Shown: positions 1-64,000 of the stretch, one piece after another
How the letters are laid out: each line of letters opens with the position of its first letter
How positions within the stretch are numbered: position 1 is the first letter of the stretch
Assembly (NCBI GenBank): GCA_963662545.2
Contig: CAXXLL010000003.1
Location: forward strand, 1,920,001-1,984,000
Direction of reading: 5' to 3'
Source of the DNA: Gammaproteobacteria bacterium
Lineage (GTDB): Bacteria > Pseudomonadota > Gammaproteobacteria > Ga0077536
Length of the DNA stretch: 64,000 nt
The notes under the pieces: generated by a model
Seen by the model: only the letters and a program-made list of their open reading frames with translations
Databases searched by the model: none
What the model was told of the DNA's origin: nothing
Made by a program: the position numbers and the translations under genes

Positions 1-129
1 CCAGATATCGAATTGGCGAGAAATCACCGGTTATCCCAAATACAATTGAATGAAGTCCAAGCCATCGTCGAGGCACGGAAAGATGAACTCATCGCAGCCT
101 GGCGCGAACACTTCGACAGTAGTAACTGA
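1..129 (+). CDS. DUF4160-family (DhiT-like) toxin, 3' part
   Basis: Frame 1 reads PDIELARNHRLSQIQLNEVQAIVEARKDELIAAWREHF; the full copy is at 7794-8039. Confidence 0.75.
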   Translation, partial: PDIELARNHRLSQIQLNEVQAIVEARKDELIAAWREHFDSSN

Positions 130-349
130 CATATCGCCAGACGGTATTTGGCTTCTCTATGCAGACGAGGAGCTATTTATGCCGTTTGATGAGTTTCCGT
201 GGTTTAAGAAGGCTTCGGTCGAACAGATCTTGAATGTTGTCGAAGAACAACCGGGGACATTTCACTGGCCAGATCTTGACATTGATCTGGGGCTCGATTC
301 GATCCGTAATCCTGGCCATTACCCATTAAAAGCAAAAACCGACGCTTAG
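83..349 (+). CDS. DUF2442-family (DhiA-like) antitoxin
   Basis: ELFMPFDEFPWF...FHWPDLDIDL motif; overlaps the DUF4160 gene. Confidence 0.8.
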   Translation: MNSSQPGANTSTVVTDISPDGIWLLYADEELFMPFDEFPWFKKASVEQILNVVEEQPGTFHWPDLDIDLGLDSIRNPGHYPLKAKTDA

Positions 350-454
350 ATTCCCGAGCGTAGCGCAACCGCACCTAACAAATGGATCAACCGGACGTGA
401 TAGTTCCTACGGTTTAGTGGACACCCTGAACTAACTATTCAGGAGTGTTCCAAG

Positions 455-814
455 ATGCCAAAACCAGGCCCGAGAACGACGTATAAATACAGCGACGAAT
501 TCAAAGCGACAGCGGTCCGCTTAAGTGAACTGCCGGATGTAGCCATCCAGGATGTCGCTGCGTCTCTTTACATTCACCCCTTCATGTTGTCTCGTTGGCG
601 CAAACAAGTGCGCGAGGGAATGATCATGGCTAGAGGTGTGGAAATCGATAAAGAAACAGCGGCGGAGCTGAAAGCGCTGCGTCAGATGAAGAAGGACTAC
701 GAGCGTCTAAAAGTGGAGCATGACCTTTTAAAAAAAGCGATCGAGTTCACTTCCAAACGAAAAGCGATGTCTTCGCGTTCATCGACTACCACGTCAAAGA
801 AGGGATCTCGGTGA
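455..814 (+). CDS. IS3 transposase OrfA (HTH)
   Basis: [13 protein letters not shown]; ends LLKKA at the frameshift motif. Confidence 0.9.
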
Positions 815-1620
815 CGACGATGTGTGCGTTATACGACGTGAGTTCCAGTGGTTATTACGCCTGGCGGAAACGCCCGCGCAGTCAGCGCTCGATTGAGGAC
901 GAGGCGCTGTTGGTTGAGATCCGCGAGGCGCATGCGCTGGGCCGGAAGACCTATGGGAGTCCGCGTGTACACGAGGTCTTGTTGCAGCGCGGGAGGAAGG
1001 TCGGGCGACGCCGGATCGAACGATTGATGCGGGAAAATGGCATTCGCGGGTGCTCAGCCGACCAGTACCGTCGCACGCCTGGCCTGGACCGCTTCTTTGG
1101 TGTGATCGGCAATCGTATACACAAGATGCCGGTGACGGCACCCGACCAGGTGTGGGTCTCGGATGTGACCTATGTGAAGGTCAACGCTGAGTGGCGCTAT
1201 CTGTCGGTGGTAATGGATCGGTACTCACGTCGCGTATTGGGTTGGTCATTGGGGCCTGAGAAGACGGCAGCATTGACCGGTCGGGCGTTGCACCAAGCTT
1301 TGAAGCTGAGGCGGCCACCGGCGGGGACCGTATTTCACAGTGACCGCGGTTCAGAATATGTGGCTAGCCACCTGCAGGCTGCGCTGGGTAAGGCGAAGTT
1401 GGTCCCGAGTATGAATCGCCGGCGTCGGATGACGGACAATGCCCATATGGAGTCATGGAATAAGACGATGAAGTCCGACATGTACCACCGACGCCTGTTC
1501 AGCAGTGACAAACAGCTGCGCGATTCACTGCGTTCCTACATCGACTTCTATAATCGGGTGAGACTACACTCGTCTTTAGGATATCAATCACCGATAGCGT
1601 TTGAGCAAGCATGCAGCTAA
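811..1620 (+). CDS. IS3 transposase OrfB (rve DDE)
   Basis: [23 protein letters not shown] motifs. Confidence 0.95.
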
Positions 1621-1810
1621 CTTATGGGTGTCCACTTTTTCGTAGGAACTCCCCGCGGTACAGCAGGCTCCTTTGGGCCGGCTTCGCATTTTCGCCCCAA
1701 AGGAGCTGCTGTAACACACAGGTTATCCTAGCGTTAGGTGCTCCGGCGCGGACGTTACGGTGGATAAATTTCGAATGGCGCGATATCGAGCTGTATGCTA
1801 AGTTCAGTGC

Positions 1811-2026
1811 ATGAAAATCTCAGCCGCAGATACACTAGATATACCGATTCGGGAACGAATTCAGCTCGTTGCTGACATTTGGGAGAGCATCGCCGAATTT
1901 CCAGACGAGATCGAGCTTTCGGGAGCCACGCGGGAACTACTCCGAAAGCGATTGGAAGCGTATCGAGCAAATCCAAACGCCGGGTCCCCTTGGGAAGAGG
2001 TTAAGAATCGAATTTTGTCTAGATGA
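1811..2026 (+). CDS. Addiction-module antitoxin (TIGR02574-like)
   Basis: ERIQLVADIWESI...PWEEVK; overlaps a RelE/ParE gene. Confidence 0.85.
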   Translation: MKISAADTLDIPIRERIQLVADIWESIAEFPDEIELSGATRELLRKRLEAYRANPNAGSPWEEVKNRILSR

Positions 2027-2331
2027 GCCGCTCGCTCATCGTCGAACCAGAAGCCGAAACAGATATCTTGGACGGCTATATCTGGTACGAAAACCGAGAA
2101 GAAGGACTTGGATCGAGGTTTATCGAAGAACTTGAGTCCGCATTCAATCGGGTCGCCGCGAACCCTATGTCCTACCAGGAGGCAGAACCAGATATCAGAC
2201 GGTCCGTGACCCACGTTTTCCCGTATCTAGTATTCTTCTCCTTCGATGACGATGCAGTTTATGTGCTGGCTGTCATTCCAGCGTCCCAAAATCCTGATTA
2301 CATCAACGCGCGCCTTGAAGCTCTTGGCTAA
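2023..2331 (+). CDS. RelE/ParE-family toxin
   Basis: PEAETDI..WYE..GLGSRF..FPYLVFF..VLAV. Confidence 0.85.
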   Translation: MSRSLIVEPEAETDILDGYIWYENREEGLGSRFIEELESAFNRVAANPMSYQEAEPDIRRSVTHVFPYLVFFSFDDDAVYVLAVIPASQNPDYINARLEALG

Positions 2332-2376
2332 GGTTAATTCGCAAATCCACCCAATGTGTTCCAGGGACGATCCCGC

Positions 2377-2486
2377 ACCTAACAAGTGGATCAACCGGAC
2401 GTGTTACAGCGCGCTTGTTTGGGCCGGCGTCGCATTTTCGTCCCAAACAAGCGCGCTGTAACGCGCCGGTTATCCTGGCGTTAGGT
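2377..2486 (+). repeat. attC (110-bp family)
   Basis: ACCTAAC...GTTAGGT, paired stem. Confidence 0.95.
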
Positions 2487-2551
2487 ATTTTGGCAGGAAA
2501 CACTAGCGGCCGGGTGCTAACATTTACGATCAAGTGACGAAGGAGACGTCA

Positions 2552-3195
2552 ATGAAGATTCGTTCCACCGCAATCCTTGCGTCGATATTACTTGCTGGCA
2601 CACATCTCCCCGTCAGCGCCATTTATCTAAATGACCAGAATATTTTGGTTGCTCTCGGTTCTAGCATGTCTGCCGAGCCGTTTCAGAATCAAACTACCGC
2701 GGTTTCGCTGGCGAAGATCGATGCTCCAAACGCCGCAGCGTCTGAAAACCATGTCAGCCCAACAACCCACGTATGGGTGAGTGGCGGATCGCTGGAACTA
2801 GATTTTGATTTCGGCGTTGATGATCGCTCGAACTAGATTTTGACCATGACCTCACCATCCATTTCTGGAATTATCATTCAGAGGCGTTCGATGTTGACGA
2901 TATTGACTTCGTATTCCGCGATTCGTCTAGCAACATCGTCGGGAGCGTTCTAAATCTCAACCCCCAAGTTGGTGGCGGGGGGAGCAATCCTATATTCGCA
3001 GAAGATTTCGCATTGCAATTTCCATTGAATGTTCGGTTCGTGAATGTAGTGCTTTCCGGGTCGAACGGAGAGGTGGACTTTAACAACATAGGTTTTACAG
3101 GGGACATATCTGTCATTCCAATTCCGGCCTCGATATTCCTGCTGGCCTCTGGGATCTTAGGGATAAATGTAACCACCAAACGAAGAAGAACTTGA
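2552..3195 (+). pseudogene. Secreted PEP-CTERM-like (IPIPA) protein, split by an internal duplication
   Basis: Signal peptide; C-terminal IPIPA-TM-KRRR; 22-bp duplication at 2787-2808/2822-2843 breaks the frame. Confidence 0.7.
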
Positions 3196-4281
3196 ATTCA
3201 AGCGTGAAGTGCAACACGGGTAATTAGAGTCCTGCATAGATTTGCTCCGGTGTTTTGTATCCGAGTCGCTTTCTCGGACGTGTGTTGAGCTTCCTAGCGA
3301 TCGCATCGCATTCGTTTTGGGTAAGGTTCGCCATGCTTCTGCCCTTCGGCAGATACTGGCGTATCAAGCCGTTGGCATTCTCGTTCGTTCCGCGCTCCCA
3401 GGAATGATAAGGGGTGGCGAAATAGAAGGCGGCACCGGTGCGTTTTTCAATCGCGTCGTATTGGTGAAACTCGGTGCCATTGTCGGCGGTAACGGTACGC
3501 ACCCTGCGGGCCTCACGGTTAATCAGTTTGATCATGGCTCGATTGAGCTCGGCAGTGGTTCGCGCTTTGAGCTTACCGATGGCAACGAGTCCGGACTTGC
3601 GCTCGACCAGAGTCGCGATGCAATGGAGATCGCGACCGCCCATGACCGTATCACCCTCCCAATGTCCTATTCGGGATCGATTCTCCGCACCCGGTGGGCG
3701 CTGCGAAATATGACGTTTCCCCGGTAATACGCCTCGAGAATCGACCGAGCCGTAGCGTTTGCGCCATTTCTTGGTGGCCTGCCGAAGGTGGGTATAGAGG
3801 TATCCGCCTTCGTAATGGTCGTACCAGATGAACCGGTAAATAGTCTCGTGGCTGATAGCGCACACACGCCACAAGCGCAACCAGCCCGAGATCTGCTCTG
3901 GGCTCCATTCTAGCCGCACCAAAGCGCTGATCATTTGCAGCTGCCAGTCGGCAAACTGCCATTTTCTTCGTGATTCTCGCCGCCGGCGCCGGGTTCTGCT
4001 GTCTGCCTTGAAGGCGCGATAATCCCCGTCTTTGCACAGGTTTCTCTGCACTTCGCGCATCACCGTACTACGGTGGCGGCCGATGGCACGCCCGACCTCA
4101 GAATAGTTAAGTCCTTGCCAAAGCAGCGCCGCGATCTTATACCTCTCATCAGAGGTGATCTGGTGGTACCTCATCGTGGGTATCCTCTTCTTGCCGGAAA
4201 AGAATGCTTAAGAGTATCCCAGCTCGCTTCGTTTAACGCGATAGACGGAATTTCATGTGTTGCATTTACTTTGTGAATCCG
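3193..4281 (-). mobile_element. IS30-family element, copy 1 (intact)
   Basis: ~25-bp TIRs TGAATTCAAGCGTGAAGTGCAACAC / GTGTTGCATTTACTTTGTGAATCCG. Confidence 0.95.
3224..4174 (-). CDS. IS30 transposase
   Basis: GHWEGDTV, TADNGTEF, SWERGTNENANGLIRQY. Confidence 0.95.
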   Translation of the reverse strand: MRYHQITSDERYKIAALLWQGLNYSEVGRAIGRHRSTVMREVQRNLCKDGDYRAFKADSRTRRRRRESRRKWQFADWQLQMISALVRLEWSPEQISGWLRLWRVCAISHETIYRFIWYDHYEGGYLYTHLRQATKKWRKRYGSVDSRGVLPGKRHISQRPPGAENRSRIGHWEGDTVMGGRDLHCIATLVERKSGLVAIGKLKARTTAELNRAMIKLINREARRVRTVTADNGTEFHQYDAIEKRTGAAFYFATPYHSWERGTNENANGLIRQYLPKGRSMANLTQNECDAIARKLNTRPRKRLGYKTPEQIYAGL

Positions 4282-4285
4282 CCTC

Positions 4286-4395
4286 ACCTAACAAATGGAT
4301 CAACCTGACGTGTTACAGCAGGCTCCTTTCCAGCGGCTTCGCATTTTCGCCTCCAAGAAGCCTGCTGTAACACGCAGGTTATCCTGGCGTTAGGT
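4286..4395 (+). repeat. attC
   Basis: Family consensus. Confidence 0.95.
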
Positions 4396-4726
4396 GTCGC
4401 CAGGAAACTCAAATGAAATGGGAACTAATTGGCGCGTACGCAGAAGTCATCGGGGCTATAGCGGTCATCGTTTCAATCCTTTACCTCGCGTTACAGGTGC
4501 GCGACAACACTCGCTCAGTTAGGGCCAACGCAGGTTTCGAAGCCGCGCATTCTTGGGCAATCTCTAACGAGATCTTGTATCAAGCGCCAGAGAAGGACCG
4601 GATGGTTTTTGCGCGGGCGTTCGATCTCGGAGAATCGGTAGACAAGTTTTCTGAGAGCGAGCGAATCCACATCAGTATCTTGATGCGGTCATTATTTGAA
4701 AAACTCGAAGGGCAATACTATTTGTT

Positions 4727-6111
4727 GGGTCTACGCGGATTCATGTGGGTAAATTCTGAATTAGACCAAGTGTAAACCATTGAAATCATGTAGACATTCA
4801 GAGATTTCGTATGGGGTGAAAGTGGTTTCATTTTGTGGGTAGGCTAAGGCCATGAAGAATCCCAAGTCGATCCGAGCGCTGTTTGCGTTCCCTGGTTTTA
4901 CCGCCGCATCGAAATTGGTGGGCATGTTTGGTGATCGGTATGCCCGTGTGATCCAACTCAAGAGGCGAAAAAAACAGCGATCTGTTCTCACTGTGCTCAC
5001 CGGTGCCGCGGGCGTTACGACAAGAAGGTGCTGCGAGTACGAGACCTGTCAGTTGCCGGATGGCGAATCTACCTGGAGTTCGAACGCTGGCGTGTCAGTT
5101 GCCGGAGGTGCGGCGGCGTGCAGGTAGAACATCTTGACTGGCTGGCAAAGAACCCTCGCTATACGCAGCGCTTTGCCATGCAGGTGGGCAAGCTGTGCCG
5201 GGACATGCCGAACCAGGCTGTCGCCGAGAGGGAACGCCTGCACCACAGCACGGTGAAAGACCTCGATAAGCTGTACATGCAAAAGCAGGTTGAGCTGGCG
5301 GGCATGCCAGCACCCCGGGCCATCGGTATTGATGAGATCTCCATCCGCAAAGGACATAACTACCGGGTCATCGTCAGTGACCTGGATCGGGGGCGTCCTA
5401 TCTGGGTCGGTGGTGAAGGTCGCAAAGAGGCTGACATCGACCTGTTTTTCCAGGCATTGGGCGAGAACAAGAGCGCTCGCATCGAACTGGCGGCGATGGA
5501 CATGTGGAAGCCGTTCCGTAACTCGGTCATGAACAACGCACCGCAGGCGCGGATCATCTATGACAAGTTCCATATCATGCGCCACCTCTCAAAGGCTCTC
5601 GATGAAGTCCGGCGCCGTGAATACAAACGTCTCCGCGGCAAGGACAGGAGTTACATCAAAGGCCAGCGATATACCTTGCTCTCGCGACGCGAGAACCTGA
5701 ATCTGGATGGCAGACGAGCCCTGAAAAAACTGCTCCAGGCCAACCGGCGTCTGAACACCGCCTACGTCCTCAAGGAAACCTTCGGCCAACTCTGGGACTA
5801 CCGTACCGAGCGCGGCGCGCGTGCCTTTTTCGAGCGCTGGAAGGACAGTCTGAAATGGCAGCGATTGGCGCCGTATCGCAAGTTTGCTGAGCTGATTGAA
5901 TCCCATTGGGATGGCATTGCTTCCTATTGTGATGCTAAGAATAAAGTCAGTCTTGGATTGGTCGAAGGGGTCAACAACAAAATCCGGGTCCTGCAACGAC
6001 GCGCCTATGGCTATCGTGATGAGGAATTCCTCAAACTGAAAATCATTGCGGCATTTCTTCCGCCACTACCCAGAAATGCCAATATCAACCCACACGTTTC
6101 CGCGTAGACCC
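4727..6111 (+). mobile_element. ISL3-family element
   Basis: TIR GGGTCTACGCGGA / TCCGCGTAGACCC; 8-bp TSD TATTTGTT. Confidence 0.95.
4852..6107 (+). CDS. ISL3 transposase (-1 frameshift at A7, ~4968-4974)
   Basis: IGIDEIS, AAMDMWKPF, DKFH, EGVNNKI motifs; Zn finger in the shifted frame. Confidence 0.9.
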
Positions 6112-6343
6112 TATTTGTTTAAATACGGTAGCCTCGATCAAGCGATTTGGGATATCCGAAAGGCATGGGCGGCAGGCGCGTTGCAAACTCCGTTCTTTCA
6201 AAAATGGTGGGAGGTGGAAAAGAGTCAAGGGATTTACTCGCCAGAATTCATCGAACTCATCGAAAAAGCGCGGCCGATTTCGATAGACGGGTTTGCGAAT
6301 GAAACGAGGCCACTCGATGCTTAGACTTCCAAGTGAAATGCAC

Positions 6344-7665
6344 TGAGCGGACCGGGAGAAAGGTAACAAAAGTGCCAAGGTAGATGGGTAACACTTTTGT
6401 TATCGATAATGTCGTTTTAGTCGGCCGTAAGCATCTTCGATCCGATTGTATTTTTCAATCATTCGGCCGAGCTTAAGCGTTCCGAAATAGACGTTCCAAA
6501 CACCACAGTCGATTTCCTCTAATCCTATGTACTCACCGGCACACGCGATTGAGACAGGCACATGGGTGGAATGCCATCGGATGCCACCGTTGGCACTGAC
6601 GAAGCGCTTGATGAAACGGTCAGGATATTCGAGCGGCGGGATTTTGCTAGGCATTTCTTTGGCAGAAAATTCGTAGAAGTCGGCAGGTGTGAACATGTCG
6701 AGCGCTTCATGAGGGCGTTCTTCATTGAATTCAATCTGGAACCGATTAAATCGTTTCTGTTGCGCGCGATAGTCCCCGGCCGGAGGTCGAGTCGTCTCCG
6801 CCTTTAAGGTTCGGTGCATCCGTTCGTGTCGGCCATTTTGTTGAGGCTTTCCGGGTTCGATGAGCTCGGGATAAATACCAAGCCTGATCCACCAGGCAGA
6901 CAGCGTTGATAATCGACCGAGCGTGTTCGTCGCGAAGGGGACGCCGTTGTCGGTACGGATGCGTTCTGGCAGTCCGTATTCTTTGAATAAGCGGGTGAAC
7001 ACCGCCTTCGATGGTTCAACGGCGGTCGTGAGTAATGACTGGCATCCGATGAGGTATCGACTAAAGCCATCGGTGACGGTCAACGGGTAACAATACCGCC
7101 CGTCTTCGGTCTTGAAATGCCCTTTGAAGTCGGCGCCCCAGGTTTGGTTGGGTGCATTCATTCGGGTTTCAGGTTTTCCCGGATGCCCGAGTTTGCGTGA
7201 GCGCCGCGGTGTCCGGATGAATCCTTCACGGATTAGGATGTCATGAATGGTTGTCCGTGTTGGCCACGGCTCTCGCGGGTGCTTCCGCGATAGAAACGTC
7301 CGCAATTTACGAGCGCCCCAAGTCGGATGACGTTGTCGCGCATCGATGATCAGGCGCTCGAGCCGCGCCGGCGTTTTATGCGGGCAAGTTCTAGGCCGCC
7401 GTGTGCGTTCCTCTAAACCCGCCGGACCTTCGCTTAGATACCGATCAATCCATTTGTAGCCAGTCTTGCGACTGATGCCGTAATGTTCGCACAGCTCGGT
7501 AACTGTCAACAGGTCGCGCAGATAGTCTGCGATGAATTGCGTTTTTTCGTTCATTGGTGACGTTTCTCTCCAGGGCATCGGACTCCTCCTTTGAGGAACC
7601 TAATACCATTGATCTGTCACCCATGTACCTTGACTATAATGTTACCTATCTACCCGGTCCGTACC
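6344..7665 (-). mobile_element. IS481-family element
   Basis: TIRs TGAGCGGACCGGGAGAAAGGTAACA / TGTTACCTATCTACCCGGTCCGTACC; CAC duplication. Confidence 0.9.
6400..7578 (-). CDS. IS481 transposase
   Basis: MPWRETSPM start, WGADFKG, RTDNGVPF, QQNGRHER. Confidence 0.95.
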   Translation of the reverse strand: MPWRETSPMNEKTQFIADYLRDLLTVTELCEHYGISRKTGYKWIDRYLSEGPAGLEERTRRPRTCPHKTPARLERLIIDARQRHPTWGARKLRTFLSRKHPREPWPTRTTIHDILIREGFIRTPRRSRKLGHPGKPETRMNAPNQTWGADFKGHFKTEDGRYCYPLTVTDGFSRYLIGCQSLLTTAVEPSKAVFTRLFKEYGLPERIRTDNGVPFATNTLGRLSTLSAWWIRLGIYPELIEPGKPQQNGRHERMHRTLKAETTRPPAGDYRAQQKRFNRFQIEFNEERPHEALDMFTPADFYEFSAKEMPSKIPPLEYPDRFIKRFVSANGGIRWHSTHVPVSIACAGEYIGLEEIDCGVWNVYFGTLKLGRMIEKYNRIEDAYGRLKRHYR

Positions 7666-7673
7666 CACCATTC

Positions 7674-7783
7674 ACCTAACAAACGGATCAACCTGACGTG
7701 TTACAGCGCGCTTCTTTAGGTCGGCTGCGCATTTTCGCCCAAAAGAAGCGCGCTGTAACACGCCGGTTATCCTGGCGTTAGGT
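7674..7783 (+). repeat. attC
   Basis: Family consensus. Confidence 0.95.
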
Positions 7784-7793
7784 GGCAGGGAAA

Positions 7794-8039
7794 ATGAGTC
7801 CGACCGTATTTCGTGAAAAGGGTTACAGGTTTTTCTTTTTCTCCCTGTAAGAGTCACGAACTCATGTTCACGTGAGGCCCCAAGCCGGCGAGGCGAAGTT
7901 TTGGCTAGAGCCAGATATCGAATTGGCGAGAAATCACCGGTTATCCCAAGTACAATTGAATGAAGTCCAAGCCATCGTCGAGGCACGGAAAGATGAACTC
8001 ATCGCAGCCTGGCGCGAACACTTCGACAGTAGTAACTGA
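7794..8039 (+). pseudogene. DUF4160 toxin with premature TAA (7848-7850)
   Basis: MSPTVFREKGYRFFFFSL*ESRTHVHV...AKFWLEP. Confidence 0.8.
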
Positions 8040-8259
8040 CATATCGCCAGACGGTATTTGGCTTCTCTATGCAGAAGAGGAGCTATTTATGCCGTTTGAT
8101 GAGTTTCCGTGGTTTAAGAAGGCTTCGGTCGAACAGATCTTGAATGTTGTCGAAGAACAACCGGGGACATTTCACTGGCCAGATCTTGACATTGATCTGG
8201 GGCTCGATTCGATCCGTAATCCTGGCCATTACCAATCTGGGGCTCGATTCGATCCGTAA
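7993..8259 (+). CDS. DUF2442 antitoxin, second copy, C-terminus altered by a duplication
   Basis: Near-identical to 83-349. Confidence 0.8.
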   Translation: MNSSQPGANTSTVVTDISPDGIWLLYAEEELFMPFDEFPWFKKASVEQILNVVEEQPGTFHWPDLDIDLGLDSIRNPGHYQSGARFDP

Positions 8260-8345
8260 TCCTGGCCATTAAGCGTTAAAAGCAAAAACCGACGCTTAGA
8301 TTCCCGAGCGCAAAAACCGACGCTTAGATTCCCGAGCGCAACCGC

Positions 8346-8455
8346 ACCTAACAAATGGATCAACCTGACGTGTTACAGCAGGCTCCTTTGAGGCGGCTCC
8401 GCATTTTCGCCCCAAAGAAGCCTGCTGTAACACGCAGGTTATCCTAGCGTTAGGT
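8346..8455 (+). repeat. attC
   Basis: Family consensus. Confidence 0.95.
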
Positions 8456-8705
8456 GGCCGGGAACATAGATTTCGAAATTGTCGGTCCGATCCGTGACAT
8501 CGAGACCATTGCTAGCGGTACCGGTGTGACAATTCGCTCATCTCTCCGGAAAGCATACGGGCGAGGACGTTGGCGTAAAATGAAGGGTACCGCCACAGTT
8601 AAACTAGCGAACGGAACTGAACGCATCTTAGAATTGCATTGGTACGAGGCGCACGGAATTGGAAAGCGAGATCTCAAAATTAAGCGCTATTTAGACGACC
8701 TATGA
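8454..8705 (+). CDS. Small basic hypothetical protein (putative toxin)
   Basis: WRKMKG...ELHWYEAHGIG; ATGA overlap with the next gene. Confidence 0.6.
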   Translation: MAGNIDFEIVGPIRDIETIASGTGVTIRSSLRKAYGRGRWRKMKGTATVKLANGTERILELHWYEAHGIGKRDLKIKRYLDDL

Positions 8706-8938
8706 AACAACCATCGAAGCCATTCGCACTATGCATTAACAATGACGACTACAAAGCGTCATTAATACTCGGAAAGGTCTACCGGCTTATCCCAGATAGA
8801 GACGCTGCGAAGGACGATTTCGTTCGAATCGTGGATGAAAGTAGCGAGGACTATCTATATCACAGGGCGCATTTCGTCTTCGTCGATTTTCCACCAGCAG
8901 TACGAAAACGAATTCTTGAAATAGAAAGCGCCACTTAA
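8702..8938 (+). CDS. Small hypothetical protein (putative antitoxin)
   Basis: FALCINNDDYKASL..GKVY..RIVDES.EDYLY. Confidence 0.6.
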   Translation: MKQPSKPFALCINNDDYKASLILGKVYRLIPDRDAAKDDFVRIVDESSEDYLYHRAHFVFVDFPPAVRKRILEIESAT

Positions 8939-9011
8939 GTTCACGATTGAAGTGGCTCAACAGCCCGCGGAAAGGTAAGAAAAATGTCCCGGGCTTCGTT
9001 AAACACCATTC

Positions 9012-9121
9012 ACCTAACAAACGGATCAACCTGACGTGTTACAGCGCGCTTCTTTAAAGCGGCTTCGCATTTTCGCTCTAAAAAAGCGCGCTGTAACACG
9101 CCGGTTATACTAGCGTTAGGT
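9012..9121 (+). repeat. attC
   Basis: Family consensus. Confidence 0.95.
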
Positions 9122-9174
9122 CTCATTTCGACTCCGGTCTATACTTGTATTATCGGACGTGGAAGAGAAATCCT

Positions 9175-9492
9175 GTGACTGAGAATGCAAAAAAGCTTTA
9201 TCGAGAAGCGCTTGGTCTTTCGCCGAACGAGCGCGTCGGCCTGGTTGAGGAATTGTTGAACAGCCTCGACAAACCTGCCCCGAACATTGACGCATTGGCG
9301 AAGGAGGCGGAAGATCGACTCCGCGCTTACTGTGCAGGCGAAATCCAAGCGTATTCGTCGGATGAAGTGTTTGCGAATCGACTCCGCGCTTACTGTGCAG
9401 GCGAAATCCAAGCGTATTCGTCTGGAATCTGGAAGGCGCTTGAAAGTTCGCTTTCTAGATCCGGCTCGCGCAGAACTCCGAGATGCCATTGA
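9175..9492 (+). pseudogene. Addiction-module antitoxin with duplicated C-terminal segment
   Basis: ALGLSPNERVGLVEELLNSL; 46-bp duplication at 9314-9359/9377-9422. Confidence 0.7.
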
Positions 9493-9733
9493 GTACCTAA
9501 ATGATCAGCGTGACGGTCTCGGTCAAGAGTTTCTAGAAGAAGTACGCGCTACGACAAAACGGATAGAACGACACTCGATTGCTTGGGCGCCGCTCAGCGA
9601 AAACACCCGCCGGTGCAGGACCCACCGATTCAAATACGGGTTAATCTACGAAGTAACTGACGAAGAAATTCTCATTGTTGCCGTTGCTCACCTTCACCGT
9701 GAGCCGAACTACTGGCGGAAGCCTCAAAAATGA
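9440..9733 (+). CDS. RelE/ParE-family toxin
   Basis: KVRFLDPARAELRDAIEY..GLGQEF..RFKYGLIY..IVAVAHLHREP; start codon approximate. Confidence 0.85.
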   Translation: MKVRFLDPARAELRDAIEYLNDQRDGLGQEFLEEVRATTKRIERHSIAWAPLSENTRRCRTHRFKYGLIYEVTDEEILIVAVAHLHREPNYWRKPQK

Positions 9734-9734
9734 A

Positions 9735-9844
9735 ACCTAACCAGTGGATCAACCGGACGTGTTACAGCAGGCTCCTTTGAGGCAGCTTCGCATTTTTGCC
9801 CCAAATGAGCCCGCTGTAACACGCAGGTTATCCTAGCGTTAGAT
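9735..9844 (+). repeat. attC
   Basis: Family consensus. Confidence 0.95.
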
Positions 9845-9858
9845 GGACTAGAAATCTT

Positions 9859-10362
9859 ATGGACTGGAGTGCGATATCGGGTATAGCGGAAACCGTGTCC
9901 GCAATTGGCGTAATTGCGTCGCTACTTTATGTCGGATATCAAATCCGAGAAAACACTGTCGCAGCTGAACGTTCCAACGCTCGGCAAACTGCGTCGGATC
10001 ACGCGAGGGTAATACTCAGCTTTGTGGAAAATGAGGAAATGGCGGATCTGAGATTACGCGGCCTCGACGATTTGGAGAGTCTGTCGACTGTAGAAAGATA
10101 CCGGTTTGATCTTGGGATGAGTGTCTGGCTAGAAACGATAGAACAGGCTTTCGCCGATGCTCAAATCGGCAAATTCTCGGAAGACCTTTTGGTTGAGTAC
10201 CGCAATCGCTTGGCGCTTATAGTTGACACACCGGGGGGGCGTTTATGGTGGACGACACGTAAATCATGGCTTAGTCCCTCTTTTCGAAATGTGGTGGACC
10301 GTGTACTCGAAGAAGGTACGCCGGAAGAAATACAAAGTGCGAGGATCACAACATCCACCTAA
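9859..10362 (+). CDS. Membrane-anchored hypothetical cassette protein (MxW family)
   Basis: N-terminal TM, YVGYQIREN, TPGGRLWW. Confidence 0.8.
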   Translation: MDWSAISGIAETVSAIGVIASLLYVGYQIRENTVAAERSNARQTASDHARVILSFVENEEMADLRLRGLDDLESLSTVERYRFDLGMSVWLETIEQAFADAQIGKFSEDLLVEYRNRLALIVDTPGGRLWWTTRKSWLSPSFRNVVDRVLEEGTPEEIQSARITTST

Positions 10363-10464
10363 CCAGGGGATCAACCTGACAGCTTACAGCGCACTTTACC
10401 GGTGTGGCGATATTTTCACACCTCCAAAATGCGCTGTAAGCTGCAGGTTATCCCAACGTTAGGC
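10357..10464 (+). repeat. attC (divergent subfamily)
   Basis: ACCTAAC...GTTAGGC; stem CAGCTTACAGCGCA/TGCGCTGTAAGCTG. Confidence 0.9.
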
Positions 10465-10515
10465 GGCTCGGAAGAAGATGAACCCGAAAATTTAGCAGTA
10501 CTAGAGGAAGAAAAT

Positions 10516-10809
10516 ATGGCTGGATATCTAGTTGCCAACTACAAGATCACCGATCCTAAGGGCTACGAGGGTTATGGGCCCGCCGCTATGCCAACTTTGG
10601 AAGCTCATGGCGCGGAAATATTGGTTGCCGATTACGAAAGCGAACCACTAGAGGGTGCCCCGGCATCAATCACCGTCGTTTTGAAGTTCACATCTAAAGA
10701 AGCCGCGACAGCCTGGTATGAGTCACCCGAATACGAAAAAGTGATCAATCTAAGAACTGATAATAGCGAAGGTATGGCTGTTATCGCGGATGGGTTCGTC
10801 ATGCCGTAA
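10516..10809 (+). CDS. DUF1330-family protein
   Basis: MAGYLVANYKITDP..Y..EG....VVLKFTSKEAATAWYESPEY. Confidence 0.85.
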   Translation: MAGYLVANYKITDPKGYEGYGPAAMPTLEAHGAEILVADYESEPLEGAPASITVVLKFTSKEAATAWYESPEYEKVINLRTDNSEGMAVIADGFVMP

Positions 10810-10851
10810 CGGCAAGGCGGAAACATCGACTTTATGCACCAAAATGCCGCC

Positions 10852-11936
10852 CAGATGTCCAAGTGAAGTGCAACAGGGGTGATTAAACTGCTGCATAACA
10901 TTCCTCCGGTGTTTTGACGCCGAGAACCCTTCGCGGACGTGTGTTGAGTTTCTTCGCTATCTTATCGCAGTCACGTTGTGTAACGTCTGCCATGGTTTTC
11001 CCTTTGGGCAGGTACTGTCGAATAAGGCCGTTGGTATTTTCATTGGTACCGCGTTCCCAGGAATGATACGGCGTGCAAAAATAGAAGCGAGCGTCGGTCG
11101 CGTTTTCTATCTTCTGGAACTGATGAAACTCAGTTCCATTATCGGCGGTTACGGTTCGCACCAAGCGCATTTCACGTTTGATAAGTTGGATCACTTTGCG
11201 GTTGAGTTCGGCGGTCGTGCGAGCCCGAAGTTTTCCGATTAAGGTATATCGTGTCTTACGTTCAACGAGGGTCACGATGCAGTGACCGTCGTGGCTACCG
11301 ATGACGGTGTCTATTTCCCAATGACCGATGCGGGAACGGTTTTCAGCGCCTGGTGGTCGTTCGGTGATATGGCGCTTTCCTCGCATAACACCGCGAGAAT
11401 CACCGCTGCCGTAGCGTTTCCGTCGTCGTTTTTCCGCCTGTCGCAGATGCTTATATAAGGTGCCGCCGAAGAAGTGGTCGTACCAGATATACCGGTATAG
11501 GGTCTGGTGACTGATTGAAAATATCCGATGACGCTTGAACCAATCCGAGACTTGCTAGGGGCTCCATTCCTCGCGCAGCAAGCGAATGGCGAGACTGAGT
11601 TGTTGGTCGGTGAAATACCATCGTCGGCGAGACTTCGTTCGCCTGCCTCGGGTCATCTCCTCAGCTTCGTCAGGACGATACCGACCGATGCGGCGATTAC
11701 GCTTTAGTTCGCGTCCGATCGTAGACCGATGTCGCCCGAGTTTTCGAGCGACCTCTGCGTTTTTACAGCCTTGCATTTTCAAGGTGTGAAGCATATACCT
11801 CTCTCCAGAGGTGAGCTGGTGATAACTCATCGTAAGTTTCCTATTCTGCCAAGAAGAGAATCTTACGAGTATCCCAGCTCGCTTCGTTTAACGCGATATA
11901 GGGAAATTCTTGTGTTGCACTTACATTGTGAATCCG
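10852..11936 (-). mobile_element. IS30-family element, copy 2 (transposase has an in-frame TAG at 11555)
   Basis: TIRs, CC/CC 2-bp duplication, IS30 motifs in 10883-11830. Confidence 0.95.
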
Positions 11937-11940
11937 CCTC

Positions 11941-12050
11941 ACCTAACAAACGGATCAACCTGACGTGTTACAGCGGGCTTCTTTCCAGCGGCTTCGCATT
12001 TTCGCTTCCAAGAAGCCCGCTGTAACACGCAGGTTATCCTAGCGTTAGGT
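11941..12050 (+). repeat. attC
   Basis: Family consensus. Confidence 0.95.
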
Positions 12051-12081
12051 TGAAAGAAGCCGCGTCGTCTACAATCAAGAC

Positions 12082-12324
12082 ATGGAAACCGCTGCTGAAA
12101 TTGAACGGAAACTGCTCGACCTACCTGCTGCCGACCGTGAACGACTTGCTCTTAAAGCCTGGGATAGTCTTGTCGCTGATCCGAACGCGGCCAGTGATCC
12201 GAATATTGACCCGGAGGGAGTAAAAGTCGCCGCGCAGCGAGATACCGAAATGGATGCGGAAAACGTTGAGCCGATCGACCAGACTGAATTCCGCCGCCGG
12301 ACAAGCGGTATAGATGAGAGTTGA
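12082..12324 (+). CDS. Addiction-module antitoxin
   Basis: LLDLPAADRERLALKAWDSL. Confidence 0.8.
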   Translation: METAAEIERKLLDLPAADRERLALKAWDSLVADPNAASDPNIDPEGVKVAAQRDTEMDAENVEPIDQTEFRRRTSGIDES

Positions 12325-12610
12325 GTACCACCCCTCAACGGTCACGGACGTAAATAGCGCGGTAAAACACTATGAGGACCTACGTCCAGGCCTCGGGGCG
12401 GAAGTGCGAGCGGAAATCTATAGCGCAATCGATCGAGTTGTAGAATCGCCTCACCGTTATAGGAGGGTAGAGGGCGAAATACGGCGGTGTTTCGTACAGC
12501 GATTTCCGTATTCAGTCCTATATCGTTTCGTAGAAAGCGAAGACCTTGTACGCATTCTTATCGTTCGCCATCATCGGCAACGATCGAGTTTCGGACTGTC
12601 TCGCCAATGA
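12314..12610 (+). CDS. RelE/ParE-family toxin
   Basis: YE..RPGLG..RRCFVQRFPYSVLY..RHHRQ. Confidence 0.85.
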   Translation: MRVEYHPSTVTDVNSAVKHYEDLRPGLGAEVRAEIYSAIDRVVESPHRYRRVEGEIRRCFVQRFPYSVLYRFVESEDLVRILIVRHHRQRSSFGLSRQ

Positions 12611-12632
12611 AAGATTTGCATTGTGCCGTTCA

Positions 12633-12743
12633 ACCTAACAAATGGATCAACCGGACGTGTTACAGCGGGCTCGTTTGGGCCGGCTCCGCTATTTTCGTCC
12701 CAAACAAGCCCGCTGTAACACGCCGGTTATCCTAGCGTTAGGC
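12633..12743 (+). repeat. attC
   Basis: Family consensus. Confidence 0.95.
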
Positions 12744-12759
12744 GGCTAGAGACAATCGA

Positions 12760-13247
12760 ATGAACTGGCAGGCTTTAAGTTCGATCGCCGAGGCAACCGG
12801 CGTCCTACTTGTATTTGTGTCCGTCGTATACCTAGCGATTCAGTATACACAAGATGTGCGACAGCGACAGAACGTGCTCTGAAAGCTTCGTCACACCACG
12901 CGATAACAGATTCGTTCAACAACACCAGTGCCTTGGTCGCCCAAGATCCTGCGACCGCAAGGCTATGGCGTCTTGGAAGCGCTGGTCTGTCGAACCTCGA
13001 TGAGGACGAGCAGGTTTCATATGCTTTCATCTGCATTATGTATATGCGCGTAATGGAGACGCTTTACTATCAGAGAAAGGTCGGGACGATGGAGGAACAG
13101 TTGTATACCACCGAAGAACACACGCTTCATGTGTTTTTCTCATTTCCCGGGTTCCGGGAATGGTGGAACAGTAATCCATACTCGTTTAGCACTGAATACA
13201 GAGATCACATTAACGCGATAATCGGAGAAATAGATGCCGCCGCCTAA
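12760..13247 (+). pseudogene. MxW-family cassette protein, frameshifted near 12845-12870
   Basis: MNWQALSSIAEATG...YLAIQ in one frame, FPGFREWW in another. Confidence 0.75.
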
Positions 13248-13351
13248 CAAATGGATCAACCGGACGTGTTGCAGCGCGCTTCTTTTAAGCGGCTTCGCAT
13301 TTTCACTCAAAAGAAGCGCGCTGCAACACGCCGGTTATCCAAGCGTTAGGT
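13242..13351 (+). repeat. attC
   Basis: GCCTAAC...GTTAGGT. Confidence 0.95.
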
Positions 13352-13391
13352 GGCACGAAATCGTGTAGCCCGACTCGAAAAGTATTAAGGC

Positions 13392-13784
13392 ATGGAAACC
13401 TATCAAGCATTAGAAGCGATGTATGTAATTAGGGGAGTTGTTGCGCAGGATGCAATGAATTTCTTCACATTACTTTCGGCTTACCTGATTGTTGCCTATT
13501 TAGTTGGATCTAAACTATCGACTTTTCAGGTATGGGCAATCTCTGTTCTCTACACCGCGTTCTGTGCTGGACCGATAGCCGGTTTCTACGTGGGGGTTGT
13601 CGACCTGGGGGCAATTAATCACGCTGATGGCGGGCTATACGCCGTTGAACACACCTGGATAGTGCCATTGATCATGGTTTTGAGCTGGGTGCTAAGCATC
13701 GTATTCATGGTCGATGCACGTAGTAGGTCGCGAGGAAAGGCCGATCGATCTGAAGCGGCGGGATCAGTTGAGAAGGCCGAATAA
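13392..13784 (+). CDS. Hypothetical 3-TM membrane protein
   Basis: AYLIVAYLVGSKLSTFQ; paralog of 16451-16834. Confidence 0.75.
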   Translation: METYQALEAMYVIRGVVAQDAMNFFTLLSAYLIVAYLVGSKLSTFQVWAISVLYTAFCAGPIAGFYVGVVDLGAINHADGGLYAVEHTWIVPLIMVLSWVLSIVFMVDARSRSRGKADRSEAAGSVEKAE

Positions 13785-13879
13785 GCTTACAAACGGGAAG
13801 CAACTGGGCAGTCGCGAGAATAAAAAGAAAAAATGTCCAAAGCTCCGTTAAACGCCCGGACCGCGTAACAAAAGTGCCC

Positions 13880-14015
13880 ACCTAACAAATGGATCAACCG
13901 GACACGTTACAGCGGGCTTGTTTGGGCCCGCTTCGCTATTTTGGTCCCAAACAAGTCGTCTCCGCCTTTAAGGTTCGGTGCCCGCTGTAACGCGCCGGTT
14001 ATCCTAGCGTTAGGC
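13880..14015 (+). repeat. attC with a ~26-bp IS481-derived insertion
   Basis: Consensus plus GTCGTCTCCGCCTTTAAGGTTCGGTG. Confidence 0.85.
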
Positions 14016-14030
14016 GTCACGCACAATCGA

Positions 14031-14620
14031 ATGTCGCAATTTGAGTTCTTTATGATCATCGCCTCCGTTCTAGTGGCGATTGCAATTACAGAAGTCGTAC
14101 AGAAGTCGTAAGTTGGTGGGGCAAACTACTACGGAACAAACGAATGAGAGACGTTGGTAGCGTTTACTTAGCTTGGTCCGCTCTCTTCATTTGCACCATC
14201 GTCCTCTATTGGAGTGGCTTTTGGGCATACGAAGGCGTGATCATTGTTAACTATGCGCAAATCTGGATGTTGCTGCTACCAACTCTTCTCGCGATCTTAG
14301 TGGCATTCACAATTACGCCCAGTAGCGCTGAACCCTCATTTACTTTCCGCACCTACTATGAAGAAAATCGAAAACTCATTTTCTTCTGTTGGGCTTTATT
14401 TATTCTTGGGGCTGCAGTTGCTGACGTCGTGATGCTCAAATCAATAGATTTAGAAGGCGCACTCCCCGCAGGGGTTATAATCGGAATACTTGTTGCGTGC
14501 GGATTGACTAAGAATATTTGGGTTCACTGCATCGCCTTGGTGATTTTGTTTACTCTGATGCTTCTTGTTCCGGTTGCCTTGGGGTTTAAGGAAACTTTGG
14601 ACTTTTTCAGTGGCGCGTAG
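14031..14620 (+). pseudogene. Multi-TM hypothetical protein frameshifted by an 11-bp tandem duplication
   Basis: ACAGAAGTCGT x2 at 14088-14109; removing one copy restores the MSQFEFF... frame. Confidence 0.8.
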
Positions 14621-14643
14621 ACTTCGAAGCGAAGTGCATCACC

Positions 14644-15729
14644 CAGATGTCCAAGTGAAGTGCAACAGGGGTGATTAAACTGCTGCATAACATTCCTCCG
14701 GTGTTTTGACGCCGAGAACCCTTCGCGGACGTGTGTTGAGTTTCTTCGCTATCTTATCGCAGTCACGTTGTGTAACGTCTGCCATGGTTTTCCCTTTGGG
14801 CAGGTACTGTCGAATAAGGCCGTTGGTATTTTCATTGGTACCGCGTTCCCAGGAATGATACGGCGTGCAAAAATAGAAGCGAGCGTCGGTCGCGTTTTCT
14901 ATCTTCTGGAACTGATGAAACTCAGTTCCATTATCGGCGGTTACGGTTCGCACCAAGCGCATTTCACGTTTGATAAGTTGGATCACTTTGCGGTTGAGTT
15001 CGGCGGTCGTGCGAGCCCGAAGTTTTCCGATTAAGGTATATCGTGTCTTACGTTCAACGAGGGTCACGATGCAGTGACCGTCGTGGCTACCGATGACGGT
15101 GTCTATTTCCCAATGACCGATGCGGGAACGGTTTTCAGCGCCTGGTGGTCGTTCGGTGATATGGCGCTTTCCTCGCATAACACCGCGAGAATCACCGCTG
15201 CCGTAGCGTTTCCGTCGTCGTTTTTCCGCCTGTCGCAGATGCTTATATAAGGTGCCGCCGAAGAAGTGGTCGTACCAGATATACCGGTATAGGGTCTGGT
15301 GACTGATTGAAAATATCCGATGACGCTTGAACCAATCCGAGACTTGCTAGGGGCTCCATTCCTCGCGCAGCAAGCGAATGGCGAGACTGAGTTGTTGGTC
15401 GGTGAAATACCATCGTCGGCGAGACTTCGTTCGCCTGCCTCGGGTCATCTCCTCAGCTTCGTCAGGACGATACCGACCGATGCGGCGATTACGCTTTAGT
15501 TCGCGTCCGATCGTAGACCGATGTCGCCCGAGTTTTCGAGCGACCTCTGCGTTTTTACAGCCTTGCATTTTCAAGGTGTGAAGCATATACCTCTCTCCAG
15601 AGGTGAGCTGGTGATAACTCATCGTAAGTTTCCTATTCTGCCAAGAAGAGAGTGCTTACGAGTATCCCAGCTCGCTTCGTTTAACGCGATATAGGGAAAT
15701 TCTTGTGTTGCACTTACATTGTGAATCCG
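14644..15729 (-). mobile_element. IS30-family element, copy 3 (same nonsense codon as copy 2)
   Basis: Near-identical to 10852-11936. Confidence 0.95.
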
Positions 15730-15733
15730 GGCC

Positions 15734-15844
15734 ACCTAACAAATGGATCAACCTGACGTGTTACAGCGGGCTTCTTTCCAGCGGCTTCGCATTTTCGCTT
15801 CCAAGAAGCCCGCTGTAACACGCAGGTTATCCTTAGCGTTAGGT
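15734..15844 (+). repeat. attC
   Basis: Family consensus. Confidence 0.95.
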
Positions 15845-15857
15845 TGCTAGAGTAAAA

Positions 15858-16127
15858 ATGGACTTTGAATGGGACCCGGAGAAGGCCCGACTAAACGAGG
15901 ATAACCACGGCGTATCATTTTTCGAGGCCCGCGAAGCATTTCATGACGATTTATCATCGACGGCTCGTGACCCCGATCATTCCGAAGATGAAGACAGATA
16001 TTTAATATTCGGTCAGACAGAAAACGGGCGACACATCGTAGTGTCGTATACTGAAAGGGAAGATAGAATTCGCCTCATATCTGCGAGAGAAATGACGCCC
16101 CGTGAGCGTAGAGCATATGAACAGTAA
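15858..16127 (+). CDS. brnT: BrnT-family toxin
   Basis: MDFEWDPEKA..N..NHGVSF..E.RY..IRLISAR. Confidence 0.9.
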   Translation: MDFEWDPEKARLNEDNHGVSFFEAREAFHDDLSSTARDPDHSEDEDRYLIFGQTENGRHIVVSYTEREDRIRLISAREMTPRERRAYEQ

Positions 16128-16320
16128 GAATGACGATATGCGTGCCGAGTATTCCGAAGAACTGATCAAATCAGGCGAAAGAGGAAAATACGCGAAGCGG
16201 TATCGCGAGGGTACGAATGTCGTCCTAATAGACCCGGATCTTCACAAAATCTTTCCTGATTCAGAGTCGGTCAATAAAGCTCTTCGCGAGTACGTTGCTC
16301 AAAAGCAAAGCGCAACCTAA
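16117..16320 (+). CDS. BrnA-like antitoxin
   Basis: MRAEY..GERGKYAKRY..IDPDL..FPDSESVNKALR, downstream of brnT. Confidence 0.75.
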   Translation: MNSKNDDMRAEYSEELIKSGERGKYAKRYREGTNVVLIDPDLHKIFPDSESVNKALREYVAQKQSAT

Positions 16321-16424
16321 CCAATGGATGAACCTGACGTGTTACAGCGCGCTTCTCTGGGGTGGCTTCGCATTTTCACCCCATAGAAGCGCGCTGTAAC
16401 ACGCAGGTTATCCTAGCGTTAGAG
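16315..16424 (+). repeat. attC
   Basis: Family consensus; overlaps the stop codon. Confidence 0.95.
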
Positions 16425-16450
16425 GGCTCGATGAACTGCGTGGCCGAAAT

Positions 16451-16834
16451 ATGAGCGAAGCTGAAGCAGTCGAGCTAATCGCGGCGTACTTAGACAATTT
16501 GGTCGTAAGCATCAGCGTGTACCTGAGCATTACGTTCGCGTTTCTTGTAGTTTCCCACACGGTCGGCTCGAGACTAAGCCAGTTCCAGGCGACGGTAGTT
16601 TCTGTGCTGTACATCGTCGCATCTTTAACTATGTATGGCGCAATGTTGATCAGCCAACTCTGGATAGAGAGTTTGCTCGCGTCAAATCCAATCGTTTTGC
16701 GGACAGAAAGTCTCAAATTAATGATGAACATGAAGTTTTGGAAAACCGCTTTGGCAGTACTAATATTTTCTGGAATTCTCGTAAGTCTCTACTACTCGCA
16801 CGATGCTCGTCGAAGCACGCGGCCAGAGCAATAA
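16451..16834 (+). CDS. Hypothetical 3-TM membrane protein
   Basis: AFLVVSHTVGSRLSQFQ. Confidence 0.75.
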   Translation: MSEAEAVELIAAYLDNLVVSISVYLSITFAFLVVSHTVGSRLSQFQATVVSVLYIVASLTMYGAMLISQLWIESLLASNPIVLRTESLKLMMNMKFWKTALAVLIFSGILVSLYYSHDARRSTRPEQ

Positions 16835-16881
16835 AGAGTCCGTGAGGGAAAAGATGGATCGCCCCGAAGCAAAAAACCGCC

Positions 16882-16994
16882 ACCTAACAAATGGATCAAC
16901 CGGACGTGTTACAGCAGACGGCTCATTTGAAGCGGCTTCGCATTTTCGCTTCAAATGAGCCTGCTATAACACGCCGGTTATCCTAGCGTTAGGT
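16882..16994 (+). repeat. attC
   Basis: Consensus with a 3-bp insertion. Confidence 0.9.
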
Positions 16995-17028
16995 CGCAAG
17001 AAGGATAGAGGAGTAAACTTTCACTTCT

Positions 17029-17280
17029 GTGCCAGGTATGAAGGCTGAGACGATGGTGAAACAATCGGTAATTTATAGGTCACCGGAGATCCTCGGCGGC
17101 ACGCCCGTATTTCAAGGCACCCGAGTTCCCATCCGCACACTCATCGATTACCTTGAAAATGGGGAACGGATCGAGGATTTTCTCCGTGAGTTCCCAACCG
17201 TAACGAAAGAGCAAGCTATCGAAGTTATGGAACTTGCTAGCCGAGCAATACTCACGGAAGGCGATGAGGCTGCTGCTTGA
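17029..17280 (+). CDS. DUF433 (VapB45-like) antitoxin
   Basis: PEILGGTPVFQGTRVP...FPTV; start codon uncertain. Confidence 0.9.
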   Translation: MPGMKAETMVKQSVIYRSPEILGGTPVFQGTRVPIRTLIDYLENGERIEDFLREFPTVTKEQAIEVMELASRAILTEGDEAAA

Positions 17281-17584
17281 TGAATCGCTCCCACGCCGTC
17301 TGAGCGACCTGCTGGAAGGCCACTCCGTAACTACGGTACAGGAACAAGGATGGGCTGGCGCCACTAACGGCGATTTGCTCCGCATGGCAGAGGCTGAGTT
17401 CGACGCTTTCCTAACGGCGGATCAGAATCTTCAATATCAACAGAATCTCGAAGGTTTCGACATCGCCGTACTTGTTATAGCTGCACCAAGTACACGTATC
17501 GCAGATCTAGAGCCGCTCGTCCCAGATATTCTATCGGCGCTCTCTGAAACCAAGATCGGTGAGGTGCGCCGAATTGCAGCGTAG
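17264..17584 (+). CDS. DUF5615 PIN-like (VapC45-like) toxin
   Basis: MRLLLDESLP...GW.G..NGDLL..FLTADQNL. Confidence 0.9.
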   Translation: MRLLLDESLPRRLSDLLEGHSVTTVQEQGWAGATNGDLLRMAEAEFDAFLTADQNLQYQQNLEGFDIAVLVIAAPSTRIADLEPLVPDILSALSETKIGEVRRIAA

Positions 17585-17608
17585 GTTAACAACCGAAATG
17601 CAACATTC

Positions 17609-17718
17609 ACCTAACAAGCGGATCAACCTGACGTGTTACAGCGCGCTTCTTTAGGTCGGCTCCGCATTTTCGCACGAATGAAGCGCGCTGTAACACGCAG
17701 GTTATCCTAGCGTTAGGT
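17609..17718 (+). repeat. attC
   Basis: Family consensus. Confidence 0.95.
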
Positions 17719-17764
17719 TGCAGGTAACGTTGGAAGCCAAACGGATGGGTGCGATAATCAATTT

Positions 17765-17959
17765 ATGAAACTTGCCATAGAACTCAATGCCACGGATTCT
17801 AAGCAACTTCGGAGCATAGCCGAAGACATGGGTGTCCCGGTGGAGGAACTTGCTACCGCTGCAATTGCGGATTTGATCCGAGCAAACTCTGCTGATTTTG
17901 AAGGCGCCGCGTCTCGAATTCTCGAAAAAAACCGAGAGCTCTATAAGCGCCTAAGCTAA
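17765..17959 (+). CDS. Doc-associated antitoxin
   Basis: Ends EKNRELYKRLS; coupled to doc. Confidence 0.75.
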   Translation: MKLAIELNATDSKQLRSIAEDMGVPVEELATAAIADLIRANSADFEGAASRILEKNRELYKRLS

Positions 17960-18354
17960 TGCGGTTTTTGACCCTGGGAGAGGTCGTTGAACTCCACCGT
18001 AGAGTTCTGCGCCAGTCCGGCGGCAGCCCAGGTATTAGAACCCTTTCTGGAATTGAATCTGCTATTGCACTGCCGCAATCCACGGTTGGTGGTGAGGATG
18101 CTTACCCTTCGATTGTTGAAAAATCAGCAGCGCTGGGATACGGGCTGTGCCAGAATCATGGCTTCATAGACGGTAACAAACGGGTCGCACACGCTGCGAT
18201 GGAGACGTTTTTATTTCTCAACGGCCTGGAAATAGAAGCTGACGTGGACGAGCAAGAAAAATTAGTTCTGTCGCTAGCCGCAGGCAACATTACCATTCAG
18301 GAATTGTCGGCATGGCTAAAAGATCACACCGTACGCGTGAAATCTGTAACCTAA
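17959..18354 (+). CDS. doc: Doc/Fic-family toxin
   Basis: HGFIDGNKR motif. Confidence 0.9.
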   Translation: MRFLTLGEVVELHRRVLRQSGGSPGIRTLSGIESAIALPQSTVGGEDAYPSIVEKSAALGYGLCQNHGFIDGNKRVAHAAMETFLFLNGLEIEADVDEQEKLVLSLAAGNITIQELSAWLKDHTVRVKSVT

Positions 18355-18458
18355 CCAATGGATCAACCGGACGTGTCACAGCGGGCTCCTTTGGGGCGGC
18401 TCCGCATTTTCACCCCAAAGCAGCCCGCTGTAACACGCCGGTTATCCTAGCGTTAGGC
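18349..18458 (+). repeat. attC
   Basis: Family consensus. Confidence 0.95.
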
Positions 18459-18527
18459 GTCTAATCGAGTTAAGACAAACTACGTTGCTGTTCGGAAAAT
18501 CTGATCTTTAGTTTATCGCTACTAACT

Positions 18528-20226
18528 AGTGTCCGTCCATAAACAGGCATTTTCTTCGATGGGCACGGAGAAATCGAGGTGTTGAAAGTAGGTTGTTGGA
18601 GCGGTAGCGGCGGTTCGGTGGGGGTCGAAGGGCTCTTCGAGCGTAATTGTGAGTACGTTCGCCGGCCGCAGAGCGCTGCAACCCAAAGTCGCCCGTTCGA
18701 CGATATCGAGGAGGTCAGTTAGTGCGAGTGAACGTCGCTATTCGAGTTGATAGCGCGCGAGCAGGCTGAGGTTGTAGGCGACCACAGAAGACCACACGTA
18801 GGCTTCGAAGTGCGGCAGGCTCTTCCAGGTGCAACGTGCCAATCCGTATGCACGCTTCAGGCAGGAGATACCGGCCTCGATGCCGGCGCGGAAGTTGCGC
18901 AAGCGTCGATAGACCCACTGACTCTTGACCATGTCGGCGATCGCGAGCCCGCGCTTCTTGTGGAAGGCAACGTCTTCGATGCCTTCTGCTTTCGCCGCCC
19001 GGAGATTGTCGAGGCTCGCATAGCCGCCATCGGCGGCGACCTGTCGTGGCATCGTCCCGTAGTGTGTTCGATGCCGTTCGAGCATCGGCATGAAGCGCTG
19101 ACTATCGACCGGATTGCCTCGCTCGATGACCACGTCGAGGATGAGGCCACTGCGCCCCGAAGCCAGATTGATTTTGTGTCCGTACTGAACGTCGCGCGCA
19201 CCCTTTATGATGATGTCGGTATGCGGCTCGAACAAGCTCACGCACTTCTCGCTCGCGGGGACCTTCTCACCGCCGAACACCCGCCGCTCAGTTTGCGAAA
19301 TCACCTGCAGAACAAGTGTTTCGTAGTGCGCTACCTGCGCTAGCCAGTCCGGCAGTTCAACGCCGGTGACGCCCGGGCTCAGCAGCTGCTCACGTACCCT
19401 CGCTACCGCTTCCAAGGTTGAACGCGTCGCCCCAATCAAATCGCGATACAGACGTTGGCGTTGCTTCGCACCACGCGCATACCACAGCGCCCGCGCACGC
19501 TTCTTCGCCAATCGAGTGTGGTTCACGAAGCACAACTCCGGCGCGCCAGGCAACTCGCGCGCCTGTGCGAGCAGACGAACCACAACACGCACGCCATCCC
19601 ACAGCAGATGACTGTCGCTCGGCGCGTGGATGGCACTGTCCGTTACCGTGCTATCAATCCGTACACGCTGTGCCGGCTCAATGCGCGTCTCTTTCGCCGT
19701 CGCCAGCAGGGCGCGATGAATAGACTCCCACGTCGATACCTGGATCGCCGAGACCACCCGCTGTAAGGCAGACTTCTTCGGACGTTCATTACCCGGCAAC
19801 CGGGCGAAGGCCTGAAAGCTCGCCGAGTCCTGCAGGTGAAAGGCCAGCTCCTCGTAACTCAATTGCCGGTGCTGCTTGAGCACCGCGCAGCGCAGCACCG
19901 ACTCCGCCGACAGTCCGCGTCGACCGGTGGGCTTCAAACCCCGCCGACACAGATCGTTCATGACCGGCGTGAGGACCTTGGGGTGAGCATCGAGCCACTC
20001 GGACATGCCCTGCAGCTCTCGCCCCAGGTCATGGTCAGCAAACAGCTCGTATATACTCGCTTGGGCCGTGCGTTTCTGACGCATTCCCCCTCCTGTGGTG
20101 TCGATGATTGTGTGGAAAATCAGAGGTTTGAAGTTCCATTAGATCACGACCCACCGGAGGTTTCGATCCCTTAAGCGACAAATTTTCCTTTTTATTTCAA
20201 CCGCATCGCGTTTAGGGATGCACACT
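18528..20226 (-). mobile_element. ISNCY/IS5-like element, copy 1
   Basis: TIR AGTGTCCGTCCATAAAC / GTTTAGGGATGCACACT; TSD AACT. Confidence 0.9.
18738..20084 (-). CDS. DDE transposase (DUF772/DDE_Tnp_1-like)
   Basis: RIDSTV, AADGGY, RAGIEAGIS. Confidence 0.9.
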   Translation of the reverse strand: MRQKRTAQASIYELFADHDLGRELQGMSEWLDAHPKVLTPVMNDLCRRGLKPTGRRGLSAESVLRCAVLKQHRQLSYEELAFHLQDSASFQAFARLPGNERPKKSALQRVVSAIQVSTWESIHRALLATAKETRIEPAQRVRIDSTVTDSAIHAPSDSHLLWDGVRVVVRLLAQARELPGAPELCFVNHTRLAKKRARALWYARGAKQRQRLYRDLIGATRSTLEAVARVREQLLSPGVTGVELPDWLAQVAHYETLVLQVISQTERRVFGGEKVPASEKCVSLFEPHTDIIIKGARDVQYGHKINLASGRSGLILDVVIERGNPVDSQRFMPMLERHRTHYGTMPRQVAADGGYASLDNLRAAKAEGIEDVAFHKKRGLAIADMVKSQWVYRRLRNFRAGIEAGISCLKRAYGLARCTWKSLPHFEAYVWSSVVAYNLSLLARYQLE

Positions 20227-20246
20227 AACTAGAGAAATTCCCCTGT

Positions 20247-20636
20247 CTAGCCCGCGGTTCCATAGCCGCATACACCGGCGCTATGCAGAGGTTGCACTTT
20301 TTGCAATGCCGAAAGCAAAATCGCTTGACTCGCGGGTGCAGCGTCGTTGAAGGATCCAAGTGCCGGGGTTCCATCCGTAGAACTTCTAGCGATATCAGCG
20401 CTCTGTTCCACCAGGTCAGCAAGCGCGGCGAACTCTTCGGCAGTTAGAACCCTAGCGTATTCTGGAGCCATACAATGACAAGAGTCTTTCGCGACCTGTG
20501 TCGCAGCGACGCTAACGCAAGCTCGTATGTAGCGATCCGAAGGAGATTCCGCGCACGCACTTATGTACAGCGTTAGCGTCAAGATCAAACCGAAGATAAA
20601 AAGTGCATTGAGAGATTTTGAGAGATGATGGAACAT
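20247..20636 (-). CDS. Putative lipoprotein in inverted orientation within its cassette
   Basis: Hydrophobic leader ending ISAC; C..C.C pattern. Confidence 0.6.
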   Translation of the reverse strand: MFHHLSKSLNALFIFGLILTLTLYISACAESPSDRYIRACVSVAATQVAKDSCHCMAPEYARVLTAEEFAALADLVEQSADIARSSTDGTPALGSFNDAAPASQAILLSALQKVQPLHSAGVCGYGTAG

Positions 20637-20745
20637 AGGTGCCTCGCGAAGCTGGCGATTAGGAGCCTTTTCGTGACAATTTTCGTGCAGCGTATATAAG
20701 AATGCCACAAACCTTAGAAAAGGCAGAAACGCCTAACAAGGCGTT

Positions 20746-22082
20746 CTCAAGGATCCCCACGAATTAGGCATACTGAGCTTCGCAGATAACGAGTTGTTGT
20801 AACGTGATGAATGCGTCCTGGAGATCATGGCGAGATAGTTTGAATCGATGACTTCGCCAGAGTTCTTGTCCCAGGAAAGGAATGGATAGCACGGTTCGTT
20901 TGCGTTCGGTATTCGCCTGAAAATGCCGTGTCCACTGATTAGCTTTCGCTGCGAGCCCACACAACCACAGCAGCAGGGTTGCGAGCAGCGCGATGAGAAG
21001 CAGTACTTCAAGGCGCTGAGTATTCCTCGACCACGCATAGCGCAAACCGAAACCCCAGCGGTGGTTTTTGAGGTCTCTGAAAGCCTCTTCAATCTGCATG
21101 CGTTGTTGGTAAGCACGCACGACGGCCTTAGCGCTGTTTCGAGTATGCGGGAGAGAGGTTGCGAGCAGCCACGGTGAACGATGTAATCGACGGTAGAGCG
21201 CATCATTGGAGCCGTAACTTTTGCGCTGGGCATGTCGTCCGGTACGCGGCAGATAAGCCCGGAGCAGATATAAGCGACAGCGGTAACGGTGGCGTTTGGA
21301 GAGCAACCGCTCACCGATATGCCGAACCTTTGGTGTCGCCTGCGGGTAGAGTGAATGCACGTAACACCACCGCCCGGTCTCGGGTTTGAAGTACTTGATA
21401 GTGTTTCGGATACGGCCGATCCAATCCCACCCCAGGGCTTCGACCTGGCGGAACCAGGGTCCCCGGAAACCCGCATCGGTGACGACGACAGGGATGACGT
21501 TCTCGGGGACGATGTGGTGAAGCGCCTTCAAGAAGGCGCGATGGGTTTTGGGGCTGTTATAGCGACTGAGGGGGTGGACTTCCTCATACACCGTAATTGC
21601 ACGACCGCCGGCGGGCACGGCGGCTCTGAGGATGAGCATTTCACGGTCGAGTTCGCAGTCTGCCCAATCAACGACTATCAGTGGGCGCCGCACGGTGGAT
21701 AAGAGTGTCCGTGCAAAGGCCGCATAGAGTCCTCGACGTTCACGATGCAGATGGCGATTACCGAGCAGACGGTCGACGGCTTTGATGTGGTGTTTGACGA
21801 AGGCCGAACCCGATCGATGACGTCCCAAATGGGTTAAGGCCAGTTTGCCACCATCAAGCAGGGCGCCAACAACCCGAAGTGTGGCATCGAGCCGAGCCCG
21901 ATGCCCAATGACGCCATTGCACTCGCACCATTTTTTTAACAAGCTAATGCCGTGCATGCTGCTGCTCCTGATTGAAGTGATTGTGTGGTAACGACCATTA
22001 GATCAGGCAGCAGCAGGCACGTCGATCATCTAAAGGATTGAATTCGCTTCATGAAAAGTCCCAATTCGTGGGGATACCTCAG
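20746..22082 (-). mobile_element. IS4-family (IS10-like) element
   Basis: TIR CTCAAGGATCCCCACGAATT / AATTCGTGGGGATACCTCAG; 9-bp TSD CAAGGCGTT. Confidence 0.95.
20764..21957 (-). CDS. IS4/IS10 transposase
   Basis: IVVDWA, TDAGF, Y..RMQIEE.FRDLK. Confidence 0.95.
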   Translation of the reverse strand: MHGISLLKKWCECNGVIGHRARLDATLRVVGALLDGGKLALTHLGRHRSGSAFVKHHIKAVDRLLGNRHLHRERRGLYAAFARTLLSTVRRPLIVVDWADCELDREMLILRAAVPAGGRAITVYEEVHPLSRYNSPKTHRAFLKALHHIVPENVIPVVVTDAGFRGPWFRQVEALGWDWIGRIRNTIKYFKPETGRWCYVHSLYPQATPKVRHIGERLLSKRHRYRCRLYLLRAYLPRTGRHAQRKSYGSNDALYRRLHRSPWLLATSLPHTRNSAKAVVRAYQQRMQIEEAFRDLKNHRWGFGLRYAWSRNTQRLEVLLLIALLATLLLWLCGLAAKANQWTRHFQANTERKRTVLSIPFLGQELWRSHRFKLSRHDLQDAFITLQQLVICEAQYA

Positions 22083-22101
22083 CAAGGCGTTGCAGCGGAC
22101 A

Positions 22102-23357
22102 TGATAGTTCCTACGGTTTAGTGAACACCCTGACCTAACCAGTCAGGAGTGTTCAAAATGCCAAAACCAGGTCCCAGAACGACTTACAAATACAGCGAAC
22201 ATTTCAAAGCGACTGCGGTTCGTCTGAGCAATGTGTCAGGCGTAGAAGTGCAAGATGTCGCCGCGTCCCTTTACATCCATCCGTTCATGTTGTCTCGTTG
22301 GCGTAAGGAAGCTCGCGAGGGATTCATGATGTCTAAGGGTGTTGAGTTGGATAAGGAAGTCGTGGCTGAGTTGAAAGCACTGCGCAAGGTTAAGAAGGAT
22401 TATGAGCGGCTAAAGGTCGAGCATGACCTTTTAAAAAAAGCGATCGAGTTCACTTCGAAGCGAAAAGCGATGTCTTCGCGTTCATCGAGCACCAAGCCAA
22501 AGAAGGGGTCGCGGTAACGACGATGTGTGCACTGTATGAAGTGAGCACCAGTGGTTTCTACGCCTAGCGGCAGCGTCCAAAGAGCTGTCGTGCGGTAGAG
22601 AATGAACGGTTATTGGTCGAGATCCGCCAAGCCCACGCGGCGAGTTTGAAGACGTATGGGAGTCCTCGGATCCACGAGCGGCTAATACAAAATGGCGAAA
22701 CAGTGGGCCGCCGTCGAATTGAGCGCTTGATGCGAGAAAACGGTATACGTGGGTGTTCAGCCGACCAGTATCGACGTACGCCAGGGTTAAACCGATTCTT
22801 TGGCACGATTGATAACCGCGTTCACGCAATGACGGTGACCCGCCCCGATCAGGTGTGGGTTTCGGATGTCACGTATGTGAAGGTCAAGGGTGTGTGGCGA
22901 TACCTGGCGGCAGTGATAGATCGTTACTCTCGTCGGCTGTTGGGATGGGCGCTCGGTCATGAGAAGACGGCGGGTTTGACGCGTCGGGCATTGAGAAATG
23001 CGTTACGGCTGCGGCGGCCCCCACAGGGGACGATATTCCACAGTGATCGGGGCGCCGAATATGTAGCGAGTGGGATGCAGGATGCGCTGAGAGGAGCTGC
23101 CATGGTGCCGAGCATGAATCGCCGACGCCGGATGACGGACAATGCGCACATGGAATCATGGAACAAGACGATGAAATCAGATATGTATCATCGTCGGGTG
23201 TTCACGAGCGACAAACAGCTACGTGATGCGGTTCGTTCATACGTCGACTTCTACAACCGGGTGCGGCTACACTCGGCCTTGGGATATGTCTCGCCGATGG
23301 AATTCTAAGCCGCATGTACCTAACTAAAGGGTGTCCACTTTTTCGTAGGAACTCCCC
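22102..23357 (+). mobile_element. IS3-family element, copy 2 (diverged; orfB has nonsense codons)
   Basis: Same TIRs as 398-1654; TAG near 22565 and an early TAA at 23306. Confidence 0.9.
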
Positions 23358-23453
23358 GTGTTACAGCGCGCTTCTTTGGGCCGGCTTTGTATTTTCGTTC
23401 CTAACAAGCGCGCTGTAACGCGCCGGTTATCCTAGCGTTGGGCGACTAAAACG

Positions 23454-23482
23454 TTGCGTGATGCGCAACACGCGACTATAAT
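23454..23482 (+). promoter_or_regulatory. Sigma70 promoter of the higBA cassette, with an operator-like palindrome
   Basis: TTGCGT-17 bp-TATAAT; overlapping GTTGCG..CGCAAC. Confidence 0.6.
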
Positions 23483-23488
23483 TATTAT

Positions 23489-23767
23489 GTGATCAGGAGC
23501 ATTCGCCACCGAGGCCTTAAGAATTTCTACGAGACAGGATCAAAAGCTGGTATCCAAACGTCTCAGATAAATCGTTTGAGAATGCTTCTAGCGGCACTTG
23601 ATACTGCACAACAGATCAATGATATGGATGTCCCAGGATTCGGGCCGCATACCCTAAAACGTAAGCTTAAAGGCCGCTGGTCAGTCGTCGTAGGTGGGAA
23701 TTGGAGGCTTACATTTGAGTTTCGAGATGGAGACGTCTATTTGTTAGGTTATGAGGACTATCACTAA
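23489..23767 (+). CDS. higB: HigB-family toxin
   Basis: IRSIRHRGLK.FY..G..WSV.VGGNWRLTF..DYH. Confidence 0.9.
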   Translation: MIRSIRHRGLKNFYETGSKAGIQTSQINRLRMLLAALDTAQQINDMDVPGFGPHTLKRKLKGRWSVVVGGNWRLTFEFRDGDVYLLGYEDYH

Positions 23768-24057
23768 TGGCTATGCATAACCCTCCTCACCCTGGAGAAT
23801 TTATTCGCGAGATCTATTTGGCACCGTATGATCTGAGCATTCGGAGTCTTGCTGAAAGTCTTGGGGTATCCGCCTCTACACTTGCCCGTGTAATTAGTGG
23901 CCAAAGTGGTATTAGTCCGGAAATGGCATTGCGTTTGTCGAAAGCCATCGGCCGGTCACCCGAGAGTTGGCTGGCTATGCAGCACAACTATGATCTTTGG
24001 CAAGCCCGAAAGGCTCTCGACCTTTCGCATGTCACCTCTATCGAATTTGCCGCGTAG
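23767..24057 (+). CDS. higA: HigA-family antitoxin
   Basis: HNPPHPGE..ISPEMALRL..SPESWLAMQ. Confidence 0.9.
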   Translation: MAMHNPPHPGEFIREIYLAPYDLSIRSLAESLGVSASTLARVISGQSGISPEMALRLSKAIGRSPESWLAMQHNYDLWQARKALDLSHVTSIEFAA

Positions 24058-24081
24058 ATGTCAACGTGAAATGCAATATTC

Positions 24082-24191
24082 GCCTAACAAATGGATCAGC
24101 CGGACGTGTTACAGCGCGCTCCTTTAGGTCGGCTCCGCATTTTCGCCCAAAAGAAGCGCGCTGTAACACGCCGGTCATCCCAGCGTTAAGT
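24082..24191 (+). repeat. attC
   Basis: GCCTAAC...GTTAAGT. Confidence 0.9.
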
Positions 24192-24218
24192 GTATTGAGA
24201 TCAAACCAAGGACATAAA

Positions 24219-24455
24219 GTGAAAACAATTAGTTGCAAACAACTAGGCGGCGCGTGCGATAAAGAGTTCCAGGCTGATTCTTTCGATGAAATCGCAGAAA
24301 TGAGCAAACAACATGGAAAAGAAATGTTTGAAAGAAATGATGAAGCTCACTTGAAAGCGATGAACGAAATGCGAGAACTCATGCAAAAGCCAGAAGCGAT
24401 GAAGGAATGGTTCGAGAATAAGAAAAAGGAGTTTGATGCGTTACCAGAAGATTAG
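24219..24455 (+). CDS. DUF1059-like small metal-binding protein
   Basis: KTISCKQLGGACD...H..E. Confidence 0.75.
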   Translation: MKTISCKQLGGACDKEFQADSFDEIAEMSKQHGKEMFERNDEAHLKAMNEMRELMQKPEAMKEWFENKKKEFDALPED

Positions 24456-24518
24456 ATGAGTGAGGGCATCAAACCATCCCATACAGATTCCAGAGAACTC
24501 CCAAACTATGAGAAATAC

Positions 24519-24629
24519 ACATAACAAGGCGCTCCAGCCGACAGCTTCCAGCGGGCTTTTCTTACGCAGCGTCCGCATTTTCGCTTCAGAAAAGCCCGCT
24601 GTAAGGCGCGGCTGAGCTTTGCGTTAGAT
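24519..24629 (+). repeat. attC (divergent family)
   Basis: ACATAAC...GTTAGAT; stem CAGCGGGCTTTTCT/AGAAAAGCCCGCTG. Confidence 0.85.
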
Positions 24630-24644
24630 GTACGAGAATTCGTT

Positions 24645-25109
24645 ATGAATTGGGACGCGACTGGAGCAATCGCCGACATAATCGGAGCAGCTGCGGTGGT
24701 AATAACGCTGGCATATTTGGCCGTGCAGATCCGTCAAAATACCAAAGCCGTGCGAGCATCCGCGCTCGACGCTAGCATCACTTCTTTTAACGGGGATCGA
24801 AGATCGATATACGAAAGCTCGGAACTTACACAAATATATATCCGAGGCATGGAAAACCACGAAAATCTTAGCGAGGATGAAATTCTCAGATTTCGACTAT
24901 TGATGCACAACAATATCTGGTGCGTTTGGAACATATATTCGCAAACTGAATTCGCTGGTCTTTCGCGTGGTACTTGGGAGGCGCAGAAGTCTCTTATCGT
25001 TCGAACTCTATCGGCCCCGGGCGGGGCTTGGTTTTGGCGAACATACAAGCACGAATTTGAAGGGTCATTTGAAAAGGAAATTGACCGAGTCCTACATGAA
25101 TCCACGTAG
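24645..25109 (+). CDS. MxW-family cassette protein
   Basis: MNWDATGAIAD..YLAVQIRQN..PGGAWFW. Confidence 0.8.
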   Translation: MNWDATGAIADIIGAAAVVITLAYLAVQIRQNTKAVRASALDASITSFNGDRRSIYESSELTQIYIRGMENHENLSEDEILRFRLLMHNNIWCVWNIYSQTEFAGLSRGTWEAQKSLIVRTLSAPGGAWFWRTYKHEFEGSFEKEIDRVLHEST

Positions 25110-25133
25110 ATTCACGACTGAAGCGGAACATCC

Positions 25134-25166
25134 GCCTAACAAATACATCAACCGGACGTGTTACAG
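25134..25166 (+). repeat. attC, left arm only
   Basis: GCCTAAC...CCGGACGTGTTACAG followed by unrelated DNA. Confidence 0.8.
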
Positions 25167-25180
25167 GTGATCCCTACCTT

Positions 25181-25615
25181 CTAAGCGGGCGGCTTCATGT
25201 CCTCGGGCGCAACGTCACGGACGTGCTGGCCGAAGTACCAGTGATGCCCTTCTGGATCCTCGGCGCCGTAGCGTCGGTCGCCGTAAAACTGGTCCTGGGG
25301 TTCTTCGAGAATCGTCGCCCCCGCCCCCTTGGCGTGTTCGAAATGCTTGTCCACGTCGTCAACGTAGACGTAGAGTTGCTGAGTGACATGGCCGATTCGC
25401 TTGGGGTTCTGGTATTCCCGGCTGGGGCATCCGATCATGATGACCCCGTCGGCTAGCTCCATCTCCGCATGGTTGATCTTTCCGTCAGGCCCAGGAAGCC
25501 GCATGCGCTCCCGGAAGCCGGAGGCCTTGGCGAGCCAGTCCAGAGCGCTGGCAACGTCTTCATACAGGAGGTAAGGCGTGATGCGGGGCATGTTCTCCGG
25601 GGGATTCGCGGGCAT
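25181..25615 (-). CDS. VOC/glyoxalase (PhnB-like) protein, inverted cassette
   Basis: ITPYL..HAEM..YGDR....DPEGHHW. Confidence 0.9.
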   Translation of the reverse strand: MPANPPENMPRITPYLLYEDVASALDWLAKASGFRERMRLPGPDGKINHAEMELADGVIMIGCPSREYQNPKRIGHVTQQLYVYVDDVDKHFEHAKGAGATILEEPQDQFYGDRRYGAEDPEGHHWYFGQHVRDVAPEDMKPPA

Positions 25616-25680
25616 CAGATGTCCTCCTCGTGCGTCGGTCCGATACGTTTATCGTAACATCGGCCCCAGGGTCGCGCGCC

Positions 25681-25815
25681 ACCCAACAAGGGCATGCAGC
25701 TGACCGCCAACAGCGCGTTCCAATCGAGGTTTGGTAGCCTACGGGCATCAACCTTGGGTGCCTCAGCCACCGTCGGCGGCTTGTTGGCGGCAGCTGATGC
25801 CCATGTCCGTTAGGT
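25681..25815 (+). repeat. attC (foreign type, 135 bp)
   Basis: ACCCAAC...GTTAGGT; GGGCATGCAGCTG/CAGCTGATGCCC stem. Confidence 0.85.
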
Positions 25816-25831
25816 GGCAGCGGAGGTGGTG

Positions 25832-26455
25832 ATGGATCAGTCAGCTAAGCTTTGGGACAAAATAGCAGAACGCTATTCGAAACGACCTATCGCTGATGAA
25901 GCGGGTTACCAAAAAAAACTGCAGGTCACACGTGAATATTTTCGGTCGGACATGGAGGTATTGGAGTTTGGCTGCGGGACAGGGTCGACAGCCATCGCCC
26001 ATGCGCCTTATGTGAAGCATATTCAAGCGATTGATATCTCATCGAAAATGATTGAGATCGCCCGAGGCAAAGCTGACGCAAACAAAATCGAAAATGTCAC
26101 ATTTAGGCGCTCGACCATCGATGAATTGAGCATGAACGATCAAACCTTGGATGCAGTGTTGGGGCTCAGTATTTTGCACTTGCTGGACAACAAGGAAAAG
26201 GTAATCGCCAGGATTCACAAAATACTCAAACCGGGCGGCATTTTCGTCACAAGCACGGCGTGCATTGGAGATGCGATGAAGTTTTTTAAGATTGTCGCGC
26301 CGATTGGAAAATTCTTAGGTTTGATGTCGTTGGTCAAGGTCTTTACCACAAGAGAGTTGGAAGACAGTTTTACCGATGCCGGTTTTGAGATTGACTACCA
26401 ATCGCAACCGGGTAAAAACAAAGCAGTGTTTATAGTGGCGAAGAAGGTCGAGTAG
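25832..26455 (+). CDS. Class I SAM-dependent methyltransferase
   Basis: VLEFGCGTG, IDIS, LKPGG. Confidence 0.9.
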   Translation: MDQSAKLWDKIAERYSKRPIADEAGYQKKLQVTREYFRSDMEVLEFGCGTGSTAIAHAPYVKHIQAIDISSKMIEIARGKADANKIENVTFRRSTIDELSMNDQTLDAVLGLSILHLLDNKEKVIARIHKILKPGGIFVTSTACIGDAMKFFKIVAPIGKFLGLMSLVKVFTTRELEDSFTDAGFEIDYQSQPGKNKAVFIVAKKVE

Positions 26456-26503
26456 GAGCGATTAACTCCATATGCGGACATTGTGTTTACTTTAAAGAGT
26501 GCC

Positions 26504-26575
26504 ACCTAACAAATCGCTGCACGTGACGCCAAAACGCTTCGCGTTAATGTCGCAGGTGAGCTCAAGCCGTTAGGC
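26504..26575 (+). repeat. attC (short, 72 bp)
   Basis: ACCTAAC...GTTAGGC. Confidence 0.8.
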
Positions 26576-26642
26576 GGCAATAAGAATTAGGCACTCACCT
26601 ACATTTAGCTAATCATACAATCCGAACCAGGGAGATCTCATT

Positions 26643-27077
26643 ATGGATATGGCGGAATTGGAACAGCGAATCACCCGACTCGAAGACATTGAGGCTATAA
26701 AGCAGCTCAAAGCTCTGTATTGCGAAATCTGCGACGACATGCACAACCCCGACAGAATCGCTTCGGTTTTTGCCGAAGATGCCATCTGGGAAAGCGCCGA
26801 TTTTGGCAAAGCCCAGGGCCATGACGCCATTCGCGAACTATTTCGTGGCTTCCAGAAGATGTTCAGTTTTTCTCAGCACAACATCATGAATCCGAGAATC
26901 GAAGTCAACGGGGACCGCGCTACAGGTATTTGGTACATCATGGGTCCATGGACGCATTCCGAAAATAACAGAGAGATCTGGATGACCGCGAGATATGACG
27001 ACGACTACGTGAAAATAGATGGCGAATGGAAATACCAACATTTAAGGGCAGCCGTTCGAATGATTGCCGATCGATGA
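26643..27077 (+). CDS. SnoaL/NTF2-like (LinA/BaiE-like) protein
   Basis: EDIEAIKQLKALYC..D..H...NP.I..Y.DDY.K.DGEW. Confidence 0.85.
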   Translation: MDMAELEQRITRLEDIEAIKQLKALYCEICDDMHNPDRIASVFAEDAIWESADFGKAQGHDAIRELFRGFQKMFSFSQHNIMNPRIEVNGDRATGIWYIMGPWTHSENNREIWMTARYDDDYVKIDGEWKYQHLRAAVRMIADR

Positions 27078-27096
27078 GATGGCTACGGTAATAGAG

Positions 27097-27127
27097 GCCA
27101 AACACGCCGGTTATCCTAGCGTTAGGT
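27097..27127 (+). repeat. attC remnant (right arm)
   Basis: GCCAAACACGCCGGTTATCCTAGCGTTAGGT. Confidence 0.75.
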
Positions 27128-27173
27128 CGCAGACCTTGATCATACTAAATACGGTATATGTACTTTATATAGT

Positions 27174-27455
27174 ATGTGGATAGTTTATGAGCATCGGCGG
27201 ATCAACAGAGCGGTAAAGTCCACCCCCGATGAAGTCCTGAAACGATATGAAAAATGGAAAGACATTTTAACGTTGTCAAGGCCGAAGGGACTTCGCCAAA
27301 TCAAGGGATTTCGAGACGAAGCTCTCAGCGGTGAATGGAAAGGCCATCGATCGTCAAGGCTCGGCCTTCAATACCGAGTCATATATAGGGTCGAAGCAGG
27401 TTCGGTGTTGGTATTTGTAATCGATCCGGTCGCCCACGATTACCGGAAGAAATGA
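27174..27455 (+). CDS. RelE-superfamily toxin
   Basis: DEALSGEWKGHRSSRL...YRVIY..HDY. Confidence 0.85.
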   Translation: MWIVYEHRRINRAVKSTPDEVLKRYEKWKDILTLSRPKGLRQIKGFRDEALSGEWKGHRSSRLGLQYRVIYRVEAGSVLVFVIDPVAHDYRKK

Positions 27456-27456
27456 T

Positions 27457-27714
27457 ATGAAAGATTTCAAACGTGCAAAACGTCGGATTGAAGTGAGTGT
27501 AGGTGAGTCAGTGCGAATCCTCCGCGAGCTACAGAAAATGAGCCAAAACGAACTGTCCGCCGCGTGCGGTATTCCGCAGTCGACCATTTCGGCGATAGAG
27601 AACGATCGGATAAACCTAGGCGTTGAGCGTGCAAAACAGTTGGCACACGCCTTAAAGTGTCATCCGGCAATACTGGTATTTCCAGGATGGCAAATTGACG
27701 ATTATGCGGCTTAG
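27457..27714 (+). CDS. XRE HTH antitoxin
   Basis: LRELQKMSQNELS..GIPQSTISAIEN. Confidence 0.9.
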   Translation: MKDFKRAKRRIEVSVGESVRILRELQKMSQNELSAACGIPQSTISAIENDRINLGVERAKQLAHALKCHPAILVFPGWQIDDYAA

Positions 27715-27725
27715 ATTTCCTAGCA

Positions 27726-29424
27726 AGTGTCCGTCCATAAACAGGCATTTTCTTCGATGGGCACGGAGAAATCGAGGTGTTGAAAGTAGGTTGTTGGAGC
27801 GGTAGCGGCGGTTCGGTGGGGGTCGAAGGGCTCTTCGAGCGTAATTGTGAGTACGTTCGCCGGCCGCAGAGCGCTGCAACCCAAAGTCGCCCGTTCGACG
27901 ATATCGAGGAGGTCAGTTAGTGCGAGTGAACGTCGCTATTCGAGTTGATAGCGCGCGAGCAGGCTGAGGTTGTAGGCGACCACAGAAGACCACACGTAGG
28001 CTTCGAAGTGCGGCAGGCTCTTCCAGGTGCAACGTGCCAATCCGTATGCACGCTTCAGGCAGGAGATACCGGCCTCGATGCCGGCGCGGAAGTTGCGCAA
28101 GCGTCGATAGACCCACTGACTCTTGACCATGTCGGCGATCGCGAGCCCGCGCTTCTTGTGGAAGGCAACGTCTTCGATGCCTTCTGCTTTCGCCGCCCGG
28201 AGATTGTCGAGGCTCGCATAGCCGCCATCGGCGGCGACCTGTCGTGGCATCGTCCCGTAGTGTGTTCGATGCCGTTCGAGCATCGGCATGAAGCGCTGAC
28301 TATCGACCGGATTGCCTCGCTCGATGACCACGTCGAGGATGAGGCCACTGCGCCCCGAAGCCAGATTGATTTTGTGTCCGTACTGAACGTCGCGCGCACC
28401 CTTTATGATGATGTCGGTATGCGGCTCGAACAAGCTCACGCACTTCTCGCTCGCGGGGACCTTCTCACCGCCGAACACCCGCCGCTCAGTTTGCGAAATC
28501 ACCTGCAGAACAAGTGTTTCGTAGTGCGCTACCTGCGCTAGCCAGTCCGGCAGTTCAACGCCGGTGACGCCCGGGCTCAGCAGCTGCTCACGTACCCTCG
28601 CTACCGCTTCCAAGGTTGAACGCGTCGCCCCAATCAAATCGCGATACAGACGTTGGCGTTGCTTCGCACCACGCGCATACCACAGCGCCCGCGCACGCTT
28701 CTTCGCCAATCGAGTGTGGTTCACGAAGCACAACTCCGGCGCGCCAGGCAACTCGCGCGCCTGTGCGAGCAGACGAACCACAACACGCACGCCATCCCAC
28801 AGCAGATGACTGTCGCTCGGCGCGTGGATGGCACTGTCCGTTACCGTGCTATCAATCCGTACACGCTGTGCCGGCTCAATGCGCGTCTCTTTCGCCGTCG
28901 CCAGCAGGGCGCGATGAATAGACTCCCACGTCGATACCTGGATCGCCGAGACCACCCGCTGTAAGGCAGACTTCTTCGGACGTTCATTACCCGGCAACCG
29001 GGCGAAGGCCTGAAAGCTCGCCGAGTCCTGCAGGTGAAAGGCCAGCTCCTCGTAACTCAATTGCCGGTGCTGCTTGAGCACCGCGCAGCGCAGCACCGAC
29101 TCCGCCGACAGTCCGCGTCGACCGGTGGGCTTCAAACCCCGCCGACACAGATCGTTCATGACCGGCGTGAGGACCTTGGGGTGAGCATCGAGCCACTCGG
29201 ACATGCCCTGCAGCTCTCGCCCCAGGTCATGGTCAGCAAACAGCTCGTATATACTCGCTTGGGCCGTGCGTTTCTGACGCATTCCCCCTCCTGTGGTGTC
29301 GATGATTGTGTGGAAAATCAGAGGTTTGAAGTTCCATTAGATCACGACCCACCGGAGGTTTCGATCCCTTAAGCGACAAATTTTCCTTTTTATTTCAACC
29401 GCATCGCGTTTAGGGATGCACACT
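27726..29424 (-). mobile_element. ISNCY/IS5-like element, copy 2
   Basis: Same 1699-bp length and identical translated transposase as copy 1; TSD AGCA. Confidence 0.9.
27936..29282 (-). CDS. DDE transposase
   Basis: Identical protein to 18738-20084. Confidence 0.9.
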   Translation of the reverse strand: MRQKRTAQASIYELFADHDLGRELQGMSEWLDAHPKVLTPVMNDLCRRGLKPTGRRGLSAESVLRCAVLKQHRQLSYEELAFHLQDSASFQAFARLPGNERPKKSALQRVVSAIQVSTWESIHRALLATAKETRIEPAQRVRIDSTVTDSAIHAPSDSHLLWDGVRVVVRLLAQARELPGAPELCFVNHTRLAKKRARALWYARGAKQRQRLYRDLIGATRSTLEAVARVREQLLSPGVTGVELPDWLAQVAHYETLVLQVISQTERRVFGGEKVPASEKCVSLFEPHTDIIIKGARDVQYGHKINLASGRSGLILDVVIERGNPVDSQRFMPMLERHRTHYGTMPRQVAADGGYASLDNLRAAKAEGIEDVAFHKKRGLAIADMVKSQWVYRRLRNFRAGIEAGISCLKRAYGLARCTWKSLPHFEAYVWSSVVAYNLSLLARYQLE

Positions 29425-29441
29425 AGCAAAGTGCAACGTCG

Positions 29442-29652
29442 ACCTAACAAATGGATCAACCGGACGTATTACAGCGTGCTTGTTTGGGCCGGCGTCGCAT
29501 TTTCGTCCTAAAAGAGCCTGCTGTAACATGCAGGTTATCCTAGGTATATGGACCTCCCCTAAAATCAACACGCGTGTTTACATTTAATTGACTCCGGTTT
29601 GTATCTAACTCACGCCTTGAGGCCGACCGTTAAGGTTATCCTAGCGTTGAGG
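29442..29652 (+). repeat. Terminal attC with a ~100-bp insertion
   Basis: ACCTAAC at 29442; GGTTATCCTAG occurs twice; GTTGAGG at 29646. Confidence 0.75.
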
Positions 29653-29911
29653 CGGTAGGATAAGTCCTTGCGAATAAATGCTCGGAAATTCGACCTTGTC
29701 AGATGCTCCGGAAGCGACGATCTCGGTTAGGGTAGAGGTTTTAGGATCCCCGAAATCAGCACATTTTCGGTCTACCGGACTTTTTCTACACCCTCGTTAG
29801 GTGCCCCAGAAGAGTTTGACGGTAGATAGTTCGGGGTCAGCTTTTGCCTATCGCCAACTTTCGGGCGAATGGCAAGAACTGACTCCGCGATTCCCGACAA
29901 AGGAAGGCAAT

Positions 29912-31948
29912 ATGAATCGACTCGGCGACCAGACCAGCCCGTATCTACTGCAACATGCTGACAATCCGGTTCACTGGCAGCCATGGGATGACGAGGCACT
30001 GGCGCTGGCTAAGCGCGAGAAAAAGCCGATCCTGCTTTCCATCGGTTACTCCGCGTGCCATTGGTGCCATGTCATGGCCCATGAATCATTTGAAAGCGAG
30101 CGAATCGCTAGAGTAATGAACGAGCATTTCGTTAACATCAAGGTGGATCGTGAAGAACGGCCCGATCTCGATCGCATCTATCAGACGGCCCACCAAATCC
30201 TGACCCGCAAAGCTGGCGGTTGGCCGTTAACCATGTTTCTCGACCCCGACGACCATCTGCCGTTTTTCGGCGGGACATATTTCCCGCCACAGCCACGCGG
30301 GGGTATGCCGGGCTTCCCCGAAGTGCTAAAGGGCATTTCCAATGCCTTTGGTACCCAAAATGAAAAGATGGCCGACTTTAAAACGCAGCTTCGTGACACG
30401 CTCGCCCAAGCATTCAGCGGCAGCGCACCAGGCGAACTTGATAAAATGCTGGTCGATCGCGCCTGCGCTCAAATCGACGGCAGTTTCGATGAGCAACGTG
30501 GAGGTTTTAGCGAAGCACCAAAGTTCCCGCACCCGGCCGGACTCGAATTGCTACTTGACGCCGCGGCCGGAACCGACGAGGAAGAGCAATCGCAGCGGGC
30601 CTTGTACTTGCTCGATTTTACCCTGACGGCCATGTCGTACGGTGGTTTGTTTGACCACCTTGGCGGTGGCTTTTACCGGTATTCAGTCGATGCAGAGTGG
30701 ACCATTCCGCATTTTGAGAAAATGCTTTACGACAATGGCGCGTTGCTGTCGGTCTATGCGCGGCGTGCTGGACAAACCAACGCACCGTGGTTCCGCGAAG
30801 TTGCCAATCAGACTGCCGATTGGATAATGCGGGAAATGCAGCTCGACGACGGCGGTATCTGTTCCAGTTTGGACGCCGACTCGGAAGGCACAGAAGGCGA
30901 ATTCTATGTCTGGTCAATAGATGAAGTGCGCGAAGTTCTGGGCGATGACTATGATGTCTTCGCCGAGCGTTTTGGTTTGAAAACTAAGCCGAACTTCGAA
31001 CGCCGCTGGCACCTGCGCCTGGCTGCGCCGGAGGCCGCTTTATCGGATGGGCAAAAAAATCCGGTTGCGGACTTGGCAGCTGTACGCGCGCTTCTTTTCA
31101 ACGCGCGCGAGGCGCGCGTGCGACCGGGGCGCGACGACAAGATTCTAACCTCATGGAATGCCCTGAGTATTCGCGGACTGGCCGACATCGGGCAACAGTT
31201 GGACCGCGCCGATTGTCTTGCGGCGGCGACCCGCGCGGTCGATTATTTGCATGAAACACACTGGCGAAATGACCGTCTTCTAGCGACCAGTCGCGACGGT
31301 CAGGCCCATCTGAACGCTTATCTCGATGATTACGCTTTTCTGATTGATGCCCTGCTCGTACTGCTTTCCGCGCGTTGGCGAGACCGTGATCTGACCTTCG
31401 CAATCGCTCTTGCCGACGCCCTGCTCGAGCACTTTGAAGACCGCCAGCACGGCGGCTTCTTCTTCACTTCTGATGATCACGAAATCCTTATTCAACGCAG
31501 CAGGTCGTTTGGCGATGACTCGCTTCCTTCCGGCAACGGCATTGCCGCGCGCGCGTTGTTGGAGCTCGGATATTTGATCGGGGAATCGCGCTATCTGGAT
31601 GCTGCAGAACGCGCCTTGCGAGCCGGCATAAACGATGCAGGACGCTGGCCGTCGGCGCACGCCACACTTATGTGTGCACTGCTCGATTACACCACGCCGC
31701 CGCCGCGTGTAATTCTACGTTGCGGCGAAGACGCGGACGCCACTGCATGGTTGACTATGGCGGCCGAACGACTCTCCGTTCGATCACGCTGCTACCTTAT
31801 ACCCAGTGATGCCAATGCCTTGCCTGGCCTGTTAACGAGCCGCAGTGCGCAGGAAGGAGCGGCGGTGACCGCCTATTTTTGCAGCGGTCACCAGTGCAGC
31901 GCACCGGCGACCAGCCTCGAAGAATTTACAGAAAGCCTGGGAAACTGA
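29912..31948 (+). CDS. YyaL/SSP411 thioredoxin-domain protein (DUF255)
   Basis: [35 protein letters not shown]. Confidence 0.95.
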
Positions 31949-31965
31949 TTCTAAAGATAAGTTAC

Positions 31966-32310
31966 GTGCCAGCGAATCTCTACCAGTCATTATTTGCGAC
32001 GGCAGCCTTGTCACTACCGTTCGTTACGCTCCTTTCGGTCGCTCGAGGGGCCGTGCGCATTTTTCGTTCCCGAAAAGCAAAGCAAACGAAGTTCGTAATT
32101 CTATCGAGTTTATCCATATTACTTATGCTCGGCATATTTGCGGGGGTCATTGTTGTATGGTTCATTTACGCTGTGGCTCATACTGGAAAAGACGGGGCGA
32201 CTGATCTAGTTGTCCTAGCGAGTACTGGTGCTCCAATCTATATCGGAGCCGGTGGAATTTTGTGGTTGTCTGGATATATTGAAAAGAGACTCGATAAAGA
32301 TGTCACCTAG
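31966..32310 (+). CDS. Hypothetical membrane protein, cassette-like
   Basis: Three TM segments; stop codon overlaps a degenerate attC. Confidence 0.6.
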   Translation: MPANLYQSLFATAALSLPFVTLLSVARGAVRIFRSRKAKQTKFVILSSLSILLMLGIFAGVIVVWFIYAVAHTGKDGATDLVVLASTGAPIYIGAGGILWLSGYIEKRLDKDVT

Positions 32311-32400
32311 TCCGGTGTTGCTGCCGACCCTTGACAGCGAGCTCCCTGCTCTGCTGCTCCGGTCGCCCGCTGTCAAGGGCAGCCGAACTTAGCGTTAAAG
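32305..32400 (+). repeat. Degenerate attC
   Basis: ACCTAGT...CCCTTGACAGCG/CGCTGTCAAGGG stem...TTAGCGTTAAAG. Confidence 0.55.
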
Positions 32401-32419
32401 GAGAGCCATGATCCGCTTG

Positions 32420-33805
32420 GAGTTATTGTCAAAAGTGGTGTTCAGGCGGTTGAATCAAGCGGCGACCTGATTGACCCTTGTCACCTCGATACCATCTTCA
32501 AATTTAACTCCAGTAATCACCTTGGCCAGGTAGTCGAATCCACGTAGGCGTCGCCAATTCTTCTGCGCACACCGCCCCAGCTTGAACATCATATGGAGCA
32601 TGCCGTCCCGAGAGAGACCGCCCTTGGAGCGCCGGGTCCGGTGCCGGATCGTAGCGAAGGTGGATTCAATCGGATTGCTCGTGCGAATGCTTTGCCAATG
32701 TGGTGCCGGAAAATCATAGAACGCCAGCAACTCCTCACGGTCTTTCTGTAGGCACAGGGTCGCCTTGGGATACTTCGGTTCATAGGTCTTGAGGAACAGC
32801 TCGAACGCCTTCTCGGCGTCGGCCTTTGTCGCGGCCTGCCAGATCGCGTGCAGGGCTTGCTTGGCTTTGGCCTGTGCTGACTTCGGTAGGCAGTTCAGCA
32901 CGTTCATCGTCTTGTGCATCCAGCAGCGTTGCTGGCGGGTCTCACCGTAGACTTCCTCCAGTGCGGCCCAGAAGCCCATGGCACCGTCCCCGATCGCCAG
33001 CTTGGGAATATTCATCCCGCGTGACTTCAATTTCAGCAACACCTCGCGCCAGCTCTGCGTGGACTCCCGCACACCATCCTCCATCGCCAAAAAACGCTTC
33101 TCGCCTCGCTCATTGACGCCGATCACCACCAACGCACACAGCTTCGTGTGCTCCGCCCGCAGGCCACTGTAGACACCGTCCGCCCACACCTACACCCAGC
33201 GGTCTTGGTCCAATCGCCCCTCGCACCAGTCGCGGTATTCTTGCGCCCACACCTGCTTCAAGCGCGACACGGTGCTCGCCGACAGGCCCTTCGCCTGCGG
33301 CCCCAACAAAACTTCCAGCGCAGCGCCCATTTCGCCACTGGAAACGCCCTTCAAATACAGCCACGGCACGGCCGCCTCCAAGGTTCTTGTCTTGCGCACA
33401 TACGGCGGCACCAGCGCTGAACGGAAGGTCACCGGCTCGCCGAGCTTCGAACGAACCTTCGGGATCCTCACCGTCACCGGCCCCAAGCCCGTCTGCAACT
33501 GGCGTTCCGGCAAATAGCCGTTGCGAACCACACCTGCTTTGTCGTCCGCCGTGCGATGTCCTGAATACTGCGCCATATATTCTGCCAGCTCGATTTCAAC
33601 CGCTCGTTCAATCAGAGCCCGAGCACCGTTTCTCAAGACCTCCGTCAACGGATCTGGTATTCCTTCTCGACCTGATAATTCAACAACCTTACTCTCTCTC
33701 ATGGTGGCGTATCCTCTTTGGTTGGCTTGCTGCTTGGTAACAACATTTCAACCAGATACGCCGCCTTTATTCAATTCGCTCAAACACCAGATTCAGTTAT
33801 AACTC
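32420..33805 (-). mobile_element. IS256-family element; transposase (33702-32455) has an in-frame TAG at 33190
   Basis: 9-bp TSD ATCCGCTTG; WADG, IGDG, QRCWMH, TSNPIES motifs. Confidence 0.9.
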
Positions 33806-33925
33806 ATCCGCTTGTCCGCACACGCCTAACTCAAACGGATAAAGTGACTTTGGGTTCGTGGATGCTATGCATCGCGATGCGGATCCAGGCTTATCGGCGA
33901 ACTGGAGCGCGCGGTTCGATCGTCA

Positions 33926-34390
33926 TCACTTCAGCGCCGGTTGGCAAATCAGCACCGGAATATTAGGTGACGTGCGTCGCTGATACAGCTCGAAATCGGG
34001 ATAGTGATCGCAACAGAGCGGCCAAACTTCGGCCTTCTCGGGGTCCGTCGCTTGTCGGGCGACGAGCTGCATGCGCTTACCTCCTACGGTGACCTCGATT
34101 TCAGGGTGGGCAATGAGGTTGTAATACCACGTCGGGTGTTTCGGCGCCCCCGCCATCGACGCGACCAGGATCACGCCGTCCTTGTAGGGCACGTACATCA
34201 ACGGGATCTCTTTCGTTTTACCGGATTTCGCGCCGGTCATCCGCACTAAGCAGATCTCGCCGCCCCCAAATTGATTCATCATTTTCCCACCCGACCATTT
34301 GTATATCAGCACGTTCAAGTTCGTGAACCATCGCATGAAGGGCTTAATTAGCCGGAGCTGAGTTTCTGTTATCGGCCTCGGGTTATCCAT
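33926..34390 (-). CDS. Deazaflavin (F420H2)-dependent nitroreductase family (Ddn-like)
   Basis: TGAKSG...PL, VASMAGAPKHPTWYYNL. Confidence 0.9.
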   Translation of the reverse strand: MDNPRPITETQLRLIKPFMRWFTNLNVLIYKWSGGKMMNQFGGGEICLVRMTGAKSGKTKEIPLMYVPYKDGVILVASMAGAPKHPTWYYNLIAHPEIEVTVGGKRMQLVARQATDPEKAEVWPLCCDHYPDFELYQRRTSPNIPVLICQPALK

Positions 34391-34512
34391 GAATAGGTCC
34401 TCTTGTTGGGATCCGGTACAGTCAGCTTAAATCAGTCTATAGAATCAGGTCCAAATTCGATTAGAAAGCGTCGAGTAAACTAGATACGGCTCCAATTGGA
34501 GATTAATTAAAT

Positions 34513-36117
34513 ATGAGCGGCCTTAATCCACAAGTACTCATTGTCGGCGGCGGCCCGACGGGGCTCGGCGCTGCGATCGAACTTCGACGCCGCGGCATCC
34601 ACTGCCGTATTATCGAGCGGCGGGCCGGCCCAAGCCACACGTCACGTGCGATTACGGTGCATGCGCGAACACTGGAGATGCTGGACGACATTGGGGTCGC
34701 CGAACGATTTTTGCACGGCGGCGTCCGAAACGACGGCTATATCTTCAATTTCAAGGGCAGCGACGTGAAACCGGAGCTTGACTACACTCGATTGCCGACG
34801 CGCTACCCTTTCGTGTGCATGTTTAATCAGAACGAGACGGAAAAAATACTGCGTGATCACCTTGAAAATAATTTGAGCTTGCCGATTGAGTGGAACGCAG
34901 ATCTCACCGCTATCGAGGAAAGTGCAGATGGCAAGGTGACGGTGACGATTACCCACGGCACGGATAATAAAACGCATGAAGAGGTCGTCAATCCGGAGTG
35001 GGTCATCGCCTGTGACGGTATCCATAGCCCGACCCGCGAATTCCTCGGGTTCAAGTTCGAGGGCTCGGAATATGATGGTTTGGTCATGCAAATGGTTGAT
35101 GCCAAGCTCGAGAATTTTGACGGCACCGACAATCTTCTTCACTACTATATCGCCGAAGACACCTTTCTCATGATTGGTAAACTGGCTGGCCCCAATCATC
35201 GAGTGCTCGTGAGTAGCCAGGGTGACCCGGACGAATTCGCGCGTCGGGACCACATCGCGCCTATCGTCGCGGATCATTTGCCGGGCGTGAAAATTGGCGA
35301 GCCCGAATGGAAAACGACCTGGGAGATCTGGATACGTAAAGCAGACACTTATCGTAAAGGTCATGTCATGCTTTGCGGGGAATCTGCGCACGTACACTCC
35401 GTGGCGGGCGGTCAGGGATGGAATGTCGCCCTTCAAGACGCCTACAACCTAGTGTGGAAAATCGCTCTGGTGATTCAAGGGCATGCCGGCCCTGATTTAC
35501 TCGACACCTATGAGCAGGAGCGGGAGCCGGTGGCTGAGCAGGTGATCGAGGGCAGCTCATCGATTCATGAAATTATCATGGCGCACGGTGGCGGCATTAA
35601 GGACCGCATGGCCCTCACCCAAACCCAGAACTGGAATGACAACGCGGTCGCCCGGATATCGGGGCTTAGCTACAACTATCGCGGTCTTATCGACCTGCCC
35701 GACGGTACGTCGACACACTGGGAGCCGGCCATTGGTGATCGCGTGCCGGATGTCATCATTTCTCAACACTTACGTTTACACCAGTTATTCTCGCATCCAA
35801 ACTTTACCTTGTTGGCGGTGTTGGGTCAGGTTGAAGGGAGCCAACTGGAAGCTGCCGCCGCGGCGCTTGCAGCGGTTCGCGAAACCTATGCGGGATGTAT
35901 GAAATTTGAGTTGATCGCGCCGACCGTTCCCCATCCGTGGCCCGGGTTACTGCCGGTCGAGGATACGGAAGGCAAAGTGGCGCGGGCCTTGCAGGTGTCG
36001 AGTGCTGGTGAATTCGTACTGGTGCGGCCGGATGTCTACATCGGCTTTCGCTGCACTATCGATCAATATGGGTTGCTTGAACAATTCCTTGCATCATTTC
36101 TGATCAAAGCGTCGTAG
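34513..36117 (+). CDS. FAD-dependent monooxygenase (PheA/TfdB-like)
   Basis: IVGGGPTG, ACDGIHS, GESAHVHS.AGGQG.N. Confidence 0.9.
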   Translation: MSGLNPQVLIVGGGPTGLGAAIELRRRGIHCRIIERRAGPSHTSRAITVHARTLEMLDDIGVAERFLHGGVRNDGYIFNFKGSDVKPELDYTRLPTRYPFVCMFNQNETEKILRDHLENNLSLPIEWNADLTAIEESADGKVTVTITHGTDNKTHEEVVNPEWVIACDGIHSPTREFLGFKFEGSEYDGLVMQMVDAKLENFDGTDNLLHYYIAEDTFLMIGKLAGPNHRVLVSSQGDPDEFARRDHIAPIVADHLPGVKIGEPEWKTTWEIWIRKADTYRKGHVMLCGESAHVHSVAGGQGWNVALQDAYNLVWKIALVIQGHAGPDLLDTYEQEREPVAEQVIEGSSSIHEIIMAHGGGIKDRMALTQTQNWNDNAVARISGLSYNYRGLIDLPDGTSTHWEPAIGDRVPDVIISQHLRLHQLFSHPNFTLLAVLGQVEGSQLEAAAAALAAVRETYAGCMKFELIAPTVPHPWPGLLPVEDTEGKVARALQVSSAGEFVLVRPDVYIGFRCTIDQYGLLEQFLASFLIKAS

Positions 36118-36187
36118 GAAATTGAGAAGAAGGGACCTGATCTGTGGGGTCCAGTCTGAATCTGAACGATTCTGAACCCTATGTGCC

Positions 36188-38176
36188 CTAACCGGTCATG
36201 CTGTAGTCGCGCTGCGCGGCCGCGAAGTCGATGAAGTAATCTAGGGACTGTGGGTTCATCATCGCATCCCGGCTCACGGCTTTGGTCATGTCGTATCCCA
36301 TCAGGATTTTGCGCACCGGCACTTCGAGTTTCTTACCGGTCAGGGTATAGGGGACCTCGTCGACGGCGTAGACCCTGTCCGGTACGTGGCGCGGCGAGCA
36401 TTGCGTCTTGAGCGCTTGCGCGATGTTGGCGAGGAGCGCCTCATCGAAATCGCAACCGGGCGCGAGCTTGACGAACAAAGGCATGAAGAACTGGCCGCCC
36501 GGGAGGTCGAGGTTGACCACCAGCGAGTCGTCGATCGCGTTCAGCGCCTCGATGCAGCGGTAGATCTCGGCGGTGCCGATACGCACGCCATAGCGGTTCA
36601 GGGTGGAGTCCGAACGGCCTTTGATGAAGCAGCCGCCGCGGACGTTGATCTGAAAGAAGTCGCCGTGGCGCCAGACGCCAGGGAAAGTATCGAAATACGA
36701 GTCGTGGTAGCGTCGACCACCATCGTCATTCCAGAAAAACAGCGGCATCGATGGCATCGGTTTGCATATGACGAGCTCTCCTACTTCGTCGATCACGGGT
36801 TTCCCGGCGTCACTGTAGGCGTGTACGTCGACACCGAGTGCGCGTGCTTGAATTTCTCCGGCATGGACCGGAAGGATGCAGGAGCCACTGACGAAGCCGC
36901 TCGCGACGTCGGTGCCACCGCTCTGCGATGTTACCCACAGGTCGTCGCGCACGTTCTCGTAAAGCCACTGCATTGATTCCGGTGTCGCTGGCGAGCCGGT
37001 CAGGAGGATCCCTTCCAGTGCGCTGAAATCGTATAGATCCTTAGGCACGATGCCCTCTTTCATCATCAGGCTGATGTAAGTGGGGCTGGCGCCGAAGATC
37101 GTTGCTTTAGTCTCGGCGGCGATGCGCCACAGTACGTCAACTTCGGGCGCGCCCGGGTGACCGTCGTAGATCACCGGTGATGCACCCACCAGCAGTGAGG
37201 CCGTCAGGATGTTCCACATGATCCAGCCCGAGGTGGTGTAGAAGAACATGCGCGCATGCGGGCGCAAATTGCATTGCAGGGCAAGCATCTTGTGCAGTTC
37301 CAGGATGATACCGCCGTGTCCATGCACGATGGCCTTGGGCAGGCCCGTGGTGCCTGAGGAATAGACCACCCAGAGTGGATGGTCGAATTCGACTTGCTCG
37401 AATTCGAGCGCGGGCGCGTCACCGCCGGCCATGATGTCGTGCCAGTAGTGCACATCCGCCACCGGCGGTGCGGCATCCAGTTCGAGATAAGGTAAATAGA
37501 AAACCGACTCGATCGAAGGCAGGGCCTCGATGATCGTGCGCGCCTCGCCGCGCCGGTCGAAGGGCTTGCCGCCGTAGCGGTAGCCGTCGACGGTGAAGAT
37601 TGCCTTCGGTTCGATCTGACGAAAACGGTCGAGCACGCTGGCACTGCCGAAGTCGGTCGAGCAACTCGACCAGATCGCACCGATACTGGCAGTGGCGAGG
37701 AAGGCGACCATGGTCTCCGGGATGTTGGGCATGAACGCCACCACGCGATCGCCGGGCTCGATGCCTTGGTCTCGCAGCGCGCGCGCCACCCGTGCTACCT
37801 GATCGCCGAGTTCGTCCCAGGAAATGGAGGTCAGCGGTGACGCTTCGGCGGCAAAAAAAATCGCGGCTTCACCGCTGCGCGCGCGGCGCATCACGTGCTC
37901 GGCCAGATTGAGGTGGCTGCCCTCGAACCATTTGGCACCGGGCATGACGGGCGCGGACAACACCTTGGCATACGGCGCCGATGTTTTGATCTCGAAGTAA
38001 TTCCACAACGCGCCCCAGAACGCTTCGAGGTCGTCGACCGACCATTGCCAGAGGCTCGCATAAGTGTCGAACTTGAGCCCGTGCTCACGCTCGAGCCAGC
38101 CCATGAATTGGGTGATCTCCGCACGGTCGATGCGTGCCTGCGAAGGCTGCCACAGCAAGTCGCCTTCTTGCAGCAT
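36188..38176 (-). CDS. Acetoacetate-CoA ligase
   Basis: YSSGTTGLPKAIVHGHGG, SGGTD, WRHGD, GKKLEVPV. Confidence 0.9.
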   Translation of the reverse strand: MLQEGDLLWQPSQARIDRAEITQFMGWLEREHGLKFDTYASLWQWSVDDLEAFWGALWNYFEIKTSAPYAKVLSAPVMPGAKWFEGSHLNLAEHVMRRARSGEAAIFFAAEASPLTSISWDELGDQVARVARALRDQGIEPGDRVVAFMPNIPETMVAFLATASIGAIWSSCSTDFGSASVLDRFRQIEPKAIFTVDGYRYGGKPFDRRGEARTIIEALPSIESVFYLPYLELDAAPPVADVHYWHDIMAGGDAPALEFEQVEFDHPLWVVYSSGTTGLPKAIVHGHGGIILELHKMLALQCNLRPHARMFFYTTSGWIMWNILTASLLVGASPVIYDGHPGAPEVDVLWRIAAETKATIFGASPTYISLMMKEGIVPKDLYDFSALEGILLTGSPATPESMQWLYENVRDDLWVTSQSGGTDVASGFVSGSCILPVHAGEIQARALGVDVHAYSDAGKPVIDEVGELVICKPMPSMPLFFWNDDGGRRYHDSYFDTFPGVWRHGDFFQINVRGGCFIKGRSDSTLNRYGVRIGTAEIYRCIEALNAIDDSLVVNLDLPGGQFFMPLFVKLAPGCDFDEALLANIAQALKTQCSPRHVPDRVYAVDEVPYTLTGKKLEVPVRKILMGYDMTKAVSRDAMMNPQSLDYFIDFAAAQRDYSMTG

Positions 38177-38333
38177 GTCGGTTCTCCTGTCTTCTCTCGA
38201 GGGTCCTTGGCGGCCCGAAAAATGCGTACGTTGGGCTGTGCCCGACGTACGTGTCAATGGTGTGTCGAGCGGCCCCGACGATTCCGCATGCCGGGCAACG
38301 TTGGGGTGGACCGCGGGGCGTGCATGCGGTACA

Positions 38334-38420
38334 CGCGTTGGTGGACACGCGTGATCCGCTTACCCATGAACGCTTGAATCAAATGAATTTGGGGGCTTCG
38401 TGCTGATGGGTGTCCCGAAT
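38334..38420. repeat. 87-bp imperfect direct repeat, copy A
   Basis: Ungapped match to 40573-40659, about three-quarters identical by eye. Confidence 0.75.
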
Positions 38421-38429
38421 TTCACCAGG

Positions 38430-40301
38430 TCAGCGCTTCCTTTCACGTTTCTTGCGTCCGCCAGGACCACGCGGCGCGGTGTTGCGATCCGCGTACGACG
38501 CAACGTCTACGAGTTGCTCCAGCGGCCCTGCGAGCCGCGGGTCGTTGTGGCTGCGCACGACGATCTCTTTGGCGAACAGCATGGCGACGTAGCGCAGCTT
38601 CAGCGCCGGTCGCTCGGCGACTTCACCCCAGTCGCGATGACCGGAATTGACTTGCCAGTGGCCGTCGACCATGCGCGAGCGCCAGTTAGCGCCCGGTTCA
38701 TGCACGAATTTCGGCGTCGGGATGCCGCCGCTGCTGCGCGCGGGCTTGATCACTTCGACGATCTCGACCACGCGTTTCGCCCGGGCAACGTGCTCATCTT
38801 GCGACGCGATTATGCTCAGATTACCGATCGCAACGTTAGCGCCCGCTTCAATCGTCGCCGCTGAGCCCGTCGCCGCGACATCGACGAGCAGCCCGACATC
38901 GGGGTCGAGCTCCCATTCGAAGTGCACGCCCTTGCGGATCGCCCGCCCTGAAAGATCCACCGGGCGCGCGTGCACGCGTCTCGAACCGAGACGTTCGACC
39001 CGGATCGGAGTCGGCGTAATGGCTACCGCATAAAGAGGCCCTGGTTCCGGGGATTTTTGGACGGGCACGTCGTCCGCGGGCTCGCCCGGCAATCCGGAGA
39101 CGGCGATGGTTTCGCCAGTGCCGCCCCAATCATCGGCGCGATCCGAAACGTCGGAGCCTTTTTCGTGCAGCGGCATCATGGAAAATTCCGGTCGCGCGCT
39201 GAAAAAGTCGCGGAACGCGCGCTTCAAATCGCGTAGGAGCGTGCGGTCGACCCGAGCAGCGCGTTGCTCCTCCCGCTCGGCCAGGATCCGCTCGAGGACG
39301 AGTGCGGCCTTCGCCAGGCCCTCGGCAAATCCGGCGGCAGCAGCGTCGGGCACGACACGACGCCGTGTGCCCGGGCTGACCTGAAAGCCCGCAAAGTCAA
39401 CCAGGCCGCAAAGCCTTGGATCCGTCCACGGTTGGCGGTCGAGGTCCAGGTTCGCGAGTTCGTGGAAGTTCTCGGCCACGAGTGTGCCGGCCGCATACAC
39501 GGACAGCGCCTGCTCGCCGTCTTCGTCCGCACTGAAATAGATCTCGAGCTGGATGGACGGGTATCCGGGGACCTCGATCGGACCCAGACCTTGGATGCGT
39601 TCGCCGAGAAAATTCGGCGGGCGGACCGGGATGAGCTTTTGCGAGCGCCCCCTAGCCATGCGATCCTCGATCACCAGTTCCACTTCACGCGCGAGTAGCT
39701 GCCCGCGCAACTCGGCGGCTAGATACTCCGCAACCCGTCTGCCGCCGAGGATGGATACGACCTCCGGATGGACGTTGGTAATGAGCACTTCCGTCCACCG
39801 TTCTTCGAGCGGCAAGCGGCCGCCGGCGAAATCAATCTCGAATTCGGGACTGTCGCGCCGCAACGATAAGGTCATCGGTTTCTGTCCCGTCACGGCGCTG
39901 CGGATCTGCATTTCCTCACCGATACTCCAGAATCCGAGCAGTCCGATGCCATACTGACCCTGGGTCATCAATTGCATGCGCTGCTCGGGCGTGAGGTCGC
40001 GCTTGCGGCTGTGGCCGATGTGGGTGGCGATATAGCGCAATGCCTCGGTGCGCTCGAGCTCGGGAATCACGCCGTCTCCGTCGTCGATGATGCGAATGCT
40101 CGGATTGCCGCGTAGCCGCGCGCGGTTGACGCGGATCTGGCGCGCGCCGGCATCCAGGCTGTTCTGTACTAGTTCGGCCAGCGCCTTACGCGGATCAGGC
40201 TGGCTCATCGCGATCCAGCGGATCAGCTCGAACGGATCGTGCGCCCGCACCTTGCCACGGAACGCAGGTTTTCTGACAGTCCGTTTTGCCCTTGTAGTCA
40301 C
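38430..40301 (-). CDS. GHKL (HATPase_c/MORC-like) ATPase with an uncharacterised C-terminus
   Basis: ELVQNSLDA, DDGDG, GHSRK, GQYGIG. Confidence 0.85.
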   Translation of the reverse strand: MTTRAKRTVRKPAFRGKVRAHDPFELIRWIAMSQPDPRKALAELVQNSLDAGARQIRVNRARLRGNPSIRIIDDGDGVIPELERTEALRYIATHIGHSRKRDLTPEQRMQLMTQGQYGIGLLGFWSIGEEMQIRSAVTGQKPMTLSLRRDSPEFEIDFAGGRLPLEERWTEVLITNVHPEVVSILGGRRVAEYLAAELRGQLLAREVELVIEDRMARGRSQKLIPVRPPNFLGERIQGLGPIEVPGYPSIQLEIYFSADEDGEQALSVYAAGTLVAENFHELANLDLDRQPWTDPRLCGLVDFAGFQVSPGTRRRVVPDAAAAGFAEGLAKAALVLERILAEREEQRAARVDRTLLRDLKRAFRDFFSARPEFSMMPLHEKGSDVSDRADDWGGTGETIAVSGLPGEPADDVPVQKSPEPGPLYAVAITPTPIRVERLGSRRVHARPVDLSGRAIRKGVHFEWELDPDVGLLVDVAATGSAATIEAGANVAIGNLSIIASQDEHVARAKRVVEIVEVIKPARSSGGIPTPKFVHEPGANWRSRMVDGHWQVNSGHRDWGEVAERPALKLRYVAMLFAKEIVVRSHNDPRLAGPLEQLVDVASYADRNTAPRGPGGRKKRERKR

Positions 40302-40572
40302 GCAAACAGTATACGGTGGGTATTAAGACGGCATTAAACGGAGCGGCATTGAAGGACACCCAAGGTCCGCTTCCCTATAAATGTTTGAATCGAATGGATT
40401 TACAGGCGTCGGGTTTATGTCCCGAGATACGCACCGCATCGTGCTTAAGCGGTTCTTCGGCGTCGCTAGCCCAATCCTGCGAAGCCAAGCCCTAGCAGTG
40501 CGAGCGGAGTTGGCTCCGGATTGCCGGTATTGATCGAGAAGTTATACGTGTATTGCCGCGCGTTCGGCGCAC

Positions 40573-40659
40573 CGCGTTAGAGGACGTCCATGATCTGCTT
40601 GCCGATAAATGCTTGAATCAAACAAATTTTGGGGTTTCGGAGTAATGGGTACCCCAAAT
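40573..40659. repeat. 87-bp imperfect direct repeat, copy B
   Basis: Shares GCTTGAATCAAA..AATTT.GGGG.TTCG with copy A. Confidence 0.75.
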
Positions 40660-40833
40660 ACGCTCCGAAAAACGCGTAGCCTGGGGTCCGCCCGCCACGC
40701 GTGTAAACGGTGCAGAATAATGGGGACAGTTTACCTATTTCGCATATTCACCCTCTGAGATCGCCGCATTCTTAAGTGCAAATAAGTAAACTATCGCCAT
40801 TAATGTCACATTATTGTCAGACCAAGCTCGAAC

Positions 40834-42072
40834 ATGAAACAAGACACCCAGATCCGCATCCTGAAACAGCTGCTCAACTACGTTGAGACGAAGGCCAACC
40901 ACGACGCGGGCTGCCAGGTCCTGAACCCGGTATCGACGTACACCTCGTCCGAACTCGCAGGTCGCGAGTGGCAGGTCTTTTTCCGCGAGCACCCGCAGAT
41001 CGTGGGATTCTCAGGCGACCTTCGCGAGCCCGGCAGCTATTTCGCCCTCAATGATTTCGGCGTGCCGGTACTCGCAATGCGCGGCTCTGACGGGACTTTT
41101 CGCGCATTCGTCAACGCCTGCCGGCATCGCGGTTCGCAGCTCGCCGCTCCGGGGCGTGGGACCACGCGGCGCTTCGTGTGCCCCTTTCACGGCTGGACCT
41201 ACACGACGAACGGTGAACTCGCCGGCGTAAGCGAAGCGGACCAGTTCGGCCCTGTTGACCGAGACTGTATGGGCTTGGTCGAGCTGCCGGCGGTTGAGCG
41301 ATACGGTTTCCTCTGGGTGCACCCGCAGCGGAACGGGCGCATTGACATCCCTGAACTCCTTGGCGGACTCGCCGAAGAGTTCGAAAGCTGGAATGTCGGT
41401 CGCCATGTATTCAGCGGCGAGTGCCGGCTCGACAAGCGCATGAATTGGAAGCTTGCGAACGACACCTTTGGCGAAACCTACCATTTCAACCGGCTACACC
41501 GCGATACACTGGGCCGGCTCTCGCACGGCGATGTGATCGTCTACGAAACCTTTGGTCGTAATCACCGTGCGGTGTTTCCGTCGAAGTCGATCGAGAACCT
41601 GCATAACAAAGCCGAAGAGCGATGGCGCATCGGCGGTGCGGCGACGGTGCTTTATTACGTGTTCCCCAACATCGAGATCACGATCTCCGACCGGCAGGTG
41701 ACGCTGTTTCGAATCTACCCGGACGGCGAAAATCCGGGCCGTTCCGTGACGCATATGAGCCATTACTTCAGCGAGGACGCGTTGGACCTCATCGCCGCTG
41801 GGGAGAAGACGGTCATCGATGAGCGTAACGTCTACGACTCAGCCGCGCGCGACGGCAATGCGATCATATCGCCGCAGGCGGCGATGGAGATCCTGAATAC
41901 CACGGTCGAGCACGAGGACTTTCGCATGGGCGAGGCCGCGCAGCGTACGGCCGAGAGTGGACTCCTCGAGCATTTCATCTTTGGACGCAATGAGGCGCCG
42001 CTACACCATTTCCACGACACTTTCCGCGCCGCCCTCGACATGCCGCCCCTCGAACGCCTCAACGTGGCCTAA
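40834..42072 (+). CDS. Rieske oxygenase alpha subunit
   Basis: CRHRG...CPFHGW; E.YH....H. Confidence 0.9.
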   Translation: MKQDTQIRILKQLLNYVETKANHDAGCQVLNPVSTYTSSELAGREWQVFFREHPQIVGFSGDLREPGSYFALNDFGVPVLAMRGSDGTFRAFVNACRHRGSQLAAPGRGTTRRFVCPFHGWTYTTNGELAGVSEADQFGPVDRDCMGLVELPAVERYGFLWVHPQRNGRIDIPELLGGLAEEFESWNVGRHVFSGECRLDKRMNWKLANDTFGETYHFNRLHRDTLGRLSHGDVIVYETFGRNHRAVFPSKSIENLHNKAEERWRIGGAATVLYYVFPNIEITISDRQVTLFRIYPDGENPGRSVTHMSHYFSEDALDLIAAGEKTVIDERNVYDSAARDGNAIISPQAAMEILNTTVEHEDFRMGEAAQRTAESGLLEHFIFGRNEAPLHHFHDTFRAALDMPPLERLNVA

Positions 42073-42154
42073 GACTGAACACTGTGTGAGGGCCGAAGCG
42101 TTCTGACGATGAGTCGCGCCGTGATAGGCATCCGCGCATTAGGGGGACACCTAA

Positions 42155-42315
42155 CAGGTTGTTGAAAAACGATGTCCCTGTCGTTTTTCAACTCGCAAGA
42201 CGAAAACGCGGTTTCCGTCTTGCTCCATCAATCAAGCACATAGCGTGCTCGATTGATGCCGGCACATCCCTGTGCCGGGCACAGGCTGTCGAAAAACGAG
42301 TTTTTCAACAACCTG
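42155..42315. mobile_element. MITE (IS5/IS1182-like ends)
   Basis: 16-bp TIR CAGGTTGTTGAAAAAC; CTAA duplication. Confidence 0.75.
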
Positions 42316-42351
42316 CTAATTATTCGCTTACGCAGAATCCTTCGCCGTTAT

Positions 42352-42771
42352 TTAATCGGGGTCAACCGGAATGTCGAGCGTCAGCATGTTGTTGAAATAG
42401 GTCCCTTCGTCCGTCACAAAGGCACCCCATTGCCCTACCCGGTCTTTCCAGATGAACCAGCCGCAGTAAGGTGGCGCGGTTTTGGCATAAGTATCCCAAG
42501 TGATCTCCACAGCGCCGAGTTCGATGGTTCGCCCGTCGTCCGCGAAAATCTTGATGTCGATGGTTTCTCGACCGGCGTGGGGCCAACCGTCCACGATGGT
42601 CGTACAAACTCCGTCGACAGCTACTTCGACCCGGCCCGTGAATTCACCACTGCAGGATCCCGTGAGATCCATATGAAAACTATTGTCGGCGTTTAGACCC
42701 CCGGGGTTTGGACCGACTTCCGCCGCCCCACCCCACACCAAGTGAACCAAGGCCGATCTTTTCTTCGCCAT
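42352..42771 (-). CDS. Hypothetical protein
   Basis: ORF with an RBS-like GAAGGA upstream; family not recognised. Confidence 0.5.
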   Translation of the reverse strand: MAKKRSALVHLVWGGAAEVGPNPGGLNADNSFHMDLTGSCSGEFTGRVEVAVDGVCTTIVDGWPHAGRETIDIKIFADDGRTIELGAVEITWDTYAKTAPPYCGWFIWKDRVGQWGAFVTDEGTYFNNMLTLDIPVDPD

Positions 42772-42820
42772 GTCCTTCTCCCTTACGTTTGCCCCCTGAA
42801 TTCGAGGTGCTGTGACCTAA

Positions 42821-42982
42821 GGAACCTCTGAATAAGTCATGGCACATCTGCCTTGCCCATGAAATCGCGCAGCTCGGCGTTACGAATCTTGCCAATAGTC
42901 CCCGCTATGGACTGCGATTCGTGCCTTGATCTGCACAATTTCATGAACAATTCAGACGCACCATGACTTATTCAGAGGTTCC
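42821..42982. mobile_element. MITE (IS5-like ends)
   Basis: Perfect 22-bp TIR GGAACCTCTGAATAAGTCATGG; flanks CTAA/ATAA. Confidence 0.75.
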
Positions 42983-42992
42983 ATAAAGCGCG

Positions 42993-43388
42993 CTACCCGA
43001 ACACGGCCGTAACGAGTTCCGTGTCGAGGTATTCCCGCATTTCCCGAATCTTGCCGTCCTTCACCGTCAGGATGATGCAGTAAGTATTGTTGTAGTCCTT
43101 GCCCGCAGTACTCTTAGAAGTGCCCTGCATCTCGGCGACGACCTTGTCCCCTTCGGCGATGAGTTGCTTGATCTCGAGTTGAATCAGTCCAGTCAGCTCG
43201 TTCCCAAGCGGCTCCAGCAATTTTTTCCTGATGTCGTCCTTGCCCTTCAGTGTCCCTGCAAAACGGCGAGAGCCGATGAAATACCACTCGACGTCGTCCG
43301 CCATGTGGTTCATGAACCCTTCCGCGTCGCCGGCGCTAATGGCGGCGTAGAGTCCACGCACGACTTGTTTGTTCGCTTCTGTACTCAT
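42993..43388 (-). CDS. SnoaL/NTF2-like protein
   Basis: NKQVV...ADDVEW..AEGDKVV..Y.N.Y..REYLDT. Confidence 0.85.
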   Translation of the reverse strand: MSTEANKQVVRGLYAAISAGDAEGFMNHMADDVEWYFIGSRRFAGTLKGKDDIRKKLLEPLGNELTGLIQLEIKQLIAEGDKVVAEMQGTSKSTAGKDYNNTYCIILTVKDGKIREMREYLDTELVTAVFG

Positions 43389-43580
43389 TGGCTAATCCTC
43401 CGGTTGGGAATCGCGGGATCCGCAGTTTAACCGGAGTGGCACTTCGCGAAACACCCATTTCGTGCGCCCGTTTAGTCGAAAGGAAAAACGATGGTGATCA
43501 CGCCCATAGATAGTGGAATGAGAAAGTGGGAACGAAGCAGGGTTGATCGGTTTTATATAGGGCGCCGTACCGCCAACACC

Positions 43581-44675
43581 TTAATGCATCAGCTGGTGCG
43601 CGATGAGCTCCGTGGCGACGATAGCGAGTCCGGTAAAAGCTAGAAAGACGCCCGTTCGATTGCGCCGGCGTTCAAATTTTGTCGGTTCCGTGATGAGGCC
43701 CGACGGCTCCGCGTGCCGCGCAAAAGGGTGCTGCCAGGGCACGATGTAAAGGATGGCGATGGCCCCAAGCGTCGCGACCGTGAGCAGGGGTATCCGCAAG
43801 ATGGATTGATCCAGAAACATCCCGATTGCACCCATCCCGATCGAACCCAGTCCCAGCGCAATACCCGCCGCGTTGAGCGCGATGAAGCCCGCGCATGGCG
43901 CGCTCAGCACGGCTGCCAACGTTGTGGCGATGCGCAGTTTTTGCGTGCTGCCTTCCCCGCTCTCGGCGTCGTCTTCCTGCCATGCCCCTTCGAGGCGCGC
44001 GACCGTCACCGGCTCGACAAATCCCTTGAGCGTGATGGTCTCGACGTCCGCATCGGGAAATTGCTCGGCAACCGCCGCGTAAATATCGTTGTCGACGAGC
44101 ATTCCTCGGGGCGAGACGCGTGACACCAGCCGCGCCGCGCGATTGACGACATCGCCGATGGCGGAGTAGTGCGCGATCTCTTCCGAACCCACGCGGCCAA
44201 CGCGCGCATGGCCCGCCGCAATACCGACTGTTACATCCATGGGTTGGCCCAGTTCGGCGCCGAGTTTGTCTACCGCCTGCTGGAGTTCCAGCCCCGCCCT
44301 GACTGCCAGTGCGGCGAAGTTATCGCGCCGCAGCGGGACGTTGAAAAAAGCCATCACTTCATCACCGACAAACTGGGTAACAAAGCCGTCCCATTTGACG
44401 ATCACGTCCTTGGCGGTGCGCAAATACGCGTCGAGCACTTCGTGCATGCGGTCCGGTCCAAGCGTCTGGGTGAGGTTCGTGTAGCCGGTAAGATCGGCGA
44501 AAAAGACGCCCAGCTCTACGATTCGGCCCTCTTCCACGTGGCCGTTACAGCGGTTACACAGGTTTGGATTCCCGTGGCTGCGACGGACGCCGCCCATTCG
44601 CGAGAACAGGCCAAGCACCCCCGCAAGCGCGGTATTGCACACCAGGCAAGTGGAACTCAGGTCCATGTCGTTCAT
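43581..44675 (-). CDS. Class III adenylate/guanylate cyclase with Cys-rich N-terminus and C-terminal TMs
   Basis: FFADLTGYT, QFVGDEVMA, IGDVVNRAARL. Confidence 0.85.
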   Translation of the reverse strand: MNDMDLSSTCLVCNTALAGVLGLFSRMGGVRRSHGNPNLCNRCNGHVEEGRIVELGVFFADLTGYTNLTQTLGPDRMHEVLDAYLRTAKDVIVKWDGFVTQFVGDEVMAFFNVPLRRDNFAALAVRAGLELQQAVDKLGAELGQPMDVTVGIAAGHARVGRVGSEEIAHYSAIGDVVNRAARLVSRVSPRGMLVDNDIYAAVAEQFPDADVETITLKGFVEPVTVARLEGAWQEDDAESGEGSTQKLRIATTLAAVLSAPCAGFIALNAAGIALGLGSIGMGAIGMFLDQSILRIPLLTVATLGAIAILYIVPWQHPFARHAEPSGLITEPTKFERRRNRTGVFLAFTGLAIVATELIAHQLMH

Positions 44676-44955
44676 CGCGATTCGCTCTGTGTTCCGCCTC
44701 GCGTTTCGGTCCGGGCCTGAACGTCGGGAACTGCTTCACAAGAATCTGGCAGTCCTAATGCTTGTAGGCCCTCGTGCTGTGTTCGACGGATAAGTTGTGC
44801 AATAGTTCGATAATCGCTAGCTACGGGGACGTCCGGCGCCGCTGGCGATATATCGATTGCAACTTAAATTAAAAAATGAAGAATTGAATTGTAGTGCGTT
44901 TGAAGCGGTGCATATTTGCGCTTGTATAAAGTGAAGACTTGACCCCTTAAATTTC

Positions 44956-46299
44956 ATGATCGCGCTCCTCAAGCTATTCGCATTGGCATTTGTACTTTCG
45001 GGACTGCATTGGCACGATGAGGCCGGCCGCTGGGTTCGACGATTCTATTGGACTGCCGGTTTCGCGGCAGCGGCACTCGGTCTCGCCTATCTCGCGGCGC
45101 TGATCGCCGTGCGGACACAAACGGATTCGGAATGGGATTTCCTCAACTATTGGCTCGTGGGACGCATCGCGGCCGAGGGGCTGCCGCTCTACGAGGCCGC
45201 GTCGTATCTTCGGCAGAGTCTTCCATTTTTGCCGAGCGATGAATTCTTTGCGGAGGTGATGCTCATCGGCACGCTTTACACGCCGCCAGCGGTCCTGCTG
45301 TTCCTGCCCTTGGGGTATTTCGAGTACCGCGAGGCGTACGTCCTATGGTCCATCATTCAGGCTGTCGTGCTGGTACTCGCCGCAGTGCTGATGAAGCGCG
45401 AATTTTTTAGCGCCGGTTCGGGTCGACAGCACGTCTCCGCGTGGCTCGTCGTGGTCTGCCTCGTCGCCTTTTATCCCCCCGTTAGGTGGACGTTTTATAA
45501 CGCGCAGGTCAATTTCATCATGGCACTGCTGTTCATGTTGGTCTGGCGCTCGCGCTTCAACGCTCTGGCGGGTGTCTGGATTGGCGTCGGTATGTGTATC
45601 AAACCGTATTTCGGAATCCTGGTCTTGTGGCTCCTGCTGCGGCGCCGAATTGGCACCGTGGTGCTGGTAGTACTCACGGTCGCGCTGGCCTTCGCAAGCG
45701 CTGCACTCGTCTTCGGAGCCAGCGATGTGGCGACTTATTTTCTGGACAATCCGATTGCCAAGGCACCCGCTCATTTGTACACCCAAGACGTTAACCAGTC
45801 GGCGCTGGCCGTCCTGCGGCGCGCCACCGGTGCAGAACAATGGCCCGGATCTCCACTCATGCACGGCCCTTACATCGCGTTCGCATTTCTTCTCACCTCG
45901 ATGACCGCATGGTCTGTCCTGCGCTGCGACGACGACCGCTGGTCCCTTATTGCCTGCGTTTCTCTGGGTTTGCTGCTGGCGCCGCAGTCGCTGCATCATT
46001 ACAGTGCCGTGTTGTTGCCGGCGGTGACGTTCTTTGCGTTTTACAGGGGATTCAAATGGCTCGGTATGATTGCCATCGTTTCGTTGTTCGCCGTGGGCTC
46101 TAACGAGGGCGCTGCCTTCTGGCTCAATCTCTGCGTTTGGATGATTGCAGCGTCCTATCCGTGGTGGGGAAAGGCGTTCGCAGACGCGCAAGCAGTGACA
46201 CAAATAACATCGGTAGCAGAGCTTGGCACCCAGCCCACAAGTAAAACAGTGTCAAAAAGTGGGCCTGGCGCAACCGATCCAGTCAAGGATCAGGTATAA
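44956..46299 (+). CDS. GT-C fold glycosyltransferase (GT87/DUF2029-like)
   Basis: DF..YW, YTPP..LLF.P, AQVN, IKP, NQS, HHY; multiple TM segments. Confidence 0.85.
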   Translation: MIALLKLFALAFVLSGLHWHDEAGRWVRRFYWTAGFAAAALGLAYLAALIAVRTQTDSEWDFLNYWLVGRIAAEGLPLYEAASYLRQSLPFLPSDEFFAEVMLIGTLYTPPAVLLFLPLGYFEYREAYVLWSIIQAVVLVLAAVLMKREFFSAGSGRQHVSAWLVVVCLVAFYPPVRWTFYNAQVNFIMALLFMLVWRSRFNALAGVWIGVGMCIKPYFGILVLWLLLRRRIGTVVLVVLTVALAFASAALVFGASDVATYFLDNPIAKAPAHLYTQDVNQSALAVLRRATGAEQWPGSPLMHGPYIAFAFLLTSMTAWSVLRCDDDRWSLIACVSLGLLLAPQSLHHYSAVLLPAVTFFAFYRGFKWLGMIAIVSLFAVGSNEGAAFWLNLCVWMIAASYPWWGKAFADAQAVTQITSVAELGTQPTSKTVSKSGPGATDPVKDQV

Positions 46300-46340
46300 A
46301 GCACCGCTATCGGCATCGCCTTCAGAGCCCATGCACTACC

Positions 46341-47525
46341 ATGAAAATCAATGATCGAATCGGCGCCGCGGCGCTCGCGCAACTAAAGGCCAAGGCTGCA
46401 AAACAGCGGGACGCGGCGTTGGCCGCGCTTGAAGGTAAACGAATCCTCGCGATCGGCTGTGGAGGTTTCGTGGGTAGTCACTTATTGGACGCGCTCCTGG
46501 GGCGGGCCGGAATAGAGGTGGAGGGCTGGGATCCCGACGCGAGTAAAATCGAGCTTCACAAAGGCCGGCCAAACTTCAACTTTGTAGGCCACGGAACCGA
46601 CGCTGCGGCGTCGCTGGTATCACTGGACGAGGCAGTGAAGCACGCCGACATTGTCGTAAATCTGGCGGCGTTGTGTAATCCCTCCGAAAACAACACGCGC
46701 CCGCTGACCACCATCCACGCCAATTTCATCGACTGCCTGCCCATCGTCGATGCTTGCGCACGGCATGGGCGCTGGCTGATACATTTCTCAACGAGTGAAG
46801 TCTACGGGCGGACGCTTGCCAGCTACATGGCAGACAATCGCTATGCGGAAATCGATCTGTACGAACAGCGTGAGGCGACGACTCCACTGGTGATGGGTCC
46901 TGTTACGAATCAGCGCTGGACCTACGCCTCGTCGAAACAGTTACTCGAACGACTGATTTACGCACACCATGAGGAATCGGGAATGCCTTTTACGGTCATT
47001 CGCCCGTTTAATTTTTTCGGCCCGAAAATGGACTACATTCCGGGGCGGGACGGTGAAGGCGTGCCGCGCGTGCTCGCGTGTTTCATGGCCGCCTTGCTCG
47101 ACGGTGCCCCGATGCAACTGGTCGACGGCGGGCATGCGCAGCGCACCATCGTGTCGATCGACGACGCCATGCGCGCCATCCTGCAGATCCTCGCGGGACC
47201 CGATCGCTCGCAGAATCAGTTCTTCAATATCGGCAACCCCGGTAACGAGTTGACCATGCGTGAGCTGGCCGAATTGATGCGCACATCCTATGCCGAGCTC
47301 ACCGGATTAACGGCCGCGTTCGACCACCCCATCGTCGACATCTCAGCACGTGATTTCTACGGTGCAGGCTACGAGGATTGTGACCGTCGTATGCCGGATA
47401 TCGAAAATGCACGCCGATTGCTCGAGTGGGAGCCGCTCGACGATGCCAGAACCACGCTTATAGCGGCAATGTCGTACTACGTTGACCGATTCGCCGAGAA
47501 CAACGCACGGGCGAAGGCGCGCTGA
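46341..47525 (+). CDS. UDP-apiose/UDP-xylose synthase-like SDR
   Basis: NLAALCNP..NTRPL..I..NFID.LP; RPFN..GP.MD.IPG.DG.GVPRVLACF; FYG.GY.D.D.R.PD. Confidence 0.8.
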   Translation: MKINDRIGAAALAQLKAKAAKQRDAALAALEGKRILAIGCGGFVGSHLLDALLGRAGIEVEGWDPDASKIELHKGRPNFNFVGHGTDAAASLVSLDEAVKHADIVVNLAALCNPSENNTRPLTTIHANFIDCLPIVDACARHGRWLIHFSTSEVYGRTLASYMADNRYAEIDLYEQREATTPLVMGPVTNQRWTYASSKQLLERLIYAHHEESGMPFTVIRPFNFFGPKMDYIPGRDGEGVPRVLACFMAALLDGAPMQLVDGGHAQRTIVSIDDAMRAILQILAGPDRSQNQFFNIGNPGNELTMRELAELMRTSYAELTGLTAAFDHPIVDISARDFYGAGYEDCDRRMPDIENARRLLEWEPLDDARTTLIAAMSYYVDRFAENNARAKAR

Positions 47526-47675
47526 CGCGAGGTTGCTCGCACCACCTACGCCAGTTACGCCGTACGTCGTTATTGCGCTGCTCGATGTGCCTGGGCGCTG
47601 ATTTCGATCCAGCTCGCCGCGCGATCGCGCAGCAGTGCTTAAGCCGCCGCTGAGCGGACTTCGAGGATCAATTCA

Positions 47676-48398
47676 ATGCCTGTCAGGTTCGGCATCTACA
47701 TCCCGGCGTTCAACGCGGCGCATACGCTCCCAGGCGTCATCGAGCGGATTCCCGCGTCCGCTTGGGCGTTGTGTGATGACGTGGTTATCGTCGATGACGG
47801 CAGCGCCGATCGGACCGCGGCGGTTATCGACGAACTTGCCAGTTGCCACCCCGCCATCCGCCGGATCAGCCTCAGCCATAATCAGGGTTACGGTGCCGCT
47901 GTACGCACAGGCCTGACCGCGCTCACCGATTCACCCGCGGACTATTTCGCCTGCCTGCATGCGGACGGCCAGTACCCACCTGAGATGCTCGAAACGTTCG
48001 TGCGCCATGCGGCGAGGGAGCAACTCGATATTCTGCAAGGTTCGCGACATCTGGACGGTACCGCGCGCGAAGGCGGCATGCCACTGTATAAACTGCTTGC
48101 AGGTCGCGCGCTGTGCGCGATCGAAAACGCGGCTTTCGGCTTGACGCTGACCGATTATCATTCGGGTTATCTCGTATTGAGCCGGCGGGTCATCGAGCGC
48201 GTCGACATCGATCAGTTGAGCGGCTATTTTGATTTCGATTTGGAACTCATCGCGGCGGCCAGACAGCGTGGACTTCGTATCGGAGAATTGGGGATCCCAA
48301 CGCACTATGGCAGCGAAGTGTCTTACCTCAATCCCGCGATCTACGGTGCACGGGTTCTCGTGATCGTGGGCAAGTACCTGCTTGGTGCGTATCGATGA
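47676..48398 (+). CDS. GT2 polyprenol-phosphate glycosyltransferase (DPM1/ArnC-like)
   Basis: IPAFN, VDDGS.D, NQGYG, HADGQY, GSR, TDYHSG. Confidence 0.85.
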   Translation: MPVRFGIYIPAFNAAHTLPGVIERIPASAWALCDDVVIVDDGSADRTAAVIDELASCHPAIRRISLSHNQGYGAAVRTGLTALTDSPADYFACLHADGQYPPEMLETFVRHAAREQLDILQGSRHLDGTAREGGMPLYKLLAGRALCAIENAAFGLTLTDYHSGYLVLSRRVIERVDIDQLSGYFDFDLELIAAARQRGLRIGELGIPTHYGSEVSYLNPAIYGARVLVIVGKYLLGAYR

Positions 48399-48510
48399 AC
48401 CAGCATCGTCGATAACTCGTCCCCGGCCCGAAATCGGATACCTGCGACTTAAGGACCACCGCAGCCTTTATCGTGCCCCTTTGGAACGATCACGGAAAGG
48501 CACACTTCGA

Positions 48511-51085
48511 TCATCCGTGTGATTCTGCGAACGCATCGTAAAAACGGTTGAAAGCATTGACCGTGCCGCAAACGTAGAGGGCATCCGTCTCGGCGAAAAC
48601 GAACGATGGCGGGATGTCCATAATGACCTCTCCGCCGCGTTCGACCGCGACGACCGTGCACCCGGTGCGTTCGCGAATTCTGGATTCCAGCGGGTGATGG
48701 CCGGCCAGCCGACCGGCACCGAGCTTGACGAGCTTGATGCGGGCCTGCTGCGAGACCATCTCACCCAGGACGTGATGGGCGAGGAGCTGGCCGGCTACCT
48801 GACTCACCGAGAGCGCGAAGTCGGCGCCCGCCTTCTGAATGCGCCCCACATTGTCTGCCAGGGCGGCACAGGCGATGATGGGCACATCGGGGGCGTAATC
48901 GCGAACCACCGTTGAGGCAAGCAGCGTCGCGCTGTCGCTTGCGCACGCGAGAATGACGACGCGAGCCGTGGCCACTCCGGCCCTCTCCAGAACGCCCGCG
49001 TCCAGGACGTCTCCGAGAACCTCGACGCCAGGCTGGTCGGTATCGTCGATGACGCACACTATCTTCACCGGCGTCTTTTAACATCTCGACCAGTTTGCTC
49101 CCGACATCTCCGAAGCCTGCCACCACGATCCTGCCTGCGTGTGTGATCGGGCGGGCAATCTCGCTGAGACGTTTGATGCTGTCGGGACTGCCGGCGGCCA
49201 CCAGAATCATCCCGGGCCGTAGAAGCTGATCACCCGCTGGCGGCGAATCGAGCGCGTCATCGACCCATTGGCCGACAATGTGCGCTCCGGTGTCGGCATG
49301 GATCCCCGATTCCGCGAGGGTCTTGTTGGCGAGCGGGCTGTCGTCGTGGACGCGGATCTCGGCGACCTCGAGCAGGTGCTTGAGCGGCTCCACACCTGTG
49401 ATCCTTGGCCCGATCTTGGCGCTGGCGCGCACGGCAACAGCGACTGCCAGTACGTGATTTGGAGTGAACGCCGCCGTTGCGCCGGCGAGTTGCATCGGCC
49501 CGCGGCGATTGGGATTGTCAACCAGCGCGACGATGGGACCGCTAAACCCAAGCTCTCGCGCACTTACCGCGAGCAAGGCATTGTGTTCGTCCTCGCCATT
49601 GGCCACCAGCGCTCGCGCTTTTGTCAGCGGCCGCAGATCGAGATCCTGCTCGGCAAACGAGGCATGCACGACCCGTACACCCCGGGCGTGCAAGCGTCGC
49701 GCCACGGTCTCGTCCTCTTCGATCACGATCATCGGCAATCCTCGGCTGTCGAGCTCTCTAATCAGGGAATCGACCTCGGGACCGTATCCGTAGATCACCA
49801 CCGCGTCGTCAACTTCGGGCAGTGTATGCAGGAGTTGCCCCTCGTAGCGTTCTTCCACGAGCGGGGAGCTGAAGGTTTCGATCTGGACGATGCCGCGGGT
49901 TGCATCTGCCTGCGGGGCCGCCTTGCCTTCGAGCAATACGGCGCAGCCTTTCAAAGCCATCGGTGTAAACAGATTCAGGAGGAAGGCTGTGAAGATCAGT
50001 GTCGTGAAAATGGCCTGGTCGATAGCGCCCTGAGCCAGCGCCAGCGCCAGCGAAGCCAGGATGAATGCAATTTCGGCGCGCCCGCACATGCCGACGCCAA
50101 CGGTGAGCGCCTCACGGGATGGTAGACCCATGCGCAAAGCCATACCGCCGGCGCTCAAAATCTGGCCGACGATCACCGCGATCGTCAGAAGCGCGATGAA
50201 TGCCGCGCCCGAAGCACTGATGTCGAAGCTGATAGAGAATCCCAGTGAAATGAAGAAAATCGGCCCGAGAAATGAATAAGCGATGCCATAAGCCCGGTCT
50301 TTGACGACCCTGACCAGGTTCGGGTGCGCGACCTTTTCTTCGAAGAAGAGGCCTGCCAGATAGGCACCGAGAATCATGTGCAACCCGATGGCTTCGGCGA
50401 ACAGTCCCAAGGCTATTGCCATGAGCAGCACGAAGGTAAAGCCTTTTCCGCCCTTGGAGCGGAACGGCAGAGTCAGCCGCGGATAGACGAATGTCCCCAG
50501 CAAGACCGCCACCGCGAGGAAGCCCACGACCTTGCCCAAAGTGACGACGATGCTGAGAGGCTCGAATGTGCCGCCCGACAGCACCCCGATCACGAGGCCG
50601 AAGAAGATCAAGGTCAGCAGGTCGTCGATGACGCAACTCGCGACGATCACGCGCGCCACCCGGGTGTTGGCTAGTTTGAGATCCGTGAGGCTCTTGAGCG
50701 TAATCACTACGGCAGTGGCCGTCATGGTCAGCCCGACAAAGGTCGCGCCGATGACGTCTAGGCCGAAGAATAAGGCGACTCCGAAGCTGACCGCGAACGG
50801 CACCGCGGCGCCGACGACCGCGACGCCCATCGAGCGCTTCAACGCGTCGTAGAACTCGAGCGGTTGGGTTTCGATGCCGGCGTGAAACATCAGGAAGAAA
50901 ATGCCGATCTCGGCCAACAGCTGGATCGACTCACCGGGTGCGATCAGTCCCAGCACAGCTGGACCCAGAAGTACGCCAACGATCAGCTCACCCATTACCG
51001 TCGGCAGGCCGAGCGGCCGCAAGGTGACGGCGACCAGCCAAATGCCCGCTAGGAGGAGCAGCAGATCGAAAGCGATTTCATGCAT
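48511..51085 (-). pseudogene. CPA2 cation:proton antiporter with TrkA-N/C domains; 1-bp frameshift near 49060
   Basis: VIDDL and GRAE motifs; GED|VCVIDD continues in another frame (possible sequencing error). Confidence 0.8.
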
Positions 51086-51319
51086 GGTAAAGCGGGAGCG
51101 GAGATCTCAGGAGAGAGACTTCGATCTGAGCAAAAAGAAAGTCCAGACACGATCGTCCGGGAAGTACAAAGCTTACGGATCGGTCAAGTTCGAACGCCGG
51201 GTAACTTAGCTGGGCTCGGCTCGGTAAGCTTGCAGCCTGGTAAGCCGAGGTCGGTGACAATCGGGAATCATTGCTCTCGCCATCTCTCACTGACCCCAAT
51301 GAGGGGGGACAGTGCAGGT

Positions 51320-52966
51320 TTAATCCAGCCTGAAGCCCTCATATCCCTTTGCAGCAACTTCGTCACACTTCTGCCGGTAGGCCGGCGAACCGCCCGCGTA
51401 CATCAGAAAGGCGCGCTTCTTCCCCGGTACGTTGGCGCCCATGAACCAGGAGTCGGTTTCCGGAATGAGCGTGGCGGCGACCACTTCATTAACGTGCTCA
51501 GTCCAGGCATCCTCCGCACCGGTCGAGGCTGCGATACGCTCTAGCTTGTTTTCTTTCATATACCGGATGCAGTCGGTAACCCATTCGACGTTCTGCTCGA
51601 TGCACCGTGGCACGTTGCAGAAGGTAGCTCCATTGTGCGGGCCGACGACCGTAAATAGGTTCGGGAACCCGGCGCTCTGCATCCCGAGGTAGGTGCGCGG
51701 ACCATCGGCCCATTTGTCCTTGAGGGCTTGACCGCCCTGGCCACGAATGTCGATGCGAGTCAGGGCCCCAGTGATGGCATCGAAACCCGTCGCGTAGACG
51801 ATGACGTCAAATTCGTAATCTGCATCCCGCGTCTTGATGCCCTTCGCAGTGATCCGCTCGATCGGCGATTCCCGAACGTCGACCAGCAAGACATTGTCCC
51901 GGTTGTACGCCTCGTAGTAGCCACTCTCCAGTGGCACACGCTTGGTGCCGAACGCATGATCGGTGGGCACCAACTTTTCCGCGACGGCGGGATCCTTGAT
52001 GCGCTCGCGGATTTTGGCGCGGGCGAACTCCGAAACCAATTCATTGGCTTGCTTGCTCGTCAGGATGTCGTGGAAGTTGCCTAGCCAGTATCCGAAACCG
52101 GGTTGCGACCAAAGCTCTTCGAGTATCGCGTGGCGTTCGTCGGCGGGCACTTCGAGGGCGGAGCGCTCGTCGAAACCATGGAGGAAGGCGCCGAAGGTCT
52201 CGCGACACTTTTTGAAGATTTCGGGATAGCTCGCCTTGATCCTGGCTTGAGTCTCGGGGTCGATCGGGCTATTACGCAAGGGCACACAGTAATTCGGCGT
52301 ACGCTGGAATACGGTGAGATGTCCCACGTTTTTGGCGACTTCGGTAATCAACTGGACGGCGGTGGCGCCCGTTCCGATCACACCTACGCGCTTGTTAATG
52401 AAATCAACGGGATCATGCGGCCAAAGCGAGGTGTGCCACGACTCACCCTCGAAACTGTCAATACCTTTGAAATCGGGTATGTAGGGCGCAGAAAGGACTC
52501 CGACCGCCGTGATCAGGAATCGTGCCCGCGCACGGCCGCCTTGTTTGGTCTCGATCTCCCAGCCATTCCGAGCTTCGTCATAGTGGGCCGCGATGACGCG
52601 GGTATTGAACTGGATATCCCGGCGCAGATCGAACTTGTCGGCCACGTATTCGAGGTAGCGCAGGGTCTCGGGCTGCGCTGCAAAGTGCTCACTCCATTCC
52701 CATTCCTTCAGTAGTTCTTCCGAGAAAGAATACCCGTAGCTGTAACTCTCCGAATCGAAGCGTGCACCCGGATAGCGGTTCCAATACCAGGTGCCGCCCA
52801 CCCCGTCGGCCGTCTCGTAGACGCGCACGGACAATCCGAGCTCGCGTAGACGGTAAAGCTGATAAAGACCAGAAATACCCGCGCCCAGAATGATGGCGTC
52901 AAATTGATCGACACTCGCTGGAACGGCTATCGGCAAATCCTGCTGTGAAGCGGACACAATTTTCAT
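51320..52966 (-). CDS. Baeyer-Villiger monooxygenase
   Basis: GGTWYWNRYPG, FEGESWHTSLWP, GTGATAVQ. Confidence 0.95.
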   Translation of the reverse strand: MKIVSASQQDLPIAVPASVDQFDAIILGAGISGLYQLYRLRELGLSVRVYETADGVGGTWYWNRYPGARFDSESYSYGYSFSEELLKEWEWSEHFAAQPETLRYLEYVADKFDLRRDIQFNTRVIAAHYDEARNGWEIETKQGGRARARFLITAVGVLSAPYIPDFKGIDSFEGESWHTSLWPHDPVDFINKRVGVIGTGATAVQLITEVAKNVGHLTVFQRTPNYCVPLRNSPIDPETQARIKASYPEIFKKCRETFGAFLHGFDERSALEVPADERHAILEELWSQPGFGYWLGNFHDILTSKQANELVSEFARAKIRERIKDPAVAEKLVPTDHAFGTKRVPLESGYYEAYNRDNVLLVDVRESPIERITAKGIKTRDADYEFDVIVYATGFDAITGALTRIDIRGQGGQALKDKWADGPRTYLGMQSAGFPNLFTVVGPHNGATFCNVPRCIEQNVEWVTDCIRYMKENKLERIAASTGAEDAWTEHVNEVVAATLIPETDSWFMGANVPGKKRAFLMYAGGSPAYRQKCDEVAAKGYEGFRLD

Positions 52967-53254
52967 CTCCTAAACCAACGGAGAAGTATACCGATTTCCT
53001 GCTATGCAACTTCCGAACCGATTTTTTTGCCTTCGGAAAGGCGGGCAATCTGCCCGATGGTATTGGGCTCGGGTTGATCGGGCGGGGCCTCGGCAGGCGT
53101 TTTTGAACCGCCCGCCTTAAGACAAGGTTTTGTTTAGAGGGATGCAGCGAATGGCTAGATCACGGCGTGCGTCGTTACCGGGTGTTCGTTGCGCGGGGAA
53201 AAGGCTACCGGGGCTAATCGGTATACTGTCGCCGGAGATTGCCAGGACGAGACG

Positions 53255-54307
53255 ATGACGAGTGAAGAACTGATCTCGGATCCAATCGGGCGATATCCGC
53301 CGGCAACGGTCGCCTGTTTCGACCCGACGACCGGCGATTTGCCTCGGCGGCGCTTGGACACCGAAAAAAATGTCCGGTTTCTCGAACGGCTCGCCGCTGC
53401 CGGGGCGCCGGCGGTGTTGATCGCCGCTTCAACAGGCCATGGACATCTGCGCACGGTTGACGAACTGGCAGACTGGTTTCGCTGCGCGGCTGAGGCCACG
53501 CTCGGTGAAACGGTGAAAATGGCCTTGCTCCGTCCGGAAGACGGGTTGGCGGCAAACACGCGACTGCTTTCCGTCCTGGACGATCTCGGCTATCCCGTTG
53601 TTTTCGTGCGGCCCGGCACCGATCTGGACCGTGCTGCGACCGATGAGCAAGTCGCTCAGAACATGCAGCCGGTCGTGCACGCCGCCGCGGCGCTTGGTCT
53701 GGCGGTGGGTGTCTATTCAATCCCGGATGTCAGTGGTTTACGTTTGTCGGCGGACGCGACGGCGATGCTTCTCAGCGGTCCCGGCGGTGATCACATCGTC
53801 GCCGCCAAGCTGACTGAAGCGAACTACGAATCGAGCACCTTGCACTTTCTCGATCATCCTTTGTTAAAGCATTTGAAGATCGTGCAGGGCTGGGATCCGT
53901 ACCTGGCACGAGCACTGCAGGACGGGCCTCGTTACGACTCGCGGCAACGCCAGCGCTGCGGTCTGACGTCAGGCCCGATGTCACTGGCCGTGTTTCAATA
54001 CCAGCACATCCTGGCCGCGGCTGACGCGGCGGATTGGGACGAGGCCGCAATGGCACAGCAAGCGGTCACGACGCTGTTCGAATCGATGCAGGACGACCCC
54101 ACTCGGTTCGCCGATCTGCAGCGCGCGAAATACATCATGGGCTTGGGACATCCTTTGCAGGCTGCGATTAAAGAAACTCAAATCGAGCGTGTATTCGCCG
54201 CGCTCGAAGCGCTGCCGCGCGCGCAAGATCGACAACGGTTGGCGACAAGCCTGGATTTGATGAGTACCGGGCCTTACCACGTCCGCCTGCAGCAACTTGC
54301 CGCGTGA
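53255..54307 (+). CDS. DHDPS/class I aldolase-like protein
   Basis: IAASTGHG, VYSIP..SG, VAAK. Confidence 0.65.
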   Translation: MTSEELISDPIGRYPPATVACFDPTTGDLPRRRLDTEKNVRFLERLAAAGAPAVLIAASTGHGHLRTVDELADWFRCAAEATLGETVKMALLRPEDGLAANTRLLSVLDDLGYPVVFVRPGTDLDRAATDEQVAQNMQPVVHAAAALGLAVGVYSIPDVSGLRLSADATAMLLSGPGGDHIVAAKLTEANYESSTLHFLDHPLLKHLKIVQGWDPYLARALQDGPRYDSRQRQRCGLTSGPMSLAVFQYQHILAAADAADWDEAAMAQQAVTTLFESMQDDPTRFADLQRAKYIMGLGHPLQAAIKETQIERVFAALEALPRAQDRQRLATSLDLMSTGPYHVRLQQLAA

Positions 54308-54636
54308 TTAGTTGAACGGCAGTACCTAACGACCTGGGAGGATTAAAAACCGCGCGTCATCAGTTGATGCGGAAAACAGGCGATTGACACGAATACCCAA
54401 TACGCCCCAAAAAAAACGCGCCACAGCGGCGGGGCATCCAGTTCATTCGGCAGCATCCCACTGGATCGAGGGTGTGTTAAGCCGGTGCCTTTGGCCACCG
54501 TCCCTGCGTGATTAAAAACCCATCTTATCGCAGTCGTGCGCCTTCAAGCAGGCTACAGTGGTTTGATCAACCTCCGGTAGGAGCCAGCTTGCGGGCGTAT
54601 CGCCAATTTATCCGATCTTACGACCCGGTTTTTGAT

Positions 54637-56355
54637 CTAGTAGCGGACGAAGAGGCTTCCGTGAAAATCAACCGTATCGGAGCGGGTTCGTTCTTCCGCG
54701 ATCAGGACGCCGTTGCCCTCGACGACATAGGCCGCATCGAAGCTGACCCCCAAATTATTCCCCCAGGACCAGCGCAAGCCCAGGCCGATACTCGCCAGTG
54801 ACTCGCTTCTCACACCGGTTTTATCACCGGATCCGACGTTGAGGACGCCTCCGTCGACAAAGCCGAGGAGTTGCACCTTGTATTTTAGAGGCGGCGCGTA
54901 GACTTCTACCGTCGCCTGCATGCCCTTATCGCCGGTGACTTCACGTTCCTCGAAGCCCCGCAAAGAATACGCGCCGCCGAGACCGAATTGTTCGCCCGAG
55001 ATCAGGAGATCCGGCGAGTATTGCGCGCTGAAACGGCCTCTCAAGGTCCATCCGCGCGGCAGCGGATGGTCTACATTGGCGCCGAAGCGCAGCGCAAACC
55101 AGCCTTCGTCTGCGCCGAAACGGTTGGCGGCATAGGCGAGGTCTGTATTTGCACCGCCGGATCCCAGGTTCGTCGTATACCGCGCGTAGAAACCGCGGCG
55201 CTTGAGCCCGGATTCGATGCGGCCTGCGTATTCGATGGTGAGCGGGCGGCTGCGAACGTCGACGCCGATCGGGATCGGGTCGAAAAGAGGATCGCCGACA
55301 AAAAGCGTTTTGTTCTCAAACAACCGATCGTCTATCGCGAGTGAGATCGTGTGGCTGTAGTTCCCCCGCGGCTGAAGTATGTGCTTGTAACTGACACCGG
55401 TGAATTTACCTGCGCCGCTGACATCGAAGGCATCCGCGACCCGTCCGCTGTCGACGTCCGACTGCGTATAGTACGCTGAGAGCTCGCCGCCGAACTGATA
55501 GATCGGTAATCGATAAAACGCTCCGTACTGTTTCACGCCGCCGGTGTTCTCGGGCGAGGTCGTGTAACTCAAGGTCAGCGCGTGGTCGCGGTTGAACAGG
55601 TTACTGTGCTGCAGGCCAAGCGAAACGCGTGATACCCCGGTTCGTTCATCACCGCTGTTGCTGATCGATCCGAAGAAAACCAGCGGGCGTGAATCCCGTA
55701 CCCGGACCTGGGCCGCGAGCCGGCCGCCACCTTCGCCCTCGCGGATGAACACCGCCACGCGACGCGCGGGGTGCAGGTTGGACAATTGCAGCGACCGCGC
55801 GATCGCGAGGCTGTTCGGCGCAGCGCCCTGATTGAGCGCGGGCAGGCTCCGCAGGATATTGGCTTCGTCGAAATGCTCGTTGCCCTCGATCGTGATCTCC
55901 TCGATACCAAAGGTGATGATCTCGAGCTTGAACACGCCCGCCACCGCGCGCTGCGGGGGCACGATCACGCGGTGGAAATAGCTGCCGCGTGCTTTGATCG
56001 CGTTCTCGAGCGCCTCGGCCGCGTCTTCCACACCGGACAGGCCATCCTGCGGTCCGGTATAGGGCCGCAGGATGTACTCGACTTCGGTGTCCGACAGCGG
56101 ATTGTCGCCGACGACCTCGAAGCGCTCGATCGTGAACAACGGCGCGCCCGCGGCCGTCCCGCACAGCGGCATGGCGCAAAGCACTACGGCGATCAGGTTT
56201 CTCGACAGCTTGTGTATTGCCCTTCCCCCCCCAAGCAGCCGCGCGTGCGGCAACTCTTTCGCAGCGGAGGACGTACGTCGTTTTCCGCTGCGAAAGCACG
56301 GCACGGCGTGCGCGCTGCCGCATGGCAACCGTCGCCGTTCTTGCTCCGTGGGCAA
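54637..56355 (-). CDS. TpsB (ShlB/FhaC/HecB) outer-membrane transporter
   Basis: POTRA domain, GGAYSLRGF; true start likely ~56220-56170. Confidence 0.9.
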   Translation of the reverse strand: MPTEQERRRLPCGSAHAVPCFRSGKRRTSSAAKELPHARLLGGGRAIHKLSRNLIAVVLCAMPLCGTAAGAPLFTIERFEVVGDNPLSDTEVEYILRPYTGPQDGLSGVEDAAEALENAIKARGSYFHRVIVPPQRAVAGVFKLEIITFGIEEITIEGNEHFDEANILRSLPALNQGAAPNSLAIARSLQLSNLHPARRVAVFIREGEGGGRLAAQVRVRDSRPLVFFGSISNSGDERTGVSRVSLGLQHSNLFNRDHALTLSYTTSPENTGGVKQYGAFYRLPIYQFGGELSAYYTQSDVDSGRVADAFDVSGAGKFTGVSYKHILQPRGNYSHTISLAIDDRLFENKTLFVGDPLFDPIPIGVDVRSRPLTIEYAGRIESGLKRRGFYARYTTNLGSGGANTDLAYAANRFGADEGWFALRFGANVDHPLPRGWTLRGRFSAQYSPDLLISGEQFGLGGAYSLRGFEEREVTGDKGMQATVEVYAPPLKYKVQLLGFVDGGVLNVGSGDKTGVRSESLASIGLGLRWSWGNNLGVSFDAAYVVEGNGVLIAEERTRSDTVDFHGSLFVRY

Positions 56356-56474
56356 AAGCTCGCGATTGGTTGTGTTTATGACGCGAGCGGTTTCTTTCCG
56401 TCGTTAGGTGTCTTTAAAGCGTTCCCGAGTCACGCGGCGCGCTTTGGGTTCGTCAGCGCATCTGGGGAGCTGTG

Positions 56475-57884
56475 TCAATTGATCTTGCATTCTAGCGTAT
56501 CGCGCTTGTTGAACCCGTCGAGGTCGCCGCCGAAGAGGTCGAACGCGCGCTCGATCTCTTCGTCGAAGCGCGACGGCATCGGATAGGGATCGTCGAGCAG
56601 GAACAGCGGCTGACCGGAAAGGCGTTTGATGTCGCCCGTCCCCGGATTGACGTGCGCCGCCTCGCCACGCGTGATCACGAGCTCGCCCGCTGGCGTTTCA
56701 ACGATGATCTCGCCGTCATTCGCCGAGACGTAAACGCCCGGTTCGCCCGCATCGGGCGACTTGATGCCGAACAACTCATCGAGATCGACATCGAACTGAT
56801 CGGGACGGGGTGCCTCGTTCTCGGCGATGAACTGCGGGGTCTCGTCGAGCTTGACGGGCGCGCCGTCGGCGTCGGCGATGTATCCGGTTTCGCCTTCATC
56901 GAGACCCACGCCATTCGCCTCGACCCTGCCTTGCCACACGCTGACATAGCTGCAATCGTCCGGGTCGGCATCTTGGGTGTGTGCCGCGGTGGCTCCGGCC
57001 TCGCATTCCTCGTCGGCCACGACGTCAAATCCGGTGCCGCGGATCCCGATGGTCGCGGTGCTGGTCGATAACCGGAAGCCCCGTGGATTCCTGCGTGCGG
57101 TAAGTCCCGTCAGCACGCGCAGGCCGCCGCGGACCAGCCGGAAGAAGGTACTCGGCTGTTCTTCGTCGGGTTCGTAGAAGTAACGGTCGACGATGAAGCG
57201 GCTGCGCGATTGCACCACCATGCGCGTGTCGTCGCGGAACACGATGACGACGACGCTGTTGTCGCCGGTGACGACAGCGTCGCCCATGTAGATACGGCTG
57301 CCTTTGCCGATCGCGCGCGACGCCCCGCTGGGCTTCTCGGCGCTGACACTGCCGCGCTGGATGATCACCCGGCCGGCGAGCGGTGCGGCCGTGCCGGCGC
57401 GTCCGGATTTCTTGCCCGACGATTCGGCGACGCAGTCGCCCTCGCAGATCCGCACGTCGAACTCGGTACCGCGGATGCCGATGGTGGCGACGCTGGCCCT
57501 GAGGCGGTAGCTCGCCGAGCGGCGCCTGGCGAAGAGGCCTGACAGCGACCTTAGTCCGCCGCGAAGCAGTTCCAGCGCGATGCTCGTGCCCGAGTCGCGT
57601 TCGTCGTAGCGCTCGATGTGGAGCTCGGAATTCGGACGCAAGGTCATCTTGCCGTCATCGACCATGTGCAAGATGACGAAGCCGCGCTTGCCCGTCGTCA
57701 CCGTATCGCCCTCGAGAATCTCCATGCCCTTGCCCAGGAAACGCAACTCACCGTCCGCCTGGCGCGCGGTCGCCGCGCCGTTAGCATAAAGCACCTTGCC
57801 GGCCGGGGCCGCGATCACGCCGGGCGTCGCGTTAAGCAGCACGCCGAGTAGCGCGAGCACCGCTAGTTCAAGCGGTCTTAGCAT
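56475..57884 (-). CDS. Tandem FecR-domain protein
   Basis: Two ATIGIRGT repeats; signal peptide. Confidence 0.85.
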   Translation of the reverse strand: MLRPLELAVLALLGVLLNATPGVIAAPAGKVLYANGAATARQADGELRFLGKGMEILEGDTVTTGKRGFVILHMVDDGKMTLRPNSELHIERYDERDSGTSIALELLRGGLRSLSGLFARRRSASYRLRASVATIGIRGTEFDVRICEGDCVAESSGKKSGRAGTAAPLAGRVIIQRGSVSAEKPSGASRAIGKGSRIYMGDAVVTGDNSVVVIVFRDDTRMVVQSRSRFIVDRYFYEPDEEQPSTFFRLVRGGLRVLTGLTARRNPRGFRLSTSTATIGIRGTGFDVVADEECEAGATAAHTQDADPDDCSYVSVWQGRVEANGVGLDEGETGYIADADGAPVKLDETPQFIAENEAPRPDQFDVDLDELFGIKSPDAGEPGVYVSANDGEIIVETPAGELVITRGEAAHVNPGTGDIKRLSGQPLFLLDDPYPMPSRFDEEIERAFDLFGGDLDGFNKRDTLECKIN

Positions 57885-57962
57885 CGCGTATTGCAGGATT
57901 TTTCATCATGAACCAGTGTCAGGTAATCCATGTAACTGCCTAAATATATGTATTTTTACGCC

Positions 57963-60900
57963 TCAGTTACAGGAGATCCGTGCGGCGGCCTGAGCCTCGG
58001 AGTCGTCGATGGGCTCCGGGCCGTCCCCGTCGGGGATCGTGATGACGAAGCTCGTGGTCGAATTTGCGAGCACGAGGATGGGGTCGATCGTGGTCTGCGC
58101 TATGGTGATGCTTTCGGTTGACCCGGCCGCGGGCGGAGGCAGTGCGGGTGCGCCTGCGGGCGGCGGAGGAGCAGCAGGAGCAGGAGGGGGCGACGGAGGG
58201 GGCGGCGCGGCAGTCGTGGCGGTCATGCCCAGCACCAGCGAGGCCGGGTTGAACTGTGGCGTGACGAAGGCCGCCGGGTCGTTCGGGAACACGTTGTTGA
58301 TGCTTGCGAAATTGCCGCTGCTCGACGCGAAATTCATGACCTGAAAACTGTCGTTGTTGACAGGCACATAGGTCCCGAACTCGAGCGCATTCAGCGCGCC
58401 CGCGAAGGTGACGATGCCGGTGACGTTGATGACATCGAACTGGCCGGGAGCGGTGCCGCCGAGATCAATATCGAGCAGGCTCGTCGACAGCAGGGTGAAG
58501 TTCCCGTTGATGTTCAGGGTTCCCGGTGAGGTGCCGGCGCGGACGATGCCGCGATTGTTGACGTCCCCGTTGATCTGGCCTGTGCCCGCGAGTACGCCCG
58601 TCACGGCGTTCAGGTTCTTCGGCGCGCAGCTCAAGGTGCCGTTGACGACCGTCGTCGGATTGGTGCCCGTGTGCGTGTAGGCGGCGGCGCTGCTCAGCGT
58701 CGATCCCGCATCGACGTTGACGAAGCCGGCCGTGTTGAAACTCACGGTGTCGTGGATCGCGCCGTTCTGCAGCCGGAAGTTCGCGTTCGCCGCGACGTCG
58801 GTGGCGGCTGTGCTGGTCAGTGTGATCGCGTCCACGTTCAGGGTGTTGCCGGTCGCGATCACGACGCCATTGGCGTCGGTCGTCACGGTGAGCGCTTTGG
58901 TCCCAGCTCCGCCGACATTCAATGCCCCTGTCACGTCGAGGCTGCCCGGCCCCGAGAGCGTGCCGCCGTTGAATCCGAACGGTCCACCGATCGACATCAG
59001 CGCATTGATGGCGGCACTACCGCTAGTGAGATTGAACGGCCCCACGATCGTCGTCACGGCATCGATCGCGGCGGTACCGCCGTTCATATCGAATTGGCCG
59101 AGCGTGAACGGTGTGCCGACGTTGAGGGTACCGGCGGTTTGGGTCAGCGTCCCATTGAGAGTGCGGGCGCCGCCCCCGGTCGCGAGAACGTTGATCGTGC
59201 CCGTGTTCGTGATGTCGCCGATCAGCATACTCGCCTGCGGCGCCGCGCCGGTGTTTAGCAGGTCCAGGATGCCGCTGTTGTTGAGGGTGTTGAACGTCCA
59301 CGTCGTGTCGGTGCCGTTGATGCCGCGCACCGTCAGCTGACTCATATTGTTGAGCGACACGCCACTCATGTCGGTGAAGCCCTCGATAATGAGCGTGCCA
59401 TCGTTGTTCAGGAGACCCGGGCCGCCGATGGTTTCGTTCGTGAACGTGATGGTGGTGGGGAGATCGATAGTGCTGCCGGCACCGGTTCCGATGAAGTTCA
59501 GGGTGCCGCCGGAAAACGCATAATTCCCCGTGCCGGTGAGGAGCGCGCCGTCGTCGAAATTATGCATGCCACTCACGAAATCGAGCGTCGCGCCCGGCTC
59601 GACGATGAAGGCGCCGGTGTGCGTGCCGCCGAGGGTCAGGGTGTAGCTGTTGCCCGCGGCCACGCGGAGCTGCCCGTTCACGTTGAAGGACGTCCCGGTC
59701 GGCGTAAAGTTGCCGCCCTGCAGGTCGATGGTCGCGTTTGGATCGATCGTGGAGATACCTGCCGTCGTAAGATTCGCGCCGACCTGAACCTCGAGCGTGC
59801 CGGTGCCGCCCACGGTGAGATTGGCCGGGTTCAGGTCGATGTTGTTGAGCTGCTTGGTGCCGGAGCCGCCGTTGATGAGATTGCTGTTCGAGAACGAGAA
59901 CTGGCCGCCACCTTCGATGGTCCCGCCGTCCCAGAAGTAGGTGCCCTGGTCGAAGCTGATCTGGTTCGGGCTGGTAACGTTCACGACGCCGCCGTCCTGC
60001 GTGAAGCTCGTCTGGTTGATGAATACGAGGTTCGCGCCGGTCGCGTTGATGGTGCCGGAATTCACGTGGTCGGCGCCGCTCTTGTTGACCAGCAGCGGCG
60101 CGTTGGTCATGACGTTGATCACACCGGTCGCGCGGTTGTCGATCTCGGCCGTGAGTACGCGGTCGCCCGCCGCGGCACCAGCTTCACTGTTGATGGTGCC
60201 AATATTCACCAGCGTGCCGTTCGTGACCACGATGGTTGCGTTGCGATTGTTCGCGGGATCCGTGTTGGTCAGCGTAATCTGGCCGTTGTTCAGCAGGTCC
60301 TGACCGACGGTCAACGTCGTGTGGAAGGTCCCGCCGTCGTCGCGCCCCTCGACGTTCAGGAGGTTGCCGTTGACGAGCGTGCCGTCGATGCGGGCGTTGC
60401 CGCTGGCGGTAAAGGTACCGTTCGATGTCAGGATGCCGTTGCCCAGAATGGTCCGATCGTTCAGCAGGAAATCGATGCCCGCATCGAAGGTTGTGCCGGT
60501 GGTCGTTCCCGTCAGCGAGAGGTTGGATCCCGGGTAGGAGAGGCTGCCGGCGCCTTGGAACAGCGCGCCGTCGCCGAGATTCTTGCTGCCGCCGGTGTTG
60601 AACAGGAACGAAGTTGCGGGGCTGAGGTCAACCGTTCCCGTGATGGTACCGCCCTGAAAATCAATCGTTCCGTCCGTGACGCCGAACATTCCGCTGCTGT
60701 TGAATCCGACCTCGTTGCGGTGCTCCCACTCGAGCGCGCCGGACTTGGTGAGCGTGCCCTCGTTGACCCAGGAGGTCGAACCCGAGCCGTAGGAGAAGGC
60801 CGTGCTGGTGGTCGCCGAGACCTCGAACAGCGCACCGGCCGCATTGGTGAACACCGCGCCGTTATCCATGCGGAAGTTGCCGTCGCTCCACAGGCTGGTG

Positions 60901-63900
60901 CCGGTGGTCGAGCGGTGCGTCAGGGTGTGACCGTCGAGTTCCTTCTCAGCACCCGTGCTCATCAGCAGCTCACCCGCCACCGGGATGACCGTCTCGCCGG
61001 TGCCGAACAACTGTCCGCCGCGCCAGTCGTAAGTGTCGTTGATGGTCAGTAGCGCGTTGTTGCGCAGCACCCCCCGGTGTGCACCACGTCGTCCAGCGTC
61101 ACGTCGATGTCGAGCACCAAGGTACCGCCCGTCACATCCAGCCGCGGCAAGCCGTAACTCGTCGTGCCGTCCAAGGTCAGCGTGCCGCTCACGTTGCGAA
61201 ACCGACCCTCACCCGTGACCACCGTGTCGGTCAGGCGGTTGTTGCCCGATTGCAAGAAGTCGATGCGGGTGCCGGCGGCAACGTCCCAGGTGCCGCCTAC
61301 CTGCTGCACGTTCCGCAAGTCGATGAAGCCGCCCGTGACCGTGAGGTCGCCGGTGCCCGTCCACTGCACCTCGTTGCGGTGCTCCCACTCGAGCGCGCCG
61401 GACTTGGTGAGCGTGCCCTCGTTGACCCAGGAGGTCGAACCCGAGCCGTAGGAGAAGGCCGTGCTGGTGGTCGCCGAGACCTCGAACAGCGCACCGGCCG
61501 CATTGGTGAACACCGCGCCGTTATCCATGCGGAAGTTGCCGTCGCTCCACAGGCTGGTGCCGGTGGTCGAGCGGTGCGTCAGGGTGTGACCGTCGAGTTC
61601 CTTCTCAGCACCCGTGCTCATCAGCAGCTCACCCGCCACCGGGATGACCGTCTCGCCGGTGCCGAACAACTGTCCGCCGCGCCAGTCGTAAGTGTCGTTG
61701 ATGGTCAGTAGCGCGTTGTTGCGCAGCACCCCCCCGGTGTGTGTCAGCACGCTGCTCTGGGCGTCGCTGTTGAACACCACCGTGCCACCCGAGACGAAGG
61801 TTTCGCCCACGTCGTAGTTGAGCGCCCCCTGCAAGGTCGACGTCCCGCCCGCGAAACGCACCCGGCCATCACCACTGAACACCGCGTCGGTCAGGTCGTG
61901 CGTGCCGCCGCTGAAACGCATCTCGCCGCCCGCCAGCACCGTGAACATCGCACCCACCTGCGAGCCGCCCGCACTGTCGAACAAGCCGGCCTCCACCGTC
62001 ACCGCGCCGCTCGCATTGTCGAACGGAATGGCGCCGCAACAGCCAATGTCGAGTTCCCCCGCGCCGCGCTTCACCCACAGACCCCGGTTCACCACCGTCG
62101 CGCCGCCGCTGTCCTGGTCGAGTAGAAGCGACCCCGAGGGCACGTCCCAGGTCATCGTCGCGCCCGCCTCGTTCACGAACGCGCCGCCGTTGCCTATGTC
62201 CACCTGACCGGTCGCCGTCGACAGGCTCGTGCCCGTGGTCGAAAAATGCCGCAGCGTGCGGTCCAGGTCTTTCTGGCTGGCGCCCGTCAGCAGCAGCTCA
62301 CCGCCCACCCCGATCACCGTCTCGCCCGTGCCCGCCTGCAACCCGGTCTGCCACTCGAAGCTGCCGTCGACCGTGAACAGGCTGTCGCCGTTCAGTGTGC
62401 CGCCCGTCTGCAGCCAGCGCGAACCCGACGGCACCACCACGTTCTCGTCCACCGTCACCGTGCCGCTGGAATGCCTGATCAGCCCCGCGCCCGTCACCGC
62501 AAAGTTCGCCCCCAGCACGTGCGTGCCGCCGCCGAAACGCAGCTCGCCGCCCGTGCGCACGTCCAAAAGACCTTCTTGCGTGCCGCCGCGGGCGAGGTCG
62601 AACAGGCCCGCCTCCACCCGCACCGTGCCTTCGTTGGTGAACGAAATCGTGCCGCAACAGCCGATGTCGAGTTGGCCCGTGCCGCGCTTCACCCACAGAC
62701 CCCGGTTCACCACCCTCGCGCCGCCGCTGTCCTGGTCGATCAGAAGCGACCCCGACGGCACGTCCCAGGTCATCGTCGCGCCCGTCTCGTTCACGAATGC
62801 GCCGCCGTTGCCTATGTCCAACTGACCAGTCCCCACCGCCAGGCTAGAACCCGTCTGCGAGAAATGTCGCAGCGTGCGATCCAGGTCTTTCTGGCTGCTC
62901 CCCGTCAGCAGCAGATCGGCGCCCGTGCCGACCTGCGTCGCGCCCGTCCCCGCCTGCCGCCCCGCCGTCCACGTCAAGGTGTCCGTCACCGTCACCAGAC
63001 CATCACCCGTCAACAGTCCGCCGCTCTGCGTGAGCGTTTCGATGAACGAAGTGCCGTTGAGGGTCAGCGTGCCGGCCGTGAGCCGCAGGATCCCTTTGCT
63101 GTCCAGGCCGAGTACGCTGTCGACGTTGCTGCTGACGGTGACCGTGATCGTGCCCGGCTGGTTGATGTGGACGATGTCGGCCGCGCCCGGGATGCCGAGC
63201 AGGCCGCCGTCCGACCAGTTCGCGGAATCGTTCCAGTTACCACTCCCTGCGGTGATCCAGCTCCGGATGCTGCCGACGCCGGATACGCTCACGCTCATCG
63301 ATTGGGGATCGGAGACCAGCGGGTCGTACACCACGCCGAGCGGCGCGATCGGTTCCGCCGCGAACGAACCCGTGCGGGTGCCGGTCTGCGTAATAAACGC
63401 GTAGGTGTCGTTCAGCGCCGGAATGTAGCCACCGAAGAGCGCCATCTCGACCGTACCGCCGAGCGTGAGGTTGCCTATCACCCGCACGAGGTCGTAGTCC
63501 GTGCCTGCCTCGGCAACGCCGGCCGTGTCGATCTTCAGCACCGATGATCCCGTGAGCGTGAGGCCGCCGTCGAAAGTCAGCGTGCCGGGGGACGAGCCCG
63601 GGTCCAGGCGCCCGGCGTTGATCAGCGTGACGTCGGGGTCTGTCGAATCGAGGGTGCCGTGCCCGGCGAGTTCCGCGCCTTGCGCGTTGGTGAAATCGAC
63701 AGGCGTCGTACTGCTCAGGACAAGCGTCGTTCCGGCCGCGAGGTCGATGCGGCCCTCGTTGCTGTTCTGCCGGCCGGCGGCTAGCGTCAGCGTGAGCGTG
63801 CCGTTCAGGATATTCAACGCGCCCGCGGCCGCGTTGATGAAATTCGCGTCGATCGCGGTGTCGGCGTTGGCCGCGACCGTGCCGCGGTTGGTGAGCACGC

Positions 63901-64000
63901 CGCTGGTGCCGCTGATGCCGCTGCTGCTCGAGAAGCTGAGCGTTCCTCCGGCTTCGTTATCGAACGCGCCCGCGTTCACCAGCGTAATGCCGGCGCCGCC
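57963..64000 (-). CDS. Giant beta-helix adhesin/TpsA-like protein (5' end outside window), frameshifted at the G-tract 61070-61075
   Basis: G/N/T-rich repeats, PG.SPG motifs; ORFs 61046-63979 and 57963-61070 join. Confidence 0.85.
60709..61741. repeat. Near-identical ~373-bp intragenic duplication (60709-61081 / 61368-61741)
   Basis: Identical translated block LRNNALL...HRNEV; differs by C6 vs C7. Confidence 0.9.

Follow-up and report, generated by a model that had tools for sequence, protein, structure and literature searches.

Organisation of the cassette array

The window, the 64,000-nt stretch of a gammaproteobacterial genome analysed here, carries an array of gene cassettes with integron attC sites of ~110 nt (ACCTAAC...GTTAGGT), in which R'' (RYYYAAC) and R' (GTTRRRY) enclose an imperfect palindrome. 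There are 60 attC sites genome-wide and two intI genes scoring above the cut-off (C2 996723 and C3 1527239); the genome-wide intI scan placed none next to the array of the window. Complete IS30-family elements and short motifs resembling an IS30 end lie between cassette genes and attC sites (Table 1). Five complete IS30 copies of two types, A and B (65% aa identity), are present in the genome. Both types encode an IS30-type DDE transposase (NF033563, 291.4 bits against a cut-off of 80; Pfam HTH_38 and rve) and show the architecture of the IS30 family, a ~1-1.2 kb element with one ORF between terminal repeats of about 20-30 bp; here the inverted repeats (left, IRL; right, IRR) are 26 bp long, the length is 1089-1093 bp and the ORF has 316 aa.

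A first-pass annotation had listed eight sites at which an IS30-end-like motif follows a gene, and all of them were found at its coordinates. The copies at 6322 and 27712 are indeed interrupted by IS481-like and ISNCY elements respectively, the copy at 14618 does adjoin a resident IS30 element, and the intact IS30 end at 3193 supplies the TGA of an ORF as had been described.

Table 1 IS30-related features of the window and the attC sites that adjoin them
Feature	Position	Strand	Remarks
Solo IRL-like 26-mer	345..370	+	3-nt tail GCA; TAG 347-349 ends DUF2442 ORF 50-349; R'' from 373
IS30-family element A, complete, 1093 bp	3191..4283	-	NF033563 291 bits, cut-off 80; IRL 3191-3216; transposase 3224-4174 (minus strand); IRR 4258-4283; IRR tip, TCA, then CCTAAC of attC 4286-4395; TGA at IRL positions 3-5 ends upstream PEP-CTERM-like frame (label from C-terminal sequence; Pfam search of this frame gave no family)
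Solo IRL, left 24 nt	6320..6343	+	Split by IS481-like element 6344-7664
Remainder of 6320 solo and tail	7665..7673		Then attC 7674
Copy of 345 solo with 5-nt internal deletion	8323..8343	+	Partial tandem duplicate 5' of copy; attC from 8346
Solo IRL	8934..8959	+	TAA at positions 3-5 ends 84-codon frame; then 53-nt module, attC 9012 (variant V2)
IS30-family element B copy 1	10850..11938	-	Transposase with one in-frame TAG; IRR tip, TCA, CCTAAC of attC 11941
Solo IRL	14616..14641	+	TAG ends 191-codon frame (ORF 14144-14620); abuts element B copy 2
IS30-family element B copy 2	14642..15731	-	One in-frame TAG; IRR tip, CCA, CCTAAC of attC 15734
Solo IRL	17580..17605	+	Tail TTCA; TAG ends DUF5615/PIN-like ORF; attC from 17609
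Solo IRL	24053..24078	+	Tail TTCG; TAG ends HTH_3 ORF 23767-24057; attC from 24082
Solo IRL	25105..25130	+	Tail TCCG; TAG ends ORF 24645-25109 (from a family of at least 40 genome copies); partial attC from 25134
Solo IRL, left 17 nt	27710..27726	+	TAG ends HTH_3 ORF 27457-27714; split by ISNCY element 27727-29423 (6-bp duplication TAGCAA)
Right 9 nt of 27710 solo	29430..29438	+	Then tail TCGA and attC 29442-29543, the last of the array, without R'

Identity and distribution of the motif

A PWM was built from the 4 distinct ends of the resident IS30 elements, the motif copies themselves being excluded, and matches in the genome were compared with those in a genome simulated by a first-order Markov model. 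At a score of at least 18 bits, 40 matches were found in the genome and 3 in the simulated one, and at a score of at least 20 bits the corresponding counts were 36 and 0. The recurrence of the motif is thus far beyond chance, and its proposed likeness to an IS30 end is supported by its recovery from resident ends alone. Hand counts of identity to the left end of element B reproduced the earlier values (6322 as reconstructed and 24055, 19/24 each; 14618, 18/24), and the fixed register to attC was confirmed, the stop codon lying 27 nt before the first base of R'' (26 nt for the copy at 347). The motif, described as 24 bp long, in fact extends over 26 nt and begins 2 nt 5' of the TAG.

About 31 of the genomic matches are solo copies, every one of them of the IRL type, and those adjoining an attC all point towards it. 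At position 16, 29 of the 31 solos carry the G typical of the IRL and none the T typical of the IRR; the stop codon at positions 3-5 is kept in 25. One solo is identical at 26/26 positions to the IRL of a 205-bp MITE in the genome. Among the 49 attC sites whose 5' end is complete, seven are preceded by a match of at least 15 bits with a 4-nt tail, one by a match with a 3-nt tail and one more by a match with a 57-nt tail, and no match of at least 15 bits was seen at the other motif-to-attC offsets listed for these sites. Full-length 26-nt repeats with the fixed tail occur in about 18 cassettes. In this genome and in others, attC sites from other families are likewise preceded by the motif. The arrangement of motif and attC is also seen in distant taxa.

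Fusion of the motif to a stop codon, which the first-pass annotation had stressed, holds for all 8 solos of the window but not as a general rule: it was found in 15/31 solos genome-wide (7/23 outside the window), and in about 12 others the ORF ends 5-69 nt upstream. The uneven spread of fused solos, 8/8 against 7/23, weighs against the reading favoured below. The genes concerned had been called unrelated, which is not so for two of them, both encoding HTH_3 proteins.

Insertion of complete elements at the 5' edge of attC

All five complete IS30 copies share one arrangement and one orientation, IRR-NNN-CCTAAC, in which the right end lies 3 nt before the CCTAAC of R''. The insertion point separates the first two bases of R'' ([A/G]|CCTAAC); 3 bp are duplicated and the IRR is always on the attC side. 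Comparison of an empty site (C3 908474) with a filled one (C3 357489) gave the duplication CCA; in a relative genome (G023) ACA is perfectly duplicated, and a MITE copy in the present genome has CAT. Short duplications of 2-3 bp are typical of the IS30 family. Four complete copies have unequal flanks, however; identical flanking triplets were found in only 1/5 (B3, and not B1, B2, B4 or A), which counts against the reading favoured below. IS30-type insertions also abut attC in three further relative genomes (G006, G121 and G258).

Relatives were also collected from metagenomes (n = 80, 50-66% identity), 67 of which included the IRR and at least 9 nt of flank. In 55 of these 67, TAAC occupies nucleotides 6-9 of the flank, while none of the 67 has TAAC at offsets 0-2 or 4-6 beyond the IRR; the single flank that was read completely forms a classical attC of 60 nt. 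The IS30 subgroup inserting at the attC edge is apparently widespread. A TAG or TGA is found at positions 3-5 in 61/64 of the IRLs and in 0/73 of the IRRs of these relatives. The frame leading into this stop is open for at least 60 codons in 15/40 metagenome loci, compared with 11/40 and 6/40 for the other two frames, which hints at in-frame insertion. Distant IS30 members likewise carry TAG or TGA at positions 3-5, and the stop need not be an adaptation to attC.

Solo left ends and the stop codon

Many cassette ORFs in this genome end at a TAA that lies within R'' itself ([A/G]CC TAA C), as does the longest frame in 10/23 motif-less cassettes, a share close to that of the stop-fused solos (15/31). 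The solos occupy the insertion site of the complete copies: their tip follows the normal pre-R'' sequence, the left flank AAAxTGCCG being that found upstream of R'' in motif-less cassettes, and their tail is followed by CCTAAC. After an insertion, the upstream ORF would end with [A/G] and IRL bases 1-2 (CT or CG), encoding Ala or Thr, and then TAG. A solo adds exactly 30 nt (26 + 4), in frame with the old TAA, and TAG therefore replaces TAA while the last codon remains Ala or Thr. The upstream protein would thus be unchanged and the stop would appear fused to the motif. Because a stop codon comes with the element, its insertion often has no effect on the upstream gene. Paralogues from one expanded protein family terminate either in Ala/Thr and the TAA of R'' or in Ala/Thr and the TAG of a solo IRL.

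Taken together, the motif is very probably a solo IRL (26 nt) from IS30-family elements whose specific insertion site is the 5' edge of attC, its fusion to stop codons being a side effect of precise in-frame insertion. We infer that the solos are what remains after loss of the transposase gene and the IRR.

Alternative readings

The first-pass annotation had proposed that cassettes are created when the IS30 transposase joins one IS30 end and an attC to arbitrary gene 3' ends. The motif does begin at the stop of 15 unrelated or distantly related ORFs, in a fixed register to attC and with equal architecture in distant taxa. This origin was nonetheless not borne out and must be regarded as extremely improbable: motif-less ORFs already end at the TAA of R'' with the same last codon (Ala/Thr), the motif sits where complete elements insert and an empty site exists, and its left flank is the normal sequence upstream of R''. 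Moreover, the solos lying away from an ORF stop and the adjoining attC sites of different families do not fit it and, as no right-end partner is found beyond attC (IRR-type solos, 0/31), motif and attC do not form a transposable unit. It is highly improbable that the 26-mer is a functional module of the host or integron (a protein-binding site, or a spacer keeping termination off the attC fold) that IS30 ends mimic. Retention of full-length 26-mers with a fixed tail would suit such a role, as would a solo kept in a congener's orthologous cassette (20/26 identical by hand count), but two sister genera, complete IS30 copies aside, lack the 26-mer at about 40 attC sites of this type. It also matches an IS30 IRL even at the base specific to that end, varies in its middle as IS species do and is often interrupted by other IS elements with no visible effect.

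Two of the four element B copies and one MITE copy lie in cassettes already holding a solo IRL, and E. coli IS30 is known to target its own IRs (PMC9333248). Both would agree with a landing pad, that is, a motif retained since it recruits the IS30 transposase and guides new insertions. We consider this very unlikely, and the insertions do not require it. Three of the five complete copies (A, B1 and B4) are in motif-less cassettes, the flank is ordinary in most metagenome insertions, and 3/8 events represent no enrichment because solo-bearing cassettes are common. In addition, insertions border R'', internal to the solo, whereas IR-targeting by IS30 is tip-to-tip. Of the options raised earlier, an excision scar came closest, although remnant is the better term.

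How a solo left end may arise

If the motif is a remnant, the uniformity of its 4-nt tail (T-Y-C-R) points to a precise deletion, probably linked to the transposase, with its right endpoint at the IRR tip; random decay does not predict full-length repeats with a fixed tail in so many cassettes. A break at the IRR tip might be trimmed back to an IRL protected by the transposase, or else the IRR-3 bp-R'' joint might react in a manner resembling an IS30 IR-IR junction. Variants with longer tails have the look of intermediates, namely the ~57-nt tail, similar to the right subterminal region of the IS, and the 205-bp MITE. In support of a remnant, the orthologous cassette of a congener (G001) has the same solo and 52 extra nt before attC; tails in relative genome G121, at 10-13 nt rather than 4, count against it. 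By hand count, the left triplet equals the last 3 nt of the tail in only 1/17 solos. The clean duplication that a simple remnant should show is thus missing, which also counts against this reading; a tail derived from inside the IS, or old age, would fit this.

E. coli IS30 has 26-bp IRs, a single transposase and marked target specificity, as here, but 2-bp duplications and near-palindromic hot spots or its own IRs as targets, in place of 3 bp and the xxTAAC of attC (PMC9333248). Its reactive form is an IRR-spacer-IRL junction, which the IRR-3 bp-R'' geometry resembles; in the text used here solo IR remnants are not described, and precise excision from non-IR targets is said not to occur (PMC9333248). 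No IS30 mechanism is known to leave a lone IR behind, which weighs against a remnant. It is conceivable, if rather unlikely, that the R'' core of attC acts as a surrogate left end, IRR-3 bp-R'' being a live IR-IR-like junction from which the transposase deletes the element back to its IRL. Were this true, uniform footprints of IRL and 4 nt would result, and attC DNA could be a substrate of the IS30 transposase, which might shift or rearrange segments linked to attC. The first-pass idea would then survive in weaker form, as transposase-driven remodelling of cassette 3' ends.

Comparison with known attC-associated elements

To our knowledge, attC-homing insertion sequences are so far known only from the IS1111 family, alongside group IIC introns. 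For the group IIC-attC introns, a link with cassette formation has been discussed. For the IS1111-attC group, Tetu and Holmes in 2008 and Post and Hall in 2009 reportedly described attC-specific insertion in one orientation. This group has a DEDD transposase and is not known to make a duplication. Insertion specific to attC and in one orientation is shared by the elements described here, which differ in their IS30 DDE transposase, 26-bp IRs and 3-bp duplication, and which enter at the outer 5' border of R'' without disrupting attC. Membership of the IS1111-attC group was rejected on account of the IS30-type transposase, the similarity being one of habit only. The IS1111-attC group is described as insertion sequences targeting attC (PMC12444791) and group IIC-attC introns as homing to attC sites (PMC3001079); the introns differ from our elements in being retroelements inside attC, without transposase or IRs (PMC3001079). 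ISAjo2 of the IS1202 family is similarly found in a single orientation, at a constant short spacing from a recombination-site core, but belongs to another family and targets the dif/pdif Xer site rather than attC (PMC10132070).

Our literature searches brought up no report of an IS30 subgroup that targets attC. The subgroup shares the attC-homing habit with a different and very exact site, and cassette arrays bear many of its uniform, one-ended footprints. For cassette annotation, the 26-mer and its variants account for conserved "spacers" between gene and attC, and the footprints are useful for reading the history of an array. A tempting but wrong clue is removed from the question of cassette origin, and the footprints pose a clean mechanistic puzzle for IS30 transposition.

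Cassette array and insertion sequences

Gene cassettes on the plus strand fill the first 30 kb of the window. Their attC sites, about 110 nt in length, begin with an R'' core, ACCTAAC, and close with an R' core, GTTAGGT. A profile of the array sites located 60 non-overlapping attC sites genome-wide, in several clusters, and two integron integrases exceeded the TIGR02249 cut-off (C2 996723 and C3 1527239, on two contigs of this genome), neither of which adjoins the window array. Insertion sequences in the array are many in all and carry the NCBIfam names IS30, IS481-like, ISNCY, ISL3, IS3 and IS4, the IS481-like element scoring 220 bits against an NCBIfam cut-off of 224.

Several further features of the array were recorded. 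The terminal attC (29442-29543) is without an R' core (...GGTTATCCTAG, then GTATATGG), which shows where the array ends; the product of the gene beyond it (29801-31948) is 715 aa long and has weak matches of the thiol-disulfide (DsbD/DsbH-like) kind. The attC at 13880-14015 is 137 nt long owing to a 27-nt insert, GTCGTCTCCGCCTTTAAGGTTCGGTGC, identical to a stretch within the IS481-like transposase gene at about 6790-6816. One family of proteins of about 150 aa is strongly expanded, at 24645-25109, 4413-4775 and at least 40 other places, with many of its members located in cassettes; the proteins have a hydrophobic helix at the N terminus and the motif LAVQIRQNT, and no match to them was found in Pfam or NCBIfam.

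Coordinates of the mobile elements (plain numbers, window positions; C2 and C3, contigs)
Element	Coordinates	Remarks
IS30 type A, one copy	3191-4283	transposase 3224-4174 intact
IS30 type B, four copies	10850-11938; 14642-15731; C3 357492-358581; C2 1162150-1163239	
MITE with IS30-type ends	C2 1579642-1579846; C2 1168664-1168868; C2 ~1373282-1373482	
IS481-like element	6344-7664; C3 1917898, 1722078, 1720673, 1524380; C2 989366, 1167978, 1166571, 439847, 2113789	
ISNCY-family element, two copies	18529-~20225; 27727-29423	transposase 474 bits on NF033593

IS30 elements insert at the 5' edge of attC

The transposases of the two complete IS30 types are 65% identical, and in all five complete copies the right inverted repeat (IRR) lies three bases 5' of the CCTAAC of an attC site, in one orientation. 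A gene present in duplicate allowed the site in its empty state (C3 908474) to be compared with the filled one (C3 357489); this set the bounds of the type B element at CCCAGATG...GAATCCGGG, the duplication as CCA and the point of insertion between bases 1 and 2 of R''. In the other four complete copies the flanking triplets are unequal. The type B transposases at 10889-11830 and 14681-15622 each carry one in-frame TAG; those at C3 357601 and C2 1162189 are intact. Next to the type A copy, the PEP-CTERM-like cassette gene 2534-3195 is broken: its frame shifts at about 2820-2840, a stretch in which a short duplication can be seen, and the frame that follows closes in the IS30 left inverted repeat (IRL). 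The 205-bp MITE has the same kind of ends (IRL CTTAG..., IRR ...GAATCCGGG), and its three copies lie at a non-attC site with a CAT duplication, beside CTTAAC, and in a cassette, the last being cut by the IS481-like element.

The same habit was met in other genomes. In one genome of the same family (G023) a 62%-identical element has CTTAG as the tip of its IRL, its ACA duplication is perfect and its joint with attC reads IRR-ACA-CCTAAC, and in another (G006) an IRR-GCG-CCTAAC joint stands at a contig end. About ten cassettes of G023 (loci L011-L013, e.g. L012 1095, 1582 and 9051) also share a block of about 55 nt, ACGTTGCCAGTTGTAAATGTCGTCGTAGCTGAACGGGAGTCGGGAAACAGTGCGTGTGCA, immediately 5' of R'', which has no IS30 likeness. 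A class-wide sample of 400 genomes held relatives at 54-62% identity in four genomes, three of them with xxTAAC at the 3-nt offset: the site is a textbook attC in G121, attC-like in G258, and in G035 an xxTAAC of unclear attC identity. The relative in G298 showed no xxTAAC abutment, and no such attC-type flank was seen by eye among 25 hits at or below 47% identity.

From metagenome contigs 80 relatives with 50-66% identity were kept, of which 67 had an IRR and at least 9 nt of flank. TAAC occupied bases 6-9 of this flank in 55 of the 67 and neighbouring offsets in none; the flank hexamers were CCTAAC (37), GCTAAC (8), CATAAC (5), TCTAAC (3) and TATAAC (2), and one flank that was fully read is a textbook 60-nt attC. 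Flanking triplets were identical at 17 of 51 loci, a figure that assembly across repeats may depress. Most relatives of at least 50% identity abut attC. One Vibrio campbellii copy of ISVa6 (52% identity) lies after attC R', with the duplication GTA, and not at R'', so the level of identity does not by itself define the attC-R'' habit.

Solitary IS30 left ends upstream of attC

The first-pass annotation had described an IS30-end-like motif beginning at the stop codon of unrelated cassette genes, at a fixed distance from attC. All of the copies it named were confirmed at their positions, with a stop-to-R'' spacing of 27 or 26 nt; the unit itself is 26 nt long and starts 2 nt 5' of the TAG. A position weight matrix (PWM) was built from the resident IS30 elements, using only their four distinct ends, and was hence independent of the motif. 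It gave 40 matches in the genome versus 3 in a Markov-simulated genome at 18 bits or more, and 36 versus 0 at 20 bits or more. Of the matches, 15 belong to complete IS30 or MITE copies as their ends, and 25 at 18 bits or more are lone ends, hereafter solos. With six weaker ones recognised beside attC or by eye the set comprises 31 solos, of which one or two (C3 965266, C3 889060) may be chance matches. At the 49 attC sites whose 5' end is complete, matches of at least 15 bits were separated from R'' by a tail of 4 nt (7), 3 nt (1) or 57 nt (1), with none at the remaining offsets listed. The simulated genome and this offset profile exclude chance as the source of the motif. An extended attC, or a tandem copy of the attC 5' end, was rejected, since the motif shares just 8/30 identities with that end (hand count) and there were no repeated PWM matches within attC sites.

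Position 16, which is G in the IRL and T in the IRR of complete elements, is G in 29 of the 31 solos and T in none, and on this sequence evidence the solos are left ends. One equals the MITE IRL at 26/26 bases. No right-end-like partner was found within or beyond attC among PWM matches of at least 12 bits. The left flank of solos, AAAxTGCCG, is the usual sequence 5' of R'', and the ORFs that bear them encode DUF2442, DUF5615/PIN-like and two HTH_3 proteins, together with several without assignment. Palindromes that follow some solos (C2 744839, 984201) were considered as a second class of attC; they fold, but without a clear R', and were counted simply as a differing sequence downstream of the solo.

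It had been proposed that a unit of IS30 end plus attC is attached to gene 3' ends and so creates cassettes, a reading that we disfavour. A landing pad, in which the motif guides new IS30 insertions, is not needed, as copies A, B1 and B4 lie in cassettes without it. A function of the 26-mer for the host is unlikely: about 40 attC sites were read in G006 and G023, which represent two sister genera and have attC sites of this type, and held complete IS30 copies only, with no solos, and solos are often split by other insertion sequences. A free-gap pattern run over the 400 genomes of the class gave, besides this genome, just 3 matches versus 2 in a reversed control; two of these lie in G121 and are genuine solos, with tails of 10 nt, and the third (G075) was dismissed as not IR-like.

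Other elements also occur at these positions. The IS481-like element, with ends TGAGCGGACCGGG...CCCGGTCCGTAC and a duplication of about 4 bp, lies repeatedly 9-10 nt 5' of R'', where it either interrupts a solo IRL or follows on the end of a 57-nt module, and looks like a second attC-proximal, site-specific insertion sequence. The second ISNCY copy lies within a solo IRL, with a 6-bp TAGCAA duplication. The second type B copy directly adjoins a solo IRL at 14636-14650, where the expected tail and duplication are absent; this abutment may stem from the collapse of a CCCA CCCA repeat.

Coincidence with stop codons

The left end carries its own stop: of 64 metagenome loci, 61 have TAG or TGA at positions 3-5 of the IRL, and of 73 IRRs none has one there. 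In 10 of 23 motif-less cassettes the longest frame closes at the TAA inside R'' ([A/G]CC TAA C). Insertion after the first base of R'' converts [A/G]CC TAA into [A/G]C[T/G] TAG, so that Ala or Thr is kept and the stop is supplied by the IRL. The last codons of solo-fused ORFs are GCT, GCG, ACG and ACT, and a protein family of more than 40 copies is found in both states, ending in Ala or Thr before TAA in R'' or before TAG in a solo IRL. As a solo adds 26 + 4 = 30 nt, the frame is kept.

For 15 of the 31 solos the stop of the longest ORF coincides exactly with positions 3-5 of the IRL, one of them via read-through to a TGA inside the repeat, and for about 12 the longest ORF closes 5-69 nt 5' of the solo. 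The fused share is near the 10/23 of motif-less cassettes whose longest frame closes at the R'' TAA; it is 8/8 in the window versus 7/23 elsewhere. When metagenome loci were scored for frames open over at least 60 codons, the IRL-stop frame was open in 15/40 and the other frames in 11/40 and 6/40, which weakly favours the former. The G023 element was discarded as an example of silent insertion, its true upstream ORF ending 33 nt earlier. Since distant IS30 members also have a stop at positions 3-5, we claim no adaptation.

Tails and origin of the solos

The tail between solo and R'' is nearly always 4 nt, T-Y-C-R. It repeats the triplet left of the solo in just 1 of 17 cases (hand count), and on that count no duplication was found around the solos; being unlike the left triplet, the tail may derive from the interior of the element. 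A truncated third IS30 type (C2 2095633) reads IRL + TCGG. Tails measure 10-13 nt in G121; in the congener G001 the tail is of about 21 nt and includes GAATTCGG, which resembles the IRR tip. In one orthologous two-gene cassette the solo has a tail of 4 nt in this genome, and the same solo comes with 52 additional nt in the congener; the comparison of orthologous solo cassettes found one pair (V1 versus V2).

A conserved module of about 53-57 nt was also observed between solo IRL and attC, at 8960-9011, C2 1372531-1372586 and C3 2553416-2553460, and in G001 (L019 ~7296, L020 ~7279). It contains an RBS-like AAAGAAAA and an ATG opening a mini-frame M-x-x-A-S-L-N-A, in which the Leu codon varies synonymously (TTA/TTG/CTA). 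Read as the reverse complement, the module is similar to the leader region 5' of the IS30 transposase (GCGTTAAACGAAGC).

The motif had alternatively been seen as an excision scar. All solos would share the absence of the IRR, the tip of which would be the right endpoint of the loss, and a transposase-linked event is therefore favoured over random decay as their origin. PMC9333248, however, reports that IS30 shows no precise excision from non-IR targets.

In the literature searched we found no description of IS30-family elements targeting attC; PMC12016507, relevant by its title, was set aside as a precedent because its subject is an IS5-family element. The attC-targeting elements met were IS1111-attC elements and group IIC-attC introns only, and the targeting of attC by IS30 is, provisionally, new.

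Follow-up and report, generated by a model that had tools for sequence, protein, structure and literature searches.

Comparison of three IS30-family insertion sequences (ISs) embedded in an integron-type cassette array with further copies in the same genome and with relatives from other genomes points to a monophyletic sub-branch of this family that transposes site- and orientation-specifically to the 5' edge of integron attC sites (estimated probability about 0.9). This reading draws on observed position, orientation, target duplication, an empty site and a clade; a fixed position and orientation with respect to attC recurs across independent insertions, as in the attC-targeting class of mobile elements.

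The array occupies the first part of the window (the whole 64,000-nt stretch of DNA that was analyzed) and starts ~2.1 kb upstream of it (nhmmer attC cluster C3:1917898-1949539). Its sites, defined as repeat families of 110 nt running from R'' ACCTAAC to R' GTTAGGT, qualify as integron attC by sequence criteria, being arrayed imperfect palindromes (R'' RYYYAAC ... R' GTTRRRY) in a genome with intI. This genome holds 59 attC-like sites (44/59 full length) and only two intI genes above the TIGR02249 cut-off (C2:996723 and C3:1527239; 462 and 461 bits). Both lie elsewhere, and the genome profile search found no intI beside the window array, which is thus classed as a cluster of attC sites lacking an integrase (CALIN). 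Scattered integrase-less attC clusters are present in the genome. The features of the window are as follows.

1..29539, plus strand: integron-type cassette array (CALIN), from 110-nt attC repeat families and the nhmmer cluster
3191..4283, minus strand: IS copy 1 (variant A, 1093 bp), IRR at the lower and IRL at the higher coordinate, from the inverted-repeat core plus a 26-nt rule
3224..4174, minus strand: intact transposase CDS of copy 1 (316 aa), from ORF and translation
4284..4286, plus strand: target-duplication position of copy 1, TCA, the final A of which also opens R''
4286..4395, plus strand: complete attC 3' of copy 1 (nhmmer match C3_1924286, 110 nt, 117.6 bits)
10850..11938, minus strand: IS copy 2 (variant B, 1089 bp), frame broken by an in-frame TAG at 11555-11557; 1-nt deletion private to this copy; GCC as terminal triplet
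11941..12050, plus strand: complete attC 3' of copy 2 (nhmmer), 99% identical to the attC of copy 3
14642..15731, minus strand: IS copy 3 (variant B, 1090 bp), frame 14675-15622 broken by TAG at 15347-15349
15734..15844, plus strand: complete attC 3' of copy 3 (nhmmer), with the duplication-position triplet CCA at 15732-15734

A junction GAATCCG-N4-ACCTAAC had been proposed for all three copies in the preliminary description, and it is real, with three matches vs. none expected from 100 shuffles (GAATCCGCCTCACCTAAC at 4275-4292 and 11930-11947; GAATCCGGGCCACCTAAC at 15723-15740). We likewise recovered the two reported IS variants (copies 2 and 3 are almost the same sequence, and copy 1 has ~69% identity to them), the antiparallel arrangement (3/3 transposase genes on the minus strand, cassettes on the plus strand) and the integrity of attC, which is complete downstream of each copy. 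The IS boundary, formerly placed 4 bp before R'', had to be corrected: in all three window copies the true end lies two bases beyond ...GAATCCG (…GAATCCGNN), as indicated by IS-only contigs of relatives, which terminate at ...CCGCG, by the empty-site comparison and by 3-bp duplications. The IS is two bases longer and only 2 bp separate it from the 7-bp R'' box, which begins with the third base of the duplication. The 2-bp target duplication claimed for copy 2 alone rested on the wrong boundary; under the 3-bp scheme, the flanks read GAA/TCA for copy 1 (GAA at 3188-3190, no match to TCA at 4284-4286), CCG/TCA for copy 2 and TCA/CCA for copy 3, and a perfect duplication is found in 0/3 window copies.

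Across the host genome, all five copies (5/5, at three unlinked loci) occupy the same attC-adjacent site, ...GAATCC-N5-ACCTAAC. The fifth copy has a perfect CCA duplication, its locus reading CATCATCCA[IS]CCACCTAAC, and an IS-free paralogous site at ~908 kb (a 1.36-kb repeat, 97–98.5% identical) reads CATCATCCACCTAAC. A sixth IS30-family element of this genome, from another branch, lies near no attC. A contig joint from 14642 to 15732 (public runs X11 and X12) was considered as an empty site of copy 3 and set aside, its shorter side being only 25 letters long; the matching loose end in run X1 is sequence of the 908-kb paralog, so this joint says nothing on copy 3.

Relatives were gathered by peptide patterns, and in the resulting main group of 71 unique complete elements (from sources including Vibrio, Xanthomonadales, Burkholderiales and Spirochaetota), a sample rather than a census with many rows from few genomes, YYTAAC is found at the same offset in 55/71 (TAAC at +6..+9 beyond the transposase-proximal end, IRL) vs. 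TAAC at the equivalent offset beyond IRR, the control end, in 0/71. Junctions were called attC by TAAC at the exact offset plus inspection; two automatic attC scores (palindrome; R'-partner alignment) were rejected for poor separation of true attCs, with Vibrio and long attCs scoring low. Perfect 3-bp duplications flank 29/71 elements (~1 expected by chance), including 24 in other genomes, at differing attCs whose type is host-specific, and at least one attC junction occurs in 26 of the 33 distinct IS lineages, as defined by end pairs. The target logo has a strong ccTAACAa...T..Ag..Gac downstream of the duplication and no information upstream of it. The specificity is not absolute, as 16/71 elements lie away from YYTAAC (3 of these 16 are at an attC, offset by 1 nt or with R'' mutated).

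The same pattern is repeated within single genomes. Thus, 10/10 junctions in a Spirochaetota metagenome-assembled genome adjoin attC, at different attCs and with perfect duplications in 8/10, as do 11/14 ISVa6-like copies of a Vibrio campbellii replicon. Among same-family genomes, junctions adjoin attC in G006 (2/2), G023 (1/1) and G033 (2/2), and do not in G025, G027 (3 junctions), G004 and G009. The attC next to the IS invariably has the type of its host (for example, Vibrio vs. Spirochaetota vs. Xanthomonadales). A mirror subclade is located at the other arm of the attC palindrome.

Membership in the IS30 family is supported by a match of the transposase to the NCBIfam IS30 profile NF033563 (291.4 bits, cut-off 80) and by the Pfam domains HTH_38 (above its cut-off) and rve (30 bits, just under the cut-off of 32.6). 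IS30 elements, as defined in ISfinder, are ~1–1.25 kb long, with one ORF, terminal inverted repeats of 20–30 bp and a duplication of 2–3 bp; the window copies measure 1089–1093 bp, with one ORF and a ~26-nt repeat (core TGTTGCACTT) at both ends. In a tree built from a quick search, with a non-monophyletic outgroup, all 56 attC-adjacent rows fall within a 78-row clade (SH-aLRT 97) that takes in ISVa6- and ISVvu6-like elements, and none of the nine outgroup rows (IS30, ISApl1, IS1394, ISAs2 and others) is attC-adjacent. The attC-adjacent-targeting IS30 clade that had been proposed from the window therefore holds and is much wider than the window. The counter-case named with it, that most other copies or homologs lie away from attC, is not borne out in the sample of genomic copies and homologs whose flanks were tabulated, most being at attC.

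The elements of this branch (~1.08–1.09 kb) have a single gene product, a DDE transposase whose N-terminus carries helix-turn-helix domains. On insertion, the transposase-proximal end (IRL, ...TGTTGCACTTAC.TTGTGAATCCGCG-like) lies two bases from the R'' core RYYTAAC, and a 3-bp staggered cut duplicates NNR, R being the base that opens R''. The duplication thus restores an intact attC, and the IS is left within the cassette, between gene and attC and antisense to the cassettes. Movement probably follows the copy-out/paste-in route of the IS30 family. The protein itself would recognize duplex DNA of the R''-proximal part of attC, since all conserved target positions are on the attC side and the off-target sites look like a degenerate YNNAA. 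A similarity between IS end and target, noted by eye only in Xanthomonadales (repeat TAACAA vs. CTAACAA), fails in other lineages.

The nearest competitor to duplex recognition, in our judgment unlikely, accepts the targeting and ascribes it to a folded single-stranded or cruciform attC. attC sites are structured, other attC-targeting elements are thought to work in this way, among the off-target sites, L058 is a hairpin resembling a terminator, and the mirror subclade occupies the other palindrome arm. Nevertheless, the invariant part of the target is a sequence, YYTAAC; the five off-target sites with perfect duplications are mostly free of hairpins and resemble YNNAA; and the structurally equivalent R' arm is used by 0/71 elements of the main group. 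IS30-family DDE enzymes, moreover, act on duplex DNA.

Much less probable is the copying of one ancestral IS-attC junction (by segmental duplication, gene conversion or cassette duplication) with no target specificity involved, even though the window, taken by itself, offers several points in its favor. Copies 2 and 3 have the same nonsense codon, found only in these two among four variant-B copies (at position 15349, contigs of four other public runs have G, not A, giving CAG, not TAG), alongside their nearly identical attCs; the transposase is intact in copies 4 and 5. The four full-length IS-adjacent attCs are mutual nearest neighbors among the 44 full-length attCs, those of copies 1–3 have an odd central arm (TTCCAGCG) in common, and copy 1 resembles variant B most in its last 120 nt (82–90% vs. 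only 50–78% elsewhere). Judged by such sequence similarities, the three window copies are not independent insertions, and, given their unusually similar attCs and the lack of perfect duplications, the window alone cannot prove targeting. Quite likely, homologous recombination or gene conversion among copies 1–4 later homogenized the IRL tip, the duplicated triplet and the attC, which may be what erased the perfect duplications. The left flanks, however, diverge from the first base outside the IS, the fifth copy combines a perfect duplication with an empty paralogous site, and the 24 perfect duplications elsewhere lie at differing attCs of host type. Thus, of the earlier concern that the three sites arose from one duplicated junction, the relatedness of the window junctions by duplication or gene conversion stands, while the independent evidence outside the window speaks against it; junction copying is a real secondary event in this genome but cannot explain the overall pattern. 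Carriage of its attC by the IS was also rejected as a general rule, as IS-adjacent attCs of Spirochaetota and Vibrio differ widely in their central parts and 8/10 Spirochaetota copies have perfect duplications.

Target choice by the transposase is also to be preferred over two explanations that we regard as highly improbable. Under the first, insertion is random and selection spares only those copies that fall in the neutral gap between cassette gene and attC; arrays do tolerate insertions and accumulate other IS families too (according to excerpts of PMC11023631 and PMC11089894), but a junction fixed in nucleotide position and orientation in 55/71 elements across phyla, vs. 0/71 at the other IS end, has a single-base precision for which survival bias is inadequate. 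The second, a single gene cassette of IS plus attC moved by the integron integrase and not by its own transposase, would fit the sharp limit of similarity between copies at the R' end of attC, the point at which integrase exchange would stop, yet is at odds with a left IS boundary devoid of attC or R' box, differing cassette genes between the preceding attC and the IS, 3-bp duplications that bracket the IS alone, and the local host type of every adjacent attC.

In the literature searched, we found no report of IS30 elements that target attC. In excerpts of recent integron papers (PMC11089894, PMC12444791), the only IS targeting attC that is cited is the IS1111-attC group (ISPa21, ISPst6, ISKpn4; Tetu & Holmes 2008; Post & Hall 2009). 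Like the elements described here, this group forms a monophyletic subgroup of its own family and takes a fixed position near the attC 5' end, antisense to the cassettes (PMC3001079, PMC11187229); it differs in that its family is unrelated, its transposase is of the DEDD type and a seekRNA guides target choice (PMC11187229). Here, the protein is an IS30-family DDE/rve enzyme with helix-turn-helix domains rather than a DEDD transposase, the inverted repeats are terminal and not subterminal, and the insertion, with its 3-bp duplication, lies just outside an intact attC. The other known attC-targeting case, the group IIC-attC introns (e.g., S.ma.I2), is likewise a monophyletic attC-specialized lineage inserted at attC between gene and attC, opposite to cassette transcription (PMC3001079). 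These are retroelements that reverse-splice into the bottom strand and have no transposase, inverted repeats or target duplication, whereas the window elements have no intron RNA or reverse-transcriptase ORF, their sole ORF being the IS30 transposase.

The closest named relatives are ISVa6 and ISVvu6, IS30-family elements of Vibrio in the same clade. With ~51% amino-acid identity and other end sequences (...CTTGAATCCAAG), they are other IS species; the ISVa6-like copies of V. campbellii noted above and the one ISVvu6 copy examined adjoin Vibrio attC at the same offset, and our literature search turned up no paper mentioning an attC association for either. IS30 of E. coli, ISApl1, IS1394, ISAs2 and IS18 match the same family profile and resemble the window elements in size, single ORF, inverted repeats with the TGTTGCACTT core and short duplications, but fall outside the attC clade, and none of their examined copies adjoins attC. 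Known targets of IS30 itself include palindromic hot spots and the element's own inverted repeats.

Overall, the balance tips slightly towards a broader reading, in which a phylum-spanning IS30 subfamily would have independently evolved a protein-based, orientation-specific recognition of R'', as a third convergent cassette parasite; its mirror subclade would dock the other end at R', and embedded copies would homogenize neighboring attCs and may seed integrase-less attC clusters. The subfamily so conceived covers ISVa6-/ISVvu6-like elements of Vibrio superintegrons and those of Xanthomonadales, Burkholderiales, Spirochaetota, Gemmatimonadota and Acidobacteria. If this is true, a DDE transposase reading R'' would be the last of three unrelated mobility mechanisms to arrive by convergence at one antisense location, the 5' end of attC sites, the currency of integron gene exchange; it would also offer protein-based recognition of a conserved integron motif, open to dissection or re-use. 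As attC remains intact, it is plausible that the IS rides on excisable cassettes, as had been suggested at the outset. As long direct repeats inside arrays, the IS copies can lead to rearrangement, deletion or relocation of cassettes; an experimental case of recombination between array-embedded IS copies is described in PMC11023631. For genome annotation, the genes labeled "IS30 family transposase" inside such arrays would be invaders rather than cassette cargo.

A gene-cassette array fills the first ~29.5 kb of the window, its cassettes being divided by 110-nt attC sites (integron recombination sites) that run on the plus strand from the R'' box ACCTAAC to the R' box GTTAGGT; with 27 attC sites and no adjoining integrase, it is an integrase-less cluster. 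The junction string reported in the preliminary description, GAATCCG-N4-ACCTAAC, is indeed present on the plus strand at 4275, 11930 and 15723 (three matches vs. none expected from 100 shuffles), each time marking where a minus-strand IS meets the R'' side of a complete attC. The transposase belongs to the IS30 family (NF033563, 291 bits vs. a cut-off of 80) with Pfam matches to HTH_38 and, slightly under its cut-off, rve. Five copies of the element are present in this genome of three contigs and 5.58 Mb, along with two integron integrase genes and ~59 attC-like sites in ~15 places, with clusters of attCs at a minimum of twelve loci. The main features are:

3191-4283, minus strand: IS copy 1, with an intact 316-aa transposase
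10850-11938, minus strand: IS copy 2, with a TAG in frame at 11555-11557
14642-15731, minus strand: IS copy 3, with a TAG in frame at 15347-15349
contig C2, 1162 kb: IS copy c4, heading a small attC cluster, junction as in the window copies
contig C3, 357 kb: IS copy c5, beside a solitary short attC, junction as in the window copies
contig C2, 86193-87017: a sixth IS30-family transposase, 396-aa open frame
contig C2, 996723-997664: intI gene
contig C3, 1527239-1528180: intI gene

Some other repeats were observed in passing: a 300-bp repeat within the array (1-300 vs. 7911-8210, 99% identity), probably a duplicated cassette; a perfect 46-bp direct repeat inside one cassette (9314-9359 vs. 9377-9422, spacing 63 bp); and a 19-mer, ACATAACTACCGGGTCATC, found at over 15 scattered positions across the two large contigs and probably representing the end of another repeated element. 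Part of the window is also present in public runs labelled as sponge metagenome.

The element boundary is revealed by c5, whose locus has an IS-free paralog within a 1.36-kb repeat (97-98.5% identical). Comparison of the empty site (...GCATCATCCACCTAAC...) with the filled one (...GCATCATCCA[CCCAGATG...GAATCCGGG]CCACCTAAC) places the IS end two bases past GAATCCG, with a 3-bp duplication (CCA), the last base of which is base one of the 7-bp R'' box. The gap of 4 bp initially described between IS and R'' is therefore made up of two IS bases and two duplicated bases, and the 2-bp target duplication ascribed to copy 2 results from the misplaced boundary, its 3-bp flanks being CCG/TCA (GAA/TCA for copy 1, TCA/CCA for copy 3). 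The revised boundary agrees with IS-only contigs of relatives, which stop at ...CCGCG, as well as with perfect 3-bp direct repeats at 29 of 71 unique complete main-group relatives (~1 expected by chance). The cassette gene lying upstream of copy 1 (3110-3196) has a PEP-CTERM-like tail at its end (...VIPIPASIFLLASGILGINVTTKRRRT*), and the terminal codons, ACT TGA, take some of their bases from the start of the IS; fusing the left flank straight to CCTAAC would give ACC TAA and an identical protein end, and the stop codon was originally within R''.

The window copies are not independent of each other. Copies 2 and 3 hardly differ from one another, both being ~69% identical to copy 1 (variant A; copies 2-5 are variant B), and share a CAG-to-TAG nonsense codon absent from c4 and c5 (codon 92 is TAG in copies 2 and 3, CAG in c4 and c5, GAG in copy 1); contigs from four other public runs have an intact codon instead of TAG. 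Copies 2 and 3 are broken sisters that could move only with transposase from intact copies. Their attCs share 99% identity, all four full-length attCs next to an IS are mutual nearest neighbours among 44 full-length attCs, and copies 1-3 have in common an unusual central arm of attC. Copy 1 matches variant B at 82-90% over the last 120 nt vs. 50-78% elsewhere; a relative in genome G015 is closer to copy 1 overall, yet only 70-77% identical over that stretch. The tip plus triplet reads GCC-TCA in copies 1 and 2 and GGG-CCA in copies 3-5. The simplest reading of these sequence patterns is gene conversion or duplication across the tip of the transposase-proximal end (IRL), triplet and attC, which would also explain the imperfect duplications in the window. 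The possibility, raised at the outset, that the junctions were duplicated from one another is thereby partly borne out, but for the window only.

The junction pattern recurs outside the window with many different attCs, each of local host type. Among same-family genomes, the IS abuts attC in G006 (2 of 2 junctions), G023 (1 of 1) and G033 (2 of 2), but does not in G025, G027 (three junctions), G004 and G009. Scanning with the copy 1 protein, one genome per species, yielded 79 loci in Gamma- and Betaproteobacteria, Spirochaetota, Acidobacteria, Gemmatimonadota, a cyanobacterial MAG and Nitrospira, with readable IRL flanks mostly of the form ...CCGCG-NN-RYCTAAC followed by a full attC. All ten copies in a Spirochaetota MAG are at attCs (eight with perfect duplications), and 11 of 14 copies resembling ISVa6, which with ISVvu6 is the nearest named relative (~51% amino-acid identity), abut Vibrio-type attCs at the identical offset on a 2.06-Mb V. 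campbellii replicon. Once duplicate junctions, elements missing an end and a single false pairing of ends had been removed, the pooled set comprised 74 unique complete elements. TAAC occupies positions +6 to +9 beyond IRL in 55 of 71 main-group elements and in none at the same offset beyond the opposite end (IRR); the other 16 main-group targets (five with perfect duplications) have a loose likeness to C-N-A-A, and three of these 16 are still attCs, either shifted by 1 nt or carrying a mutation in R''. The target logo has zero information 5' of the duplication and reads ccTAACAa...T..Ag..Gac on the downstream side. At least one IRL-attC junction is present in 26 of 33 IS lineages, as defined by end pairs.

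Several records deserve separate mention. Small contigs of a Firmicutes assembly titled Paenibacillus dendritiformis (L084-L086), carrying a Xanthomonadales-type IS beside Xanthomonadales-type attCs, are probably contamination and not true host range. Genes annotated as 'DUF3265 domain-containing protein' where attC flanks an IS30-like element on a V. vulnificus plasmid (L150, 382-504) look like spurious ORF calls within Vibrio attC repeats. In a single Acidobacteria MAG (L038/L042), the same triplet, CAG, stands immediately to the right of one copy and to the left of the other, a pattern expected from recombination between two IS copies.

In a maximum-likelihood tree of 87 transposases (IQ-TREE, LG+G4; a quick search with a non-monophyletic outgroup), one clade of 78 rows (SH-aLRT 97) takes in all 52 IRL-attC rows and four mirror-type rows. 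Non-attC rows within it are single copies with sisters, some with identical proteins, at attCs. Outside are E. coli IS30, ISApl1, IS1394, ISAs2, an Aeromonas and a P. veronii element, none of them at attC, as well as this genome's sixth IS30-family element, placed with E. coli IS30 and IS1394 on a different branch; it has no attC nearby and serves as an in-genome negative control. The mirror rows, from Burkholderiales and Nitrospira (L075, L077, L105 and L108; Aquabacterium, Nitrospira, Rubrivivax and Piscinibacter records), form one clade (support 100) with IRR 2-3 bp past R' of a complete upstream attC (...GTTAGGC-NN|CACG...), so that the IS opens the next cassette, its transposase gene again antisense to the array.

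For the main group, the data show position, orientation, a 3-bp duplication overlapping R'', an intact attC and restriction to one clade. The placement of these elements resembles that of IS1111-attC elements and group IIC-attC introns, both described near the attC 5' end and antisense to cassettes (PMC3001079, available text); however, IS1111-attC enzymes are of the DEDD type and seekRNA-guided (PMC11187229, available text), in contrast to the IS30-family transposase of the window elements. The available text of integron papers of 2024-2025 names only the IS1111 group as attC-targeting IS (PMC11089894, PMC12444791), and no description of attC targeting by an IS30-family element was found in full-text literature (including available text of PMC8527097 and PMC9330008), a scope outside which lie most subscription journals and ISfinder. 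We rate attC targeting by an IS30 clade as new, the kind of behaviour being already known from IS1111-attC elements and group IIC-attC introns, and earlier notice being possible.

Mechanistically, the transposase would recognise duplex R''-proximal sequence. The IS30 family moves by copy-out/paste-in, and these elements would presumably do the same, with broken copies trans-complemented by intact ones. Copy c4 lies at the very edge of a small attC cluster away from the window, a hint that array segments may be moved by IS-mediated recombination.

Follow-up and report, generated by a model that had tools for sequence, protein, structure and literature searches.

Three adjacent genes in the window, the whole 64,000-nucleotide stretch of gammaproteobacterial DNA analysed here, probably form a self-contained, horizontally mobile unit that adds a pentose to an extracytoplasmic target by way of a lipid carrier. 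The cassette occupies positions 44956-48398 on the + strand, with all reading frames intact. It encodes a GT-C transferase of family GT87 (P0001, 447 aa, 44956..46299), an SDR of the UDP-apiose synthase (UAS) type (P0002, 394 aa, 46341..47525) and a short GT2 enzyme that is predicted to be a polyprenyl-phosphate pentosyltransferase (P0003, 240 aa, 47676..48398). A sequence-only reading had placed a GT87 GT-C, a UAS-like SDR and a GT2 side by side here, and the open reading frames lie exactly where it put them, with Pfam matches to GT87 and Glycos_transf_2.

The GT-C and UAS genes are separated by 41 nt and the UAS and GT2 genes by a spacer of 150 nt (47526..47675, from the ORF coordinates), as against about 40 nt between the orthologues of the latter two in a same-genus genome (G001). 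A promoter and terminator scan of the 150-nt spacer gave no signal exceeding shuffled expectation. On either side lie an adenylate/guanylate cyclase gene (43581-44675) and a gene for a Na+/H+ exchanger-TrkA protein (48761-51085). Both neighbours are unrelated to the cassette and on the opposite strand, arguing that the three genes are a discrete unit, and this unit is present in just 2 of 41 related genomes.

The predicted UDP-apiose synthase and its Asn117 allele

On strong homology, P0002 is predicted to be a UDP-apiose synthase of the bacterial type, which would convert UDP-glucuronate (UDP-GlcA) to UDP-apiose (UDP-Api). It matches Arabidopsis UAXS1 (PDB 6h0n) at E 1.7e-97 and 330 bits, whereas ArnA reaches about 200 bits and human UXS about 78. 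Its identity is 58.1% to GrUAS (P0093) and 58.6% to the X. pisi enzyme XpUAS (L027), and 32.3% (203 bits) to the C-terminal domain of E. coli ArnA. The scores fall under the NCBIfam cut-offs of both the U4kpxs model (251 versus 294) and the ArnA model (233 versus 777). A phylogeny had been proposed as a check on the assignment; in a tree built without plant sequences, P0002 falls with the assayed bacterial UASs and apart from ArnA/UXS, inside a bacterial UAS (bUAS) clade of 39 leaves that includes GrUAS and XpUAS and excludes ArnA (SH-like support 0.855). In the assays described in PMC5607165, GrUAS and XpUAS convert UDP-GlcA to UDP-Api and UDP-xylose (UDP-Xyl), and all UAS enzymes assayed there yield this pair of products.

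The plant AXS motifs that the sequence-only reading had listed are all present in the translation (AALCNP, NTRPL, NFIDCLP, MDYIPGRDGEGVPRVLACF, FYGAGYED and STSEVY), and they are conserved blocks in the alignment of P0002 to UAXS1. The same alignment bears out the occurrence of STSEVY where the plant enzyme has STCEVY, with Ser152 of P0002 at the position of plant Cys140. Because GrUAS and XpUAS, both active, have Ser there too, Cys140 is not a defining residue of bacterial UAS enzymes. The UAS-specific Cys100, which PMC12820599 ties to ring opening and aligns with Ala in UXS and ArnA, has its equivalent in Cys112, within AALCNP. The equivalents of Thr139, Glu141, Tyr185 and Lys189 are all present (T151, E153, Y195 and K199), and the nucleotide-fold motif GxxGxxG takes the form GCGGFVG. 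Across the signature residues taken from Table 3 of the same paper, P0002 reads C-N-T-S-E-Y-K, GrUAS and XpUAS C-Y-T-S-E-Y-K, and ArnA A-Y-T-S-E-Y-K.

A separate observation, overlooked in the sequence-only reading, concerns the second of these residues. The codon AAC at 46689..46691 (+ strand; alignment and codon check) gives P0002 Asn117 where plant UAXS has the conserved active-site Tyr105, an aligned signature residue common to UAXS, UXS and ArnA according to PMC12820599. Tyr occupies this site in 80 of 82 aligned Cys100-type sequences, the two exceptions being P0002 and rep_P0217 (Ala). Contigs of three other studies (runs X6, X8 and X14) carry T at 46689 at full depth, giving TAC and hence Tyr; run X2 has A, as in the window, and this assembly possibly derives from it. 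Over the 3,551 bases compared, just two differences separate X6 from the window, one of them in codon 117 and the other an R196/S196 difference at a variable position of the GT2. Judging from these comparisons, the Asn117 substitution appears to be private to the window strain, with Tyr in three near-identical strains.

A change from Tyr to Asn at a conserved active-site position could weaken or change the synthase, and flux or product ratio is possibly altered in the window strain. It is conceivable, if unlikely, that the substitution inactivates or redirects the enzyme outright and that the pathway is silent in this strain even if working in its siblings. The rarity of non-Tyr residues at this signature site, the Tyr codons of the sibling strains and the place of codon 117 among merely two differences are all consistent with such decay, but the three reading frames are intact and the only other difference falls on a variable position. 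The A in run X2 also suggests an allele that may be real and maintained, although X2 is possibly the assembly's own source. As far as the alignments can tell, the assignment of the gene to its family is right despite the departure of the window allele at one conserved site.

The two glycosyltransferases

The GT2 protein P0003 (Pfam Glycos_transf_2, E 1.8e-23) matches fifteen NCBIfam models, all of them under cut-off. The best is PpgS, a polyprenyl-phospho-GalNAc synthase (79.1 bits versus 370); AglJ, dolichyl-P-hexose transferase and ArnC (42.8 versus 529) are also among the matches, and the rest are ordinary GT2s. The four closest solved relatives are the P. furiosus dolichyl-P-mannose synthase (DPMS; 5mlz, 59 bits) and three ArnC sequences, with the GtrB-type sll0501 lower in the list; the match to ArnC amounts to 52 bits and 29% identity. 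Two conserved motifs of P0003, VDDGS and HADGQ, align to vDDdS and mDADlQ of DPMS, His replacing the first Asp of DxD throughout the P0003 subfamily. By these comparisons P0003 is a relative, rather than an orthologue, of the characterised polyprenyl/dolichyl-phosphate GT2 enzymes. A hydropathy scan detected no membrane helix or hydrophobic segment in P0003, so that the lipid acceptor is one that we infer. Human DPM1 and PpgS are examples of polyprenyl/dolichyl-phosphate GT2s that have no membrane anchor.

The absence of a helix and the failure to reach the cut-off of any polyprenyl-P transferase model would also suit a direct Leloir reaction, in which the GT2 puts apiose or xylose straight onto an acceptor at the cytoplasmic face (a lipid-linked oligosaccharide or a glycolipid) without any polyprenyl-P-pentose. 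The GT87 enzyme would then modify that polymer too but draw on another donor, such as polyprenyl-P-mannose, the donor of the characterised GT87 enzyme PimE as described in PMC12041525. We regard this scheme as quite improbable. Each of the four closest solved relatives of P0003 is a polyprenyl/dolichyl-phosphate glycosyltransferase, PpgS is the nearest curated model, and no mannose-donor gene is found within the three-gene cassette.

P0001 was assigned to GT87 from its profile match and its predicted fold. It matches Pfam GT87 (PF09594) across profile positions 2-237 of 237, with E 4e-27 and 95.9 bits (cut-off 25). Sequence searches of the PDB returned no match, and comparison with ArnT gave E 0.77. 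An AlphaFold model of middling confidence (pLDDT 69, pTM 0.72) retrieved mycobacterial PimE (9dm7_A) as the first-ranked Foldseek match (E 1e-4, TM 0.53/0.62). Comparison of the model with PimE (VIA) gave Z 19.5 and an rmsd of 4.7 A with 344 of 383 residues aligned; other GT-Cs followed at Z 13-16, after which the scores dropped. Residues D61, F62 and N64 are invariant among P0001 and its homologues and Y65, K216 and H348 nearly so (n=11 homologues), the conservation of D61 and Y65 extending to a distant homologue from Binatia. They resemble PimE residues D58, Y62, K195 and H321/H322, as given in PMC12041525, and Asp61-x3-Tyr65 fits D58/Y62 in both spacing and aligned ranges (model 31-404, chain 27-403). 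Asp61 would be the likely catalytic base. The NCBIfam model of the mycobacterial GT87 mannosyltransferase scores 45.7 bits where its cut-off is 413, which rules against P0001 as an orthologue of the mycobacterial polyprenyl-P-mannose enzymes. With family and modelled fold taken together, P0001 is predicted to be an extracytoplasmic transferase with a polyprenyl-phosphate-sugar donor.

Recurrence and known systems

Co-occurrence of the three genes in other genomes had been suggested as a further check, and it was found. All three are present in G001 (identities 64, 79 and 80%), within flanks unrelated to those of the window, and in a Binatia genome (L030), in the order UAS-GT2-GT87. In two Acidobacteria genomes (L005 and L044) the UAS-GT2 pair instead adjoins an unrelated, ArnT-like GT-C (Z 21.1 to ArnT 5f15), and the L005 cluster additionally encodes a UDP-glucose dehydrogenase. 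Counting the window, a GT-C gene is adjacent in all five whole-genome contexts that have a UAS together with a P0003-type GT2. On metagenome contigs, a UAS-like SDR adjoins 18 of the 26 closest relatives of P0003 (15 when near-identical contigs are counted once) and just 1 of 54 more distant ones. Cys100 is found in nine of the 11 distinct full-length SDRs that adjoin the GT2, with Ala100 in the other two. Counting against the model, a P0003-type GT2 accompanies the synthase at just 3 of the 49 bUAS loci taken from reference genomes.

Among 21 mapped P0003-family loci (18 Pfam-searched), a recognisable GT-C was detected only at L079 and L088, and many of the contigs are short; three further loci encode polytopic proteins without a family assignment, and others adjoin UbiA, MBOAT or AlgX-like genes. 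Loci that have no recognisable GT-C are compatible with direct transfer by the GT2 at the cytoplasmic face, but in different phyla one and the same UAS-GT2 pair has unrelated GT-Cs, GT87-like or ArnT-like, beside it, and a shared lipid-linked donor fits this better than coincidence.

The apiose operon of X. pisi, as described by Smith & Bar-Peled (2017, 2018; PMC5607165, PMC6193724), consists of XpUAS, the GT90 enzyme XpApiT and the GT2 enzyme XpXylT. Like the cassette, it groups two glycosyltransferases with a bacterial UAS, the two synthases sharing a clade, and was apparently acquired horizontally, the evidence being flanking IS elements in one case and sparse distribution among related genomes in the other. 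The operon differs in that its transferases are soluble Leloir enzymes that act on UDP-Api (GT90) and UDP-Xyl (a pfam13704-type GT2), whereas the cassette has no GT90 and combines a GT2 of the DPMS/ArnC/PpgS type with an integral-membrane GT-C as its second transferase. Searches of the X. pisi locus by tblastn with P0003 and P0001 gave no match at E <= 1e-5.

XpXylT, a GT2 that adjoins a UAS and consumes UDP-Xyl directly, not UDP-Api (PMC6193724), provides a precedent for the Leloir scheme above and also for a scheme in which the pentose is xylose. According to the latter, the GT2 would use the UDP-Xyl co-product to make polyprenyl-P-xylose, the GT-C would xylosylate the acceptor, and apiose would be a by-product or be used elsewhere. 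The mixed products of the UAS enzymes assayed so far are in keeping with this possibility, and the P0003 sequence carries no clue to donor specificity. Nevertheless, we consider it fairly unlikely. The genome already encodes a canonical UXS of its own (408 bits to human UXS1), the P0003 subfamily is tied to SDRs that are mostly of the Cys100 type, and XpXylT, a GT2 of another subfamily, comes from a locus that gave no match to P0003.

The ArnA/ArnC/ArnT pathway, which modifies lipid A with aminoarabinose, follows the same logic as the cassette: a UDP-GlcA-decarboxylating SDR comes first, a GT2 then loads a pentose on undecaprenyl phosphate, and a GT-C makes the final transfer outside the cytoplasm. 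The cassette lacks the ArnB aminotransferase, the ArnA formyltransferase domain, the ArnD deformylase and the ArnE/F flippase; its SDR has Cys100 and sits in the UAS clade, and its GT-C is PimE-like, not ArnT-like. A search of the genome for ArnA above cut-off found none. The cassette was rejected as an Arn pathway, since it comprises three genes only, flanked by a cyclase and an antiporter.

A polyprenyl-P-sugar GT2 is likewise paired with a GT-C in the mycobacterial Ppm1/PimE and PpgS/Rv3779 systems and in O-antigen glucosylation by Gtr (GtrA/GtrB/Gtr*) systems; PpgS/Rv3779 and the Gtr systems function as GT2/GT-C pairs. Among solved folds PimE comes closest to P0001, and PpgS is the nearest curated model to P0003, but the sugars are mannose, GalNAc and glucose rather than a pentose, and both cassette transferases score far under the orthologue cut-offs given above. 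A Gtr three-component system was also rejected: the GtrA family (PF04138), which matched in 8 of 14 control genomes, had no match in this 96.85%-complete genome. The empty search for a GtrA-family flippase is a further point in favour of direct transfer by the GT2, and no flippase gene is found among the three genes of the cassette.

A conceptual parallel is found in the systems of Kelly et al. 2024 (PMC11127046), which combine PPPRS, a MATE flippase and a GT136 GT-C. As described there, a GT-C takes the pentofuranose from undecaprenyl-P-sugar and attaches it outside the cytoplasm, a route that gives alpha linkages hard for Leloir routes. These systems start from PRPP by way of a UbiA-type polyprenyl-phosphoribose synthase, with epimerisation on the lipid (Ribf, Xylf, Araf), whereas the cassette would draw on a UDP-sugar through a GtrB/DPMS-type GT2 and includes a GT87-like GT-C but neither a UbiA nor a MATE gene. 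The sugars that these authors describe do not include apiose, a word with 0 occurrences in their paper. The cassette would reuse a known GT2-to-GT-C logic, and apiose on a lipid carrier is a route undescribed in the literature searched.

A proposed lipid-linked pentose pathway

A lipid-linked pentose route is well supported by gene context, and it can be modelled in four steps. A TuaD-like UDP-glucose dehydrogenase encoded elsewhere in the genome would supply UDP-glucuronate, which the SDR, by strong homology, would convert to UDP-apiose with UDP-xylose as co-product. The peripheral GT2 would then move the pentose from UDP to polyprenyl (undecaprenyl) phosphate at the inner membrane face, a step modelled on DPMS, ArnC, GtrB and PpgS and suggested by family resemblance and gene context. 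The lipid-linked sugar would presumably be flipped across the membrane, by a protein whose gene was found neither in the cassette nor, for the GtrA family, in the genome. Finally, family and fold suggest that the PimE-like GT87 GT-C would hand the sugar on to an acceptor outside the cytoplasm, whether glycan, lipid or protein.

Apiose is modestly favoured over xylose as the sugar carried, because the genome has its own canonical UXS and the cassette is therefore not required for UDP-xylose supply. If both transferases invert, like their characterised relatives, the product would be an alpha-linked apiofuranoside. The sequence-only reading had proposed a route from UDP-GlcA through UDP-Api and Und-P-Api to an acceptor; it is supported in part, through the clade of the synthase and the co-occurrence of the three genes.

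We tentatively propose, as a real possibility that falls somewhat short of an even chance, that polyprenyl-phosphate-apiofuranose is a natural glycosyl donor, made from labile UDP-apiose by a dedicated GT2 subfamily (signature HADGQY...TDYHSG) and used by at least two unrelated GT-C families. If true, the PimE-like GT87 of the window and Binatia and the ArnT-like family of Acidobacteria, which is unannotated and has about 180 members, would be the first extracytoplasmic apiosyltransferases. Such enzymes would place alpha-linked apiose on envelope glycans, and the polyprenyl-phosphate-apiofuranose pathway would be found in several phyla, uncultured symbionts included.

The cassette and its synthase-like dehydrogenase

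The cassette consists of three plus-strand open reading frames, P0001 (44956-46299, 447 aa), a GT87-family GT-C transferase, P0002 (46341-47525, 394 aa), a UDP-apiose synthase (UAS)-like SDR, and P0003 (47676-48398, 240 aa), a short GT2, with intergenic gaps of 41 and 150 nt. A sequence-only reading had proposed lipid-linked apiosylation (or xylosylation) from these genes; its identifications were right, the open reading frame listing recovered the same coordinates and strand, and every SDR motif that it quoted is present in the P0002 translation. The neighbours, an adenylate/guanylate cyclase (43581-44675) and a Na+/H+ exchanger with TrkA domains (48761-51085), are unrelated and lie on the opposite strand. 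The GC content of the cassette (0.58-0.59) is the same as that of the adjoining DNA, and a promoter and terminator scan of the cassette gave nothing better than shuffles.

The surrounding region (window 33926-52966) is rich in oxygenases and other accessory metabolism genes, including an F420H2-dependent quinone reductase, an FAD aromatic hydroxylase, a Rieske ring-hydroxylating oxygenase, SnoaL-like proteins and a flavin monooxygenase. Window positions 1-33702 are dense in insertion sequences (IS3, IS30/IS481-like and ISL3) and toxin-antitoxin genes, and hold ParE, Fic/DOC and a PIN-like gene, a split Mutator transposase (32455-33702) and two 448-aa DDE_Tnp_1 open reading frames (18738-20084 and 27936-29282) with identical Pfam hits; GC is about 0.50 over roughly the first 28 kb, as against 0.55-0.68 downstream. 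On the minus strand at 54637-63979, two very large open reading frames (1035 and 977 aa) with no Pfam hit adjoin a FecR-like protein and a ShlB/POTRA outer-membrane protein. This locus looks like one of the two-partner-secretion type with cargo of no recognised family, which would imply an outer membrane.

Among all PDB sequences the best match of P0002 is Arabidopsis UAXS1 (6h0n; 330 bits, E 1.7e-97), with ArnA at about 200 bits and human UXS (UDP-xylose synthase) at about 78. The plant comparison comes from this search, the tree having been built without plant sequences; P0136 was considered as a plant UAS outgroup and rejected as not plant-like (266 bits to 6h0n). The NCBIfam scores of P0002 fall under the cut-offs for both U4kpxs (251 versus 294) and ArnA (233 versus 777). 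It is 58.1% identical to GrUAS, 58.6% to XpUAS and 32.3% to the C-terminal domain of E. coli ArnA. GrUAS, XpUAS and CeUAS are reported to turn UDP-GlcA into UDP-Api and UDP-Xyl (PMC5607165). Related loci were taken from reference genomes (57 in all, including X. pisi DSM 18956, L027, and several Geminicoccus genomes), and GrUAS of G. roseus appears as P0093 among the relatives. Five duplicates were removed beforehand, and six poorly aligned rows (rep_P0177, rep_P0268, rep_P0259, rep_P0217, rep_P0188 and L066) were left out of the 127-sequence alignment, giving a FastTree of 121 sequences. In it, P0002 groups with seven close homologues (support 1.0) inside a 39-leaf clade that also contains GrUAS and XpUAS (0.855) and excludes ArnA; the deeper Cys100 superclade is weakly supported (0.659). 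The expected grouping of the SDR with UAS rather than with ArnA/UXS is thus borne out. A sister clade at L047-L053 (SDRs at about 6001-7000 in most, 39-44% identical to P0002, mostly in Rhodobacteraceae-type genomes) is neither UAS-like nor ArnA-like at the Cys100 and Tyr105 positions; with Val and Phe there and no P0003-type neighbour, it was rejected as UAS.

The active-site residues of the plant enzyme, UAXS, are listed as Lys189, Tyr185, Thr139, Glu141, Tyr105, Cys100 and Cys140 in a recent account (Table 3 and text), which ties Cys100 to ring opening and gives Ala at this position, and Ser in place of Cys140, in UXS and ArnA (PMC12820599). The literature searched offered nothing on what Cys140 and Tyr105 do. 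By alignment, positions 100/105/139/140/141/185/189 read C-Y-T-S-E-Y-K in GrUAS and XpUAS, A-Y-T-S-E-Y-K in E. coli ArnA and C-N-T-S-E-Y-K in P0002, which therefore keeps the diagnostic Cys100 equivalent. The motif STSEVY, remarked on earlier as a departure from plant STCEVY, is the normal state for a bacterial UAS, since GrUAS and XpUAS share the Ser.

The Asn of P0002 at the Tyr105 position (Asn117) is exceptional. Tyr occupies this position in 80 of 82 aligned Cys100-type sequences, the other exception being the poorly aligned rep_P0217, and it is found in the orthologue of a same-genus genome (G001) and even in homologues 74-80% identical to P0002. Contigs of four public sequencing runs (X2, X6, X8 and X14) were aligned to the cassette over 3,551 bases. 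The first base of the codon (46689-46691) is T, giving TAC and Tyr, at full depth in X6, X8 and X14, from three other studies; X2 has A, as in the window, and may be the source of the window sequence. X6 differs from the window at just two of the 3,551 bases, 46689 and 48263, both of which alter an amino acid, the latter (R196/S196) at a variable position of P0003. The relatives and the three Tyr-reading runs thus mark Asn117 as a change that arose recently, is private to this strain and falls on a conserved position of the active site; it may damage the synthase of the window strain. Near-identical copies of the cassette (window 44900-48450) occur in runs from eight studies, X14 covering it at no less than 99% identity, and the "sponge metagenome" label on some of these runs gives a weak hint of habitat.

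The two glycosyltransferases

P0001 matches Pfam GT87 with 95.9 bits (cut-off 25) and has no sequence match in the PDB even at E <= 1. Its model, built from 11 sequences (pLDDT 69, pTM 0.72), is nearest to mycobacterial PimE (Foldseek E 1e-4; VIA Z 19.5, rmsd 4.7 A over 344 aligned residues), followed in VIA by PIG-U, ALG3, PIG-M-type and ALG6 structures at Z 13-16. D61 never varies among homologues as distant as 26% identity, and Y65, K216 and H348 hardly do. In PimE, D58, Y62 and K195 are reported to be essential, with a contribution from H321/H322 (PMC12041525), and the resemblance of the two patterns is suggestive.

For P0003, Pfam returns only the general Glycos_transf_2 family. All 15 of its NCBIfam matches fall far under their cut-offs; polyprenyl-phospho-GalNAc synthase PpgS comes first (79 bits), AglJ, a dolichyl-P-hexose transferase and ArnC are among the others, and the rest are ordinary GT2s. 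The four closest solved relatives are the dolichyl-P-mannose synthase of P. furiosus (59 bits) and three ArnC sequences, with GtrB-type sll0501 ranking lower. Donor and metal motifs are retained, with His replacing the first Asp of DxD throughout the subfamily (HADGQ), and a hydropathy scan found no membrane helix. By sequence, P0003 is related to the lipid-phosphate glycosyltransferases without being orthologous to any that has been characterised, and its acceptor would be a lipid phosphate.

Recurrence of the gene set and its variable third partner

A close UAS occurs only in G000 (apparently the window's genome) and G001 among 41 related genomes, and only in G000 in a class-wide sample of 300 genomes. 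G001 carries all three cassette genes in the same order, at 64, 79 and 80% identity. Eight genes that flank the cassette in the window were queried there and gave no match; the G001 copy instead lies next to a histidine kinase, a response regulator and class IV aminotransferases. Retention of the three genes together amid different flanks argues that the unit moves as a cassette.

A P0003-type GT2 (53-56% identity) lies directly downstream in 3 of 49 reference-genome loci whose UAS is at least 50% identical. A Binatia locus (L030) has UAS, GT2 and then a GT87 protein (PF09594, E 2.9e-9), so that co-occurrence of the three genes elsewhere, a check proposed at the outset, is found both here and in G001. 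The hypothesis had been exposed on two points, a grouping of the SDR with ArnA/UXS and a failure of the genes to co-occur, and it survived both. In a Vicinamibacterales locus (L005) the order is UDP-glucose dehydrogenase, a 134-aa protein, a 473-aa ten-helix protein, UAS and GT2, and an Acidobacteria locus (L044) has the same core. L024 has the dehydrogenase, an ArnT-like protein and UAS, with transposases at the expected GT2 site. Each of the five genome contexts with UAS and a P0003-type GT2 also has a GT-C next to them, the slot being filled by two unrelated GT-C families. Searches by tblastn with P0001 found no GT-C at any other locus (E <= 1e-5 or 1e-4), and the GT-Cs there were detected solely through Pfam, hydropathy and fold. 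Matching longest-contig figures (4233, 12859, 34610, 812545 and 5915696) offer a hint only that P0001 homologues share contigs with close UAS homologues.

The ten-helix proteins of about 470 aa (L005:4427-5848, L044:4456-5865 and L024:3974-5797, plus strand; L079:2987-4402, minus strand) belong to a family of about 180 homologues that are almost all unannotated and for which Pfam gives a weak PMT match only. The model of one (pLDDT 87.5) is a GT-C, with VIA Z 21.1 to ArnT 5f15 (rmsd 3.8 A, 301 residues); ranks 1-46 are all GT-C enzymes, after which Z falls to 6.9, and Foldseek is weak on its own (E >= 0.03). These proteins are candidates for a new GT-C family that would use a pentose donor. 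In the Acidobacteria loci, small proteins encoded upstream of the GT-C (L005:4026-4430, L044:4028-4459) were considered as flippases and left unassigned, having no family match and only one hydrophobic segment. Other bacterial UAS genes lie beside GT90 in four Xanthomonadales-type loci (L008, L023, L027, L031), beside GT4-type genes in cyanobacterial and a few other loci, and elsewhere beside various glycosyltransferases or none.

A survey centred on the GT2 covered 80 metagenome loci with P0003 relatives, 26 close (tblastn at least 190 bits) and 54 more distant. A P0002-like SDR (40-58% identity) adjoins the GT2 in 18 of the 26, or 15 loci if the near-identical L082/L083 and L089-L091 are counted once, and in one of the 54 (L101). 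Among the eight without it, L093 and L096 are on contigs shorter than 1.4 kb and the L072 contig reaches just 706 nt upstream, yet L073, L074, L086, L088 and L097 have room. Distinct full-length GT2-adjacent SDRs have Cys100 in 9 of 11 cases and Ala in two (L095, L101). UAS-linked GT2s have HADGQY and (T/S)D(Y/F)HSG in common, and more distant relatives have HPDYQY or HGDGQY, and SE-HxG. Adjacency, Cys100 and the shared GT2 motifs together make the SDR-GT2 pair the conserved core.

The third partner was mapped at 21 metagenome loci, many on short contigs, 18 of which were sent to Pfam. Only L079 (ArnT-like family) and L088 (PF10131) showed a recognisable GT-C; L072, L080 and L095 have polytopic proteins of no assigned family. 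The SDR-GT2 pair is also found next to UbiA-family prenyltransferases (L077:1360-2313 and L080:11419-12450, both plus strand), a second SDR with an AMP-ligase and MBOAT (L083:5826-10887), and AlgX-like SGNH proteins with MBOAT (L087:158-2929 and 6713-8755; L091:933-2729 and 6687-8780). This variability counts against a universal GT-C step, and at the UbiA, MBOAT and AlgX-like loci the same donor may go into further products, perhaps acylated ones.

Proposed pathway, choice of sugar and known systems

Apiose was long regarded as a plant sugar, and UDP-apiose is unstable. To our knowledge only three synthases have been assayed in bacteria, and one apiosyltransferase, a soluble one, identified. 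The bacterial UAS report records no conserved operon around these genes (PMC5607165). Here, UAS, a DPMS-type GT2 and a GT-C form a recurrent module that is a variant of known pathway logic. In the proposed route UDP-GlcA would be converted to a UDP-pentose, the pentose passed to a polyprenyl phosphate and from there to an extracytoplasmic acceptor, and it is well supported, and on balance probable, that the cassette encodes such a lipid-linked mechanism. A TuaD-like UDP-glucose 6-dehydrogenase is encoded in the genome (556 bits; subfamily model 465 versus 189.8), and a search covering the GtrA family found no flippase of that family there.

The sugar carried is somewhat more likely to be apiose than xylose, on circumstantial grounds. 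A separate canonical UXS in the genome (408 bits to human UXS1) makes UDP-xylose available without the cassette, and the GT2 subfamily is tied to Cys100-type SDRs. Xylose, the rather less probable cargo, would fit the X. pisi GT2 beside UAS that is reported to use UDP-xylose (PMC6193724), but this enzyme belongs to a different subfamily from P0003. The X. pisi operon follows a Leloir route with GT90 and that other type of GT2. The cassette shares the three-step logic of the Arn pathway, which differs in its sugar, extra enzymes and clades. GT-C enzymes that use undecaprenyl-P-pentofuranose donors were described by Kelly et al. in 2024; unlike the donor proposed here, those donors derive from PRPP through UbiA-type synthases, and MATE proteins flip them (PMC11127046). 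Lipid-linked apiose was not described in the literature searched, which yielded general reviews only and whose scope stopped short of subscription journals and supplements.

The cassette is relevant to bacterial glycobiology. If the proposal is correct, a new sugar would join the short list of polyprenyl-phosphate-linked donors, in a lipid-linked form usable in glycoengineering, and two families would become candidates for periplasmic apiosyl (or xylosyl) transferases, with a likely function for about 180 unannotated membrane proteins. Alpha-apiosides would then be predicted on bacterial surfaces.
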